55,372 nt of DNA from a virus (IMGVR_UViG_3300027978_000009:1-55372); one strand, 5' to 3'. Positions 1 to 55,372 are shown, counted from the first letter of the stretch. The notes: generated by a model not told the origin, from the letters alone. Numbers and translations: made by a program.

Positions 1-297
1 GCGGAAAAACTCGGGCCGGTCATTCATAAACAGTTTGGTCCGGTCAATGCGAGCGCGCTGGATTGCGTTGTCAGGCACGAGACCGGCGGGAGTTTTGAAG
101 CGCTTCGAGCCCTTCGAGATTCCGCCACGTCCTGCAGTGTTGAGACATCCCGCGTGACATCCTGCCTGCTCCGCCATGGGGCAAACGTTGAACCCGGACA
201 TCTTGTACGGGGCGAGGTAGAGAACCGCAGTCAGGTAACCTTGTGCCTGACCTTTGACGGTCTTCGCGTTGGCGTCGATGTTAAGTAACTTTCTCAT
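1..297 (-). CDS. Cys-rich phage protein, GP88-like (3'-truncated by window edge)
   Basis: Not in the ORF track. Manual translation: MRKLLNIDANAKTVKG...LYLAPYKMSGFNVCPMAEQAGCHAGCLNTAGRG...QRARIDRTKLF. Its ATG overlaps the TGA of the upstream gene. The three-Cys cluster resembles the GP88-like family. Confidence 0.65.
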   Translation of the reverse strand, partial: MRKLLNIDANAKTVKGQAQGYLTAVLYLAPYKMSGFNVCPMAEQAGCHAGCLNTAGRGGISKGSKRFKTPAGLVPDNAIQRARIDRTKLFMNDRPEFFR

Positions 298-485
298 GAC
301 ACCACCTCCACTTTGATCGAATGATCGATGGCTGATTTCGCAGCCCAGTTCGGCAAGGTCAATGCGCGCTGGCATCGCTGCGCATCTCCGACCGGTGACA
401 GGATCAGCTCGACATATCCGGGCTGGCTTCTGTGCTCGCGATCAACGCGCCACTCGCGGTCGATCAGGTCAATGATGGTTTTCAT
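294..485 (-). CDS. hypothetical protein (MKTIIDLIDREW...)
   Basis: Start moved to ATG 485, which follows an AAGGAGCACGAG RBS. The stop overlaps the next start. Confidence 0.65.
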   Translation of the reverse strand: MKTIIDLIDREWRVDREHRSQPGYVELILSPVGDAQRCQRALTLPNWAAKSAIDHSIKVEVVS

Positions 486-574
486 AACTCGTGCTCCTTC
501 AGGTTTGAACAGTGGGATCAGCATCGCGCCGCCCCAATAGATAATGAAGATCAAAGCGCATACGTCGCAGGCGC

Positions 575-787
575 TCATGAGATGCTCATCAGTAATTCTT
601 CGGCACCGTAGACGGTGGCTTCGCCGCAGCTCTCGCAGGTGTACTCGCGGGCATCAGGTTCGACGCCGTCACACTCGTCACCGCACGTGATGCAGATGCC
701 GGGTGATGACATGCCGAACATTGATTCCTCGGCGAGGGCCGCGATGCGGTCGGGGTTCAGGGTTGCGCGTACTTTTGTGGATCTCAT
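575..787 (-). CDS. small zinc-ribbon protein (CITC...CESC)
   Basis: RBS AAGGAGCACGAA before ATG 787. Two CxxC pairs. First gene after promoter 828-856. Confidence 0.8.
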   Translation of the reverse strand: MRSTKVRATLNPDRIAALAEESMFGMSSPGICITCGDECDGVEPDAREYTCESCGEATVYGAEELLMSIS

Positions 788-827
788 TTCGTGCTCCTTT
801 TTGTGGGTGATTTCCCACTGTAAACCC

Positions 828-856
828 ATTATACCACGGGAGCGCTCTTGTGTCAA
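828..856 (-). promoter_or_regulatory. sigma70 promoter P1 (TTGACA-17-TATAAT, extended -10)
   Basis: Minus strand reads TTGACA caagagcgctcccgtgg TATAAT, a perfect consensus. Confidence 0.92.
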
Positions 857-864
857 ATCCGGTG

Positions 865-904
865 ATTATGTTAAATAGACCCCTGCCTGGATTATGTTAA
901 ATAG
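865..904 (-). repeat. two copies of upstream element CTATTTAACATAAT (865-878, 891-904)
   Basis: Exact 14-mer ATTATGTTAAATAG on the + strand twice here, and again at 3097 and 4943. A 12/14 copy is at 5915. Confidence 0.9.
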
Positions 905-915
905 GACGATCAGGC

Positions 916-944
916 AAAAAGAGACCGCGACAGTGCGCGGCCTC
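916..944 (-). terminator. intrinsic terminator
   Basis: Minus strand GAGGCCGCG-cactgt-CGCGGTCTC followed by TTTTT. Confidence 0.8.
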
Positions 945-965
945 AGTTGCTGGTTTTTCAGCGGT

Positions 966-1130
966 TCATGATTCGCCCTCCTTCAGTTTGTTCAGGTCAT
1001 CCTGTAGCAGTCGCACGTAGTTGCTCGCGTGCGAGATCTCGGCCTGCGTTCCGTTCAGCTCCCGGAGATCTTCGAGCCATCCTTTGGCGTCGTCGATCTC
1101 AGCTTGCTTGCGTTTGATTGCGGTCGTCAC
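966..1130 (-). CDS. hypothetical 54-aa coiled-coil protein
   Basis: Below the ORF-track cutoff. GGAG RBS, GTG start, MTTAIKRKQAEIDDAKGWLEDLRELNG...; lies directly after the helicase stop. Confidence 0.65.
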   Translation of the reverse strand: MTTAIKRKQAEIDDAKGWLEDLRELNGTQAEISHASNYVRLLQDDLNKLKEGES

Positions 1131-1131
1131 A

Positions 1132-2628
1132 TTATACTCCTACGATTTCGATTGGCAGATAGACCAGAGTCTCAAGGGCTCGCGTGACTGCGACGTACTG
1201 CAGGTTGTGCTCCTGCTCCAGCTGCCACTCCTGCGTTGCCCAGCGTGATGGCATCAGGTCCGGGTTCAGGATGAACACTCGCGGTGCTTCCAATCCTTTC
1301 GCCTTGTGCACGGTAGCGAGCGTGGTGCCCCCGTGACTGTCGCTGAAGATATCCTCAATCGCTTTGATCAGCTCGGGCACCGTGTCGAGCCCAGCGCTCA
1401 GGATGTTGATGCAATCGACCTTGTCCTGTATCGCTGCGATCTTGCCCTCACTGCGCTCAGCCTTTTTGATCATGCGCTCGGACCACTTCACAAGCTTGGG
1501 CCTGAACTCTTCGAGATCCGTGGTCCGTTTGCCTGCAGCCTTTTTGACTACGTTGACCAGACCCTTGCCGATCTCGCGACCCATCACGTGTACGCGCTTG
1601 CCTTCGCTGATGCACTTGTACGCCAGCTCGATGAGCGGTGCGGTCGTGCGACAGACTACGAGGTCATCATCGCTGAATGATTCGATGTCCCAGTTGCTGG
1701 GCCTGAGCACCGCGCCAGCTTCAGCGGTCGGGCTCGCCTCGATGTGCGGCACGAATTGCTTTGCGATCTCGACGACCTTGGTCGGGCACCGGTAGCTGAT
1801 CGAGAGCGGTAACGTCTCGGCCTTGAACACTCGGCCAATGTTGTTGAGTGAGTTCGAGTCAGCGCCCCGGAATCCGTAGATCGCTTGGCGACTGTCACCG
1901 ACTGCAATCAGCCGTCCGTTGTGCTTCAGGAATTTGCGTAGCAATGTGCGCTGAACGTGCGACACATCCTGGGCCTCATCGATGATCACCCAGTCGTAAC
2001 CCCATGCGGCGAGGTCCAATGCGACCGGCATGTACAGCTGGTCATCGAAGTCGAAAACGTTCTGCTCTTCGAGCCCAGCTTTCAGCAGGATGTTGCACCA
2101 GTTGATGAACGTCGCGACGCCGACCTCAACCTCAGCCACGCTGGGATCGATGTCATATTTATCCATCAATTTGTCCCAGTGTTTGTCGGTCGCCTCGTAC
2201 GTGCCACGTGGCTGGCGCATGCCTCGCGGGATGAGCCCGTGAGACTTGGCCTTGCCGATGATGCTCAGCAGCTCAGCCATCACGCCTGACGCCTCCTCAG
2301 GCAGGAGCCTGTCGATCAGGTCGCGTGTCTTGTTGCGGTCCACTGTGATGTGCTTGCCAAGCCTGTAGCGGCAGACGCCCCAGCCCAGTGCGTTGAGTGT
2401 CTTCGACTCGACATGGTCAGGCAGCTTGTTGCCAAGCTCCGTTGCAATCGATTTGTTGAAGGCGAGGAACACTGCCTTGTGCGCTCGCGGGATCAGCTGC
2501 GCGGCCTGCACGATGGTGAAGGTCTTGCCGCTGCCTGCAACCGCTTCGACGATCAGCGCGCCTGCGGTCTCGATGTGCGCGGTCACCCAGTCGATGACCG
2601 CTTGCTGATATTTGGAAAGTGTAATCAT
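1132..2628 (-). CDS. superfamily 1 (UvrD/Rep-like) DNA helicase
   Basis: Motifs AVAGSGKT, IIDEAQD, VGDSRQAIYGFRGA, ISYRCP, TVHKAKGLE and YVAVTRA. Confidence 0.95.
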   Translation of the reverse strand: MITLSKYQQAVIDWVTAHIETAGALIVEAVAGSGKTFTIVQAAQLIPRAHKAVFLAFNKSIATELGNKLPDHVESKTLNALGWGVCRYRLGKHITVDRNKTRDLIDRLLPEEASGVMAELLSIIGKAKSHGLIPRGMRQPRGTYEATDKHWDKLMDKYDIDPSVAEVEVGVATFINWCNILLKAGLEEQNVFDFDDQLYMPVALDLAAWGYDWVIIDEAQDVSHVQRTLLRKFLKHNGRLIAVGDSRQAIYGFRGADSNSLNNIGRVFKAETLPLSISYRCPTKVVEIAKQFVPHIEASPTAEAGAVLRPSNWDIESFSDDDLVVCRTTAPLIELAYKCISEGKRVHVMGREIGKGLVNVVKKAAGKRTTDLEEFRPKLVKWSERMIKKAERSEGKIAAIQDKVDCINILSAGLDTVPELIKAIEDIFSDSHGGTTLATVHKAKGLEAPRVFILNPDLMPSRWATQEWQLEQEHNLQYVAVTRALETLVYLPIEIVGV

Positions 2629-2631
2629 GAT

Positions 2632-3012
2632 TTACTCCGTGCTCGCTGTTAGAAGATCGAAGCCCATTCCGGCTACGACGTACGTTGCGCCATCCTTGCA
2701 GAAGACGTCACCGACAGATGTGCTGCGGTGCTCGCCCGGTAGCGGCTTGACGATTGCTGCCGGGGATTCGTGCCAGCTGGCTTCGATGTGATTGGTGTAC
2801 CGGAACCCGTCTTCGAGGTCATCGCTATCGACGACTGCGACGAGGTGGTACTCGCGGTTGAGCAGGCCGACTGCGACTGCGGGCAGGTTGCCCATCATGG
2901 TGATGTCAGCGTACCGCTTGAAGCGTGGCTCGCTGTCCCATCCTTTGTCGCTGCGGTTGAGTCGTTTGACCTCGGTGTCGGTCAAGCGGTTGTAGTGGAA
3001 GATCTGAATCAT
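2632..3012 (-). CDS. YodL-like hypothetical protein
   Basis: C-terminal HRSTSVGDV resembles the YodL-type (H/R)S(L/T)SV(G/S)D signature. AAGGAGCACGAC RBS. Confidence 0.6.
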   Translation of the reverse strand: MIQIFHYNRLTDTEVKRLNRSDKGWDSEPRFKRYADITMMGNLPAVAVGLLNREYHLVAVVDSDDLEDGFRYTNHIEASWHESPAAIVKPLPGEHRSTSVGDVFCKDGATYVVAGMGFDLLTASTE

Positions 3013-3059
3013 GTCGTGCTCCTTTCGGTTTGTGAGCTGGAAATCCCAGCCGATAAGTC

Positions 3060-3088
3060 ATTATACCACAGGAGCGCTTCTATTGCAA
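3060..3088 (-). promoter_or_regulatory. sigma70 promoter P2 (TTGCAA-17-TATAAT)
   Basis: Minus strand TTGCAA tagaagcgctcctgtgg TATAAT. Upstream element at 3097-3110. Confidence 0.88.
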
Positions 3089-3122
3089 ATCCCCAGATTA
3101 TGTTAAATAGGCTTTCAGGGCC

Positions 3123-3152
3123 AAAAAAAAGGAGCGCGTGATCCGCGCCCCT
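3123..3152 (-). terminator. intrinsic terminator
   Basis: Minus strand GGGGCGCG-gatca-CGCGCTCC followed by T8. Confidence 0.85.
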
Positions 3153-3175
3153 CATGTGTACACGTGCGATGTCGA

Positions 3176-3427
3176 TCAGTAGCCGTTGGCCTCCGCCCAT
3201 GACGTGATCGCGTTGCGCGTGCCTTGCGGGATGAGGATCTCGTCACCTGTGTTGTGATCCTCAAGCGTGTGGAATCCGTTGAGCATTTCCAGCGAGCCAC
3301 CGTACGTCGTGCCGTTAACATCCTTAGTCACTGCGCAGTCAGACCGCTCGTCGCCATTCTCTGTGAACAGCTCCAGCTCCACTTTGATTCCCATGATCGT
3401 CGTGCTCTTCGTTTTGTAGTCGTCCAT
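3176..3427 (-). CDS. hypothetical protein, paralogous to the C-terminal domain of 3429-4097
   Basis: Shares ELE...C...TY(G/S)(G/S)SL..L..F.TLE...I..WAE..GY with the upstream gene. Confidence 0.8.
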   Translation of the reverse strand: MDDYKTKSTTIMGIKVELELFTENGDERSDCAVTKDVNGTTYGGSLEMLNGFHTLEDHNTGDEILIPQGTRNAITSWAEANGY

Positions 3428-3428
3428 C

Positions 3429-4097
3429 TCAGTACCCCAGTTTCTCTGCCCAGCGTCTGATCTTTTCGATCATGATTTTGGACACGTGAATGAACTCGCC
3501 GCGATCACTCTCAAGCGTACCGAAGTCTTCGAGCACTCCGAGTGATGACGAGTAGGTCTGGTGATCCTTGCGCCTCAGGATGAAGCAGCTGGTCACCCAG
3601 TCGTCACCGTCGTAATTGCCGTCGAACTCCAGCTCGTAGTGGCCGATGGTTTCCTTCTTGTTGATCGGCTTGCGTGCGAGCGTTGCGTCCGCCGGGATGG
3701 TGTCACCGTAGCCCTCACAGTGCTCGCACGATGGGGTGCTACCGTCAGGCCACTTCTCCAGCTTGTCGAGCCCAGTGCCCTCACAGTGCGGACACGGAGT
3801 AGGCTTGACTGCCTGCTCGATGTCGTCGGTCGGTTTCCAAGGGTGCTCCTTCTGCCACTCGCGCAGATCGTCGAGCGCCTCCTGTACTCCTGTGCGTGCA
3901 CCGTCGAGCAGCGGGTCAGCATCTTCCGGGACGCAGATGGGAATGTCATCGTTGTCGCCAGTGAAGAAGCCAGCGCTGAATATGCCCTCCTCCTCCGCCT
4001 TGTCTTGCGCGTCAACGACCAGCTCGGCCAGGGTTTGCTCGTGGTCTTCGAGCTGTTTGATGATGCCTGCGACTAGCGCTTCAGTTTTGATGCTCAT
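3429..4097 (-). CDS. hypothetical protein with DnaJ-type zinc finger (CPHCEGTG...CEHCEGYG)
   Basis: Two CxxCxGxG repeats. Start overlaps the upstream stop (ATGA). AAGGAG RBS. Confidence 0.8.
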   Translation of the reverse strand: MSIKTEALVAGIIKQLEDHEQTLAELVVDAQDKAEEEGIFSAGFFTGDNDDIPICVPEDADPLLDGARTGVQEALDDLREWQKEHPWKPTDDIEQAVKPTPCPHCEGTGLDKLEKWPDGSTPSCEHCEGYGDTIPADATLARKPINKKETIGHYELEFDGNYDGDDWVTSCFILRRKDHQTYSSSLGVLEDFGTLESDRGEFIHVSKIMIEKIRRWAEKLGY

Positions 4098-4561
4098 GAG
4101 ATGTACTCCTTCGTGCCGCGCAGAATGCCTGCGAGGTTGTCAGCGCTGATGGTCAGGTTCGGCCACTCAACGTAGGTCTGAGTTTCGAGGCAGCTGTCGT
4201 CATCGTAGCTGGGGTGAAAGCCTCCGTAGAAGTGTCCGCTGCCCTCGTTGAATTCATCCGGGCGTGGATCTTGCGGGCACCTGAGTGCGCCTATGTCACC
4301 TACGAGATCGCGCCCAGCCAGTTGCAGGTTGAGCCAGTTCTCGTGTGCGTCATCGAGAGTTTCCGCAGCCTCCTCCAGCAGCTCGCGGATGTTCATCTCG
4401 ATGTCGTCAAGTGAGATGTCAGGATTGCTCATGACTTCGTCAGCCATTTCGCGGAGCGCACCGGACAGGTGGTTGTCGCGTTTGGAGTACCCGCGAATCC
4501 ACGCGGGCTCCTTTCCATTGAGACGCTGGTCAAGCTTCTCGATCATTTCGAGGGATGCCAT
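4094..4561 (-). CDS. hypothetical acidic protein
   Basis: Tightly packed in the minus-strand operon. Confidence 0.75.
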   Translation of the reverse strand: MASLEMIEKLDQRLNGKEPAWIRGYSKRDNHLSGALREMADEVMSNPDISLDDIEMNIRELLEEAAETLDDAHENWLNLQLAGRDLVGDIGALRCPQDPRPDEFNEGSGHFYGGFHPSYDDDSCLETQTYVEWPNLTISADNLAGILRGTKEYIS

Positions 4562-4563
4562 GA

Positions 4564-4863
4564 TTATGATCCCCTGCGTGCGTTGACACGGATGCTGATC
4601 ACTTCGCGCTCAGAGGTGTGAGCGGTGACCAGCTGGCGAGAAGGCTTCAGCTTGGCTGCGACCTCTTTCCAGTTGACCGTGGTGCGCATGCTCTCAACTA
4701 CGACTGCGCGGAACTGCTCGTCTTCCAGCGTGTGAACGCCTGCGTCGATCAGCGTGGTGCGAATGTCTTTCTCGCGATCTTTCAGGTCAGCCATCTGTGC
4801 CCGGATAATTCCCAGCTCGTCAGCGAGTCCCGTGAGGTTTGCTTCTGTCTTGGCGTTGCTCAT
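4564..4863 (-). CDS. hypothetical phage protein (N-terminal coiled coil)
   Basis: Start at ATG 4863 after AAGGAGCACGAA. First gene after P3. Confidence 0.8.
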   Translation of the reverse strand: MSNAKTEANLTGLADELGIIRAQMADLKDREKDIRTTLIDAGVHTLEDEQFRAVVVESMRTTVNWKEVAAKLKPSRQLVTAHTSEREVISIRVNARRGS

Positions 4864-4904
4864 TTCGTGCTCCTTATCGATGGGCGAATTCCCAACTTGC
4901 ACTC

Positions 4905-4933
4905 ATTATCTCATACACGGCAGCGCTTGTCAA
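4905..4933 (-). promoter_or_regulatory. sigma70 promoter P3 (TTGACA-17-GATAAT)
   Basis: Minus strand TTGACA agcgctgccgtgtatga GATAAT. Upstream element at 4943-4956. Confidence 0.85.
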
Positions 4934-4967
4934 GTACCCTATATTATGTTAAATAGGACCTCGGGCC

Positions 4968-5003
4968 AAAAAAAACCCCCGTCACCATTTCTGGATCGGG
5001 GGG
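4968..5003 (-). terminator. intrinsic terminator
   Basis: Minus strand CCCCCCGA...GACGGGGG stem-loop followed by T8. Confidence 0.8.
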
Positions 5004-5019
5004 CCGGAGCACTACTCGG

Positions 5020-5073
5020 TTATCCGTTGCTATTTTTGATCAGCTTGATGATCGCTTTGATGATTGCGCCCAT
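5020..5073 (-). CDS. 17-aa amphipathic peptide MGAIIKAIIKLIKNSNG
   Basis: AGGAG RBS 7 nt before the ATG. Fills the gap between the DUF932-like gene stop and the terminator. Confidence 0.55.
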   Translation of the reverse strand: MGAIIKAIIKLIKNSNG

Positions 5074-5083
5074 GGTCAGTCTC

Positions 5084-5833
5084 CTATGCGGCCAGTGCGA
5101 AGTCAGTTGCGTCAGCGATCAGGTTGTGCAGCTTCGCGCTGCGCTCGGTGTACGTGCTGATCGGTGATCCCTTGAACGCTTCGGTCGCTGCGTTGAACAA
5201 CGTCCAGTTGGTGCGTTCCCCATTTTCGTTCAGGTGCTCTACGTGCGAGGGCTCGTAGTACTCGTCAACGACCTTCTGCACCTTGCTGCTGACTATGATG
5301 TCTTTGCGCAGCATCTGGATGATGCAGTGGTTAGCGGTCGAGTCTTTCAGCTGGGCCTGCTTGTAGCGTGCCACCTGCTCAGCCCTGTGCTCGACAGAGC
5401 GCTCGAACTGAGTCATGAAGCCATCGACCAGCGTGCGCAGATCGAACATCACTTGCGATGTCTGCTTGCGTCGCAGGACGACAGAGCCGAAGAGGTCCAG
5501 GTTGGTGCAGATCGCGAGCGACTCGCCGCCGCACAACTGCCAGCTGAGTGACTTGTTGATTGAGCTGCGAACGCCGAAGCAGATCTTGCTCTCTTCGCTG
5601 GTGAAGTTGGTGACCTCGATCAGGCCGAACAACTGCGTGTCGTTGCGAGCGAGGACGTACTGCTCTTCGCCGAAGCGGAAGCCCTTGGCCTCGGCAACGT
5701 CTTGAATCAGATCGACGCCGCGAGAGAAAGGAACGGGCTTGTGTGAGCGTGTGTGCAGATCGAGTGCTGCTTGGTCGAAAGCCTTGAGGCCTTCCCGTGT
5801 GACAGTGTTGTCATCTTTGCTGAACATTAACAT
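5084..5833 (-). CDS. DUF932-like phage/plasmid protein
   Basis: Pattern QLFG...GVRSSINKS...AICTN...F...W.LFNA.TE matches my recollection of DUF932. CAGGAG RBS. Confidence 0.75.
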   Translation of the reverse strand: MLMFSKDDNTVTREGLKAFDQAALDLHTRSHKPVPFSRGVDLIQDVAEAKGFRFGEEQYVLARNDTQLFGLIEVTNFTSEESKICFGVRSSINKSLSWQLCGGESLAICTNLDLFGSVVLRRKQTSQVMFDLRTLVDGFMTQFERSVEHRAEQVARYKQAQLKDSTANHCIIQMLRKDIIVSSKVQKVVDEYYEPSHVEHLNENGERTNWTLFNAATEAFKGSPISTYTERSAKLHNLIADATDFALAA

Positions 5834-5876
5834 GGTCGTACTCCTGTTTTGATCGAGTCAATCTCGACTTGCAATC

Positions 5877-5905
5877 ATTATTGCACACAAACGCTCCTGT
5901 GTCAA
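5877..5905 (-). promoter_or_regulatory. sigma70 promoter P4 (TTGACA-17-AATAAT)
   Basis: Minus strand TTGACA caggagcgtttgtgtgc AATAAT. Upstream ATTTAACATAAT at 5915-5926. Confidence 0.85.
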
Positions 5906-5915
5906 CCTCGAGTTA

Positions 5916-6131
5916 TTATGTTAAATCGTGGGTCAGGTCGTACGCTCGACGCCAGCTCCGGAAAGTAATGTTGTCCTGCCCCTCAGGTGTGATGCACGAG
6001 ACGAATGCTTTCAACGGCATGCGTTGGTTGTCTGCATCGAGGTAGCCTTCGGTAGGATTTGCGAGGTACCTCTCTGACAGGTACTTCAGCAAGTCCAGCG
6101 CTTCTGCAATCTCTTCAGGACTCAGGCGCAT
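5916..6131 (-). CDS. hypothetical protein
   Basis: GAGGAG RBS before MRLSPEE. Confidence 0.65.
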   Translation of the reverse strand: MRLSPEEIAEALDLLKYLSERYLANPTEGYLDADNQRMPLKAFVSCITPEGQDNITFRSWRRAYDLTHDLT

Positions 6132-6444
6132 CGGGCTCCTCCTCACAGACGAAGCCGTTCAATGAACGATCCGCACGCACGTACGAGACGCCCAGACCAA
6201 TGCACAGCTCCTTGGTAGCGAAGCGGTGTGGCATGTCGATCAGATCATTGCCTTGCACAATGGTCAGCTCCCAGCGCATCTCAGGCGGCTTGGACTGGAC
6301 CTCATCACCCCAGTCATTCTTCTCGACCTCTTGCGCATGTGAGGTGAGGCACGCGAACGCGATGAAGATAATGACAAGCCAGAGCAGCCCCTTCATCTCA
6401 TCCACGAACGTGCGCCACCACCAGATCAATGTGTACTTATTCAT
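6115..6444 (-). CDS. hypothetical membrane/exported protein
   Basis: Hydrophobic GLLWLVIIFIAFACL followed by an AxA-like site (SHA-Q). Two Cys in the C-terminal part. Confidence 0.7.
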   Translation of the reverse strand: MNKYTLIWWWRTFVDEMKGLLWLVIIFIAFACLTSHAQEVEKNDWGDEVQSKPPEMRWELTIVQGNDLIDMPHRFATKELCIGLGVSYVRADRSLNGFVCEEEPDAPES

Positions 6445-6610
6445 TCTCTCGATCCTTTTCTCGTTGAACTTGAATGCCGTCTCCGACACCGAGGTAGTAC
6501 GCTTTGCGTGCGACCTCTTTAATCTGCCGTGCTGTGTCATTGGTGACTCGCAGGCAGGCGTGGTCCACCATCTCTCGTAGTGGGTCGTGCTTTCTTCGTT
6601 CGTCGGTCAT
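6437..6610 (-). CDS. hypothetical protein
   Basis: GGAG RBS before MTDERRK. Packed in the operon. Confidence 0.6.
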   Translation of the reverse strand: MTDERRKHDPLREMVDHACLRVTNDTARQIKEVARKAYYLGVGDGIQVQREKDRENE

Positions 6611-6621
6611 AGCCATACTCC

Positions 6622-6870
6622 CTAGTAAATGACGGTGCCCATGCCCATGGAATCCCAAGTGAATCCCAGGTCGTCGGGGTTGAAATCGTCAGTCTCGGTG
6701 CAGACAAATGCCCATGCGACTGCGACATCGCACCAGCTGAACTCTCCGCTGATGGCTGCAGTCTCTTGACCATGCATGCCTCGGCCCGAGTAGCTGTCCC
6801 TGTACCTGACCTCGCACCCACAGTTTTCACCAAGGGAGGTCGCTAACGTTTTTGCCAGTGCCTTGTTCAT
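6622..6870 (-). CDS. hypothetical phage protein (YSGRGMHG motif)
   Basis: GAGGAGCACGA RBS. The YSGRGM..G...D.MG...V.Y pattern recurs in small phage early proteins. Confidence 0.75.
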   Translation of the reverse strand: MNKALAKTLATSLGENCGCEVRYRDSYSGRGMHGQETAAISGEFSWCDVAVAWAFVCTETDDFNPDDLGFTWDSMGMGTVIY

Positions 6871-7043
6871 ATCTTTCGTGCTCCTCTTTTAACGTCGTGC
6901 CAGTCTTCGACAAACACCATGCCGTCGATCAGAATGTGCACGCGTGCCAGAATGGTTTTGGTGACCGTGCCGTAGAGCCAGCCCGCACCTCGCTGGATGC
7001 GGACCTTGTCACCTTTCTTGAATGGATTGTTGCTGGTGCTCAT
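6867..7043 (-). CDS. 58-aa SH3/KOW-like protein
   Basis: Not in the ORF track. MSTSNNPFKKGDKVRIQRGAGWLYGTVTK...; ATGA overlaps at both ends. Confidence 0.7.
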   Translation of the reverse strand: MSTSNNPFKKGDKVRIQRGAGWLYGTVTKTILARVHILIDGMVFVEDWHDVKRGARKI

Positions 7044-7360
7044 GCCAGCTCCGTACCGTCTTTCGCAGTCACGTTGTAGATGTGCTGCAGCTGATACCTC
7101 AGTGGATCCCCGTGCTTGGCGTTGCCAAGTGCAAACGGATCATTAGCGAGAGTTGCTTCGACATCGACTCCATCGACCTTGGTGACCTCAGTCCAGATGC
7201 GTTCGCCGCCGATGTCACCATCGGTGATGCAAACCTTGGCGTACACTCCGGGCTCGACCACTTTCATCAGGTCACCAATCGATGTGACCTCGAACGTGTC
7301 GGGGTGCATCTGCGCCATACCTTGGGCGCTCTCGTACTGCCACTTCTTAGGCTTCTTCAT
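7040..7360 (-). CDS. DUF2314/YegJ-like hypothetical protein
   Basis: GERIWTEV...ATLANDP pattern. GGAGCACGAA RBS. Confidence 0.65.
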   Translation of the reverse strand: MKKPKKWQYESAQGMAQMHPDTFEVTSIGDLMKVVEPGVYAKVCITDGDIGGERIWTEVTKVDGVDVEATLANDPFALGNAKHGDPLRYQLQHIYNVTAKDGTELA

Positions 7361-7745
7361 TTCGTGCTCCAGTTCTTTTGAGAATTACTTGGGGGGGTGA
7401 GATGCGAATGCCTGCTTTCACTTCATCGCGGATCTCGGTGAGTAACGCAATTGCTGCGTCGGTATCTTTCGCGTACTTTTCGATCTCTGCGTCAGTCGTG
7501 CTGGGTGTGATCGAGATCATAATGTCACCCCAGTCTTTTCCCTCTTCGTGAGTAACCTCTTCGCAGTGAATCATGCCGGAAGCCAGACGAGGGATGATGT
7601 ACTGCTCCATTGTCCAACCATGGTCATCGACACCTATGATGATGGTGCCGGTGTTGTCCAGTGTGCGACCGAGTACCCTGTAATTCGAGGGCAGGTACTT
7701 TGCCACTTCTTTGGACTTGCCAGTATTGGCGATTGCTACTCTCAT
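7347..7745 (-). CDS. hypothetical protein
   Basis: GGAG RBS before MRVAIA at 7745. First gene after P5. Confidence 0.75.
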   Translation of the reverse strand: MRVAIANTGKSKEVAKYLPSNYRVLGRTLDNTGTIIIGVDDHGWTMEQYIIPRLASGMIHCEEVTHEEGKDWGDIMISITPSTTDAEIEKYAKDTDAAIALLTEIRDEVKAGIRISPPQVILKRTGARNEEA

Positions 7746-7777
7746 GTTTCTGCTCCATTGCATTGACTACAATGTGC

Positions 7778-7806
7778 ATTGTATCACATGAGCGCTACTG
7801 TGTAAA
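7778..7806 (-). promoter_or_regulatory. sigma70 promoter P5 (TTTACA-17-TACAAT) containing a perfect operator-like palindrome
   Basis: Minus strand TTTACA cagtagcgctcatgtga TACAAT. CACA-tg-AGCGCT-ac-TGTG at 7785-7802. Confidence 0.85.
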
Positions 7807-7831
7807 GGGGAGGTTTATCTTGGGGAATCAG

Positions 7832-9937
7832 CTACTTAGAGTAGATGGGAAAGTAGGTAATCTGATTATAGTTCGCATCAGTAGAACCAATGAGATCAGC
7901 TTCATGCAAGTCATCAATGATTTGATCGCGACGTCGTGCGTCGAGTCCTCGCGTGTTGCGGACAATAACCGTGTGCGGTACGAAGCCTGCTTTTAATGCA
8001 GCGCGTTGATTGTCTGTCGTTGCAGAACCCATGTACTTGTGCGGGGTGTTGATGATGCGCTCGATCTTAAATGAATCCTTCTCGGTGTAGTTGTCACCCG
8101 ATGCCGTGTGCCTGACTTTTTCTTCCCAACAGTTATTACTCCACGTCACAAGCTTGAGCGCCCATTCGCAGATGTCTATGTCGATGACAGGTCGATGAGA
8201 ATCTACGCCTATCGCTACGAGACCAGCGCAGATGAGTGCGTTCTGATTTGCACGACCCCACGTACTCTGTCCGCCCATCGTGCGACGACGGGAGACCTCT
8301 TCGAATTCTTGAAATGCAGTGAACGTTCGCGTGTCTGCAAATTTCACTTGCGTGAAGTCACCGTCCATAGGCTCATGATCGCGTAACAGTTTTGCATGCC
8401 TGTTTATTGCAGATGGGAATACATGACTGCGTCTAGCATTGACTGGGGTGTACTCAGTGCCAGTGTCGAACAGAATGAATCGATTCACGAAGCCCGTCTC
8501 GGAGGCAGCACTTGTTAAGGCCTCCATCAGCATGTCAGGCTGAGCAGTTGCCAACACAGTTAAGAAAGGGTTTTCGAGAGGCGGAATTGTCTGCTTACGA
8601 CCTGGGGATCCCGGCACCCATTTGTTGCCCGCACCGTACAGTGAGATGACGTGACTCAAGATTGCAAAGTCTGGTGAGTTAACTTTCTTCGCGCCTGACA
8701 TGTAACGAGCTGCTTCATCCCAAAGCCACGAGCCCATGCCGACCTCACCTAACACGTCGAGCATCGAGTAATACGATTGGAATCCTGCGAACACAGTGTC
8801 ATCGAGTTTTAGCTTGTGCCCAAACTTACTGACGGCACGCAACGCGGATTCCTTACCACCACCAGTTGGTGCAGTCACCATCAGGTACGGCTGCAGTGGA
8901 GTGTCCCAGCTTTCGATTGTGTAGTTGTTGCAGCTCGCCATCGCAGTGCACATGATTCCTGCGGCCAAGCCAAAGATCGGTTGATCGATAAAGTTTTCAC
9001 GATTAGCCCACTGGGTAATCTCACCAACCAGACCCGGAACCTCAAGCAACCCCACATCGAAACCTAGCTTGGCAGGGCTGGCTTTCATCTTCGGTGGATC
9101 CATCACCAACTTGCCTTCCATCTTGCCGCCTTGCGTCCACCTACGCAGTGCTGCAATCACCGGCATGCTCATCCAACCTTCGAGTGTTGAACTTCCCTTT
9201 GTGCGATCACCTGCCAGATGTTTTTCGATGGTGTTCCTGACCGTGTTCTTTCGATCAGTCATTTCGGTTTCTTCGAGCTGCACGACAGTGAGCACAGCTT
9301 CGATAACACGAACAATTTTATCGGTCGGCCACTCTGCGTGACACAACGTCCCCGTCATTGCATGCACGTAGTCGTGGCGTGAACCTGACTCGGGGTAGAA
9401 GTGAACAAAGACGGACGCAACTGCAATCTCATCGCAGTAACGTTCCATGTCCATTTTGGTTACTTGAGTAAAATCGACATCATCATGCGTGAAGTACATG
9501 CCACCTTCTGGATGTCTCGACGGTGGTATTACAGATTGTGCACCCGTGGATCTGATCTCGACGATGGTGCCCAGTTCCTGGGTCTGCCACTTCTTCGTCT
9601 GCGCGCCGATCACTCGGAAAATGTAGTGAGAGTATTCTTTGCCGGTTCGACCGTAAGTGAACGTCTCAGGGAGGAGGTGTTCGGCCACCCAGACAGCCTC
9701 TTCCATGTCCAGATCGATGTCGGTTGCGTGGTCAGAAGCGTCGCCCCATAGCGCACCGATGTTGTCGCCGAGGTGAAACGCTCCATTATCCAAATCTTCT
9801 TGGACGAGCCGTAAATGAGGCCAATCCTTTGCCTTGGGCCGTTTTGACCTGCTCCGGAGCGGAACTGTGTATACGTTTTTCTCTAACCAGTACTCTGCGG
9901 TTTGCGTTGGATCGAACCCTGCTTTATTCTGTGCCAT
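7832..9937 (-). CDS. Prim-Pol primase fused to a DUF3987-type P-loop helicase-like domain
   Basis: N-terminal VPLRSRSKRP..DW..NIGALWG..DIDLD..SHY..PPSRHP. C-terminal TAPTGGGKE (Walker A) and WLWDEA (Walker B). Probable start ATG 9937 after AAAGGA; the ORF is open to 9988. Confidence 0.88.
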   Translation of the reverse strand: MAQNKAGFDPTQTAEYWLEKNVYTVPLRSRSKRPKAKDWPHLRLVQEDLDNGAFHLGDNIGALWGDASDHATDIDLDMEEAVWVAEHLLPETFTYGRTGKEYSHYIFRVIGAQTKKWQTQELGTIVEIRSTGAQSVIPPSRHPEGGMYFTHDDVDFTQVTKMDMERYCDEIAVASVFVHFYPESGSRHDYVHAMTGTLCHAEWPTDKIVRVIEAVLTVVQLEETEMTDRKNTVRNTIEKHLAGDRTKGSSTLEGWMSMPVIAALRRWTQGGKMEGKLVMDPPKMKASPAKLGFDVGLLEVPGLVGEITQWANRENFIDQPIFGLAAGIMCTAMASCNNYTIESWDTPLQPYLMVTAPTGGGKESALRAVSKFGHKLKLDDTVFAGFQSYYSMLDVLGEVGMGSWLWDEAARYMSGAKKVNSPDFAILSHVISLYGAGNKWVPGSPGRKQTIPPLENPFLTVLATAQPDMLMEALTSAASETGFVNRFILFDTGTEYTPVNARRSHVFPSAINRHAKLLRDHEPMDGDFTQVKFADTRTFTAFQEFEEVSRRRTMGGQSTWGRANQNALICAGLVAIGVDSHRPVIDIDICEWALKLVTWSNNCWEEKVRHTASGDNYTEKDSFKIERIINTPHKYMGSATTDNQRAALKAGFVPHTVIVRNTRGLDARRRDQIIDDLHEADLIGSTDANYNQITYFPIYSK

Positions 9938-9962
9938 CTCGTTCCTTTGTTGGATGGGTACC

Positions 9963-10008
9963 GGAGAGGGAGTTGTAATCACCGTCACGGGACTTGCACT
10001 CCCTCTCC
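9963..10008. promoter_or_regulatory. long inverted repeat between the divergent primase and polymerase genes
   Basis: GGAGAGGGAGT (9963-9973) pairs with ACTCCCTCTCC (9998-10008), with further internal pairing. Confidence 0.6.
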
Positions 10009-10096
10009 AAATTTATTGAGTCTTTATTCTGTGCTGGGTCGGTCATCCTAGCAGAGCCAACAGGAGACTGGAAATGGTCTTGACTTTCGCAGACTC

Positions 10097-12595
10097 ATGC
10101 CGAGTCTGAACCCAAACTGTACCGAGTGTAAACTCCACACTAGCGCTAGCACCGTGTGTATGGCTGGTGATGGGCCGCGCAAAAACCCCAAAATTGTGGT
10201 GGTCGGTGACGCGCCCAAATCGTTAGATGACAAACGGGGCAAGCCTTTCATGGACGAAGGTGGCCGAATACTACGCGGTGAGTTTCAACGAAACGGCTTA
10301 CTCGAAGATGCTTACCTGACAACACTCATTAAGTGCCGCACTCCGAAAGATCGCGCACCTACCGCAGGAGAAATTAAAGCCTGCCGCCCCTACCTCGAAC
10401 AACAACTCGCAGATTTAGATCCCGCTTACGTCGTCACTGTCGGAGTGCCGCCGACGAAAACGCTCTTCCGAGGCAAGGCGAAGATCAACCAATTCCACGG
10501 AGAAGTCATAGAGAATCCCAAAGTCAGTTACGTCGGGATGCCCCTCTTCCATCCGGCTTATACGCTCCGCGATCCGTCGAAGCTTCCCGGATTTCAAGAC
10601 GACATTAGTAGGCTCGCCCGCCTCATGCAGGGTGGCTTGCGAAACGACACAGTTGAATGGAACGTTGTCCGGAAGGGTAACCTCGACACCTTCATTGCTG
10701 AGTTTGAGGAGGCAACCGAATTCGCATACGACTGCGAGACATCTGGGCTTTTCCCATTCGATAAAGACGGGTACGTCACCGCAGTGTGTATCGCGTTGGA
10801 ACACAGAACCTGGGTTATTCCCGGCTTTATGCATCCGGAGTTCCAGCGATTTTCCCACTCCCCGTTTGCCCACGGAAATGCTCTTCGCAAACTTATGCAG
10901 CTTCTGTTTTTTCTTGCTCATCGTGATGGTAAGAAAGCTTACGCGCAGAATGGGAAGTTCGATAACAAATGGATGCGCTGTAAGTTCGGTGGCTCCTTCA
11001 GGCTTGCCTTCGATAGTATGCTCGCACATCACGTCCTCGATGAAAACCTAGCCCACGATCTGACCAGTCTGTGTCGCACCTATCTCGACGAGCCTGAGTA
11101 CGACATCCCGCTCGAAGAAAAGCAGGGCAAATCCACCAAGCCCCTGCGCAACTACAAATACTGTGCAGCCGATGGTGCGTATACCTTCCGGCTCGTCAAG
11201 CTATTCAAGGAAATGCTACGCCTCGAACCAGAGCTGCACCGGCTGTTTTGGAAGCTCGTAATGCCAGGGGCTCGTGCGATGGAAGATGCCGAGATGGAAG
11301 GCATGAACATGAACGTAGCTGCGCGAAAAGAGATCGGCATGCAGCTGCTGTCCAAGAAGATCACACTGCAGCACGAGCTGAATGACATCGCTGGCTACGA
11401 GATGAACTGGGACTCACCAGCACAGATCGGCAAGCTGTTCTATGACGAGCTGGGCCTCAAGTGCACGGTCAAAACAAAGAAGGGTGCGAACTCAACATCG
11501 GAGGCCGCACTGCTCGATCTCAAAGGCAAGCACAAAGTTGTGGACATGCTCCTCGACTACCGTGGCACCGGCAAGATGTTCAACACGTACATCAAGGGCT
11601 GGCAGAAATATCGCGTCGGCAACAAGTACTACTTCGATTACAAACTGCACGGCACCAAGACGGGACGTTACTCGTCACCGCTGCATCCTATTCCACGGGA
11701 CGGGATGATCCGCAACCTGATGGAAGCGCCTGAGGGTTGGACATTCGTCGCCATGGATCTTTCCACGGCAGAGATGCGCATTGCCGCTCACCTGTCGCGT
11801 GATCCGGAAATGTCACGGTGCTTCAAGAAAGGCATTGATGTACACTGGCGCACCCTGATGGAGGTGCTCGCAACGAGTCCGCAAAGTGAGTTAACCGACC
11901 TCGTCTGGGTGACAGCTGAATTACTTGGTGGTGAATGCACCAGCTACTCGGACTGCCTCAACACGATGATGGAGGCAGGCCCGAAAGCCTGCATCAAAGT
12001 CGAGCCTTTCTGGTACGAGGGTAGAACGAGAGCGAAAGCAATCAACTTCGGATTCATCTACGGAATGCACGAAAACAAATTCATGGAAATGGCGAAGCAA
12101 GACTATGGTTGGGACGCGTCAATGGAGGAGGCAAAGAATGCACGTCGTGCGTACTTCCGACTCTACAATCGTCTCGACCCATGGCACACCAAAGTCAAAC
12201 GCCTCGCTCGATCACAAGAACATGTGCGTTGTCTCACCGGCAGACTGCGCAGACTCCCAGGAATTCGAGCCAAGGATCGCTTCGTGAAATCTGAAGCAGA
12301 ACGCCAAGCGCTCAACTCAGGCGTGCAAGCTTTGATCGGCGACTACAAAGCCATGCTGGTTGTCGAGATCCACCAAACATTTTCGCGTAAGAAAGTACGC
12401 CTCGTCGGTGAACACCACGATGCCGTACTGACCATTGTAAAGAACGAACACCTCGACGAATGCGTCCCGCAAATGCTGGAAATGGCAAAACGTCCCAAAC
12501 TTATGGACACATTTAAGATACACTTGAGCGTTCCGATGGAAGGCGAAGCAGAACTAGGCCCATGGGGCAAAGGAGAGAAGTATGTCGTCGCTTGA
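10097..12595 (+). CDS. polA: family A DNA polymerase with N-terminal family-4 uracil-DNA-glycosylase-like domain and 3'-5' exonuclease
   Basis: UDG-like part: CTEC, VVVGDAP, KPF, KCR, ACRPYL, HPAY. Exonuclease: YDCETSG, NGKFD, YCAAD. Polymerase: TGRYSS, motif A DLSTAEMR, motif B RTRAKAINFGFIYG, motif C HHDA. Confidence 0.95.
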   Translation: MPSLNPNCTECKLHTSASTVCMAGDGPRKNPKIVVVGDAPKSLDDKRGKPFMDEGGRILRGEFQRNGLLEDAYLTTLIKCRTPKDRAPTAGEIKACRPYLEQQLADLDPAYVVTVGVPPTKTLFRGKAKINQFHGEVIENPKVSYVGMPLFHPAYTLRDPSKLPGFQDDISRLARLMQGGLRNDTVEWNVVRKGNLDTFIAEFEEATEFAYDCETSGLFPFDKDGYVTAVCIALEHRTWVIPGFMHPEFQRFSHSPFAHGNALRKLMQLLFFLAHRDGKKAYAQNGKFDNKWMRCKFGGSFRLAFDSMLAHHVLDENLAHDLTSLCRTYLDEPEYDIPLEEKQGKSTKPLRNYKYCAADGAYTFRLVKLFKEMLRLEPELHRLFWKLVMPGARAMEDAEMEGMNMNVAARKEIGMQLLSKKITLQHELNDIAGYEMNWDSPAQIGKLFYDELGLKCTVKTKKGANSTSEAALLDLKGKHKVVDMLLDYRGTGKMFNTYIKGWQKYRVGNKYYFDYKLHGTKTGRYSSPLHPIPRDGMIRNLMEAPEGWTFVAMDLSTAEMRIAAHLSRDPEMSRCFKKGIDVHWRTLMEVLATSPQSELTDLVWVTAELLGGECTSYSDCLNTMMEAGPKACIKVEPFWYEGRTRAKAINFGFIYGMHENKFMEMAKQDYGWDASMEEAKNARRAYFRLYNRLDPWHTKVKRLARSQEHVRCLTGRLRRLPGIRAKDRFVKSEAERQALNSGVQALIGDYKAMLVVEIHQTFSRKKVRLVGEHHDAVLTIVKNEHLDECVPQMLEMAKRPKLMDTFKIHLSVPMEGEAELGPWGKGEKYVVA

Positions 12596-12833
12596 AGAGA
12601 TGGTGACTAAGCAAAAAGAGCTGGTCAACAAAGGCTATCAGATCGACAGCATCACATGCGCGGCACACATGTTGGTTGCTGAGAGGTTAGGTGAGATTTC
12701 CGAACAATTAAAAGTCTTGACCACGCCGACAATCACGCACGATCCTCGCATTCCGATGCCGAAGATTGGTCCGCTACCAACCATTGAGGAAACGATTGAA
12801 AAGGAGCTGGAGGAAACTGATGGAGACAATTAG
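12582..12833 (+). CDS. hypothetical protein
   Basis: AGGAG RBS. Overlaps both neighbours in the operon. Confidence 0.7.
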   Translation: MSSLEEMVTKQKELVNKGYQIDSITCAAHMLVAERLGEISEQLKVLTTPTITHDPRIPMPKIGPLPTIEETIEKELEETDGDN

Positions 12834-13821
12834 TTACAGCGAAGTCAGCGCATACAGACGCTGCCCGAAATCTTGGGATTACAAGTACAAGCAACGCATC
12901 AAACGCAAGCGCAAAGGCGTACGTCTCCTGATCGGATCCATCCTGCACGAAATGCTCAACGCTTACATCGAGCGCAAAATCGATTCGAGTTACGACGGGC
13001 CTGACCCGTGGGACGTGCTCGAAGAGTACAACGAAACGTACTCAGCCTATTTCGAAGAAGAGCGTGACAAGTACGGTGACATTGTGGGGAATTGTGGGCA
13101 GATCTTCGAGGGTTACCTTCGCAAGTACCGCAAAGATACGCTGACCTACGAAGCAAGTGAGATCAAGATTGAACTCGATCTCAGCGAGCTAGGGAGCAAT
13201 GCCATCCCGGTCATCTTCATCGGCTTCGTCGATAAGATTGCAGTCGATCAACAGAAGCGTCGCTGGATCATGGATCATAAATTCATGAAGAGCATCCCAG
13301 ATGGCGAAGCTAGGTTCTCTGAGCTGCAGTTGCTCCTCTACGTGTGGACGTACGGCATGCAAGCACCATCTGAAAAGATCGATGGTGTCTGTTGGGATTA
13401 CGCTCGTTCGAAGCCGCCCACTGTGCCCGAGGTGCTGAAGAGTGGTGAGCTGAGCAAGCGTAAGAACCTGGACTGCGACCCGTACACGTACCTCAAAACG
13501 GTTCGCAAGCACGGGCTCGATGACAAGAACTACGTTGACATGCTCGAACACTTGGCCGGGAAGGAAGACACCTTCTTCGAACGCGTGTTCCTTCCGCTCC
13601 CGAACACCGACATGGTTGTGGAGGTGGTGAGTGATTTCCTGCAAACCACCGCAGAGATTCAGGCCAAGCGTGAAGACGGTCGATGTGCTCGCAGCATGTC
13701 TCCATTCAACTGCGCAACGTGTGACTTTCGTCCGCTGTGTGAAGCCGAGGTCCGAGGCCTCGACGCTGACTTCATTCGCAAGAGCGAGTACGAAGAGAGA
13801 GGTAGCCACGATGGCTCTTAA
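12820..13821 (+). CDS. Cas4/RecB-like PD-(D/E)XK exonuclease
   Basis: ISYS...RCP, E-x-K-I, GFVD, DHK, QL..Y, and C-terminal C..NCATCDFRPLC. GGAGG RBS before ATG 12820. Confidence 0.9.
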   Translation: METISYSEVSAYRRCPKSWDYKYKQRIKRKRKGVRLLIGSILHEMLNAYIERKIDSSYDGPDPWDVLEEYNETYSAYFEEERDKYGDIVGNCGQIFEGYLRKYRKDTLTYEASEIKIELDLSELGSNAIPVIFIGFVDKIAVDQQKRRWIMDHKFMKSIPDGEARFSELQLLLYVWTYGMQAPSEKIDGVCWDYARSKPPTVPEVLKSGELSKRKNLDCDPYTYLKTVRKHGLDDKNYVDMLEHLAGKEDTFFERVFLPLPNTDMVVEVVSDFLQTTAEIQAKREDGRCARSMSPFNCATCDFRPLCEAEVRGLDADFIRKSEYEERGSHDGS

Positions 13822-14683
13822 AAAGAAAACACTGGGCAAGAAAGTTGCTCGCAAGAAGCTGGGCAAAAAGAAACCAGCACCGAAGCCCACAAGCTCGATC
13901 CTCGACAAGATCAAGCCAGTCACGCAGCTCAAAACCAATACCGTGATGATGGTGTACGGTCGCTCCGGCACGGGTAAGACGCACTTCGGTTCGACGTTCC
14001 CCAAGCCGATCCTGTTCATCGACACTAACGAGCGCGGCACCGAGACGATTGCCCAAGAAGAAGACATTGATGTCGTGCGCGTTACCGAGTGGACTGAGAT
14101 CGACGAGCTGTACTGGGCGTTGCTCAACAAAGAGACCGAGGTTGATTACAAGTCTATCGTCATCGATCAGGTGAGCAATCTCCAGGATATCGGCATGGCT
14201 GAGGTGCTGCGTAAAGGTCGCAAGGGACGTGACGAGACTTTCACGCAACGCAACTGGGGACAATTGTCCGGAATGCTGAAGCAGTTCATCAGCGACTTCC
14301 GTGACCTGTCTGATCATTACAATTTACTTTTGATTGCGCACGAGCGTGTCAACGACGGAGGCGATGAGGATGAAGATTCCATCGAGCCAAGCATCGGTGC
14401 ACGCGTAATGCCATCAGTAAGCTCTTTCCTCGATGGCGCAGTAGACGCTATCGGTTCCACGTTTATTAAGGAGCGCTGGGAAACGGAAGATAAAGAAGAA
14501 GTACGGCATGTGGACTACTGTATGCGAATCGGCCCACACGCATTCTACTCGACAAAGATTCGCAGACCAGTAGCCGCTGGTGCGATCCCTGAACTGATCG
14601 TCAATCCGACGTTCAAGAAAATCAAGGATCTGACCCTCGGCAAATCCAAACCGAAACGAAAAGTAGTTAGGAGAAAAAGCTAA
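13811..14683 (+). CDS. Sak4-like AAA ATPase (single-strand annealing/recombination)
   Basis: YGRSGTGKT, FIDTNERG, IVIDQ, WG, LIAHE. Sits between the exonuclease and an SSB-like gene. Confidence 0.85.
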   Translation: MALKKKTLGKKVARKKLGKKKPAPKPTSSILDKIKPVTQLKTNTVMMVYGRSGTGKTHFGSTFPKPILFIDTNERGTETIAQEEDIDVVRVTEWTEIDELYWALLNKETEVDYKSIVIDQVSNLQDIGMAEVLRKGRKGRDETFTQRNWGQLSGMLKQFISDFRDLSDHYNLLLIAHERVNDGGDEDEDSIEPSIGARVMPSVSSFLDGAVDAIGSTFIKERWETEDKEEVRHVDYCMRIGPHAFYSTKIRRPVAAGAIPELIVNPTFKKIKDLTLGKSKPKRKVVRRKS

Positions 14684-15468
14684 TGGCAACGAGAAAGAAG
14701 CGTCCTGCAAAGAAGGCCGCAAAAAAGAAAGCAACACGTGGGCGACGGGGCAAGAGCGCCAATGTAGTCTCCGTTGATTTTACTGATGTGGAGGCCGGGG
14801 GTGGTATGCCCACGCCTGACGGTTACTACGTCGCTGAGTGCATGAGTGCTGAAATGGAAGCCAGCCAAGCAGGCAACGACATGATCGTTGTCAGATGGAA
14901 AACGAACATCGGTTCGACAGTGTTTGACCGGTTCGTTCTAGTGCCACAGGCTCTCTGGGTGCTGCGTACAGCGCTCAATTGCATGGGGTACGACACACCT
15001 GATGGTCCATTCGAGTTCGACCCTACTGATCTGGTCGGCAACACACTCGGTTTGGAGATCGTTAACGAGGAGTACGAAGAGAAGGACCAGCCTCGTGTTA
15101 CTGGCTACCTCACTGAGGAAGTGGCGAAGCAGTACGTCGAAGAAGGTGGTGGCAGCGTAGACGAAGAAGAGGAAGAAGAGCCCGAAGAAGAAGAGGAAGA
15201 GCCTGAAGAGGAAGAAGAAGACGAGGGCGAAGAAGAAGAAGAAGAGGCTCCACCTCCGAAGAAGAAAGCTGCGAAGAAGAAAGCATCCAAGAAAAAGGCA
15301 CCGCGCAAATCCAGCGCCTTGCGTCCGGGTGCCCGTGTCAGCTTCGAAGATGAAGATGGCAACGACATCGAGGGTGTTATTGAAGGCCTCGAAGACGACA
15401 TTGCAGTAGTCGTCGATGACGAGGAGGGTGAGTGGGAAATTCCGGTCGGTGAGTTGAAGAAAGCTTAG
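14683..15468 (+). CDS. DUF669-like ssDNA-binding protein with basic N-terminus, poly-Glu tract and C-terminal SH3-like domain
   Basis: DFTDVE..PDGYY....S.AGN.M....ALW.L...G....D...LVG pattern, in the Sak4-SSB context. Confidence 0.75.
   Translation: MATRKKRPAKKAAKKKATRGRRGKSANVVSVDFTDVEAGGGMPTPDGYYVAECMSAEMEASQAGNDMIVVRWKTNIGSTVFDRFVLVPQALWVLRTALNCMGYDTPDGPFEFDPTDLVGNTLGLEIVNEEYEEKDQPRVTGYLTEEVAKQYVEEGGGSVDEEEEEEPEEEEEEPEEEEEDEGEEEEEEAPPPKKKAAKKKASKKKAPRKSSALRPGARVSFEDEDGNDIEGVIEGLEDDIAVVVDDEEGEWEIPVGELKKA
15160..15246 (+). repeat. GAR-rich low-complexity tract encoding poly-Glu/Pro
   Basis: Encodes DEEEEEEPEEEEEEPEEEEEDEGEEEEEE. Confidence 0.85.
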
Positions 15469-16886
15469 TGATCAGGACGACCCTTCGTCCGTACCAGAGC
15501 AAAGCCGTCGCTGCAGCACGACAACACGATGGCTTTGCTCTTTTTCCGGAGCAGCGCACTGGAAAGTGTCTGATCTCGTTGGCTATCGTTGATGAGCGTA
15601 AGCCTGACGTGTTGATCATCCTGTGCCCAAAGAAAGCACTCAAGACCTGGGATGAACAGATCGACTTACACCTCGATCTCGACTGGGACTGTGAGATTTA
15701 CATCATCACGTACCAAGAGCCTGTCAAGAACATGGAGCTGCGCAAGCAGTGGTACAAGGAAACTCTGAAGTGGCAGAAAGACGGCGTCGATATGATGATC
15801 ATCGGCGACGAGATTCACTTCATTAAGAAACCGGGAGCTGCCCAGTCTCGGTTTGCACGCACGCTGGCTAAGCGTTGCAAATCTAAGCTAGCACTCAGCG
15901 GCACACCTGTCGATGAAGGTTACGAGCAGTACTGGGCAATCTTCGACTTCGTCGGCAAGAACGAAATCTTTGGCACGTACACGCAGTTCAAAGAGGATCA
16001 CTGCATCTACGAGATACGTGAGCGCAAAGATAAACGACAGTATCCCGTGCTCGTGGGTTACCGCTTCGAGGAAGAAGTCCTCAAGCTGGTGCACGAGTAC
16101 AGCTACCGCATCACGTTCAACGAGGCGCGTGTAGCCATGGGCAAGAGCCCAGTGAAGGTCCGTCGCAAGAAAGTGAAGTTCGACCTAACACGCAAGAGCC
16201 GTCATATTTATGACGAGCTGGAGAAGGATTTAGAAACCACCATCGGCGACATGACTGTTGACGTCCCGTTGCCCGTCACCCTGACGCAAAAACTGCAGCA
16301 GGTGTGCGGTGGTTTCCTGCTTTACCAAGAACGAATACCGGGCCAACGCAAGCGTAAGCGTACGGTCATACCGGTCGGCACGGAGAAGCTAGACAAATTG
16401 ATGCAACTGCTATCTGGTTTCGGAGACGAGAAGGCTGTCATTTGTTGTAGGTTTACGCACGAGATCGAGGCAATCGCGGAGCAGTTCGATGCCTTTCACT
16501 GGACGTACAAGATTATCTCAGGCAAGCACGAGTGGGATATGAAATTCGATGTGGACTTTGTCATCTTGCAGGTGAAGAGTGGTCTCGGTTTCGATCTGGC
16601 TGACGCGAACACGTACGTGCTCTACAGCTGGGACCATAGCCACATCACATTTGAGCAGGCGCGGTTCCGAATCATGAACATGGAGAACACCGTCTGGGTG
16701 AAGTACTACTTCCTCATGGCGAACGACACAATTGAAGGTGAGTATTATGAAGCGATTGCGAAAAAGAAGAGTTTCAACGACATCGTCCTCGACAAGTACC
16801 GGAGCAAAGAGGAAACAGCGAAGCGTGAAGGAACAGCTCGCAAAGGTGCGCGAAGAATTCGAAAAACCCGTGCTCTCCTTGCGTGA
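15468..16886 (+). CDS. SNF2-like (SF2) DNA helicase
   Basis: LRPYQ, EQRTGK, DEIH, LALSGTP, KLQQVCGGF, FEQARFRI. Confidence 0.88.
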   Translation: MIRTTLRPYQSKAVAAARQHDGFALFPEQRTGKCLISLAIVDERKPDVLIILCPKKALKTWDEQIDLHLDLDWDCEIYIITYQEPVKNMELRKQWYKETLKWQKDGVDMMIIGDEIHFIKKPGAAQSRFARTLAKRCKSKLALSGTPVDEGYEQYWAIFDFVGKNEIFGTYTQFKEDHCIYEIRERKDKRQYPVLVGYRFEEEVLKLVHEYSYRITFNEARVAMGKSPVKVRRKKVKFDLTRKSRHIYDELEKDLETTIGDMTVDVPLPVTLTQKLQQVCGGFLLYQERIPGQRKRKRTVIPVGTEKLDKLMQLLSGFGDEKAVICCRFTHEIEAIAEQFDAFHWTYKIISGKHEWDMKFDVDFVILQVKSGLGFDLADANTYVLYSWDHSHITFEQARFRIMNMENTVWVKYYFLMANDTIEGEYYEAIAKKKSFNDIVLDKYRSKEETAKREGTARKGARRIRKTRALLA

Positions 16887-16943
16887 ACGCCTATAGGTGA
16901 ATCTCAGAAAATCAGTCCAATATTTTGACGGGAAATACGTTTT

Positions 16944-17402
16944 ATGAAGGAATCGAATTTATGGGAGTGGCTGCGCGACATTGCGCTACCTCACGGGAGT
17001 TACTCACGTATCGAATCTCCAGATACTGCGCCAGGATTTCCTGACGTCCACTACCAAGTTGGAGACAAAGGTTGCGGCACCATAGAACTAAAAGCTAACC
17101 ATCGTGCAGCTAACGTACCCTTCCCAGACGAAGAGAAGGGGCTGCATACATCCCAGAAAAAATGGATCAAGCAGAACGTCAAGGAGGGAGGTGTCTGCTG
17201 GATCATTGCAGAAGTTCCCGGCATCATTTACATTATCCACGGGAAGGATGCCGAGAATTTCAATGGTGCCACCCATCTGGAACTGGAAGAGATGGCATGG
17301 AACGTGATGTCAAGAGACGATCCCAAAGGTGCCGTCGTCATTTTGGACGGGGCTCTAAGCGCATCAACTAACTACAGACTCTTCGGAGATTTTTATGGCT
17401 GA
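16944..17402 (+). CDS. VRR-NUC / Holliday-junction-resolvase-like PD-(D/E)XK nuclease
   Basis: MKES..W, RIE, GFPD, IELK, L..SQ..W...GG. Confidence 0.85.
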   Translation: MKESNLWEWLRDIALPHGSYSRIESPDTAPGFPDVHYQVGDKGCGTIELKANHRAANVPFPDEEKGLHTSQKKWIKQNVKEGGVCWIIAEVPGIIYIIHGKDAENFNGATHLELEEMAWNVMSRDDPKGAVVILDGALSASTNYRLFGDFYG

Positions 17403-17817
17403 CCGAACATGCACGTACCGTAACCCCCACGGCACTCTTTGCTGCACCGAATGCAACAGCGGCATCGAACTGTGTCAGTGCGTCAACCCAGAGGGTGCGG
17501 CGTACGAGAGAATGACCAGCGTTGATGGTTTGTTCTTCATCATGGTGCGCGATGAGTTGAAGGCAGCTCGCTCGGCATTTCCTGGGACCACGCACATGCT
17601 TTGTGCCTTCATGGAGGAGGTTGGTGAGTTAGCCCAAGCCCTCATGGAACACGACCGCAGCCAAGGGACCAGCGTGCAGGAAGTGATGCGCGAAGCAGTC
17701 CAGTGTGCAGCGATGGCAATCCGCTTGGGTACCGAGGGTGATGAGAATTTCATGTACGAGTTCCCAGTCCTCGAAGATAAGATGCCGACTGGACCTGTCG
17801 GTAGGCAGTACGACTGA
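17395..17817 (+). CDS. MazG-like nucleotide pyrophosphohydrolase with Cys-rich N-terminus
   Basis: EEVGELAQAL...REAVQCAAMA helical motif. Confidence 0.75.
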   Translation: MADRTCTYRNPHGTLCCTECNSGIELCQCVNPEGAAYERMTSVDGLFFIMVRDELKAARSAFPGTTHMLCAFMEEVGELAQALMEHDRSQGTSVQEVMREAVQCAAMAIRLGTEGDENFMYEFPVLEDKMPTGPVGRQYD

Positions 17818-18083
17818 TGACTATTCGATACGATAGAGAGCGCGTGATCACGATCATCGACCGGATGCTTGAAGACGCTAAGCGTCGAGGCATCTATCAA
17901 ACAGACGAGTGCATCGACGACCTGGAAAAATTACTAGGTTCTGTACGTGCTGAAGCAGTAGCGACCACATGGACTGAAGCGTGTTCGCAATACGATAGAG
18001 GGATGGACCCCCGAAACATAACGATCCCATTACTAGTTGAGAAAGTCATCGGCGAACTCAACCCGGAGCGGGGCAAGGGGTGA
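17817..18083 (+). CDS. hypothetical protein
   Basis: Start overlaps the upstream stop. Confidence 0.7.
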   Translation: MTIRYDRERVITIIDRMLEDAKRRGIYQTDECIDDLEKLLGSVRAEAVATTWTEACSQYDRGMDPRNITIPLLVEKVIGELNPERGKG

Positions 18084-18086
18084 ATC

Positions 18087-18248
18087 ATGGTTGCATGGTG
18101 GTGGATCCCGGTCTGTCTTATGATCGGCGCAACGTTAGGAATTTTTATCATTGGGCTGTTCGCAGCCAACAGTCACAGGGAAATTAATTATGACTCAAGA
18201 CCAGAACGGCGAAGACGCAAACGCGCCAGAGACAAGCGAAATAACTGA
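18087..18248 (+). CDS. small single-TM membrane protein
   Basis: Not in the ORF track. MVAWWWIPVCLMIGATLGIFIIGLFAANS followed by an Arg-rich tail. AAGGGGTG precedes the ATG. Confidence 0.55.
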   Translation: MVAWWWIPVCLMIGATLGIFIIGLFAANSHREINYDSRPERRRRKRARDKRNN

Positions 18249-18465
18249 CGGGGTTGCAGTAGCTCCTGTTAAACCACCGCTCAGCATTCAAGTAGGAGTT
18301 GAGAACGGCAGAGTCATTGTCGTATTCTCGGAAGCGCTGACCACATTCAGCCTGCCACACGAGGAGGCGTACAAGATGGGTGGTGCTATGATCTTGCACG
18401 CGGACGAGGCCAAAGCTCTCGTTGAAGGTGAAGCGCCTGAAGATTCTGGCCTCATCCTCCCGTAG
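18190..18465 (+). CDS. hypothetical protein
   Basis: AGGGA RBS before MTQDQNG. Confidence 0.65.
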   Translation: MTQDQNGEDANAPETSEITDGVAVAPVKPPLSIQVGVENGRVIVVFSEALTTFSLPHEEAYKMGGAMILHADEAKALVEGEAPEDSGLILP

Positions 18466-18472
18466 CAGTTCC

Positions 18473-18500
18473 TTTACACGCAAGCGGATGTGTGTATACT
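18473..18500 (+). promoter_or_regulatory. sigma70 promoter P6 (TTTACA-16-TATACT)
   Basis: Intergenic. Contains operator-like CACG-ca-AGCGGA-tg-TGTG at 18477-18494. Confidence 0.75.
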
Positions 18501-18529
18501 AAGGGTTAAATAAACCTAAGGAGAACACA

Positions 18530-18712
18530 ATGGCAGGTGCAGTAAGGGCTCCAACTGATAGTATCGGTGCGCAGATGGCAATGCAGCGCAAGCGTAGCAA
18601 GAAAAAGTGTGCGAACCCGGAGTGTAAGAAGAGCTTCGAGGGTCTCACGATCACGCAGTACTGTTCCGACGAGTGTCGGTTCCGGGCTGCTTACTTACGT
18701 CGTAAAAAATAG
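18530..18712 (+). CDS. small basic zinc-finger protein (CANPEC...YCSDEC), candidate regulator
   Basis: TAAGGAG RBS. Cx4C...YCSxxC treble-clef-type pattern with basic flanks. Confidence 0.8.
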   Translation: MAGAVRAPTDSIGAQMAMQRKRSKKKCANPECKKSFEGLTITQYCSDECRFRAAYLRRKK

Positions 18713-18723
18713 GAAGCAAGACT

Positions 18724-18966
18724 ATGTACCTGAAGCAACACCGCAAAGCTAACCTGCAACTGGAAGGTCGCAAGCTCATCGGTAACTTCGAACTGAGCCT
18801 GACCAACCAGGGTGACCGCGAAGTCATGATGGAATTCATGTCTGAGATGCGTAAGCAACTCCGAGAATTTGATCGTGCCCGTGACAAAGCTGCCAAGAAG
18901 AAAGCGAAGAAGACGGCACGCAAAAAAGTCACCAAGAAGAAGCGTAAGGTTCGCCGCACCCGATGA
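18724..18966 (+). CDS. hypothetical protein with histone-H1-like Lys/Arg tail
   Basis: C-terminus KAAKKKAKKTARKKVTKKKRKVRRTR. Confidence 0.75.
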   Translation: MYLKQHRKANLQLEGRKLIGNFELSLTNQGDREVMMEFMSEMRKQLREFDRARDKAAKKKAKKTARKKVTKKKRKVRRTR

Positions 18967-19448
18967 TCATGATCGATCTGGAGGGTACGCTCAGTGATCA
19001 CACTGAACGCTTAGCTATCCTTCAGCGCAAGACCAAAGATGATGTGCGTCATCGACCGTCTTGGAAAGAATATTACAAGGGTCTCATCCACGATGAACCG
19101 CGCCCGCACATGATGGAGCTGGTTCGTGAATGGATTGAGAATGACTTCCGTCCCCTTGTCTACAGCACACGCTTCGTTAACAAATACAACCACGAAGAAC
19201 AGTGGCTCAAGATCCACGAGCTATGGGGCAAAGTCGATCTCATTCAGAGACACCCAACGCAGACCAAGATCAAAGGTCCGGACCTCGTTGTCCAATGGGT
19301 GAAAGAAAAACATCCAGAGATCATCGTCGATGACAGGGACGAGGTCCGCAACAAGGTTAGGGGTATCGGACTCCCCGGACTGCTTGTCTACGGACCTGAC
19401 TCGTTCCTTCCGGATGCAGGAGATTTACATGGACATTCGCTGCGCTAG
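18963..19448 (+). CDS. HAD-family phosphatase (PNKP/PseT phosphatase-like)
   Basis: MIDLEGTL (DxDGT variant), STR, IK, IIVDDR..V. Confidence 0.8.
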   Translation: MIMIDLEGTLSDHTERLAILQRKTKDDVRHRPSWKEYYKGLIHDEPRPHMMELVREWIENDFRPLVYSTRFVNKYNHEEQWLKIHELWGKVDLIQRHPTQTKIKGPDLVVQWVKEKHPEIIVDDRDEVRNKVRGIGLPGLLVYGPDSFLPDAGDLHGHSLR

Positions 19449-19701
19449 AGGCTGGCTCTTTCACGAGTGGGGTACCGATGGCAAGTGCGTACGCTGTCCC
19501 GCTATCGGTTTCCGGGGAACCCAGAACGCCGCGACATTGGCGGGCGACCTGTCCCACGCTGTAGTGCCCTTGCGAGTCCACCCTGCTGGTCTTGCTGCCC
19601 GACACGATTCCCCGGTGGCCCACCGGCTCCGGCTGGTCCCGGTACACCCCGACGAGGACGATCCATCATTCTCCTCTTCTGCAGATGACCCTGCATGCTA
19701 G
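19429..19701 (+). CDS. putative small Cys/His protein overlapping the convergent gene
   Basis: CAGGAG RBS 6 nt before ATG 19429. MDIRCARGWLFHEWGTDGKCVRC (C..H..CxxC). Confidence 0.45.
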   Translation: MDIRCARGWLFHEWGTDGKCVRCPAIGFRGTQNAATLAGDLSHAVVPLRVHPAGLAARHDSPVAHRLRLVPVHPDEDDPSFSSSADDPAC

Positions 19702-21361
19702 GCGGAATCCTGGGACCACCTGTAAAACCTTCGTTCGGATCTTCACCACCACCCGCGTAAGGATTCGCACGTATAGGCATCGTCCTGCCCATAGGTCTCG
19801 GACGCATCATAGGCTTGCCCGGTCCACCGGTCGTCTGCTGGATAGGACCTCCCGGCATAGGTGGACGAGGCGGCATCATGCGTCCCGGCGGAGCCATCGC
19901 AGCGAGGCCACCAACAGCGTAGTTAACTCGACCACCACGTGACTGCTCCATCTCTTCCAGCTCCCGCTCGGTGCGAGTTTCGGACGCTTCCTTGTTGCCC
20001 ATCAACTTCTCAAGCCAGCTGAGTTCTTCTGGCTCCGCAGCTGGAGGAGGAGGTGGCGCAGGATCCTGATGATGCTTGCGCTCCCACATCTTGTAGCGAG
20101 CACTATCTACAGGGTACGGGTTGGCACCTTCAGCGTGACCGGGCCTAACCTCACCACCCTCAGCGTAACCACCTAGCATTTCTTTGATGCGTGCGTTGTG
20201 ATCGGCGAGTTGCTGTGAGTACCGAGACTCTCTGGCCGGTGACGGAGGTAACATCACTGGAGGGGGAGCACCACCTGCAGGAGGATCCAATGGATCACCC
20301 GTTATCGGATCAATTCCTGGTGGGATAACTCTGGGCGGAGGCGTACGACCACCACCACCACCACCGCGACCTCCACCACCTCCACGCCCGCCTCTGCCTC
20401 CACCACGTCCACCGCGACGGGGACCTCGCATGACAGGTACCTGATCGTACGACCCCTCACTGGTGTCGGTGGCTTCTATGCCTGTTGGCTCACGCATGTA
20501 GATGAGTTCCGTGTTCGGGTCCTTGATGTAAGTCCCGTCCTCCAATCCACGCACGATGCGAAAGACACCACCGATGCCACCGTCCAGATGTTTGACAAGC
20601 TCCTTGAACGTGTAGCCTCCGTCCACGGAGCCACCGTTCGCATAACCTCTGTCGGCATTCATGAATTCTCTTCCTACTGCTTGCGATGGACCTCCGCCTC
20701 CCGGCTTCTTCCAGCCATGTGCAGCAGCTCGCATTAGTCGTGCTTGTGCTGGTGATTTACTAGGCATCATCCTTCCCTTGTTTGTCATTTGTGCGAGACC
20801 ACCTTGAGCTAAGGTCCTCACTTGAGGCACGTAGAGTCCACTCGGTGCTGCAACATACGACGTGTCGATGTCGATTACATCTTCAAGTGGATCAAGTTCT
20901 TCGTCAGCTGCAGACGCGCCTGCACCGACTACTCCAGCAGCAGCCCCTTGTGAAATAGGTACGCTTGCAGGTGCAGCTGCGGCACCCGCACCACCGGCAT
21001 ACCAAGATGCAATCGCAGCAGCCACCTGATGAGCACCGGCACTCGGACTAACATCAATTCCCTTTTCAGCAGCGTCAGCGTAAGACCCTGACGACGGACC
21101 CCCCAGCTGATTTTGTATGGGCTCGTAATCTTTCCCGACAATTTCACCCCACATCTTCGAACTGAAGGGCTCCAAAGCACCAATGAACGCACGTTCAGGG
21201 TCAGCTCTGAGTGCGTCCCACATGTACTTCAGGTTGTTCTTCTCGAACGCCAGCATGTCATCCAGCCCCATCTTCTTAGCTGCACGACTAAGCTCCTTCT
21301 TGGTCTTCTTCTGGTGACCAAAAGGATCATGTACTTTCTTTAGAAAACTGCCAATGCCCAT
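19502..21361 (-). CDS. 619-aa low-complexity virion-associated/ejected protein (RGG box, poly-Pro, repeated YAxGG motifs)
   Basis: Long ORF at the end of the late operon. Start overlaps the upstream stop. Confidence 0.75.
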   Translation of the reverse strand: MGIGSFLKKVHDPFGHQKKTKKELSRAAKKMGLDDMLAFEKNNLKYMWDALRADPERAFIGALEPFSSKMWGEIVGKDYEPIQNQLGGPSSGSYADAAEKGIDVSPSAGAHQVAAAIASWYAGGAGAAAAPASVPISQGAAAGVVGAGASAADEELDPLEDVIDIDTSYVAAPSGLYVPQVRTLAQGGLAQMTNKGRMMPSKSPAQARLMRAAAHGWKKPGGGGPSQAVGREFMNADRGYANGGSVDGGYTFKELVKHLDGGIGGVFRIVRGLEDGTYIKDPNTELIYMREPTGIEATDTSEGSYDQVPVMRGPRRGGRGGGRGGRGGGGGRGGGGGGRTPPPRVIPPGIDPITGDPLDPPAGGAPPPVMLPPSPARESRYSQQLADHNARIKEMLGGYAEGGEVRPGHAEGANPYPVDSARYKMWERKHHQDPAPPPPPAAEPEELSWLEKLMGNKEASETRTERELEEMEQSRGGRVNYAVGGLAAMAPPGRMMPPRPPMPGGPIQQTTGGPGKPMMRPRPMGRTMPIRANPYAGGGEDPNEGFTGGPRIPPSMQGHLQKRRMMDRPRRGVPGPAGAGGPPGNRVGQQDQQGGLARALQRGTGRPPMSRRSGFPGNR

Positions 21362-21936
21362 TACTCTTCCACCTCTCCGGTGCGACCGTCGATGGTCACG
21401 TTGTCGGACTTTGGTTTGATCAATGCAAGGATACTGGACATGACTTCCATCTTAGTCTCGTCACGAATACCTATGGGAGATAGATCGTCTTTACCCGACA
21501 CGTTGTTGTGCTGACGATCCTTCCAGTTTTCTTTCTGCCTGTTCGTTAGCCACAACTTGATGGCTGCAACGTCAGGCTTGTAATGTTTGGTTGTCTCGGC
21601 GCGTACGATCTCACCGTCCCACTGGAAGATCTTTTCTTCGTCGTGTTGGTAACCAACTGCACTCTGGTACAACGCAGCAAGCACTGCAGCATCTGCATCG
21701 GTGTAGCCTGCTTCGAGTGCGTCTTTGAACAAGGGGTACTGCGCTTTCCACCTGCCCATCTGTCGGGCACTGATGTCGAAGATGTCACACATCTGTGACT
21801 CGGGGATACCTCGCATTGCAATCGCACGTACCTGTTCGAGATGATCAGGCAAGAAGAGACGATGCCCTTCAGCACGCAGAGCGCCCGCTTGATTGCGGAC
21901 GTACTTCTTCCTTCTTACGATTCGTTTAGCTGGCAT
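21361..21936 (-). CDS. terminase small subunit-like HTH protein
   Basis: A.RG....CDIFDIS......WK...P.F..AL..G...AD..V...LY..A.GY....K...PD..A...WL.NR...W.D, a pattern typical of a TerS-like family. Confidence 0.8.
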   Translation of the reverse strand: MPAKRIVRRKKYVRNQAGALRAEGHRLFLPDHLEQVRAIAMRGIPESQMCDIFDISARQMGRWKAQYPLFKDALEAGYTDADAAVLAALYQSAVGYQHDEEKIFQWDGEIVRAETTKHYKPDVAAIKLWLTNRQKENWKDRQHNNVSGKDDLSPIGIRDETKMEVMSSILALIKPKSDNVTIDGRTGEVEE

Positions 21937-24485
21937 TACTCTTCGGGCTCCTCGTCACCACCCATGCCCAACATCTGCATGAGTCGATCTGTTAGTCCAA
22001 GCTCTTCACCTTCCGCCCCGGCCTCCATACCAGTGGCATTTCTCAGCTGCTGCATAGTCTGATCCATGACGCCACCCTGCCCAGAGCCCTCTTGAATCTC
22101 GGCCCACTCGTCGGACACGTACACAGTATCCTGGGGATCATCTGCAAACCACTCCTGACCTTGCTGTCGTCCCAGACCCATGAGCACGCCGGTCAGCTCT
22201 TTCATGACAGCGTCCTTCATGCGCGGGTCACTCTTCACATGATACAGGCGGAGCAAAAGGTTACGTGCGGGTTGACTCTGATAGGCGTGACCAAGCAGGC
22301 CTGCGACACCCAGAGTAACCAAGTTCACTGCACTGGCACCTATCTGACCGATGCCACCTGAAGCAGCCATGCCGACACCCTTGCCGGTCTCTCCTGCTGC
22401 AGCTGTCATGCGGAGGTACTCCAGCATGCCACCCAGTTCTTGTTGTGCTCTCTCGCCCGGAAAGAAGGTGCGCAGCTGAGCTTCAACAGGCTCACTCTCC
22501 ATCCAGTTCAAAACTTTCTTCGGATCTACGACAGCCTCGATGGCTTCGCTTCGACGCCAGCCACCAACACGCATTGCATTACGCAGGATCATTTGCTGAG
22601 CTTGCCGTCTACCTGACGCAGTTAAATTCTCTCGGAGAAGGGTAAGCTGTGTAGGATCCGCTGACTTCAACACACGTCGGATGACTTGGTCGTCAACCTC
22701 ACCGGCCTCGATCAAACCCTGCAACGTACGTCGTTCGGAACCGCTGACCAGAGTGTTTATCTCTCGGGTTCCTTGCAGCCATCGAGCACCTGCTTCACCA
22801 CCATCTTCAGCAGCGTGCCGTGCAAGATCTCGTTGCAATGCATCTGCTGCCTGCTCTATAGATTCCCGTGCAGCTGGAGGTGCTCTGCCAGCTTCCATGT
22901 AAAGGCGTTCAACCCAATCGTTGAGGCTACCGAAGTCACGTGGAAGTTTTCCTGGCTGTGGTTTGCCGCCGACCCACACTGTCGTGCGTACTTTGTTGAG
23001 CAAGCTGATGAGACTCTGGTTAGCAAGGTCACCGTACTTCTCTTCGTCTGCGATGATGTCTCGAATCGTTAGACGGAAGTCACGCAAGACAACGTCGTTG
23101 CCTGCCATCGCTTCGATGCCTTCATCAACACTGGCACGAGCAGCGTTCAAACGTGCGCCACCTGCTTGGTTGATGTTGTCCAAAACTCGAGCACCGTAGT
23201 TGGTGTTCGGATTCAAATTATAACGATCAGCCAAGTTAGCCAGCACTTCAACACGCTGTTGCTGCTGTGCTTTACGCAATCCACCAGTACCTGTCAGTGG
23301 CATACGCTCGACCATCTTCAAAAGGATCTGACGGAACGGAGTGTGTGCTTCCGGGACTGCGTCCTGCGTGGTGATGATTGCATTACGACCAGACTGCAGG
23401 TACTCCTTCGCGTTCTTTGCAAAGGTCAACATCTGTGCCTTGGCTGCAGGAATCGCTTGGTCAAGACCAGTTGCTGCACCCATGCGTGCACCCCAATCCT
23501 CAGGGATGTAACTGCCGATGAATCGACCAGTACGTTGCACGGCACCCATCAATGGACGTGCCAGTTCGATAACAGGACCTGCGGCTGCACTGATTGCAAC
23601 GTCAGTCTTGTCGAACTGCCCACCTGCTGCTTCTTGCCCTGCTTGGATTGCCGCTTCGGTAGCGCCCGCTGTTGTGGCACCAACTGCGATACGACCAGCG
23701 GTGCCTGTCATGGCACCAGTAGCTCGACCTGCTGGCGTGAACATCGCACCAACACCCAAGGCTTGCGCAGCATCCATCGCGCTCATGCCCGGACGATTGA
23801 TAACTGCTCTCGCACCGTTGATGTTGTTGTTCATGATGACTGTGCCATCAGGCGCGTGCGTCATACCAAACTGCGGCCACTTACGCTCGCCCGTTTCCGG
23901 ATCCACCTGCAGTAGCATCTGTGCAACCTCGGACGGATCAAACATGGTCAGTGCCGCTGCTGATATCAGTGCTGCGTCTTTGCCAGACAACCCTGCACCC
24001 ATGCCGGAGCCATAACGCTTGGTCGTCTCACCGTGCTCCGCCATGTCTTTGAGTTCCATCATCAAACCCGTGCGCTCAAAGAAAGTAAGGTCTGGATTAT
24101 CTAGACGTTTAGATAGCTCCTCGTAGCGAGGATTCATCTCTAACTTGCCCGTGAACATCTCAGGCAATTCTTTCGCTGCACGTGACTCACCGGGCTCCAT
24201 AGGGAAGTCGGTCATCACGTTACCTTGGTTTCGAATGTCATCGAGACTGACACCCCCCAGCTCACCCGTGCGAAGAAGTTCCTGCGCAGCGTCTTGACCT
24301 GTACCAACCGGATCCTGGGCAGCATCACCCAACCAAGTTGCGTCATACGCACGCCCTAGCTCAGCGTCAGGACCTTGTAGAGCCTGCCCTTGCACGACGT
24401 CGCCCCAGTCGTTGTATTGCAACGCTGCAGGAGGAGGTGCTTGTGTTTCAACAACCTCTTCTTCGATGACTTCTTCGTCTGCCAT
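21936..24485 (-). CDS. large internal virion / DNA ejection protein
   Basis: 849 aa, Ala/Gly-rich helical. IN(R)PGMS.MD motif and GA-rich membrane-like segment, as in P22-type DNA transfer proteins. Position after the tail genes. Confidence 0.7.
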   Translation of the reverse strand: MADEEVIEEEVVETQAPPPAALQYNDWGDVVQGQALQGPDAELGRAYDATWLGDAAQDPVGTGQDAAQELLRTGELGGVSLDDIRNQGNVMTDFPMEPGESRAAKELPEMFTGKLEMNPRYEELSKRLDNPDLTFFERTGLMMELKDMAEHGETTKRYGSGMGAGLSGKDAALISAAALTMFDPSEVAQMLLQVDPETGERKWPQFGMTHAPDGTVIMNNNINGARAVINRPGMSAMDAAQALGVGAMFTPAGRATGAMTGTAGRIAVGATTAGATEAAIQAGQEAAGGQFDKTDVAISAAAGPVIELARPLMGAVQRTGRFIGSYIPEDWGARMGAATGLDQAIPAAKAQMLTFAKNAKEYLQSGRNAIITTQDAVPEAHTPFRQILLKMVERMPLTGTGGLRKAQQQQRVEVLANLADRYNLNPNTNYGARVLDNINQAGGARLNAARASVDEGIEAMAGNDVVLRDFRLTIRDIIADEEKYGDLANQSLISLLNKVRTTVWVGGKPQPGKLPRDFGSLNDWVERLYMEAGRAPPAARESIEQAADALQRDLARHAAEDGGEAGARWLQGTREINTLVSGSERRTLQGLIEAGEVDDQVIRRVLKSADPTQLTLLRENLTASGRRQAQQMILRNAMRVGGWRRSEAIEAVVDPKKVLNWMESEPVEAQLRTFFPGERAQQELGGMLEYLRMTAAAGETGKGVGMAASGGIGQIGASAVNLVTLGVAGLLGHAYQSQPARNLLLRLYHVKSDPRMKDAVMKELTGVLMGLGRQQGQEWFADDPQDTVYVSDEWAEIQEGSGQGGVMDQTMQQLRNATGMEAGAEGEELGLTDRLMQMLGMGGDEEPEE

Positions 24486-25786
24486 TACTCGTCCTCAGGC
24501 TCGGGAGCTTTCACTTGGTAAGGAGATCCCCACTCACCGACACGGTAATACTTTGTGCCGGGTTCTAATTTGTCACGATCTGCTTTCGTTTTAACGAAGA
24601 CAGCGTCAGGTGCAAACGGGAATCCAGACACACCTTCCCACAAATCTTCAACCGAACTCATGTACTGACGTCGTCCTGCCGAAGACGTTGTGGTCTGAGC
24701 AGAGTTATAGGCCTCGCGAATACCTCGTGAGAGTGCAGTCGCGTAGATGTCTTCCATCCGTTTCAACTGACGGTAGTTGGTAGTGGTGTTTGTTCCCAGT
24801 CCAACAGAGACACCCTTCATCTCGGCAAGGTCTTTGTCAGATGCAGGACCTTTCAAGTCACGAAGCTTGGCGAGAAAATCTTCCGCGATTAGTTTCTGCA
24901 GGTCAGACAGTTCCGTCGTATCACCGAGGTCCACACCTACCCAGTTAGCAACACGATTCTTGAGTGCTTGGAATCCACTGGTCTCAATTTCGATCTCAGC
25001 ATTTTCCAGGATTCTATTCGCTGCCCGAATGTTGGCGAGCGGAGCCTTACGTTCGTACGCTGCATTGATGAAGTCTTCACTTCTAGCTGTCGTGGACTCT
25101 GCCATTTCAGCTGCGCGAATAAGAGCAGCTGCTCGTGCAGGATCAAGACGTGACGCTGCTTCGAACATCGTGCCATCGGCACCCTTCAAAGGTGTCAACT
25201 TCAGACCTAACTCAGGCGCTTCCGGATCCACCATCATGGATCCAAAGACGATGCGTTGATTCTCGACAGCCTTACCCATGTCATCAGGATGAACCATGGT
25301 CTGGATGGAACCGTGAATGCTCTTGCCCGATGCTGAATTACCAGACAGTTCAAGCATCTTGTCGATGGCTTCACTCTCCATCGCAATCTCAGCGTTCATG
25401 TTGTCTTCGAGTTGCCGGTTGAATTCAGCCTCGTGCTGCCCACGCAGTTCGTTCTCTTGACGTAACAGGCCTGCGCTTCTGCCCATGCCCTCGCCAAAAC
25501 TTCCGGTAGGTCCGGAACTCAGCATGCCCTGCGCGAGAGCAAGCCATCTGGATTGTTCGTCACGCTTAGCTTGTGCAGCTCGTTGCTCGCTGATGCGTTC
25601 ACGACCAACTGCCAAACGATCCAAAGCATTCTGCTTCTGATCCAAGATCATAGAACTCAGACTTTGCCCTGCTGCTGGGTTGGTTGTGCGCTCAACAATA
25701 TCAGCCACGTCGATAGCGGCATCAGGTGTATCCACCTGTTCCTCGACGTCTGTTACTGCTGCTAATCCACCTTGTGGTTCAGCCAT
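24485..25786 (-). CDS. internal virion / ejection protein
   Basis: Helical. LAQGMLS..TGSFGE motif and LKGPASDKDL motif. Confidence 0.65.
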   Translation of the reverse strand: MAEPQGGLAAVTDVEEQVDTPDAAIDVADIVERTTNPAAGQSLSSMILDQKQNALDRLAVGRERISEQRAAQAKRDEQSRWLALAQGMLSSGPTGSFGEGMGRSAGLLRQENELRGQHEAEFNRQLEDNMNAEIAMESEAIDKMLELSGNSASGKSIHGSIQTMVHPDDMGKAVENQRIVFGSMMVDPEAPELGLKLTPLKGADGTMFEAASRLDPARAAALIRAAEMAESTTARSEDFINAAYERKAPLANIRAANRILENAEIEIETSGFQALKNRVANWVGVDLGDTTELSDLQKLIAEDFLAKLRDLKGPASDKDLAEMKGVSVGLGTNTTTNYRQLKRMEDIYATALSRGIREAYNSAQTTTSSAGRRQYMSSVEDLWEGVSGFPFAPDAVFVKTKADRDKLEPGTKYYRVGEWGSPYQVKAPEPEDE

Positions 25787-25790
25787 TTTC

Positions 25791-27056
25791 TCAGTCCTGT
25801 TTGTGATCCAATTTCAAAAGCTTGCCACCACCTACACCAAGGGTCCGTGCAAAGTCAGGATATAACGAGCGCGCCCATGCACTAAGCGCGCCCGTTGCCC
25901 GTTTTCCCATACCCACTAGCTTTGCTCCCGCCGCACGGGCGAGTCCTCCTAGTCCGAACTCCTGTTCGGGTATGTAATAGTCGTACTCGGTCTCGTCTTC
26001 GACGTAGCCACCGTTGGCATACTTGTTAGGTTCGATGTAACCACCTTCAGCTTCGGTCAGTCCACGGTACGTTCCGTAAGCACCCACGATCTGCGACAGT
26101 GGAGATGGACCGTAAGATTCTGCCGGTCCCGTGTCCGTGCGATCAGTCACTCGGGTGTAGGGCAAACCTCGAATCATCTGGTTCATGAAACCGAGTCGGT
26201 CGAACGGCAAGTCACGCTGCTCGATGAAGTCGTTGTACGCAGTGTCGAGACTCCGCTGATTCAGATCTTGCTGCTGCCGACCGATGCCTTCGAGTGCTGC
26301 TGCGTCGGTGTAACCCATGCGTTGAGATTCTGAACCCAGTCTGCCCATGCCTTCTGCACCTGCGTACAGACCTTGTGCCTCAGCTTCGGCAAGTGCACCA
26401 CGCATGCGGCCCAGCTCGCTGTAACGACCACGCTCTGCTTCGTAGCCCGTGCGAGCATTCTCGTAAGCTCCGCCCAGTGTTGCCAGCTGCTGACCTTGCA
26501 ATCCTTCAGCGATGTCGCGGAAGCCTCTGGTACCGATGTCTTGCATCGAGCCTCGACCACCACGAGATCCGTACGTGCCTGCCGACGTGAACATTCCCTG
26601 GAGTTCAGGGATGTACGTGTCCCGGAGATGCCTGCCAGACTCTTCTGCCTGACGCGCCATCACCTGTTCCATGTACGGGTTCATGTACTGACCGGCCACA
26701 CCGGGATCAGAGAAGCTACCCTCGGCCTGCGTCAGGTAAGGATCCGCTGCCGACTGGATGTTACCAGCCGCCTCCAGACCTCCCTGATAGCCCGACGCTG
26801 CTGCACCCATGTAAGGTTGCCACGAGCCTACGTTCTCCTGAGCTAGGCCAAATGCGTCCTGCTGATCCTCAGTGAAGCCAGCGATCCTGGGTCCACCGTA
26901 GGGGATGTACGGCTCCGCTGCCGCTGAGTTGGCTCTTGCGAGCAGACCCTGCGTGTAGTCGGACATCCATTTTGGGATCCCCTCGACGGTCTGCCCGTAA
27001 GTCGTAACCGACTGTGGGATTGTGCCCTCGAAGAGAAAGTTAGTAGTGCTCGGCAT
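25791..27056 (-). CDS. internal virion / ejection (DNA pilot-like) protein
   Basis: PY.PYGGPRIAGFT..Q, YMNPY..QV, GT(Y)GSR, Gln-rich, LD.AY.DF..Q. Confidence 0.7.
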   Translation of the reverse strand: MPSTTNFLFEGTIPQSVTTYGQTVEGIPKWMSDYTQGLLARANSAAAEPYIPYGGPRIAGFTEDQQDAFGLAQENVGSWQPYMGAAASGYQGGLEAAGNIQSAADPYLTQAEGSFSDPGVAGQYMNPYMEQVMARQAEESGRHLRDTYIPELQGMFTSAGTYGSRGGRGSMQDIGTRGFRDIAEGLQGQQLATLGGAYENARTGYEAERGRYSELGRMRGALAEAEAQGLYAGAEGMGRLGSESQRMGYTDAAALEGIGRQQQDLNQRSLDTAYNDFIEQRDLPFDRLGFMNQMIRGLPYTRVTDRTDTGPAESYGPSPLSQIVGAYGTYRGLTEAEGGYIEPNKYANGGYVEDETEYDYYIPEQEFGLGGLARAAGAKLVGMGKRATGALSAWARSLYPDFARTLGVGGGKLLKLDHKQD

Positions 27057-28954
27057 TACGTTCTCCCTGCGGTCGCGGCACGAAGACGAGCCATCCCGCC
27101 TCCGCTCATGTAGTTGGCCGGTGCCTTGGCTTTATGGCTGAAGCCACCCTTGCTCAGGTTCTTTCCCTTGTGCTTGCGAAGGTTCGTACGCATCTCATCG
27201 AGGCGTTTCGCTCCGGCACTGCCCGATCCGTCGCCCAAGAGTGCCACGGATTCAGCGTCTATGACGTACTCACCGTCGCTCAGGCGAGCCGGGATGTCGT
27301 CAGACCTACCAGTGCCCTCACCACTTACGAATCGATCTCCGCCCTCCTGATAGCCTCCCATGGCTTGTCCGGGCATGCCCTGACCAAGCTCTGGAGGAGG
27401 TGGCATCCACGATCCCGAGTTAGGATCCTTGGTGTAGCCCGCCTGCACGAGTCGATTACCTCTGCCTCGCACGAGCTGGAAGGGGACCGGAGCACCTTGT
27501 TCGATCAGCGCACCGATCTGGTCAACGCCCTGCCCTTGCATGCCCAAACCTCCAGTCGGACCCGCTGAGGGACTGCTGAAAGGTGCGGGATCAAGGAACA
27601 GGTTCTGACCTGACTGCGTAGCTCCGGGCTGTCCGTACGTGTAGTACGCGTTGGGATCGATGCCTCGGAACTGTCGGTTCATTGGATCCAGCTGTGGCAG
27701 AGACTCGTTGAAGTTGCCCCCTTGGTAAGGACCGATTGGCTCAGACTCACCACCACCACTGGTAGCTCCCATCGCTGTCATCAGCGGGAGCCCGTACTTG
27801 ATCAGCGCGTCCATGTTGCCCGGTTTTGCAGCAGGAGCTGGAGCAGTAGCAGCAGGTGTCGCTGCCGCAGGTGTGCCTGCCGGGTTGCCGAACACGGTGA
27901 GCTGATCTTGCGCTGCAGGATCTACCGGTATCGGACTGTTCGGAAGACTCTCACCTGCTTGCGGACCAAGGCTGATCAAATCTGTTCCGGCAGGAGTCGT
28001 AATGGGTGACGCAGAACCTGGGGCAACTTTCTTCTGCGCCAAGATGCCGGGACCAGCTTCAATACCCAACGCGTCCTGCGCGCCGGAAGCCATGTTGTCC
28101 AGCGTGGGCTGCATCATTTCACCGAGGCCACCCATGACAGCACCCTCCATGAAGTCACCACCCGTGACAGACGACGCAGCACCACCGGCCAGACTGGATC
28201 CGATGACGTTCGCTGTGTTTTCTGAAATTCCTGGAGCGAACTTGCTGACTTGAGAGCCTGCAACCTTACCCAGACCACCACCGATGGCTCCCGAGAGAGC
28301 ACCGGTCATGAAATCACCACCACCGGCAGCGCTCAGTCCGCCCTGCACGAGGGCACCACCAATTATTGGAGCGGCAGTTGCGCCCGCTCCCAAAGCGCTA
28401 CCGATAGCGGTGCCGAGGCCCGGTGCAAAAATACTCAGTGCAATTGGAGCAAGCGTCTGGAAGATCTTGGATTTGAAAATCTTTTTGACGGCGCTCTTCA
28501 CCTTCTTCCAGATCTTGGAGAGGAAACCGTACTCACCAATGCCAGTGTTCGGATTGATTTCAGCAGGACCCCACATAGCCTCGATGGCTTGGTATTCCTC
28601 GGGGCTCATGTGCAGCATCATCGAGTCATCACCTCGACCAGCGTTCTGTGTCTTCGCTGCCTCAGCCAACACGTGACCACCCTTAGCGAACGCACGCTCA
28701 ACAGGACCACCGTAGCAGTAGAGGCGTACCTTCTTGGCATCCTTCGGTGAGCCACCCGCTTTCTTTACGAGTGCCTCGCCTGCCATGGTGTACAACAGCT
28801 CCATACCTCCCGGCATAGACTCGACCATCTCGGCAGCTTTGATGATCGCGGGATCACCACCAGCTTCTGCCAGCATCGCAGCCAAACCACCTTTAACCGG
28901 GCCGATGTTGCCCAGTATCTTCTGCTCGTGTTTGTTAGGTTTCTTTCCTGCCAT
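27056..28954 (-). CDS. internal virion / ejection protein with GRxDD..H...INPxTG and GTGRSDDIPARLSDGEYV modules
   Basis: Gly-zipper hydrophobic region and multiple xxGG motifs. Confidence 0.7.
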   Translation of the reverse strand: MAGKKPNKHEQKILGNIGPVKGGLAAMLAEAGGDPAIIKAAEMVESMPGGMELLYTMAGEALVKKAGGSPKDAKKVRLYCYGGPVERAFAKGGHVLAEAAKTQNAGRGDDSMMLHMSPEEYQAIEAMWGPAEINPNTGIGEYGFLSKIWKKVKSAVKKIFKSKIFQTLAPIALSIFAPGLGTAIGSALGAGATAAPIIGGALVQGGLSAAGGGDFMTGALSGAIGGGLGKVAGSQVSKFAPGISENTANVIGSSLAGGAASSVTGGDFMEGAVMGGLGEMMQPTLDNMASGAQDALGIEAGPGILAQKKVAPGSASPITTPAGTDLISLGPQAGESLPNSPIPVDPAAQDQLTVFGNPAGTPAAATPAATAPAPAAKPGNMDALIKYGLPLMTAMGATSGGGESEPIGPYQGGNFNESLPQLDPMNRQFRGIDPNAYYTYGQPGATQSGQNLFLDPAPFSSPSAGPTGGLGMQGQGVDQIGALIEQGAPVPFQLVRGRGNRLVQAGYTKDPNSGSWMPPPPELGQGMPGQAMGGYQEGGDRFVSGEGTGRSDDIPARLSDGEYVIDAESVALLGDGSGSAGAKRLDEMRTNLRKHKGKNLSKGGFSHKAKAPANYMSGGGMARLRAATAGRT

Positions 28955-28958
28955 GGTC

Positions 28959-29222
28959 CTACCCCGAAAAGTTTGATGTCGCGAAGAGACGGTCTGCCCA
29001 CTCTCGCCAGTTGTCGTAGTCGCGTGGATCTGGAGCGTCCTGACCCAAGGGGTCTACGCCTCCGAAGATACCTTCTGCCCAGTCCTGCCATTTGTCAGGA
29101 TCATCTAAGCGTTCGTAGTTCTGTTCCGTGCCGTTGGTAGGGTCTGACAAGAAACCCAGCGCCCCGGTCATGACGTCTGCCCACTCGATTACATTCGTGA
29201 AGCCATCCGGATTCAGGATCAT
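28959..29222 (-). CDS. Trp-rich hypothetical virion protein
   Basis: WAD...WQDWA...PDP..Y.NWREWA. Start overlaps the upstream stop. Confidence 0.75.
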   Translation of the reverse strand: MILNPDGFTNVIEWADVMTGALGFLSDPTNGTEQNYERLDDPDKWQDWAEGIFGGVDPLGQDAPDPRDYDNWREWADRLFATSNFSG

Positions 29223-30781
29223 GACTCAACCCTTCCGTCTGACGGTTCGATGTGTGCAAACGATTTGCCTAATTCGTAGTTGCCACCTACGACATTCGAT
29301 TCAAACTTGAAGCTCATCAGTCGCTTGACCTCTTTGAACTTCACAGTCTCTTCGTCTGGAGTGGCTGGAGCAGCGAAGATTGTTTCGGTTGCCCCGTCCA
29401 CCACAGTAGCTTTCGCGTTGGCTCTGCCTCTGATTGTAAGGCTCATGTCGCCTGCTTGCACGAGGTCAGCCTCGACCCTGGCACAGTGAATGGACTGCGT
29501 GCTCTGCCCGGTATCGAGCAGGTTGTATTCACTCGTCTCGAAGAACGACTGGACTGCAGATGCTGACGACAGTCGAATCTTGTCGAACGCAGTCTCGTGT
29601 TGCCACAGTGTGCGACCGTTCGCAGTGACTTCGTTGTCCACCATGAAGGGACGCTTGTACACGTCGGCAAAGATGCCAGCGGTGCGTCCTTGGTTGAAGT
29701 CGTCACTGTCAGGCAGAGGTGTGTCGTACCACGAGCCTTCGCGAACGTTGTAAACAATCGCGTGCGTGCACTCAACTGCATTACCTCTTGGATAACACCA
29801 CCAGATCTCACCGTAGCGAGGGATTTTGATTCCAAAAACCTTTTGCCGCTGCGTGAAGTTGAGGTTATCGAAGAAGAAATTCTGATTCATGTCGTTCTGC
29901 ATCTCGCGAACAACACCGTTGAACATCAGGAAGCGATCCACTCCCGGCCAATAGTAAATGCCGTCCATCTCGATCATGCCTTGCGAACTCAGTACCGTGA
30001 TGCCACGCGCAATAATATCGAATGCAAAGGGTGCACCGGCACCCGGAAGGAAGGTGCCACGAATGAGAGAGTCGAGCGCCCACATTAAAACTGCAGGACC
30101 CGTACCGGATCCTCGAAGTGGGAATCCCTTGACGATCTTTTGCGTGCCCAAGTTGAACTCAACCGGAGCTGCACCAACATCGTTAACGGCAGAGATTCGG
30201 ATGAGCCCACGGCTACCGTATGCAAACAGGTAGGTACCACTGACCACGACGCCACCGCTGACCGGACCCAGTACACCAGTGTTCCAACCGGTGGTGGCAT
30301 CGACACTCAAACCAGCAATGCTCAAAGGAGTTAGGGCTTCGATGGTGTCAATGTAAATGTTGCCACCGATGCTGTTGTCAATGTTCGCAGCGTTCGGTGC
30401 AGCATGTGCGACCAGGAGGTGATTACCGGTGCCTGCAGTGTCGGCAAAGATATCGAACTGCCACAGGTTATCGACGTTTGCAGCAAACGCTGCCGGTGTG
30501 CGATCAGTGAACAGACCTAGCGTACCGTTCGACACTTGGTACTGACCTACCGTCAGCGGATGACCAAGGTGCAGGTACTGGATGTCATCTTGCGAGTAGC
30601 TGTGCATGCCGCGAGTGATCTCGGGCACGGTGTCAGTGACCTGTTGGTAGCCGCCCATCTTCTTTGGCTTGCCGCGTTGGAAACGACACCACCGTCCATC
30701 GCTGTAGAACTCGTTGTCAAAACGAGTCCCATCCCGTTTGATTCCGGGATTGGAGAGCAGAGGTGCGGGAGCTACTGGCAT
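29219..30781 (-). CDS. tail nozzle / packaged-DNA stabilisation protein (tail tubular B-like)
   Basis: PGIKRDGT..RF..G.P.KMGG N-terminus and EIWW.YP...C...IVYN..E..W motif. Beta-rich. Confidence 0.75.
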   Translation of the reverse strand: MPVAPAPLLSNPGIKRDGTRFDNEFYSDGRWCRFQRGKPKKMGGYQQVTDTVPEITRGMHSYSQDDIQYLHLGHPLTVGQYQVSNGTLGLFTDRTPAAFAANVDNLWQFDIFADTAGTGNHLLVAHAAPNAANIDNSIGGNIYIDTIEALTPLSIAGLSVDATTGWNTGVLGPVSGGVVVSGTYLFAYGSRGLIRISAVNDVGAAPVEFNLGTQKIVKGFPLRGSGTGPAVLMWALDSLIRGTFLPGAGAPFAFDIIARGITVLSSQGMIEMDGIYYWPGVDRFLMFNGVVREMQNDMNQNFFFDNLNFTQRQKVFGIKIPRYGEIWWCYPRGNAVECTHAIVYNVREGSWYDTPLPDSDDFNQGRTAGIFADVYKRPFMVDNEVTANGRTLWQHETAFDKIRLSSASAVQSFFETSEYNLLDTGQSTQSIHCARVEADLVQAGDMSLTIRGRANAKATVVDGATETIFAAPATPDEETVKFKEVKRLMSFKFESNVVGGNYELGKSFAHIEPSDGRVES

Positions 30782-33081
30782 CAGACACCTATCTCAATTG
30801 GACTAACCGTCATCCAACTACCACGCATACGACTCACAGTATCTAGCTGACTCACTGTTGGCCTCCACCGGAATCCGAAGGTGCCTGTAGCACTCATTCG
30901 GAACCGACCTGTGATGCGCACCATGACTTCTTCAGATGCTCCACCGAGAGTAATGGCAGAATTCGTAGTCTTGTCATCAGCAGCACCGTTACCTGCTGGG
31001 GCACCGTCTTCTGTGTCGTAGTCAAAGAGGTAATTACATTCTGAAATGTTAGCATCAGAATCGAAATCAAATTCGATGTTGGCTGTGCCTCCGGTGCGAC
31101 GGAAGTAAGCAAAGATCTCAAACTTCCAATAGCCTTGCCGACAAGGTCTGCCACTAAACAGACGGTTATCATCAGCCATCGTGTTAGTCAGGCTTCGGTC
31201 ATCCTGCAAGCCACCCGTCATCATGTGATCTGTGTAGGTAAGGATTCGCTCGTTCGCACCGGTACCTGTCGTGTTGTTGTTGAGCAGAGCGCCACCGCTA
31301 GTACCCTCATAAGGATACGGAGCACCAGATACCGGAGCAGTTCTCAGTACGCCAACACCCCCGTAGTGGACCCAAACTTCACCTGCAGCAGCAAACCCTT
31401 TGACGTAAGTTCTGACGAAGGCTCCAGTCCCCTGAACGACATCATTGATTTCCATGTCGCCAGTGCCTGCCTCGATCTGTATCGCAACACCACCATTGAA
31501 GTTCATCAATGCAAACTGATGTGTGACCGCAGCGTTCTCATAAACGAAGATGTCTTCGCCACCACCGATGATGAAGTTCGTGCCGTCAAAGTCCATCGTG
31601 ACATCTGTACCGGTGCCGAATTGAATCTGTTCGTTGTCAAGCAGGACTACAGGGATGGGCGTGGTGATCGTGATCGTCTTCGTTGCACCTGCACCTGAGG
31701 CTACGACACCAGAACCAACAAAGTTTAGCGTGCCACCCAGGTTTGCAAGAGGTACGCCTTCATCTTCCACGAAGACACCTGCAATGGTTGCGATAGGCGT
31801 CTTACGCATCGCACCCGCATCGTCGTCGTAGAAAGCGATGGTGTCTGCAACCACATCGACAGTCAGCTCGGTCGTCAGGTTGTCAGTGTCCAGCACAAGA
31901 GGTCGGTTAGCAGTGAGATCACCACCACCGCTCAGACCAGAGAGTGCAGCTGTCTGAATTTCAATTGCACTCGCCGCTGCTCCGAGATTTAAAAGGGCAT
32001 TCGGCGCAGTTGTCGCACTAGTACCACCTTGTGCGATGAGAACCGGAAGAGCAATCGCTGCAGTGTTAACCGCATTGATAACGTCAACCGCATCGCAATA
32101 AAAGATGACAGTGTCACCTTGATTCACAGTCGGGGGACCTACTTGAGCAGCCGTCGAAATGGCGAGGGTGAATGCGCCAGTTGTTTGGTTGTCTACCCAA
32201 TACTGCTGGGTGGTATTTGGCACGACAATGCGCCGATTGCCTGTCAGGGCACCCGTAAAGCGGTAAGCGATACGGTTCAGGTTTGCACCTGAAAGAACGA
32301 AGTCACCAGAACCTGGGACTGGAAGCGACACAAAGTCGAATGCAATCGTCGAGGCTACGGTGAGTCCGATGGTGAAAAAGTTAACCCCATCCGTGAAGAT
32401 GAATGTGCTGCCACCGGGGTCCAGGTTGATGTCTGCAGCGCCATCAATGAGGCCTGCAGGTGGAACGATATTCAGTGTTCCGGAACCAGAGTTCCGAAGC
32501 ATGAAGAACCAATCGTTACCGACAGCACCTGCACCGGGGAGGTTGCAAGTACCGGCACCAGCAGTGTAGATCTGACACGACGCTCGATCACCATCAACGA
32601 TAGTGAAAGGAGTAGCAGCCTGCACGTCAGAATCGATTTTCTGGTTAAGCAGAACACCGATTGCTTTGATACCAGCACCAGCCAGAGCTGACGCAGATGC
32701 AACTGCTACCGATGCACCCAACTGGAACGTAGACCACGTGCCTGCGTCCGTGGTGTTGTCGGTCAGACTAAGAACCCACTGCTCACCGGGCTGCACCGTT
32801 TGAATCGTGCCACCAGTAATGTCACGCACGAGATAGGCATTCGCACCCACGTTGTTGAACGTGACTTTGTTACCTGTCGATGCGATCTGTGCATCAGGCA
32901 TGTCGATGGTGAGCCCAACAGCCGTGGCATCGACATCAATGATATCGGCAACGACGTTCTGCCCTGTGATTTGCTGTTCGGTCGGCCACTGCAACGCGAC
33001 ATCAACTGCTGTCTGCAACATGAGGTAGCTAACTCGGGACGGAAAGATTAAGTTCCCGCCAAAGACGTCGGTATATGACAT
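30781..33081 (-). CDS. tail/fibre protein
   Basis: Beta-rich. FTGALTGNR.IVVP...Y.V.N.TTG.F.L, IAQGGT.ATTA..A..NLG and GLSGGGDLTANR fibre motifs. Confidence 0.8.
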   Translation of the reverse strand: MSYTDVFGGNLIFPSRVSYLMLQTAVDVALQWPTEQQITGQNVVADIIDVDATAVGLTIDMPDAQIASTGNKVTFNNVGANAYLVRDITGGTIQTVQPGEQWVLSLTDNTTDAGTWSTFQLGASVAVASASALAGAGIKAIGVLLNQKIDSDVQAATPFTIVDGDRASCQIYTAGAGTCNLPGAGAVGNDWFFMLRNSGSGTLNIVPPAGLIDGAADINLDPGGSTFIFTDGVNFFTIGLTVASTIAFDFVSLPVPGSGDFVLSGANLNRIAYRFTGALTGNRRIVVPNTTQQYWVDNQTTGAFTLAISTAAQVGPPTVNQGDTVIFYCDAVDVINAVNTAAIALPVLIAQGGTSATTAPNALLNLGAAASAIEIQTAALSGLSGGGDLTANRPLVLDTDNLTTELTVDVVADTIAFYDDDAGAMRKTPIATIAGVFVEDEGVPLANLGGTLNFVGSGVVASGAGATKTITITTPIPVVLLDNEQIQFGTGTDVTMDFDGTNFIIGGGEDIFVYENAAVTHQFALMNFNGGVAIQIEAGTGDMEINDVVQGTGAFVRTYVKGFAAAGEVWVHYGGVGVLRTAPVSGAPYPYEGTSGGALLNNNTTGTGANERILTYTDHMMTGGLQDDRSLTNTMADDNRLFSGRPCRQGYWKFEIFAYFRRTGGTANIEFDFDSDANISECNYLFDYDTEDGAPAGNGAADDKTTNSAITLGGASEEVMVRITGRFRMSATGTFGFRWRPTVSQLDTVSRMRGSWMTVSPIEIGV

Positions 33082-33725
33082 CAGACGTTCTCCCTCGTTA
33101 CGTTTCTATCAATGATGCGCTGCAGATCCTGCTGCTGCAGAGTCTCCAAGTCCCTGTCGTAAATTGCCTGCCACGTCGGGATGCGTTCATCGTTCTTTAA
33201 AAATGGAGTTGCCTGCAACAGCGCACCATGAAGAAGGGCGTTCGGGGCAAAGTCCGTCGTCCAGTTCGTTTGATTTACTGCGTCTAACAGAGCAGGCAAC
33301 TCCCAATAGTTAACCTCGAATGGGTAAGCAAAATCTGCTGAAGGTCCTATCAACCAGTTGTAATAATCGTAGTCCGCGTAAAACTTAGGCTGTGCAGTCA
33401 GGTCCTCATCAGGCCAATAGCGCCGGATGTATTCGTAAGAGCGAGCGAACAAAGGCGTGCGTACCTGTGTCACTCCCACACCGAAGTTGATCGAGATCGT
33501 TTTGCGCCATCGATCAGGCTTCGGTATGACTGACTGCCCAATTGCCATGGTGTCCGTGACATTCTGAACGAAACCGAGGATCTTTAACTCGTTCGCCAGT
33601 TGTCGCTCAGCAAGATTGATCAAGCTGGGCAGCTGCTCGAACACAGTAGTGTCCACAACCGTGCCTCGCTCCAAGTACGCACGGAGATCTTTAAGAAGCG
33701 AGTTGTATGTCATCGAGACAGCCAT
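33081..33725 (-). CDS. head-tail adaptor-like protein
   Basis: MTY.SL..D...YLER...I.LAE..L..EL, P.FYA, TNW.T..AP..LL.G.L..A.PFLKNDER...W. Confidence 0.75.
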   Translation of the reverse strand: MAVSMTYNSLLKDLRAYLERGTVVDTTVFEQLPSLINLAERQLANELKILGFVQNVTDTMAIGQSVIPKPDRWRKTISINFGVGVTQVRTPLFARSYEYIRRYWPDEDLTAQPKFYADYDYYNWLIGPSADFAYPFEVNYWELPALLDAVNQTNWTTDFAPNALLHGALLQATPFLKNDERIPTWQAIYDRDLETLQQQDLQRIIDRNVTRENV

Positions 33726-33735
33726 GGCTTATTCC

Positions 33736-34185
33736 TTACTGAGGAGGTTCTACAACCGGATCATCGTCATCCGGCAATGTGTCAACCGCAGGTGTTGGTT
33801 CCGGCTCGGGAGTCGGTTCTGGTTCTGGCTCTGGTTCTGGTGTTGGCTCGGGCTCTGGCTCGGGAGTGGGCTCTGGTTCTTCTTCCGCCAGTAGCTCATC
33901 CTTCGCAGCCTGCAAACGTGCATGCGCGTCGTCCGATCTACCTCGCAAGATGTCCCACTCATCCGGTGTCGGTTCACGACCCTGCTTCGCCATCGCTTCG
34001 ATGGTTTCAGTAAATTCTTTCAGGTCGTCGTACGCATCATCACCCTGTTCGAGCAGAGTGCCCAGAATGCCCAGCAACTCGGACGCTTGATCGAGGCGCA
34101 CGCTACTGCCACCTCCCAGTGCGGGGTTAGCCATCACTGTTCGTAGTCCGCTGACTGCCAGCAAAATCATTTCAACAATACCCAT
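33736..34185 (-). CDS. hypothetical protein with (EP)n/TP repeat tail, in the lysis cluster
   Basis: Hydrophobic N-terminus and C-terminal EPEPTPEPEPEPTP repeats. Confidence 0.75.
   Translation of the reverse strand: MGIVEMILLAVSGLRTVMANPALGGGSSVRLDQASELLGILGTLLEQGDDAYDDLKEFTETIEAMAKQGREPTPDEWDILRGRSDDAHARLQAAKDELLAEEEPEPTPEPEPEPTPEPEPEPEPTPEPEPTPAVDTLPDDDDPVVEPPQ
33790..33882 (-). repeat. tandem EPEPTP-coding repeat
   Basis: Repeated ggctcggg/ggttct hexamers on the + strand. Confidence 0.8.
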
Positions 34186-34186
34186 G

Positions 34187-34597
34187 TTATTCCGTCTCCT
34201 TTATTGTTCTCAGGAGTTCGCTCACTAACGGTGCGAGTCGAGTGACCCAATCATCTAACCTAGTAGAGGCAGTGATCAGTTTGTCTTGACTCGTGTTGCC
34301 AGCTTGGAACTCAGCTTTGACCCGGATGAATTCCACGTACGCTTCAAGGAGACTATCGGCCACCGGTTTGGCCCTCTCCTCTGCTTTTACGATTGCCAGC
34401 TTTGCGTTGCGTGGAATAGTAGGTTGCTCGACCAAGTCCGCTGCCTTCTCCTGGAAGATGACAAACGTACCGTAAGCAGCGTATGCACGTTGCTCACTGG
34501 TTTCTGCAGCCTTGATAGGGTTCGCTGACTGACACCCAGCCAGCGCCGTTAGGCACAGGATCAACCATGCCACTCGGAAATCTAATTGCCGTTTCAT
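34187..34597 (-). CDS. lipoprotein (possible spanin component)
   Basis: Signal peptide ending in lipobox LAG-C. Directly downstream of the holin-like gene. Confidence 0.75.
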   Translation of the reverse strand: MKRQLDFRVAWLILCLTALAGCQSANPIKAAETSEQRAYAAYGTFVIFQEKAADLVEQPTIPRNAKLAIVKAEERAKPVADSLLEAYVEFIRVKAEFQAGNTSQDKLITASTRLDDWVTRLAPLVSELLRTIKETE

Positions 34598-34830
34598 AAA
34601 ACTCCGCCTCCGTCACCGCTTCCGGTGATCTTATTAACAAGTCGGCGCGTTGAGATCGCTTGATAGTCTTTCAAAAAGCTCACCAATGAACCAACCCCCA
34701 GAACGATCCACGGAATCTGACCGATGTCTGAGATGGACTCCACGCCTTCCGTCTGTAGCAACGCAAGCATGCCCGTGAAGAATAAAATCAACGCTGCAAT
34801 GACAGCACCTACGAGAGTATTAAGATTCAT
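34594..34830 (-). CDS. putative holin (2 TM)
   Basis: 78 aa with two hydrophobic helices, adjacent to the endolysin. GGAG RBS before ATG 34830. Confidence 0.65.
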   Translation of the reverse strand: MNLNTLVGAVIAALILFFTGMLALLQTEGVESISDIGQIPWIVLGVGSLVSFLKDYQAISTRRLVNKITGSGDGGGVL

Positions 34831-35278
34831 GTGCCTTTCTCCAATTAGAAATGTACTCTTCCGTCGTTCCACGCCCAAGATCGGTGTTGTAATGATCCTT
34901 CCAATACTGAGCCTGTCCCTTCAGATCACCGGCTTGCGGTAACGGAAATCTGACACGTCTGTAGTGGACTCGGCACATAGCAACCGAGTACCTCAAGTTC
35001 CAAATCATCTCACGTGAATCTTCTCCCCCGATTCTCAAGACTGCTTCTGCAAGCCCGTCCCGATAAGTCAAGTAGTTGTTCCAGATGTCGTCGTGAGTGT
35101 TCGGTTCCATCTGACAAACGCCAAGCGCAGGACCTGTGCCCAGTTGCTTGATGTAAGTCAAACGCGATTCTTGAATAGCCGTGCCCAACACCAGCTCACT
35201 AGCTGCTGCTGAAAACATTCCCAGCTCCTCAAGAGTCGGTTCGATAATCAGATCGATAAATTGTTCGCGATCAATCAC
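34820..35278 (-). CDS. endolysin (lysozyme-like/transglycosylase fold)
   Basis: LVLGTAIQES (catalytic Glu), GPALGVCQMEP, A.YWK.HYNT..G.G. Confidence 0.8.
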   Translation of the reverse strand: MIDREQFIDLIIEPTLEELGMFSAAASELVLGTAIQESRLTYIKQLGTGPALGVCQMEPNTHDDIWNNYLTYRDGLAEAVLRIGGEDSREMIWNLRYSVAMCRVHYRRVRFPLPQAGDLKGQAQYWKDHYNTDLGRGTTEEYISNWRKAHES

Positions 35279-35619
35279 TCTTCTTCGTCCTTCAGTTCTT
35301 CTTTTGCATCCTGCAGCGCCTCCAGCTCGATCTCTAGATCGGCTAGGTACTCTGCGTCATCTTCTGTCCAGTCCGTAGCTGCTCGCTGTCGGAACTTCAA
35401 CGCTGCAATCTCTTTACGCAACGAGTTGATGTCTCGTGTCAGGAGCACCGAGAACGCAGACTTGATCGGTTGTGCCTGCTGTTGTGCGATGTCCTTGAAG
35501 TCATCAGCCAAGGCCTCAGAGAGAAGAGGCTTGCCGACGTACCACAGAACGGGAATTACGACCGCAAGAGTCGTGACGGTACTAAAAATTGTACTGACTG
35601 AAATTTCTCTTGCGGCCAT
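35275..35619 (-). CDS. membrane-anchored coiled-coil protein (lysis-associated?)
   Basis: N-terminal TM followed by a heptad-rich region. Confidence 0.7.
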   Translation of the reverse strand: MAAREISVSTIFSTVTTLAVVIPVLWYVGKPLLSEALADDFKDIAQQQAQPIKSAFSVLLTRDINSLRKEIAALKFRQRAATDWTEDDAEYLADLEIELEALQDAKEELKDEEE

Positions 35620-35630
35620 AACCTTATCCC

Positions 35631-35936
35631 TTATGCAGGATCGTCTGCGGGGGCTTCAGCGTTTCCGCTTGCGCTTGCGTCGTCGTTTGCCCCATCGCTT
35701 GGGTTTTCCACGGGAGCAATTGCCGGAGCTGGCGCGTTTCCCAAATTATTTTCCGGCTGTGGCTGTGCGAGCACGACTTCACCGTTCGCTATCGCCTGCA
35801 ACATGCCATCCAGGATTCCGAGTGCGCCAGATTTTGCAACGCTCAACGGGACGGGTAGATCTTCAACCTGCAACAGCTTTACACCTGCCGCTGCAGCCAT
35901 CTGAACTTGTTGTGCTGATACTTCTTGCTTTGCCAT
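35631..35936 (-). CDS. hypothetical protein (possible fibre chaperone)
   Basis: AAGGAG RBS. Follows the fibre genes. Confidence 0.7.
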   Translation of the reverse strand: MAKQEVSAQQVQMAAAAGVKLLQVEDLPVPLSVAKSGALGILDGMLQAIANGEVVLAQPQPENNLGNAPAPAIAPVENPSDGANDDASASGNAEAPADDPA

Positions 35937-35974
35937 TCTTCTTCTCCTTGGTTAGGGCTTTCGCCCACGTAAAC

Positions 35975-36418
35975 TTACGGTGTTGATTCTGCGTTTAGTG
36001 TAGCAGTGGCTGTGTCGATATCCGCACCACCTCCTGCGGGTCGAATATGTATTACTCCAGTAGCTATAAATGTTCCTGCGCCCGTCTCCTCCGCGCCCCA
36101 CACAATAGTTCCTCCCCCATTAACCCAAGACGGGCTGATTGGATCACTCGGACCCCAGTTTGGATTGTTCCCTGTCGTAACCCACTGGAAGTCGTAGTCG
36201 TTCGCATCGAATCCTGAGCCAGTCACCCATGAGCCGATCACACCGTCTGCGCCATTCAGACGTTGAGCCCAAACATCTCCATTAGCACGAATCTGAATCT
36301 CCGCTCGCGCATCACCTGGAAAAAACCCAATGTCGAATATACTGTACGAAGCTTGGTTGAACCCAACCGCGAACGAGGCTTTCTGCGCCATTGCTTGATA
36401 CATTTGCTGAAGTGACAT
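35975..36418 (-). CDS. tail fibre-associated beta-rich protein
   Basis: Start overlaps the fibre stop (TAATG). Confidence 0.7.
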   Translation of the reverse strand: MSLQQMYQAMAQKASFAVGFNQASYSIFDIGFFPGDARAEIQIRANGDVWAQRLNGADGVIGSWVTGSGFDANDYDFQWVTTGNNPNWGPSDPISPSWVNGGGTIVWGAEETGAGTFIATGVIHIRPAGGGADIDTATATLNAESTP

Positions 36419-38469
36419 TAGCTCAGCCCCGCTCCTGCAATCTTCCAAGTAGTAGCACCAACTTTCTGAGCGACAGCATGTCCACCAGCAGCCAGCGTTC
36501 GTGTACCGGTCGAGTTGTCATCTGCGAAGATCAACGTATCCGTTGTGATTGCGATGCTGATGCTGACCGAACCACTATTGTCCCAAGCTAGGAACGTTCC
36601 TATCTGGTATGGGACCGAACCGTTCGCAGGTATCGTCATTGTCTGGGCTGCAGTGCCACCCGTGAAACCTACCGTCTTGCCCTTGTCCGTCAGGATACCT
36701 ACGCGACTGGCGACAACCGAAATGATCTCAGAGATCGATGGATCCAACAGTTGGTTAACGTCAGTGTCATCTCGGAACTCTGGACGACAAGGGGATGCCG
36801 ACCGAACCCAGTACTGTCCGTAACCAGCGTTATTAACTCCGGGTGCTGCCGACTCTTCCAATTGAATGGAGAGTGCGTCCATCGTTACCTTCTCCGTCCC
36901 TCCTGTACCTGCGACAAGAGACACTTGACCATTTGGATTTGAAAGAAGAAGTATTCCAAGAACGTCACCGACAGTGCTCAGAACAGTTCCAACCTGATCA
37001 GTGAAATTTAGACTTACATTCGCAGCAGATCCTGTCGAGTTACCGTCACGCAGATCCAAGCACGCTCCACCGAGACCGTTGTTGATACGGAGTGTGGTTC
37101 CTGTGTAGAAGAGATGAGGTTGACCAGCGAGTGTCGCTCCGGTGCTATCCCAGACAGCTACTTCACCAGAAGCAGGGGTTGGAGTTGCTACGATTCCACC
37201 AGAAGCACTCAGGTCGATATCAACGCCAGTGTCGGTTGTGAACATCGGAGTGTTCGGTGCATCGTTGCGCACCCAGAACTGACCGCGAGCAGTAATGTCT
37301 CCTGCTGCCGCTGCCTTTTCAGTCATGTACATCGAGCCTTGCGGAAGCCAGATGCCTCCCGTTATTGTCTCCATGACATTCAGTGACGATGCACCGTGTT
37401 GCAGCCTTACTGCAACGCCAAACTCGATTTCGATGTTGGCACTATTGAGTCCGCCGATGATCGTATCGGAGCCTGACGTACCCGCACCGTTGATGTTGAC
37501 GAACAGAGTCGAGTTGTAGCTGAATGCGCTGGGCTTCGTCTGAATGTTCTGTCTCGCAAACTGCGTCATGCCCTGAGTACCTATCAGGTTCGCGCCAATA
37601 TTGATCGGGACGTTGAGGTACGGAGTGCCGAGAGATGCCACAGATAAGGAACTGGTCAGGTTGATCGAACCAATGATCAATGGATCCGGGACTGCTCCTG
37701 CCGGAGGGACAGAGTACGCGCCAGTCTCGTCAAGGTAATTAGTAGCTGCTCCCGCTGTTGTAAGCGTAACCCCATCGACGCTGACACCTGTGATCGCGGC
37801 ATCAAGATTAATAGTAGGGTTGACTGGATCCCCAGCGTTGACACTGATGTTCGTACCACCAATGACAGAATCAACTTGACCACCACCCGATGGAGGGACT
37901 GAGTAAGCACCCGTCTCGTCGAGATAGTTAGTTGCGACACCTCCCGAGGTAAGTACAACTCCGTTCGTCGGAGAATTGTAAGCACCCGTCTCATTGAGGT
38001 AGTCGGTAGCAAGCCCTCCGGTATTGAGAACTACACCATTGACCGTCATGCCTGTGATTGCAGCAGGCATATTGACGATGGGGTTTATAGGATCCGTAGC
38101 ATCGACGTCGATGTTCAAACCACCGACGACTGAGTCCACTTGTCCACTTCCTGACGGCACAGAGTAGACACCCGTCTCATTAAGAAAGGCAGTTGCCGCT
38201 CCCCCATCGTTCAGAGTTACACCGTTGACACTCAATCCTGCGATTGCCACCGGCATGTTGACGATTGGGTTGAGTGGGTCCGTGTTATCGACGTTAATGT
38301 TCACGCCTGAGTTGACAGAGATAACGCTGCCGCCAATGCCCAAGTCAGACGCTGAAACTTTTCGGCTTACTTGTAGGCCACCCTCAACTGCCTGCGACTC
38401 GAAGAACGTTGTTGCTGGATCAAGCGGCAAAGTAATCGGTGCCATGTCGGAGATTGTGAAGTTACTCAT
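36418..38469 (-). CDS. tail fibre protein with internal repeats
   Basis: N-terminal TISDM anchor-like segment, VDSVxGG.NI.V..TDP.NP repeats, and C-terminal TIPAN.SVPY.IGT...K...TTW...G domain. Confidence 0.85.
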   Translation of the reverse strand: MSNFTISDMAPITLPLDPATTFFESQAVEGGLQVSRKVSASDLGIGGSVISVNSGVNINVDNTDPLNPIVNMPVAIAGLSVNGVTLNDGGAATAFLNETGVYSVPSGSGQVDSVVGGLNIDVDATDPINPIVNMPAAITGMTVNGVVLNTGGLATDYLNETGAYNSPTNGVVLTSGGVATNYLDETGAYSVPPSGGGQVDSVIGGTNISVNAGDPVNPTINLDAAITGVSVDGVTLTTAGAATNYLDETGAYSVPPAGAVPDPLIIGSINLTSSLSVASLGTPYLNVPINIGANLIGTQGMTQFARQNIQTKPSAFSYNSTLFVNINGAGTSGSDTIIGGLNSANIEIEFGVAVRLQHGASSLNVMETITGGIWLPQGSMYMTEKAAAAGDITARGQFWVRNDAPNTPMFTTDTGVDIDLSASGGIVATPTPASGEVAVWDSTGATLAGQPHLFYTGTTLRINNGLGGACLDLRDGNSTGSAANVSLNFTDQVGTVLSTVGDVLGILLLSNPNGQVSLVAGTGGTEKVTMDALSIQLEESAAPGVNNAGYGQYWVRSASPCRPEFRDDTDVNQLLDPSISEIISVVASRVGILTDKGKTVGFTGGTAAQTMTIPANGSVPYQIGTFLAWDNSGSVSISIAITTDTLIFADDNSTGTRTLAAGGHAVAQKVGATTWKIAGAGLS
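37700..38325 (-). repeat. three and a half ~63-aa repeats within the fibre
   Basis: SV..G.NI.V...DP.NP..N...AI.G..V.GV.L..GG.AT.(F/Y)L.ETG.YSVP. ETG(V/A)Y occurs four times. Confidence 0.85.
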
Positions 38470-38828
38470 TAGGGCAAGTCCTCATTGAATAGCACTGTCG
38501 CGCCTTCGAACACGCGAAGGTCTCCACCAGCTGTCACGCGTGGATTGCCTCCAACTGTTGCACGCACACCAGCCAACTGCGTCGTGTTAGGGATAGGTCC
38601 TCCCGGAGTCAGATCCTGGTCGGGACGATAGAAAGGTAACGTGATGCGATCCGGTTGACGAGGTGGCAGACGATACGGATCGTACTCATCCAAATCATCG
38701 ATGCACACTTTCAGCCCCGGACTATTCGGGTCCGAGTACAACTCGCTCAAGAACATTTTCTTCTGGCACCGGGCACAGACGCCCAGTCCGAAGGTTGATT
38801 GTCCTGTTGGGTTTAAGAAAATCGGCAT
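38469..38828 (-). CDS. Cys-containing virion-morphogenesis protein
   Basis: GVCARC...EL..DP..PGL.VC..D.D.YDP...RPD. Confidence 0.75.
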   Translation of the reverse strand: MPIFLNPTGQSTFGLGVCARCQKKMFLSELYSDPNSPGLKVCIDDLDEYDPYRLPPRQPDRITLPFYRPDQDLTPGGPIPNTTQLAGVRATVGGNPRVTAGGDLRVFEGATVLFNEDLP

Positions 38829-38830
38829 AG

Positions 38831-39889
38831 TTATCTCGTGTACGGTGCAATCGCAGGACGCAAGTAAGCTTCCGACTCATCGGTCTCACCAGTCCACGCG
38901 TCACTCAAATACTTTTCAGCATCGAGGTCGAGTCGAGGAATGATTACCTCCTCAACTTCTTTCAATTCTCTGCCCAGCTCTGCAGCTAGGTTGCATACGA
39001 TAGCCAAGTACCACCTATCCGGCACTTCCAGTTCATCTGACATAGCACCAACATCCTGCAACTGTCGTTGCACGAAGCCAGTAACTTGAGAGAACGTAAA
39101 CTGGAACTGCGGGCTCGGCCACAACTCCATCTGAGGTTGGGTACGCTGCTTGTCGTACCAAAACTGTGTTGGCCTGCCAGTGCTCACCTTGTCTGGCAGG
39201 TTTGCGTAGTCATTACGGTTGAGCTTGTACATCGGGATCTCGCTCGGAGTGTCCTGATACACCAGCTCCAGCACGTTAAGAATCGTCGCGCCCGTTGCAC
39301 GCAATCGATAGTACTGGTACGCCGTCACGCCTTGCACATCTGCCCAGAGCCATTCGCCTGCAGTTACTTCCTGATCAACCTGCGTGATCAACGGAATCGA
39401 CGTCACGAAGTTATCGTTCGACGCCTCGATGACGTAGCTCCACAAACCTGTAGCGTTGGGCAAGATCCCAAACGTAGATGCTGCCGCAGGAGACGGCAAC
39501 GTCATCGTGATTGTACCCAGCGGTACAGTCTGGATACACGCTGTCGATACATTGCCATCGAATGCGTTGTCTGCATTACCTTCACTGGCACTCGCGGTAC
39601 CCGTGATTCGTTGCAGCGTACGCAAGTTCATGGTGAAGGTATCCACCGTGCCCACGGGGAGGGGGAGAGTTTGCTCGCGTTCGTAAAGAGGCAAGATAAC
39701 AGGGACCACGTTCCAGAGTTTGATGCCCTTGTTAACCAGCGTCTGCGTGAACAGCCACAGCAAGTCGAGCGCAATCTCCAGGTGCTCCCCAGTGATCTGC
39801 TGCTCAACCATTTTGCACCGACGAAAAGCATGATCAATGATCTGCTGATTCGTGAAGATCGTGCTTCCAACTGTTCCTGACGTAGGCAT
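38831..39889 (-). CDS. head-tail adaptor / tail tubular A-like protein with inserted discoidin-like domain
   Basis: M.TSGT...II..AF.R..., N.GI.LW, LNR.DY..LP.K...GRP.QFW, WP.P, P.RW..A....LA..L. The insert carries NAFDGN.ST...YQYYRL. Confidence 0.75.
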   Translation of the reverse strand: MPTSGTVGSTIFTNQQIIDHAFRRCKMVEQQITGEHLEIALDLLWLFTQTLVNKGIKLWNVVPVILPLYEREQTLPLPVGTVDTFTMNLRTLQRITGTASASEGNADNAFDGNVSTACIQTVPLGTITMTLPSPAAASTFGILPNATGLWSYVIEASNDNFVTSIPLITQVDQEVTAGEWLWADVQGVTAYQYYRLRATGATILNVLELVYQDTPSEIPMYKLNRNDYANLPDKVSTGRPTQFWYDKQRTQPQMELWPSPQFQFTFSQVTGFVQRQLQDVGAMSDELEVPDRWYLAIVCNLAAELGRELKEVEEVIIPRLDLDAEKYLSDAWTGETDESEAYLRPAIAPYTR

Positions 39890-39979
39890 CTATCTTCCTC
39901 CGCGTACCCGACTGCCCCGACCACCGCGAGGACGCTGATTGTGACCGCGAGGGTGAGGAGTCTTGATGTGCTTATCCAT
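39890..39979 (-). CDS. 29-aa Arg/Gly-rich micro-protein
   Basis: GGAGG RBS. MDKHIKTPHPRGHNQRPRGGRGSRVRGGR; its stop abuts the next ATG. Confidence 0.55.
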   Translation of the reverse strand: MDKHIKTPHPRGHNQRPRGGRGSRVRGGR

Positions 39980-40002
39980 GACGTCCTCCGCCACTCGCGT
40001 TG

Positions 40003-40599
40003 CTATTTTTTTACGCTGCCACCTCGGGCTTTATTTACTGTGCCCCCGCAAGCTTTCACGTTTTTCGGCATGCCCTTCTTCGAAGCAGCGGTGCCTGCCT
40101 TCTCAGGCTTCTTCAGCACAGTCTTCTTACGCAACGCCTGCTTGGCTTTTTTGAGAGCTGCATCAGCCAGTGCACCACCACCACTTGAAGCAACTCCACG
40201 AATGGAATGCACCTTGCCACCCTTCTTGTAACCGGCCTTCATACGCTTGGTGCCACCGGCCTCAATCTCGGCTTGGTTGCAACCCTTACGTGCAGGCATG
40301 TTGCCGTGGTCCATGGTGGCTTGTGGACCACGCGCTGTAGGCATGCCCATCTTCTTGACCTGACCACCACGCTTGAAGCCCAACGTCATGCCGTCGTCGT
40401 AAAGCTTGCTGTGCATGTCACGACCGTCACGCATTGTCGTGCCACCCTTCGCTTTCTTCACAGGCGCTTTCTTAACTGCACCACCGCGCATGTAGCCTTT
40501 CACTTCGTTCCGACCGGCGGAACCAGAAAAGCCTTGTGCAGATGGGAAGGAAAAATCCTTCACGTAAGTCAGTCCTGCAGGTGTAGTTACTTTACTCAT
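40003..40599 (-). CDS. Lys-rich low-complexity protein with six xxGGxV motifs
   Basis: YMRGGAV, KAKGGTT, FKRGGQV, YKKGGKV, KACGGTV, KARGGSV. Confidence 0.8.
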   Translation of the reverse strand: MSKVTTPAGLTYVKDFSFPSAQGFSGSAGRNEVKGYMRGGAVKKAPVKKAKGGTTMRDGRDMHSKLYDDGMTLGFKRGGQVKKMGMPTARGPQATMDHGNMPARKGCNQAEIEAGGTKRMKAGYKKGGKVHSIRGVASSGGGALADAALKKAKQALRKKTVLKKPEKAGTAASKKGMPKNVKACGGTVNKARGGSVKK

Positions 40600-40620
40600 G
40601 ACTCTGGATCTCCTATAAAT

Positions 40621-41118
40621 TTATAAGCTGTCGGGGTCACCCGTGATGTCTCTGATTTCTGATCGTACCTGTTCTTTCCGTAGTCGCAGAGCATCGACTC
40701 CAATATCAAGTGCGTCCTTTACTTGTTTCGTCTGACCCGGCTTGAAGCCCTGCATAGTAACTATGCTGGTATTAACCTCGTCACGTTCGATACGCAAGTC
40801 CATCAGGTTTATATCTTCTCGAACCTGTGGGGTAGTAGGCAACAAGGTGATGGACGCTTCCAGACCGGCAAACACATCCATAGCCAATGGCTTTCCGTCA
40901 CTGATGATGTTGGATCGGAAGTTGGCCCACGTTGGATTGTTGATGATGTCCAGTCGTTCATAGTCACCGACCAACTCCGTGACCCACGCATCCGCATCAG
41001 CATTGTTGAGGGTGGTAACGAGTGCTTGGATAGCATTCTCGAATCCATTCTTGCTGATGGTATTGTCTGCGATTACCGCATCGACACCAGCTTCATAAGC
41101 GTCATTAAGAGTTGTCAT
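40621..41118 (-). CDS. hypothetical helical protein
   Basis: Start MTTLND overlaps the upstream stop (ATGA). Confidence 0.7.
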   Translation of the reverse strand: MTTLNDAYEAGVDAVIADNTISKNGFENAIQALVTTLNNADADAWVTELVGDYERLDIINNPTWANFRSNIISDGKPLAMDVFAGLEASITLLPTTPQVREDINLMDLRIERDEVNTSIVTMQGFKPGQTKQVKDALDIGVDALRLRKEQVRSEIRDITGDPDSL

Positions 41119-41429
41119 ACCACCACCGCTAGTTCTGAGTTTGCAATCCCGGTTACGACTCTCCAATCAATCGATGCCGGATCAATCGCTCCCGCTGTCG
41201 GGTTGAATAACGTGAAGCGTATTACATTTGTCACCGGCACGAAAACTTGAATGACCAGATCGTCCAGACTGGTCGCGTCCGTGATCGGTGCGAAAGAGAT
41301 CACTTCTGTTCCTTGAGCAGCCGTAACAGCCACGTCAAAGAATACACTTCCGTTCGACGGGACGGACGGGAAGTCAATCGTCGTCTCGAAGACCTGAATG
41401 TTCTGGAAGACTGTGTCGAATCTACGCAC
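41115..41429 (-). CDS. small beta-rich fibre-associated protein
   Basis: GGAGG RBS and GTG start. IDFPSV....V.V..A..G...N.T.GAIDPAS pattern. Confidence 0.7.
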   Translation of the reverse strand: MRRFDTVFQNIQVFETTIDFPSVPSNGSVFFDVAVTAAQGTEVISFAPITDATSLDDLVIQVFVPVTNVIRFTLFNPTAGAIDPASIDWRVVTGIANSELAVVV

Positions 41430-43905
41430 CTGTACCCTCCAGCATTCTCCAGCGTGCCGTGCCGGTGTCATCGTACCAGAGCCAGACGCACTCGTTAGGT
41501 CCAAGGACGTAGCCTACGCCTGTCGAGGTAATGATGCGATTCGCTGCCAGACTGAGCACGTCCTGGTTGGTGATCGTGATGGCAAACGCGCCTGTGTTGT
41601 AAAGGCAGATACGATCACCGGTTTGGGCAAAGCCAAACGACGAATCGATACCCGTCAGATTAACCGCGAGGCTAGCCGAAAGGAGGTTCATCGTGCGCCC
41701 AGCGTTGTTAGGCCCAAGCTGAAGATCATTTTGGTTAGCACCGAAGATAGCCTCGGTCTGACTGCCGTTGTTCATTGCTCCGTCGATACGTGCACGACCA
41801 AGAACACGCAGCGCTTGTGTACGCGTAGCACCAAACGAGGGCATTGCCTGCACGAACAGATTCGAGATGTCTTGAATCGTGCCACCGTTCAGTAGGACCG
41901 CTGGCGAGTTGATCTTGAACGCTTGCAAGTCAGAGACAGCTTGACCGTTGACGTCTATGCTGCCGCTTGCAGTCCACAGTACGTCTGAGTACTCGCCACC
42001 AATCTGTACCTGTCGCAAGTTAGGACCAGCGAACATGACGAACCAGTTATTCGAGTTCGGTACTGGATCAATGACACCAAATGAAACTGCGTTGACGTTG
42101 AAGCCGAGACCGATGTCCTGTGTCCCAAGATTACTTTGTTGGAAGGTCCAAGTGTCTGTAGCTGCGGGTCGTAGGAATAGCGGGTTGCTACCAATGTTTC
42201 CGATGGTTGACCAGATCATTGCAGCTTGTGATGTGAACCAGCCATTCCAGATATCAGCTATAGCAATCGAGCCACCATACTTGACGTAGGTGTTGTCATC
42301 GAGGTGAATATCACCTGCACCGAATTCAGACTCTGCCGTGCTGTTGTTCAGCAGGAAGAAGTTGGATGCGTTAGCGACCAGCGCTGACCGAACAACTGCT
42401 CGAACACCCGTGACAGGGATGTTGATGTTGTTCATGTCGAGGCCGATGTAATTCGCAGCGCGCTCAGTACCAAGAGACTGTCCGAAGAGAGCCTGTGCAG
42501 GATTGAGCATTTGAACGCCACGGATGGTTCCGAAGTCAGCGATGGCTGCTGCGTTGTTCGTATTCCACAGAGGGCCGACTGAGAGACCAGTGACGTTGCT
42601 GATCGTTAGATTGTCGCCAGCATTCCGCACCCGGATAATCGGAGCGAAACTCAACGCCCGATAGTTCGTGACTGATATTGCGCCAGCACCTTGAATGTCA
42701 TATGCGCATTGGGCTGCATAGACGAAGGTCTGAGCCGGAGCGATGCCAGGAGTGAGCGATCTGTAAGTCTGACGAGCAAAGAATAGGGTTGTAACTGAGA
42801 ATCCTGGATTCACAGTCCATGTAAGAATGGAGTTGTCATCCAATGCCGACATGATGAACAGAGCATTATTGACAGTGATGGTGTTCGCTAAGAAGATGCT
42901 CGCTGATACCAGACCACCTGACGCCGGAATGGTATTCGCAAATCGAATGCCACCTGCTGTGATTGCATCAGTCGTCCAATCCCAATCGATGTCCACGCCG
43001 CCATGAATCTCAACACGTCCACGGTTAGCAGCCTGAGATCCCTGAAGGGGAAGTATTCCACCTGCGGCGACACTTCCGTACACAAATTGATCAGAGCCCA
43101 AGAGCAGAGCTAAGTTAGCAATGTTCGAGCCATCAGGAACCGTGAAGAACGCCAACTCAGCCGGAGATGATGTCGAACTGATGGTTCCCGTGGGAGCCAT
43201 GCGAGCATCAATCACCGCGCCGAAGTCGTAGCCGGAAGCGCCAGTCCATGCCGTGAAGATGATGGACCCGATAGTCTGACCAAGAGTGACCGCAGTGTGA
43301 GCCGATGTATTGTCGTTGGACAGAGCGAACGTCATGATCGGTGGCGCTACTGTCGAATGTCTGTGAAGGATCATCGTGGCGTCAAGAACACCACCGATGT
43401 CATTGACCTTCATGTGAGCATTGTAGTTCGCACCATTGACAAGGATGCCACCTTGCTCAGTACCCGGAGGACCGAACCCGACGTTCTGAGTGAGCATCAT
43501 CGGAACCGTAAGGTCACCCATGACGACAGTGTCAACATCGAAGTTGGAACCGTCATCTTGGTAGAGAGTGTTGGCTGCTACTACGCCGGGATTGACGGCT
43601 TGAGATACGAACTCAAGCCAATCGGTTGAGGCAGGTCCACCTCCACCGGGAATCGTTATCGTTTTGGTTGTGCCTGCACCTGAAGCGGTGACACCTGCGC
43701 CAACGAAGTCAAGGGTGTCGGCTGGAACACCAACCGGGGCACCCTCGTCCTCGACAATGATGGTGCTTGCACCACCTCCACCAGGAAGCCAATCGTAGTC
43801 ATAGTTATCGGCAGTGATCTTGGTAAGAACTGTACCAGGAGCACCATCGTCAGGAATTTGTATCGCTACAATTCCTGAGAAACCCAGACCTGATTGCGCA
43901 GTCAT
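41422..43905 (-). CDS. tail fibre / receptor-binding protein
   Basis: 827 aa, beta-rich. G.VLTK....YD..W fibre motif. C-terminal LTG...G...L.N.G...ITI.N....S.AANR...WYD....RWR domain. Confidence 0.8.
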   Translation of the reverse strand: MTAQSGLGFSGIVAIQIPDDGAPGTVLTKITADNYDYDWLPGGGGASTIIVEDEGAPVGVPADTLDFVGAGVTASGAGTTKTITIPGGGGPASTDWLEFVSQAVNPGVVAANTLYQDDGSNFDVDTVVMGDLTVPMMLTQNVGFGPPGTEQGGILVNGANYNAHMKVNDIGGVLDATMILHRHSTVAPPIMTFALSNDNTSAHTAVTLGQTIGSIIFTAWTGASGYDFGAVIDARMAPTGTISSTSSPAELAFFTVPDGSNIANLALLLGSDQFVYGSVAAGGILPLQGSQAANRGRVEIHGGVDIDWDWTTDAITAGGIRFANTIPASGGLVSASIFLANTITVNNALFIMSALDDNSILTWTVNPGFSVTTLFFARQTYRSLTPGIAPAQTFVYAAQCAYDIQGAGAISVTNYRALSFAPIIRVRNAGDNLTISNVTGLSVGPLWNTNNAAAIADFGTIRGVQMLNPAQALFGQSLGTERAANYIGLDMNNINIPVTGVRAVVRSALVANASNFFLLNNSTAESEFGAGDIHLDDNTYVKYGGSIAIADIWNGWFTSQAAMIWSTIGNIGSNPLFLRPAATDTWTFQQSNLGTQDIGLGFNVNAVSFGVIDPVPNSNNWFVMFAGPNLRQVQIGGEYSDVLWTASGSIDVNGQAVSDLQAFKINSPAVLLNGGTIQDISNLFVQAMPSFGATRTQALRVLGRARIDGAMNNGSQTEAIFGANQNDLQLGPNNAGRTMNLLSASLAVNLTGIDSSFGFAQTGDRICLYNTGAFAITITNQDVLSLAANRIITSTGVGYVLGPNECVWLWYDDTGTARWRMLEGTGA

Positions 43906-43913
43906 GAGCTACC

Positions 43914-44468
43914 TCAGACTACGGTGTTGATCAACTCGCGCACCTTCACGAGTTGCTCTTCTTTCCCTTTAAGCTCTTCTGCTCTCGCGTCGAGTGCATC
44001 AGCTTTCTGCTGGAGTGTTTCAGACATGCCGTTGAGCTGACTAACCTTCTCAGCGACTTCTCTCTTAGTTGATTCCACGGCAGCCATAGCGGCTTCTGCC
44101 TCATCCGCTAATTTTTTTGCGCCAGCAATCGTGTTATCAGCCTGTTCACGAGCTGCATCTGATTCTTCCTTGGCTCTTTCACGCAGGAAGACAGCATCGC
44201 TGTTGGCTTTGTCCAGGATTTCATTGGCATCATCACGCGCACCAGCCAGCGTGACTTCTGCCAGCTCTTTCAAGCCATCGATCTCTGAACGTATTTGAAG
44301 GATCTCACCAGCGGGACCAGCGAGGTTGATCTGCTCACGTGCGGATTCCTCCGCAGCCTTCAGTTGGTCGATCTTGTTCTGAAGACGCGTTGGATCCGCG
44401 AGCAGTTCCAAGGCAGCAAAAGATGAGTCGCCTTGGCCTCCGGCAATACCGGCTCCTGCATTACTCAT
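43914..44468 (-). CDS. coiled-coil hypothetical protein
   Basis: Ala/Glu/Lys heptads throughout. Confidence 0.75.
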   Translation of the reverse strand: MSNAGAGIAGGQGDSSFAALELLADPTRLQNKIDQLKAAEESAREQINLAGPAGEILQIRSEIDGLKELAEVTLAGARDDANEILDKANSDAVFLRERAKEESDAAREQADNTIAGAKKLADEAEAAMAAVESTKREVAEKVSQLNGMSETLQQKADALDARAEELKGKEEQLVKVRELINTVV

Positions 44469-44788
44469 GATGTTGCTCCTGCTTGGATCAGGTTAAGGAC
44501 TGCCGACCCGGCACCTGCTGTCTGGTTCAAACGAACACCAGTAGGAGGGAACGCATAGTTACCGTCTGCATCAATGAGCAGACCGGCTAAGGTCGGGTGA
44601 GGGAACCAGACTGCTGTCGCTGGGTTGAACGTCTCGGCGAACACGTCGTCAAACGTGTGCTCAACCGTGTACGTCGCTACTCCCGTTACATCAACACCCA
44701 ACCCGATGTTAGTCGGGTTCAGGTATTGATCAATCGGGATCACTGGCGAAACACTGACTCCTGATGTCGATACTCGTACTGGTCTCAT
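44465..44788 (-). CDS. small virion structural protein
   Basis: YTVEHTFDD...WF.H....DGNYAFP..GVRL...G.G...L.LIQAG. GAGGAG RBS. Confidence 0.75.
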   Translation of the reverse strand: MRPVRVSTSGVSVSPVIPIDQYLNPTNIGLGVDVTGVATYTVEHTFDDVFAETFNPATAVWFPHPTLAGLLIDADGNYAFPPTGVRLNQTAGAGSAVLNLIQAGATS

Positions 44789-44810
44789 GACGCTTCTCCT
44801 CTAGTGGGTT

Positions 44811-45524
44811 TTACCGTCCACCACCAAAGGCGAGCATGTCAACGTCGAACGTTGTCGCTCCACCAGCACCCTCGACCATTGTGAGAGTGGCGTTGAGTCC
44901 AACTGCGGGAATGTTTGCCGCATTCGGAATGAACGATCCACCACCACCGGGGAACTGTGCGGCGGCAACGATGCCGTCCCAGAACAATGCGATGTCGATC
45001 ATGCCTGTCGGACCTGCAGCGAGAGTACCAACCAGCTGCGATTCTTGTGCAGCACCGTTGTTCTCAATGATCAGGTTAACGTCACCAGATCCCGCAACAG
45101 AGACAAGGTACAAACCATCTGCCGGAGCAAGAGCGGAAGCACCCGGAACAAAGCCGAGAATGAACGCGTTCGCAACTGGGTCAGCAATGTCGAGCCTTGC
45201 CGTGATCCACGATGCAATACCAGCCGAGACCAGTACACCGTCAACGTGCGATGTCGCACCGTTACCTTCGAGAGCACTACCCTGCGTAGCAACGCCAGGA
45301 GTTGTGAACCGAACGACGCCGTTTGCATTCGCCAGAACAGAAGCTACTGCAGCGCCGCCAATGGCAACGTTCGAATAGTGAGTAAGGTAGTTCTCGCCAC
45401 CGCTGAAATCTTCAATGGCTATAGAACCGTTGTTCGGCAGGGGTGAGCCCACGCCTCTGAGGACAGAGCCGTCGCCTGACGTACCGATACCGTTTGGAAA
45501 TTGTGTTACTTCGATGTTCAACAT
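44811..45524 (-). CDS. putative capsid-associated beta-sandwich protein
   Basis: T.FPNGI N-terminus, beta-rich, immediately after the capsid terminator. Confidence 0.7.
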   Translation of the reverse strand: MLNIEVTQFPNGIGTSGDGSVLRGVGSPLPNNGSIAIEDFSGGENYLTHYSNVAIGGAAVASVLANANGVVRFTTPGVATQGSALEGNGATSHVDGVLVSAGIASWITARLDIADPVANAFILGFVPGASALAPADGLYLVSVAGSGDVNLIIENNGAAQESQLVGTLAAGPTGMIDIALFWDGIVAAAQFPGGGGSFIPNAANIPAVGLNATLTMVEGAGGATTFDVDMLAFGGGR

Positions 45525-45562
45525 TATCTTTCTCCGAGTGAGACGTCGCTGCGCCTCGGGTG

Positions 45563-45595
45563 AAAAGGAAGGAGGGGGTCACTGCCCCCTCCCTC
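45563..45595 (-). terminator. intrinsic terminator after the major capsid gene
   Basis: Minus strand GGAGGGGG-cagtga-CCCCCTCC then TTCCTTTT. Confidence 0.8.
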
Positions 45596-45605
45596 GCTAC
45601 AGATC

Positions 45606-46535
45606 TTAGAGACCTGGGGTTCCGAACACCGCACGCGGATCCGTCCAGCCCGGAATGTAACGCTCCGTGGACTTGTACCGCATGGAATCCGTTTCGAAGT
45701 CGCCTTCCATTGACTTCTCAAGCCCGCGACGTTTCATCATCGCCAAACCACGGGATGCGTCCGTCTGGACCCACCATGCAGTAGTCGATGTGATTCGCGA
45801 CAGGTTCGCCTGACCTTGAGACAAGAGCCCCATAGACAGGATCGGATTGATGTCGTTGTTTGCCGTACCGGCTCGAAGGACGCTCTTCAACAGAACTTCT
45901 GCTTGGAACACCTGACTCGGACCAGTGACAATCTTCAGCGGAGTCAACCGGATCCGCTTACCGTTATTGTCCACGGCATTACGAATCTGAATGAGCATCT
46001 GCTCAAGTGACGTTTGCGACAGAGCCGCAGCAGTCGTCAGAAGGTTCGAGAACACACCACCAGCTGCACCACCGGGTGCAATCGGATGGTTAGTCGCGTT
46101 CAGAGCTACTCCGTCACCACCGACGAACGCGCCATTAAATGCACGGTTCAGGATGTTGGCACAGAGTGTTTCCTTCGTTTCGATCATCGACTGAGCGAGA
46201 TGCTCAGAGTAGATCCGACCGATACGAATGTGGTCGCCGTCTTCGACCAAGACTTTGGTAAGCGCGAACGCCAGACCGAAGACCTTGTAGACGTAACGCT
46301 GAATGAACAGCACGCCGCCTGCGTCGAATGTCACCGGGGTGCCGTCAGGCATTTCCGGTGCAGCATTGAAACCGAACAGGACCGGCTCTTCATGGTACGA
46401 ACGGGGGGTACCCGTACGCTCGGTGAAGACGCCTTTCCATTCATCGGCACGTTGTTTGTAGATTCCGTCAAAAGTCTCGTTAAGGATCGGCTCAACGATT
46501 GATCGGAAGTCGGTACTTCTCATTGGGACTGCCAT
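45606..46535 (-). CDS. major capsid protein (Mu gpT-like HK97 fold)
   Basis: EP.LN..F, R.Y.EE....GF..AP, TKE...ANILN.AF...GGDGVAL....HP, AWW..TD, GDFETD..RYK..ERY..GW.DPR..FG.PG. Confidence 0.92.
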   Translation of the reverse strand: MAVPMRSTDFRSIVEPILNETFDGIYKQRADEWKGVFTERTGTPRSYHEEPVLFGFNAAPEMPDGTPVTFDAGGVLFIQRYVYKVFGLAFALTKVLVEDGDHIRIGRIYSEHLAQSMIETKETLCANILNRAFNGAFVGGDGVALNATNHPIAPGGAAGGVFSNLLTTAAALSQTSLEQMLIQIRNAVDNNGKRIRLTPLKIVTGPSQVFQAEVLLKSVLRAGTANNDINPILSMGLLSQGQANLSRITSTTAWWVQTDASRGLAMMKRRGLEKSMEGDFETDSMRYKSTERYIPGWTDPRAVFGTPGL

Positions 46536-46584
46536 GAGTGTGACTCCAGGTAATGACTACTCGAACTTCATTACCAATCAGGGA

Positions 46585-47133
46585 TCAGATAGCGGCTCGA
46601 ACAGCCGTGTACTGATGATCAGAGAGCTGGACCTGAACGATGGTGAACGCGTCACCAAAGATATTATCAGGGGCGGGATTTACACCGATGACGCGGCAGT
46701 CTGTACCAGCGCCACCAGCCGTATCGAGCGACACGTTCGAAAGACCGGTCACAGCGTTGCCGCCGAGAGCCGAGAAGTCGAATTGTGCGCCAACACTAGC
46801 CAGAGCTACTGATCCATTGGCCTGGATCTCATAGATCATTGTCTGATCTTCGGTGTAGTAGGCAACAATTTCTGTCCCTACCGTGTTCGCTTCCCAGCGA
46901 TTGCTAACGCGACGACGCCCGTCAACACCGGTCCACTCGACACCCATAAAGGAGCCGATGATCGGGTTGCCTGGAGCTACGGTACCGAGGGCACCGCTCG
47001 CCAGAATAGCAACTGGAGAGAATTGAAAGATATCCGTGGGGTGACCGGAGACAATCGTAGACTGGAGTTGTCGAATAACTCCAGAAGGATGGAACGCCGG
47101 TTTTAACCCGAACGGAGAGGCAACATTACTCAT
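46585..47133 (-). CDS. capsid decoration/cement-like protein
   Basis: M.N...PFGL.P, IF..SPV, G.F.GVE, YEIQ. Immediately upstream of the major capsid gene. Confidence 0.7.
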   Translation of the reverse strand: MSNVASPFGLKPAFHPSGVIRQLQSTIVSGHPTDIFQFSPVAILASGALGTVAPGNPIIGSFMGVEWTGVDGRRRVSNRWEANTVGTEIVAYYTEDQTMIYEIQANGSVALASVGAQFDFSALGGNAVTGLSNVSLDTAGGAGTDCRVIGVNPAPDNIFGDAFTIVQVQLSDHQYTAVRAAI

Positions 47134-47154
47134 GAGGAATTACTCCGTGAAAGA

Positions 47155-47739
47155 TTAATAGTCTTCCGAAGATTCCCCAGTTTGCAGCGCAAACGGAGGA
47201 GGCTTCGGTGCCACTCCCAATGCTGCTGTGCCGTCCTCAAGTTCGAGACTAACCACACCGCGCTTTGATGCTGCGGTCATTTCGGCTTCCATCTCACGGA
47301 GTTGGCTGCTGAGCTTTTCTTCCTCGCTAAGAGGTTGCTCGTGGTGATTGATGCTCATGTACTGTTCGTACAACTGGAGAGGAAGCTTGAAAGCAATCAT
47401 CTCGTTAACACCAATGCAGCCTTCCCACTCGCCCGTTTTCAGTTGCGCATGTTCCCAGCCAGGAATGTCCGAGGCCTTGATCGGCTCGTAGCCCAGTCGG
47501 ATGCGTGAATGAATCGGATCGCGTGGATTTTCCGTGGTCAGCCAACAAACATGGTAACCATCGATCTTCGGAATATCTGGCAATGCAGATTGAAAATACT
47601 GTTGGCGAAACTCATCCACTCGTTGATCGTCTGACAGTGCTCTGTCTTGCGTCACATTGCGGTCTTCCATGCGACGGTCGGTTCGCTCTCTCGAATCTTC
47701 GGAGTTCAGTCTCGTGTCTGTTCTACGCTTTGCTACCAT
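47155..47739 (-). CDS. conserved head-module protein
   Basis: P..DGY..CW.....R.RLGYEP...G.IGV..M...K.P pattern, typical upstream of this capsid type. Confidence 0.7.
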   Translation of the reverse strand: MVAKRRTDTRLNSEDSRERTDRRMEDRNVTQDRALSDDQRVDEFRQQYFQSALPDIPKIDGYHVCWLTTENPRDPIHSRIRLGYEPIKASDIPGWEHAQLKTGEWEGCIGVNEMIAFKLPLQLYEQYMSINHHEQPLSEEEKLSSQLREMEAEMTAASKRGVVSLELEDGTAALGVAPKPPPFALQTGESSEDY

Positions 47740-47741
47740 GA

Positions 47742-48767
47742 TTATGCTCCCCCCGCAGAAGCCTGTTGATCGTAATCGGAATACGACTTCAGGTACTTGT
47801 TGCGGAGCACTGGATCATCCCAAACACCAGCCTCGATCATTGCTTCTTTTCGCTCGGGGCTGATATAAACTTCGTTCTTCTTCAATGGACGTTCCCGTCC
47901 ACCAGTTCTGAACTGAGGTCCCTTGTTACCGGTCTTCTTCTTTCCTGGACCGGCTCCGTTACCTCGCCCACCGGTACGCGAATCAAAGCGTCCCGGTAAT
48001 GCTTCTGCGGTACGAGTACGCAACTCGTCCCAATACTGTTTCTGCGTCGGGTCAAAGCCTTCCTCGACCAGTGATCGATCAATCGCCAGAACTGTCTGCG
48101 AATCCTGATCGCCACCTTGAGGATCCCACCACGAGTTCTCGACCATAAACGACTGGGCGTGAGCTACGTGTCGGGGATCTAACGGACGTTCCTGTTGTGC
48201 AGGAGCCTGCCGTTGAGGATTGGATGCCAAGTAATTTTTGGCACCCTCCAACTCACGGAGGTTATCGCGAATAGCATCGCGATGGTTAAGGGCTTCGGCT
48301 AGGTTAGCGCCATCGTTGTTGTCAGCTGCTTGCGCAATGACTTGATTCGCTAGCGCGAGATCTGATTTGGCTTTATTGATCGCACCGTCAACATTCGCGA
48401 TTTCACTGCCGGTGACGCGAGCGTGAGTCTCCTGCTCGAAATGACTGAAGCGTCGCTCCAGCTCTTCATTTCGGCCTTGCAGGAATTTTAGTTCGCGCTC
48501 TGTGCGCTCACGAGCCTCTTTTTGGCGTGCACGTCGTGACTTGTTTTCTTTGCGACGACGCTCTCGCTTATCGTCTTCGTCATCGTCCTCACGTCCACCA
48601 CCAAGGCGAGTCTCTTGATCGTCGCCTTCGTCGTCTTCATCTTCTCCGTCGTCGTCTCCAGCACCTTCGCCTTCGTCTTCGACTTGCCCTTGCTCAGTTT
48701 CTTCTTCGTCCGTTACTGCAACGAATTCTTCCTCTTGCTCTTCTTCAGCTGTCTTTGCCTCAGCCAT
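47742..48767 (-). CDS. putative scaffolding protein
   Basis: Acidic N-terminus, coiled coil, N.WWDP...EGFDP....YW.EL and terminal helix. Between portal/GroES and capsid. Confidence 0.7.
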   Translation of the reverse strand: MAEAKTAEEEQEEEFVAVTDEEETEQGQVEDEGEGAGDDDGEDEDDEGDDQETRLGGGREDDDEDDKRERRRKENKSRRARQKEARERTERELKFLQGRNEELERRFSHFEQETHARVTGSEIANVDGAINKAKSDLALANQVIAQAADNNDGANLAEALNHRDAIRDNLRELEGAKNYLASNPQRQAPAQQERPLDPRHVAHAQSFMVENSWWDPQGGDQDSQTVLAIDRSLVEEGFDPTQKQYWDELRTRTAEALPGRFDSRTGGRGNGAGPGKKKTGNKGPQFRTGGRERPLKKNEVYISPERKEAMIEAGVWDDPVLRNKYLKSYSDYDQQASAGGA

Positions 48768-48778
48768 GCGTTATCTCC

Positions 48779-49237
48779 TTACAGATAAGCGACGACCTCT
48801 AACGGGTCGCATGTTATTTGACCAATAAGGTCCAGATCGTTAAACAGAACGAAGCATGCCTTGTCGGCACCTGTCTGTGCACGCACTTCATCAGAAACTT
48901 CTACAAACCATGTGTCGCCGCCATACTTCGGCACGCGTACATAGGATCCGGCTTCACACCATTCACCTTCCGGCCAGACATTCAGAGTGTCGCGATTCTT
49001 AAAAGCACCGGGACCAAGCGTGATGACTTTAGCAACCTGAGTGTTCCAAAACTCAGTATCCTGGGTATCATGTGGAACAATGATCCCACCCTTCGTGACC
49101 TCACGCGGTGACCTCTTCTGAACTAGGATTCGCGAACCAAACGGTACCAAGCCAGGATCGGCTTCCGGAAATGCTTGATCGATTGACGAATAGCCCAGAT
49201 CGGGTCGTGATTTGCGTATGCTTGTAATCTCAGTCAT
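48779..49237 (-). CDS. groES: co-chaperonin GroES-like protein
   Basis: P.G.RILV...TKGGIIVP...AKVITLGP.A......WC..G.YV.VPKYGG...L.ND.D. Confidence 0.9.
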   Translation of the reverse strand: MTEITSIRKSRPDLGYSSIDQAFPEADPGLVPFGSRILVQKRSPREVTKGGIIVPHDTQDTEFWNTQVAKVITLGPGAFKNRDTLNVWPEGEWCEAGSYVRVPKYGGDTWFVEVSDEVRAQTGADKACFVLFNDLDLIGQITCDPLEVVAYL

Positions 49238-49435
49238 TCAGGTCCTGTCCTCTTCTTCACCCACTACTTCTTCGAACAGCCGCTCGGCGCGACACAAGCC
49301 TTGATAGGTACCGCTCGCTTGACCGTAACCGAACGCTGTTTTGTCGTTCGGTGTCGCCAGCAATGCAATGCACCCGGCTTGCTCCTCCTTCAGCCTTTGC
49401 AGAAACTTCTGCAAAATCACAGTTTCGGTGGACAT
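49238..49435 (-). CDS. hypothetical protein
   Basis: Y....G..QGL..A motif, common just upstream of phage groES. Confidence 0.7.
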   Translation of the reverse strand: MSTETVILQKFLQRLKEEQAGCIALLATPNDKTAFGYGQASGTYQGLCRAERLFEEVVGEEEDRT

Positions 49436-49460
49436 CTTAGCCCCAAAGGTTATGTAAAGT

Positions 49461-49667
49461 CTAAGCTGGGGTCATGTTTGACGACGGCACCTTGCCACAT
49501 TTTGGGCCTCCCGTGTCGCCGCTAGACGATACAGAACTTGCCGGAGTGTGACCGGAACCAGCGTCAAAGCCCCCACCCTTCTTGGATGCGTTAACTTTCG
49601 GCAACGGTTTGCCGGTTGCTAATGCCTTGTGCTGGTTGATCGCACCAGCTGGATATTTTTTACTCAT
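49461..49667 (-). CDS. small basic hypothetical protein
   Basis: CAGGAG RBS. INQHK.LA.G motif. Confidence 0.65.
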   Translation of the reverse strand: MSKKYPAGAINQHKALATGKPLPKVNASKKGGGFDAGSGHTPASSVSSSGDTGGPKCGKVPSSNMTPA

Positions 49668-49748
49668 GATCGTTCTCTCCTGTGGAAATTATGGAGCCCT
49701 TGCGGGACAACTAGTCAGTTTTCAATCTGCGTATCGAATCAACCTACC

Positions 49749-52367
49749 TTAGGTATCCGTGCGAGGCCGGGGGTTCGTAGACCCTGTTCCGGTCTTGATT
49801 TTCTGCCGATCAGTAGTTGCCTTGACGCCTGCGATGTCCAATGCTGTAGCGTTATCTTCAGCGTTCATGGCTTCGCGTGAGGATGTTTCCATCACAGTGC
49901 GCTCGTCTTCAGCCTGCTCGCGCTTTATCAACTCTTGGAGACGAGCGGCGTGCTCCTGAGCTTTCAGCGCGTCAGCGTTGGCTGCGTCTAAAGCCTTCTG
50001 CCTTTCTTCAGCATCAAGCTCCATAAAGGTCATTTCCCGTTCGTGTTCACGCGCTTCACGCTTGTCCACTAAGGTCAACTCAACCCGCTCTCGCTCCCGA
50101 GTATCTCTGGCCTGATCAGCCTCACGTTCCTGCTCAATTGCAGCCATTGCATTCGGATCAACAGGCGGCGCAGGTTCTTCTGGTTGCAGCGACTGCATAA
50201 CTTCTTGCAGCTGCTGAATTACTGGCAACACACCGGCTAAAACTTGATCCACAGCAGGAACAACATCCTGCGATTGCAATGCAAGGTTCTTATCCAGTTC
50301 CTTGCGCACTTCAGGGTCACGCAACTTCATCATTTGTTCGAGCGCATCATCGTCCATACCAGTAGAAGCCTGCAACAAATCCACGTTGTAGGTCACGTAG
50401 TAAAACGCGATGTGCTCGATGATGTGACCCATGAGCATCGGGATGAAACGCGGAGCGATGAGCGGATTCATTCCAAGAGCCGCCGATTGCGCGTAATCCA
50501 AGTGAACCTGGAGATGCGCTAATTGATCTTGCTCTGGGAATGCGGAGACAGGTCTCCCCATCGTCATCGCTGCGTTTTCATTGACGGCATTCTGTTCCTG
50601 CGGTGTGTCATCTGGAAGCAGTAGCTCGTCGGGGTTGGGAATCTTTGTGCGTTCGAGAATACGTTTCTCGACTGCTTTAACGTTGTAGACCTCAGGCATC
50701 TGCGCAGCACGATCAGCAATAACCTGGAGCTGAGCCATGCGCTGTACGTCAGAGAAAATCTCGGGATCTGCAACGGGCAAGATGTCGTGCGGCGGATCAA
50801 AGTCACTCCGCTTCGCCAACGTCTCACCAACATCGTTCTTCATCTCTTCGTCATCGGCGTACATGCGGTCGATGCGAGTAAGGATCTTGAGTACGTGGTT
50901 CATGGCACCGAACAGACGCAAGTGAATTGCGCTGAAGACAGTCATGCCTTCTTCGATCAGTGCGAGTGTCGTGCCAACAGGCATCTGAGTGCTCTGCTCG
51001 CCCAACTTCTCGAACGTTGTCTGAACGAGACCTCTGCCCAGTTCGGTGACTACGCCAAGCAGTTCGAGCAGAACATTCGACGGTGGGTTGAACGGTACCG
51101 GCATAATGAGCTTGCGAATGTCATCACCGGCAATACCACCCTCGATCTCAGTAACTGCAGCGACCTTGAGTTCTTTACTCTGTCCGCTGAAGTTTGCCCC
51201 CTTGAGTCGAATCAAGGTAGGTAGGTTGTTCATGTGAGCCGAATCTAAAAGGGCTCGGAGCGCACCAGTCGCGGCACCCGAGAGGCTACCTATCATCTGG
51301 CCGAGACCTATAGAGCACGCTCCGCGCCACGGTATGAACGGGAACTCAACTGCCCAGTACAGAGGCTGCTGCGTGTCGTCTTCCTCTTCCCAGTTGCGAT
51401 TGATTGCAACGATTTTGTGGGAAGCCCCGTCTATTGTGATTCGGTAGGGAGCGTAATCGTACTTCTCTTCCAGCTCATCGCTGTAGCACATGACTTCGTA
51501 TTCGTTACGGAGTCCGTCTTCATTGTAAGCATCGACTGGTTCTTTACCTTCGACGGCATCGGTAGCTTCTTGAGGTTTGCTTGCCTCTTCAGTGCCGACC
51601 ATCTTGGCAACGTCTGGTCCCAGATCGGTGTACATGCCGCTTTTAACGCGCTGCCCAAACTCGAACTCGGTGATGTGATCAACGAAGGTGAGTCGGTCGG
51701 CTGTGTAAAAGTTGGATGCTGCGTAAGGGACGTAAACGTCATCGCTCGGCCAATAGGTTGGGACCGGGCGTTTCTTTCTCTGGTCATAGACGATTCGCAT
51801 GTACTGCGATCCGCCGAGGGGGAGTTGGGTCAGAAGCTGCTCCAGCTCCGTGCGGAACTCAGGCATCTGCACTAAGAATTGCCAGTTCATGTAATTCTTA
51901 ACGCGGTCGCCTTTCTTGAGCCGATCTCGCTCTGGGTTATCTCCGGGGACGTACGTCTTCACAGGTCCGTTCGGCGGCATCAGCTCCTTAATGGCTCTGG
52001 ATGCAAAATCGACCGTCGCTTCTGTGAGCATGGGATGCACCGCTTTGGATGCACCTTCGAAGTCTGCGCCACCCGGAGATTCTTTGCCCAGGCCTGTACG
52101 CTTGATCGCCTCTTCGTAATCTTTCTCGCGTCGCTCACGTGCTTTCTTGTCACGCTCTAAGTCTTCGAGCAGTCGCGTTGCAATTGTGTTTTTTACTGCA
52201 TCATCGAAATCGTCTGCGATGTTGTCGAACCATTCCTTATTCGGTTTTTCATCATCGTCATCTCCGCCCATTGAAACGATGGCACCACCATCATCAGTCT
52301 CAGTGACGTCACTAGTCGGTGTGGCAAATGTCTCTACTGCACCTTCTTCTACGATTTCTTCTGCCAT
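49749..52367 (-). CDS. portal protein
   Basis: FEGAS...HPML.EA..DF..RA..EL.P..GPVK, YMNWQ, LP..GS, ALR.LLD.A...N, PVGTTLAL.E, SAIH.RL, PVADP.IFS..QR. Follows the terminase. Confidence 0.92.
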   Translation of the reverse strand: MAEEIVEEGAVETFATPTSDVTETDDGGAIVSMGGDDDDEKPNKEWFDNIADDFDDAVKNTIATRLLEDLERDKKARERREKDYEEAIKRTGLGKESPGGADFEGASKAVHPMLTEATVDFASRAIKELMPPNGPVKTYVPGDNPERDRLKKGDRVKNYMNWQFLVQMPEFRTELEQLLTQLPLGGSQYMRIVYDQRKKRPVPTYWPSDDVYVPYAASNFYTADRLTFVDHITEFEFGQRVKSGMYTDLGPDVAKMVGTEEASKPQEATDAVEGKEPVDAYNEDGLRNEYEVMCYSDELEEKYDYAPYRITIDGASHKIVAINRNWEEEDDTQQPLYWAVEFPFIPWRGACSIGLGQMIGSLSGAATGALRALLDSAHMNNLPTLIRLKGANFSGQSKELKVAAVTEIEGGIAGDDIRKLIMPVPFNPPSNVLLELLGVVTELGRGLVQTTFEKLGEQSTQMPVGTTLALIEEGMTVFSAIHLRLFGAMNHVLKILTRIDRMYADDEEMKNDVGETLAKRSDFDPPHDILPVADPEIFSDVQRMAQLQVIADRAAQMPEVYNVKAVEKRILERTKIPNPDELLLPDDTPQEQNAVNENAAMTMGRPVSAFPEQDQLAHLQVHLDYAQSAALGMNPLIAPRFIPMLMGHIIEHIAFYYVTYNVDLLQASTGMDDDALEQMMKLRDPEVRKELDKNLALQSQDVVPAVDQVLAGVLPVIQQLQEVMQSLQPEEPAPPVDPNAMAAIEQEREADQARDTRERERVELTLVDKREAREHEREMTFMELDAEERQKALDAANADALKAQEHAARLQELIKREQAEDERTVMETSSREAMNAEDNATALDIAGVKATTDRQKIKTGTGSTNPRPRTDT

Positions 52368-52720
52368 CAGTTGGTGCTCCGATATTTAGCTGCCATGACG
52401 TCACTCATGTGGTGCGTTATGTTTGCAAACGCACAAACAGGACACCCTGCGTTTGAATTGACAACAACTTCAGGTCCAAAGCATTCGAGCGCCCCCATGT
52501 TGATGAGGTTGCACGCTTCCCAGCAAGGATCCATCTCGCCAGCGGCGAGTTTCGCAGTCAGTGCTTCTGGAGTTTCTGAGATTTGATCGTCAAGACCGCG
52601 CTCCCGTAGCGCAAAAAGAAGTTCCTGCCAGTGACCATCGCACCACTTGATCGCGTGCGTGCCTTCAATAGCTGGATCGAGTGCAGGTTGGGGGATGTCA
52701 AGGTTGACGGGCTCAGTCAT
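52367..52720 (-). CDS. Cys/His-rich hypothetical protein
   Basis: WCDGHW...DPC...CPVC. Overlaps the terminase stop and portal start. Confidence 0.7.
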   Translation of the reverse strand: MTEPVNLDIPQPALDPAIEGTHAIKWCDGHWQELLFALRERGLDDQISETPEALTAKLAAGEMDPCWEACNLINMGALECFGPEVVVNSNAGCPVCAFANITHHMSDVMAAKYRSTN

Positions 52721-54305
52721 AAGGATTTTCCTTTTTAGCGAGCCGTCTCTCTGCGATTTCGCGTGCGCGGGCTCTCTCGCGATCTTCGGTGGAGTCTACC
52801 ACGGTGAATGGTCCGAAGAATTTGTCCATGATAAGACGGAGCCCTTGTGTGGAACTGTCCAGCAAGTCATCGCGTTCTACCGACCCAGGGCCAACATAGG
52901 AACAGACCTGAGAGACCAGTGGATCTGCCCAAGTCTTGAAGTTTCCCGGATTTACGTCGGATTCAACTGCCCATACCCTGCCTGCCGCGAACATTGGTGA
53001 AACGTAATGAAGTCTAGATAGTTTGTCTTCATTACCCGGATTGTAGCCGTGAGTCAAGATGTTCTCTTCCGCCAACTGCTGTCTGATAGAGATACCGGAG
53101 GCTTTCTCTTCGATCAAAATGATGTCGGGCCTGCGTCCTTGGTGACCGGCCCGCTGACTTTTGGGCAGTATTATGGGCTTGATCGCAGGCTCATCTGCGT
53201 CACCGTACGTGTACTTCTTCTCTTTCTTGATGCGACGCACGAGGTTCGGGAACCCTAGCCAATCTTCCCAAGCATCGAGCAGCATGACATTCGGAAGAGG
53301 TGGTTTACCCTGCCGTGGGATGTCAAACACACCCCAAACGCTAAGCGCTGTAGGGTCGTTTTCCTGACGTCTTTTGTCGTAGTTGCGCTCCGTGAATGCG
53401 GGGTCAATGGACATGACGACGTATTTGAACTTTGGCAGTCTGCGATCAGCGGGCCAAGTGCGCCACTGACTACGTTGCACGAACCCTTCCTCCTCCGGAT
53501 CCAACACCTCACCGTGAATCTCTTGGCGACCGACACGTGTGCCTTCGTACTTCTTGATTGAATCGAAGAAGTAGGCAGTTAGGTTTTCGCTGTTCTCGTA
53601 AGTCGCGCCGACGACATCCACAACGCGCTTATCTTTTTGCAATCTGCGCACGAAGGGGGTCGGCTTCGGAGTACCCGTCACGCAGAGGCGTGGAGTGTCA
53701 CCGAGACGCAAACCGAACAACATGTTGTCCCAAGCTTCCTGTGGGTATTTCCAGGATGCAATCTCATCACACCAGATGGCTGCATGCTGCGGACCACGTA
53801 ATCGTTCCGGAGTGTCACCGGCAAAGCCACGAATGATCGAACCGTTCTTCAGCGTGAGAGATGGCAGCGCTTGGTTACGATCATGGATAAGCTGCGGAGG
53901 AATGACAGAGAGCAGTCCAGTCGGTCCCTCGAAACAAGTGTACCGAACGTCATCGTGCGTAGGAGAGACTACTGCATAGAAGCTCGGGAGCATCCACGCC
54001 TGCTCGCCGATCCAGTTTGCTCCTGTAAGAGTTTTGCCAAAGCCACGACCTGATCTGATCAGCCAGATGAACTTCTCCATCGAGAGGAACTCTTCCGGAG
54101 GTAGTTGCTTTGCTCGTGCCATTCGCTGCCAGCAGATACGCCAGCGCAAGAAGTGGAGGTCCTCCTCAGAGAACGACTGCAAGACTTCAACAGTGCCCTC
54201 CGGGAGTTGCTCTTTTATCTCGTCATCGAGATCATCGAAGTCGAAGTCATACTCGAATTGGGCAGGCTGGTGGACGAGCCCAAAGTTGAGCGAGATGAGA
54301 GCCAA
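52713..54305 (-). CDS. terL: terminase large subunit
   Basis: SGRGFGKT (Walker A), RLRGPQ, WCDEIA (Walker B), VTGTPK, RQEIHGE. Nuclease domain SIDPA, IEEKASG, DD..DS..Q. Confidence 0.96.
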   Translation of the reverse strand: MALISLNFGLVHQPAQFEYDFDFDDLDDEIKEQLPEGTVEVLQSFSEEDLHFLRWRICWQRMARAKQLPPEEFLSMEKFIWLIRSGRGFGKTLTGANWIGEQAWMLPSFYAVVSPTHDDVRYTCFEGPTGLLSVIPPQLIHDRNQALPSLTLKNGSIIRGFAGDTPERLRGPQHAAIWCDEIASWKYPQEAWDNMLFGLRLGDTPRLCVTGTPKPTPFVRRLQKDKRVVDVVGATYENSENLTAYFFDSIKKYEGTRVGRQEIHGEVLDPEEEGFVQRSQWRTWPADRRLPKFKYVVMSIDPAFTERNYDKRRQENDPTALSVWGVFDIPRQGKPPLPNVMLLDAWEDWLGFPNLVRRIKKEKKYTYGDADEPAIKPIILPKSQRAGHQGRRPDIILIEEKASGISIRQQLAEENILTHGYNPGNEDKLSRLHYVSPMFAAGRVWAVESDVNPGNFKTWADPLVSQVCSYVGPGSVERDDLLDSSTQGLRLIMDKFFGPFTVVDSTEDRERARAREIAERRLAKKENPYD

Positions 54306-54356
54306 TGCGGTAACTTCCTATACGGTTGACCAAGTTATTCCGCGCCAGCTTAGCTG

Positions 54357-54385
54357 AAAAAGAAGGGGCTCGTCTAGGAGCCCCT
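54357..54385 (-). terminator. intrinsic terminator
   Basis: Minus strand AGGGGCTC-ctagac-GAGCCCCT then TCTTTTT. The gene's stop codon lies in the loop. Confidence 0.8.
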
Positions 54386-54916
54386 CTCTGCAAGTACCTT
54401 ATCGTAGTACCGTTTCTTCGTCTTGAGCTTCTTCAATGCGTTGGTCGCCCGCTTCAGTTTTGCTTCCCAGCGCTTGATGTTCGCGTCCACTCGCGCAGCT
54501 CGTATTGCGACTTTGTCTTCCTTCTTCTTGGGCTCCACGTAGGGTTCGTCGCGCAGGAACCGGCGGCAGATGAGGGCCGCACCGTCTCGCTCGAACCTCA
54601 ACTGCTGGTCGGAGTGCGCCTCCCCCGTCAGCCTGCGTTCGAGCCAATGGCTCATGTCGTGGTTGATGTCGTGCCACCCCTGATCCGGGTTGACAGTGAA
54701 TGTTCCGTATTGCGCCCAGGTGCGTCGGTTCCCAGTTCCGATGTGGAATCGGTACGGGAACTTCTTCTTAAACACCTCTCGGTAGCGCGCCCGGATGTAG
54801 TTCATCGCAAGGTTAGGGTGCACGTTACGTCTTTGTGCAACGGTAGACTGCTCGTTCCAGATCTTCTCAACGACTCGGTTGTAATCTTCTGGTGTCGGCA
54901 CTTTCTTGATGTACAT
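54374..54916 (-). CDS. basic protein with zincin-like HDxxH...H motif and C-terminal coiled coil
   Basis: GWHDINHDMSHW...AHS. AAGGA RBS. Has its own promoter and terminator. Confidence 0.75.
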   Translation of the reverse strand: MYIKKVPTPEDYNRVVEKIWNEQSTVAQRRNVHPNLAMNYIRARYREVFKKKFPYRFHIGTGNRRTWAQYGTFTVNPDQGWHDINHDMSHWLERRLTGEAHSDQQLRFERDGAALICRRFLRDEPYVEPKKKEDKVAIRAARVDANIKRWEAKLKRATNALKKLKTKKRYYDKVLAERGS

Positions 54917-54946
54917 CTTCGTTCCTTCTCTTTACACAGGAACGTT

Positions 54947-54975
54947 AGTATAGCACATCTAGATATTTTTTGCAG
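54947..54975 (-). promoter_or_regulatory. sigma70 promoter P7 (CTGCAA-17-TATACT, extended -10)
   Basis: Minus strand CTGCAA aaaatatctagatgtgc TATACT. Confidence 0.7.
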
Positions 54976-55372
54976 GACGCAGTTTTCCCTTCGCGTGTCG
55001 TTTTTCGACTCCGTTAGGTTTTAGCGGCTTTGATTCGAGAGTTTTCTTTTCAGTCCATCGATACTTTTTCGCTAGCGGATATTGCCTCAGCTCATCGGAA
55101 GAGGGCACATCCACCCCTTCTCCGAGGAGGAGGTCTTACTGCAGCACAAAAACGGGCGGCTTGGGATTGGCTAGCGTTACAGTAAAAGGGACGACGTTAC
55201 TAGGACCGCTCTCCCGACCTCCTGTATCAACGGTCGTTGCATGACAGCTGTGACTGCCAAGAGCGAAAGAACCTGCGGGCGCTTCCCACCTTTCGTCTGC
55301 ACCGGGTTGATTGGTCTGTTCCCAGATCGCAGTAGCACCACCGTCGCAATAAATTTTGTAGCTTGCGATCTC

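Follow-up and report, generated by a model that had tools for sequence, protein, structure and literature searches.

A Gly-Gly linear motif common to ejection-module proteins of a short-tailed phage and to tape-measure proteins, with a possible docking role

Of all parts of tailed phages, tape-measure and ejection proteins are the least well understood, and most of them goes unseen in cryo-EM maps. For the Douge tape-measure protein, residues 1658-1699 alone were built in the structure, and residues ~690-817 of lambda gpH are unresolved (PMC12617516). The closest known systems to the locus described here are the C-terminal parts of the tape-measure proteins of Douge, Rhodococcus phage REQ1 and Enterobacter phage Mulvp2. 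They share with gpE, an ejection protein encoded at this locus, a [YF]AxGG[YF].. element leading to G.GTG.SD.IPA.LS.GE[YF]V and then to a second [YF]AxGG, the whole unit coming after a hydrophobic stretch. Both gpE-type and tape-measure proteins are also expelled before the DNA. The gpE protein differs in its length (632 aa), in belonging to a short-tailed phage and in having no ruler region and, unlike in the tape-measure systems, the motif is carried by four further proteins of the same phage.

The locus also resembles that of P22 (gp7, gp20 and gp16) in that its ejection cassette adjoins the tail genes and encodes acidic proteins that are rich in Gln and Gly and in part disordered. P22 gp16 and gp20 differ in carrying no [YF]xxGG, no GGLA and no C-terminal module, and the Tyr of the P22 gp7 leader lies at -4, versus -3 in the motif studied here. 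A further likeness is with the pre-ejectosome of Anabaena cyanopodophage A4, for which PMC12002296 describes four ejection-protein genes lying downstream of those for the adaptor and the nozzle. The pre-ejectosome structure of Anabaena phage A-4L has been solved, and [YF]..GG occurs 0 times in each of gp26 to gp29. Thus, the motif is no general requirement, since other podoviruses do without it (A-4L; P22 gp16 and gp20 without the strict form).

We have analysed a 55,372-nucleotide stretch of viral DNA (IMGVR_UViG_3300027978_000009:1-55372, the window), in which the five motif-bearing proteins gpA, gpC, gpD, gpE and gpF are all encoded on the minus strand according to the ORF translations. The relevant features are:

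19502..21361, minus strand: gpA, 619 aa, Gly/Pro/Arg-rich, basic (pI 9.5), probably disordered
19571..20812, minus strand: span of the gpA motif instances, aa 184-597
21936..24485, minus strand: gpB, 849 aa, P22-gp20-like "DNA transfer" ejection protein (phrog_770, E = 4e-24)
24485..25786, minus strand: gpC, 433 aa, acidic, with one N-terminal motif, PQGGLAAV, at 25760-25780
25791..27056, minus strand: gpD, 421 aa, its core (aa 34-339) matching the "DNA ejection protein" family phrog_4287 (E = 1e-10)
25929..26060, minus strand: C-terminus of gpD, an acidic tail bearing three motifs (EAEGGYI, YANGGYV and FGLGGLA)
27056..28954, minus strand: gpE, 632 aa, ejection protein resembling the end of a tape-measure protein
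27059..27373, minus strand: conserved C-terminal module of gpE, aa 528-632, from alignments
28349..28456, minus strand: hydrophobic Gly-rich stretch of gpE, aa 167-202, from a Kyte-Doolittle scan; likely a membrane segment
28664..28906, minus strand: N-terminal motif array of gpE, aa 17-97, VKGGLAAM followed after ~60 aa by YCYGGPV and FAKGGHV
40003..40599, minus strand: gpF, 198 aa, six GG sites, strongly basic (pI 10.6)

The family matches of gpB and gpD, together with a location that has the tail genes on one side and the late-operon end on the other, pointed to a P22-like ejection cassette, and this region is syntenic with Caulobacter phage GB2A. No informative family match was obtained for gpC, gpA or gpF, the sole hit of gpA being phrog_16759 (aa 199-238). 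Both gpA and gpF may be virion cargo.

The original prediction had described about 20 copies of a [YF]xxGG(x)V or GGLA motif in these five proteins, and every string that it quoted was found in the translations and GG contexts of the respective genes. The repetition was confirmed, whereas the number itself varied with the looseness of the motif definition. Among the 69 ORFs called greedily on the entire record, the strict form [YF]..GG.[VI] occurred eight times (gpA 2, gpD 1, gpE 2, gpF 3) and in no further ORF, and GGLA occurred seven times (gpA 3, gpC, gpD and gpE 1 each, and 1 in a fibre-like ORF at 36418-38469), as counted with regular expressions written only after the data were seen. The consensus could be written as (G)-[Y>M,L,F]-[A/Q]-x-G-G-[L/Y/x]-[A/V/I].

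The five proteins were compared with 5000 composition-preserving shuffles. The expected counts were 0.21 for [YF]..GG.[VI] (8 observed), 2.9 for [YF]..GG (13 observed), 0.42 for GGLA (6 observed) and 3.3 for either motif form (19 observed), and none of the 5000 shuffles reached the observed count for any of the four patterns. A second set (n = 5000) in which every Gly was kept fixed, as a control for Gly runs, gave 13 versus 3.7 for [YF]..GG, 8 versus 0.29 for [YF]..GG.[VI] and 6 versus 0.52 for GGLA, again with 0/5000 shuffles reaching each count. The excess was weaker for the looser form GG.[VI] (13 versus 5.5), with 5 of the 5000 Gly-fixed shuffles reaching 13. The enrichment over a shuffled background on which the original prediction depended was thus borne out. 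A weight matrix trained on 149 gpE-type representatives from elsewhere, with its threshold set at one false hit per shuffled proteome, matched seven sites in the window (gpA 3, gpE 1, gpF 3), and in a hold-out of 150 representatives the motif was observed 101 times versus 8.1 expected. Beyond the motif, the five proteins had no mutual similarity (best pairwise BLASTP E-value, 0.38), in agreement with what had been predicted. The motif is a genuine, selected short linear motif common to otherwise unrelated virion-module proteins.

At 45 related loci, the observed and expected numbers of [YF]..GG.[VI] were 17 and 0.7 for gpC, 21 and 2.3 for gpD and 53 and 2.9 for gpE, and no enrichment was seen in the Gly-rich tail proteins encoded at 29219-30781 (2 versus 2.6) and 30781-33081 (3 versus 4.2); since these phages are kin to one another, the orthologue counts do not represent independent events. 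The gpA orthologues (n = 29) gave 37 versus 1.5 for [YF]..GG.[VI] and 61 versus 2.4 for GGLA, and they conserve the order of the series LAQGGLA, YANGGSV, YAEGGEV, SRGGRV, YAVGGLA, YAGGG and QQGGLAR found in gpA. The gpB protein, which has no motif in the window, served as internal negative control, its orthologues (n = 32) having 1 versus 1.0 and 2 versus 2.3, respectively. The single copy in the gpC of this phage is weak; most of the gpC orthologues listed carry [RQ]x[YF]QxGGLAxV inside aa 6-24, and three of them have 4-6 copies within an N-terminal extension. Two to four copies, spaced by 8-16 residues, are kept in the gpD orthologues, and the positions of the N-terminal gpE array are conserved in 44 orthologues. 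Across orthologues, positions were conserved with a copy number ranging from 1 to 6 and an array spacing of 8-16 residues, as is usual for a short multivalent motif.

The sites of gpF are GYMRGGAVKK, AKGGTT, GFKRGGQVKK, GYKKGGKV, ACGGTV and ARGGSVKK, the last being the C-terminus. This protein has 149 homologues at E <= 0.01. In 32 aligned sequences, G39 G40 V42, G78 G79 V81, G115 G116 and G127 G128 are invariant, and the linkers differ by up to tens of residues, with extra motif copies. The 45 related viral contigs and the 32 gpF homologues thus bore out the expectation that positions would be kept in homologues while linkers diverge. The motif was located at chain termini as well as in between modules. 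The complete relatives G001 and GB2A have few motif copies and no gpF.

The C-terminal module of gpE reads AMGGYQEGG ... GTGRSDDIPARLSDGEYVIDAESVALLGDGSG ... KGGFSHKAK ... YMSGGG, with a core of ~80 residues (GxGTGRSDDIPARLSDGEYV...; broader consensus GxGTGRSDxIPAxLSDGEYV...) flanked by YQEGG at aa 535 and YMSGG at aa 615. It matched 17,512 representative protein clusters (E <= 1e-3), the Douge gp16 tape-measure protein 8zdo_S in two copies (E = 1.3e-14) and six PHROGs, five of them tape-measure families (E = 6e-6 to 8.5e-4). A tblastn search found it in 106 phage records, with 24 of 30 among the matches listed being annotated tape-measure genes. No Pfam or NCBIfam name was found for a module of this type. 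The ~80-residue module is a widespread, undescribed one, common to podovirus ejection proteins and siphovirus tape-measure proteins.

Motif and module are closely associated. Of 148 representatives, 99 have [YFLM]xxGG at a distance of 10-45 aa ahead of the module anchor, 110 have it 40-75 aa past the anchor, and 77 have it on both sides; therefore, two copies could clasp each other. No confident pairing of the two flanking motifs appeared in the AlphaFold2 prediction, in which the module was unfolded as a monomer (pLDDT 56.5). The C-terminal end consists of [YFLM]xxGG plus at most four residues, as in KYLSGGRT, in 79 of 150 representatives. The order of a hydrophobic stretch and then a module-like region, as in gpE, recurs in lambda gpH and T5 pb2, where gpH 733-790 and pb2 1128-1150 match the gpE unit by pattern resemblance only, with hhalign E-values (0.12 and 0.61) that are not statistically significant. 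The HK97 tape-measure protein has no motif. The motif thus ties ejection to tape-measure proteins, along with an unnamed module present in >17,000 protein clusters, and the two together offer a concrete handle for binding and mutagenesis studies.

Two described systems had been invoked in the original prediction, namely a T4-like capsid-loading tag and cleavage after Gly-Gly of the adenovirus/ASFV type. In T4, each internal protein has one capsid-targeting leader at its N-terminus, which the prohead protease of the phage cleaves off. The likeness is that of a short peptide common to unrelated cargo proteins. Unlike the T4 tag, the copies here are multiple, internal and C-terminal, with an N-terminal copy in gpC only, and motif and module also occur in tail-borne tape-measure proteins. 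The adenovirus/ASFV sites share the Gly-Gly core and lie sometimes in basic core-like proteins, such as gpF. They differ in that the hydrophobic position is off by one (here at -3 from the first Gly), the residues past the GG are conserved and many copies sit at the extreme C-terminus. A virus-encoded cysteine protease domain of the adenain or ASFV pS273R type was not found in Pfam scans. As the original prediction had noted, no prohead protease or other peptidase family was detectable with Pfam (34 + 21 ORFs) or PHROGs (34 + 5 ORFs), although a very divergent protease could escape these scans; the capsid protein matched fused protease-capsid families, only across its capsid part. Hence, neither a T4-type signal nor an adenovirus-type GG| polyprotein is supported, because no protease domain was found and many members end 2-4 residues past the GG.

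We tentatively favour the possibility, which we hold to be somewhat short of even, that the motif is a multivalent docking peptide of DNA-conduit proteins. The motif would be best explained as the mark of proteins exiting the virion before the DNA to build an envelope-crossing conduit, and the five motif proteins probably enter the host with the DNA. A flank element of the module may have multiplied and spread within this phage lineage, its arrays now lying on disordered ends or linkers, both in three ejection proteins (gpC, gpD and gpE) and in the disordered gpA and gpF. Each copy would form a strand or hairpin, kinked at the Gly-Gly and anchored by its aromatic residue, and would dock by strand addition on another copy or on the module. 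Many weak copies per chain could hold the cargo proteins in one bundle while packaging proceeds, and the same multivalency could aid their joint exit and their re-assembly after ejection. This reading and the A4 pre-ejectosome (PMC12002296) have in common the notion of cargo proteins interlocked in a bundle. The data show the enrichment, the restriction to these proteins, the kept positions with variable copy number, the chain-end placement and the sharing with tape-measure proteins. That the motif binds, and what it binds, we infer. The isolated chains are predicted to be disordered, and the low pLDDT of gpF (54) and of the gpE C-terminus fits folding upon binding.

A live rival, unlikely in our estimation, is that a host or unknown peptidase cuts 1-2 residues before the Gly-Gly, trimming protein ends and chopping gpA and gpF into peptides that accompany the DNA. 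It stays live because the mapped cuts of T5 pb2 and P22 gp7 sit just before GG, and these would suit processing at least as well as docking. In T5 pb2, which has merely 5 GG dipeptides per 1219 aa, PMC10038345 places the cut after R1127, the next residues being AEGGMMY, and in P22 gp7 the host peptidase OpdA removes 20 N-terminal residues (E20|KGG), leaving Lys-Gly-Gly-Lys-Gly as mature N-terminus (PMC8402733). However, the two cuts are out of register (R|AEGG versus E|KGG), with R and E instead of the conserved Tyr at P1, both coincidences were spotted post hoc, and Gly-rich flexible stretches are readily cut for trivial reasons. Deleting the P22 gp7 leader leaves ~60% of the burst, according to PMC8402733. 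A ~14 kDa C-terminal piece is lost from lambda gpH, "from the glycine-rich region", with the site and the enzyme stated as open in 2025 (PMC12617516); a cut at F733|A734, in the 10-residue stretch 733-742, would yield a 12.5 kDa piece. The gpC orthologues, with the motif inside their first 24 residues, also favour processing. Against it, the ORFs scanned contain no peptidase domain, and a cut past the GG would strip almost nothing, because 79 of the 150 representatives end within four residues and gpF ends in GGSVKK. In a broader version, which we regard as improbable, [YF]AxGG would be a cross-phylum code through which a conserved host factor (an OpdA-like oligopeptidase or a chaperonin) matures all conduit proteins of long- and short-tailed phages, gpA and gpF being polyprotein-like cargo. 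If this were true, gpA and gpF would be cut into basic and Gly-rich peptides entering the cell with the DNA, and the lambda gpH cut, unmapped for 50 years, would be placed at ~F733|A734, a specific and cheap prediction for the site and its enzyme.

The motif could also be purely structural, a turn or strand piece completing the module fold or an oligomer, with the extra copies as degenerate hinge duplications having no partner. Gly-Gly is a classic turn former, the motif distances on either side of the module are fixed and G001 and GB2A manage with few copies; yet gpF and gpA have no module and retain GG/Tyr/Val either unchanged or in a conserved order, at sequence identities of 35-60%, gpD and gpC orthologues retain their arrays, and a plain hinge needs neither an aromatic at -3 nor A/V at +2, which leaves this reading distinctly unlikely. 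We consider very unlikely a capsid-loading tag that would draw cargo into the procapsid by binding to the scaffold, the portal or the inner wall of the capsid. The motif does sit at free chain ends and is absent, as originally predicted, from capsid and portal proteins (69 ORFs and related loci) as well as from tail proteins, and the P22 scaffolding protein recruits ejection proteins (PMC8402733). On the other side, tape-measure proteins, which are never in capsids, share the motif-module unit (Douge gp16, REQ1 and Mulvp2; lambda gpH by resemblance), there is no prohead protease or cleavable N-terminal leader of the T4 kind, and gpA and gpF are only putative virion members. A chaperonin handle mimicking the GroES mobile loop and tethering long aggregation-prone chains to host GroEL is highly doubtful. 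This phage encodes a GroES-like protein with the loop TKGGIIVP, T5 pb2C begins with AEGGMMY and GroEL is conserved throughout the host phyla concerned; PMC5649160 describes the GroES mobile loop as one conserved Gly with three small hydrophobic residues after it and lists the Zweig and Cummings paper on T5 tail-protein cleavage among works on host-chaperonin dependence. However, hydrophobic residues occupy all of +1, +2 and +3 in just 34 of 346 distinct motif 13-mers, the gpF copies read GG-polar-V-K-K, and GB2A has a GroES-like gene and almost no motifs. A by-product of Gly-rich low-complexity composition has a negligible likelihood: the five proteins are 8-17% Gly and GG.[VI] is mildly enriched with Gly fixed, but the failure of all shuffles to reach the counts of the other patterns, the lack of excess in equally Gly-rich tail proteins, the invariant columns of gpF and the hold-out result led us to reject chance. 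The motif core accepts opposite charge surroundings, as seen from the windows of gpF (mean +3.1) and gpD (mean -1.1), and the DNA of 17 motif instances was not repeated, with a mean pairwise nucleotide identity of 0.51.

The record of 55,372 bases, with an estimated completeness of 96% (IMG/VR), carries a late-gene run on the minus strand. The order after the large terminase is a portal-sized ORF, a GroES-like gene, the capsid protein and fibre-like genes, followed by an SU10-type adaptor (minus strand; Pfam PF24175, E = 2.4e-20), tail proteins, a four-gene cassette gpE-gpD-gpC-gpB, a small-terminase-like gene and gpA. The genes of main concern here are the following.

52713-54305, minus strand, large terminase, start of the late-gene run
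40003-40599, minus strand, gpF, among the fibre-like genes
27056-28954, minus strand, gpE, four-gene cassette
25791-27056, minus strand, gpD, four-gene cassette
24485-25786, minus strand, gpC, four-gene cassette
21936-24485, minus strand, gpB, four-gene cassette
19502-21361, minus strand, gpA, last in the late order, after the small-terminase-like gene

In PHROGs, gpB matched phrog_770 ("DNA transfer protein") and gpD matched phrog_4287 ("DNA ejection protein"), and the gene order of this region was identical in the cultured Caulobacter phages GB2A, RW, RLK and KcrB. Judged from these family matches and this gene order, the phage is short-tailed, with a P22-like ejection-protein cassette. No informative family was found for gpA, gpC or gpF in Pfam, NCBIfam and PHROGs, the sole match of gpA being phrog_16759, of unknown function. 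Searches of the phage collection with 19502-29000 (megablast) and gpF (tblastn) gave no match, sequence searches of the PDB gave no useful match for full-length gpE or the gpF profile, and the ESM Atlas returned only viral clusters without names for 47155-47739 and gpF.

The small-terminase-like gene (21361-21936, minus strand; phrog_309, E = 6e-38) lies between the ejection cassette and gpA, ~31 kb away from the large terminase gene; the ORF adjoining the latter (54374-54916) had no family match. The GroES-like co-chaperonin (48779-49237, minus strand; Pfam Cpn10, E = 6e-8) has the mobile loop TKGGIIVP, sits between the portal-sized ORF and a scaffold candidate (47742-48767) and has a GB2A counterpart with 56% identity.

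The original prediction described a peptide motif, [YF]xxGG or GGLA, shared by gpA, gpC, gpD, gpE and gpF, and all the strings that it quoted were found in the genes named. The strict form, [YF]..GG.[VI], has 8 copies in the whole record, confined to gpA, gpD, gpE and gpF, and six of the 7 GGLA copies lie in gpA, gpC, gpD and gpE. When the five carriers were shuffled protein by protein, 0.21 strict and 0.42 GGLA copies were expected, and the observed counts were reached in 0/5000 shuffles. The outcome was again 0/5000 when every Gly was held fixed (expected 0.29 and 0.52), so that Gly richness does not explain the pattern and the predicted enrichment over a Gly-rich background holds. The five proteins are otherwise dissimilar, as had been proposed, the best pairwise BLASTP E-value being 0.38. 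The motif instances are encoded with different codons (mean pairwise nucleotide identity 0.51). A DNA-level cause, either repeats or a Chi-like GGTGG word, was discarded on the basis of this low identity and of GGT being the commonest Gly codon (49%). DNA binding by the motif was likewise dropped, the gpD copies being acidic.

The regular expressions were composed after seeing the data, and hold-out tests were therefore also used. The training set of a weight matrix consisted solely of 149 gpE-type proteins from elsewhere, with a threshold of one match per shuffled proteome. Of the seven sites that it picked in the window, gpA and gpF hold three each and gpE holds one. The gpA and gpF sites are cross-family matches, and thus the two "flavours" of the original prediction are one motif. 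The consensus of 346 distinct instances was (G)-[Y 50%, M 19%, L 18%, F 13%]-[A 27%, Q 25%]-x-G-G-[L 24%, Y 9%]-[A 32%, V 25%].

Residues 312-339 of gpA (20345-20428, minus strand) resemble the RGG boxes of eukaryotes (RRGGRGGGRGGRGGGGGRGGGGGGR) and lie ahead of a stretch rich in proline, and gpA orthologues have 1-9 RGG triplets each. By analogy, the RGG box and Tyr-Gly-Gly motifs of gpA resemble low-complexity "sticker" proteins.

To follow the motif in relatives, 45 related viral loci were fetched with gpD as query and their ORFs were assigned to the window genes by BLASTP.

Motif copies in orthologues, observed / expected. The phages are related, and the orthologue counts are not independent events.
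gpA, 29 orthologues: [YF]..GG.[VI] 37 / 1.5; GGLA 61 / 2.4
gpC, 35 orthologues: [YF]..GG.[VI] 17 / 0.7; GGLA 23 / 1.1
gpD, 41 orthologues: [YF]..GG.[VI] 21 / 2.3; GGLA 29 / 3.3
gpE, 44 orthologues: [YF]..GG.[VI] 53 / 2.9; GGLA 41 / 7.7
gpB, 32 orthologues: [YF]..GG.[VI] 1 / 1.0; GGLA 2 / 2.3
Tail protein 29219-30781 (nozzle, ~10-12% Gly), 43 orthologues: [YF]..GG.[VI] 2 / 2.6; GGLA 0 / 0.8
Tail protein 30781-33081 (~10-12% Gly), 46 orthologues: [YF]..GG.[VI] 3 / 4.2; GGLA 0 / 3.3
Unassigned ORFs of related loci, 336: [YF]..GG.[VI] 5 / 2.0; GGLA 3 / 2.5

Motif positions were kept although orthologue identity of gpA, gpC and gpD was only ~30-55%. The gpC orthologues have [RQ]x[YF]QxGGLAxV at residues 6-24, three of them with an N-terminal extension carrying 4-6 motif copies, and the C-terminal end of gpD orthologues reads AEGGYI .. 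YA[DE]GGY[VA] .. [YF]x[LI]GGLAxA, the number of copies ranging from two to four. In gpE orthologues, GGLAQM is followed after ~60 residues by RLYxxGGxV and AKGGxV, and gpA orthologues show ~six copies in a conserved order, with MQDQQGGLARA as the last. A search with gpF gave 149 homologues. Among 32 aligned sequences, GG at 39-40, 78-79, 115-116 and 127-128 and Val at 42 and 81 were invariant, while the linkers differed in length by tens of residues and contained extra motif copies. The expectation of a motif conserved in homologues with diverging linkers was thus borne out, both in the 45 related loci and in the 32 aligned gpF proteins.

Both complete motif-poor relatives, GB2A and a distant relative (G001), lack gpF. 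The gpE homologue of the cultured phages GB2A and RW has two copies, and all motif-rich relatives are uncultured. In G001, where strict copies number 5 (1.1 expected), the motif is found in proteins other than the carriers of the window, of 1395 and 830 aa, and in an ORF of 64 aa that contains YSFAKGGKIKP (ORFs 30526-34713 and 45471-45665).

Strong conservation marks the C-terminal ~105 residues of gpE (27059-27373, minus strand; alignment A2): G.GTGRSDDIPARLSDGEYVIDAE.VALLGDGSG..GA.RLDEMR..LRKHK..NL.KG.FSHKAK.P..YM. A profile of this module matched 17,512 representative clusters at E <= 1e-3, 4,748 at <= 1e-10 and 758 at <= 1e-30, mostly at the very C-terminus. A tblastn search with the gpE C-terminus retrieved 106 phage records, Mycobacterium phages accounting for 61. 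Among the matches listed, 24/30 were annotated as tape-measure proteins, one of the 24 being the GB2A podovirus homologue, whose label is automatic. A second homologue search gave 971 proteins at E <= 1e-5, with no name on any of the 120 matches listed. The tape-measure protein gp16 of mycobacteriophage Douge has two module matches (PDB 8zdo_S, E = 1.3e-14), and both stretches fall outside the only residues modelled, 1658-1699 (PMC13033339).

The motif precedes the module in Mulvp2 (GFANGGYISGAGTGTSDSIPARLSNGEYV) and REQ1 (GFATGGRVDGKGTGTSDDIPARLSRGEHV ... HYASGGPVEW). In the best 150 representatives, the counts were 312 for [YF]..GG (96 expected) and 101 for the strict form (8.1 expected). 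Relative to an LSDGEYV-type anchor, [YFLM]..GG was present 10-45 residues upstream in 99/148, 40-75 downstream in 110/148 and on both sides in 77/148, and the chain ended with the motif plus <=4 residues in 79/150 (e.g., KYLSGGRT). The module has no name in Pfam, NCBIfam or the sources, and no paper printing any of six sequence strings taken from it was found, subscription journals lying outside the search. It appears to represent a domain family, so far without a name, that occurs in ejection proteins and tape-measure proteins. In the Pelagibacter podovirus HTVC103P, the motif-module unit lies in the head-gene block: gp79 (431 aa, encoded between the portal and capsid genes) has several xTGGLM / xGGF copies and a C-terminal GTGTSDSIPALLSDGEFV module.

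Among model phages, lambda gpH has a resembling stretch at 733-790, including RGYATGGYVG, and the C-terminal end DGGLFSGGGR; T5 pb2 reads AEGGMMYPGVSYQMGEHGTEVV from residue 1128. In gpE, gpH and pb2 alike, a hydrophobic stretch lies ahead of the motif/module region. When the module was compared with them profile to profile, E was 0.12 for gpH, in the expected register, and 0.61 for pb2. Neither value is significant, and the likeness is therefore a lead, homology not being established. The HK97 tape-measure protein has no motif copy, P22 gp16 and gp20 have no strict-form copy, and Anabaena phage A-4L has no motif.

We tentatively favour the motif being a multivalent docking peptide, a possible role, over processing beside Gly-Gly. 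This preference is based on copy number varying while position is kept, on copies occupying free chain ends, the isolated chains being predicted to lack order (AlphaFold2 pLDDT 54 for gpF and 56.5 for the gpE C-terminus), on two copies flanking the module at fixed distances, on the core being kept in opposite charge settings (gpF +3.1, gpD -1.1), and on gpF missing from the two complete motif-poor relatives. Kinked strands might dock by strand addition, either onto each other or onto the module, and such docking would hold the cargo proteins in one group from packaging until they re-assemble after ejection. The capsid-loading signal of the original prediction is improbable, since the motif-module unit is also carried by tape-measure proteins, which never enter capsids. 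Mimicry of the GroES loop appears highly improbable, with three hydrophobic residues after GG in only 34/346 instances and with GB2A having a GroES-like gene but almost no motifs; for the latter reason, co-variation of this gene with the motif was also dropped.

Processing is rather doubtful as the role of the motif, and the cut after Gly-Gly originally proposed is not supported, although a cut before Gly-Gly stays live. T5 pb2 is cut after R1127 (PMC10038345), two residues ahead of a GG dipeptide, of which the 1219-residue protein has only five. In P22 gp7, the host peptidase OpdA removes 20 N-terminal residues, so that the mature protein starts with Lys-Gly-Gly-Lys-Gly (PMC8402733). Both maturation cuts (after R1127 and E20) thus fall one or two residues before Gly-Gly, and lambda gpH has FHFATGG where its cut is expected, all three coincidences being post hoc. 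However, the T5 and P22 cuts are unlike in register and in the preceding residue, and deletion of the gp7 leader keeps ~60% of the burst (PMC8402733). Furthermore, many motif copies are placed right at the C-terminal end of their chains, residues on both flanks of GG are conserved, and no peptidase domain was detected in the phage (Pfam including a lenient scan, NCBIfam, PHROGs), which agrees with the original observation of no recognisable prohead protease and argues against processing. The motif offers a direct test of the gpH cleavage question: a cut at F733|A734 would yield a 12.5 kDa piece vs the reported ~14 kDa (PMC12617516). The protein classes are known; our searches, with subscription journals outside their reach, turned up no earlier description of the motif, of its module or of the amplification across five proteins.

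Elsewhere in the window, 33736-34185 (minus strand), a neighbour of the adaptor gene that is also close to small genes of lysis-like type, encodes a 149-aa protein whose C-terminal half is a Glu-Pro repeat (EPEPTPEPEPEPEPTPEPEPTP...). The large fibre-like proteins 30781-33081 and 41422-43905 (both minus strand) have one 37-residue segment in common (65% identity, VEDEG.P ... TKTITI, E = 3e-9), which is probably an attachment or exchange module. The 10097-12595 gene (plus strand) encodes a family A DNA polymerase whose N-terminus is fused to a domain of the uracil-DNA-glycosylase superfamily (Pfam UDG, E = 1.4e-22).
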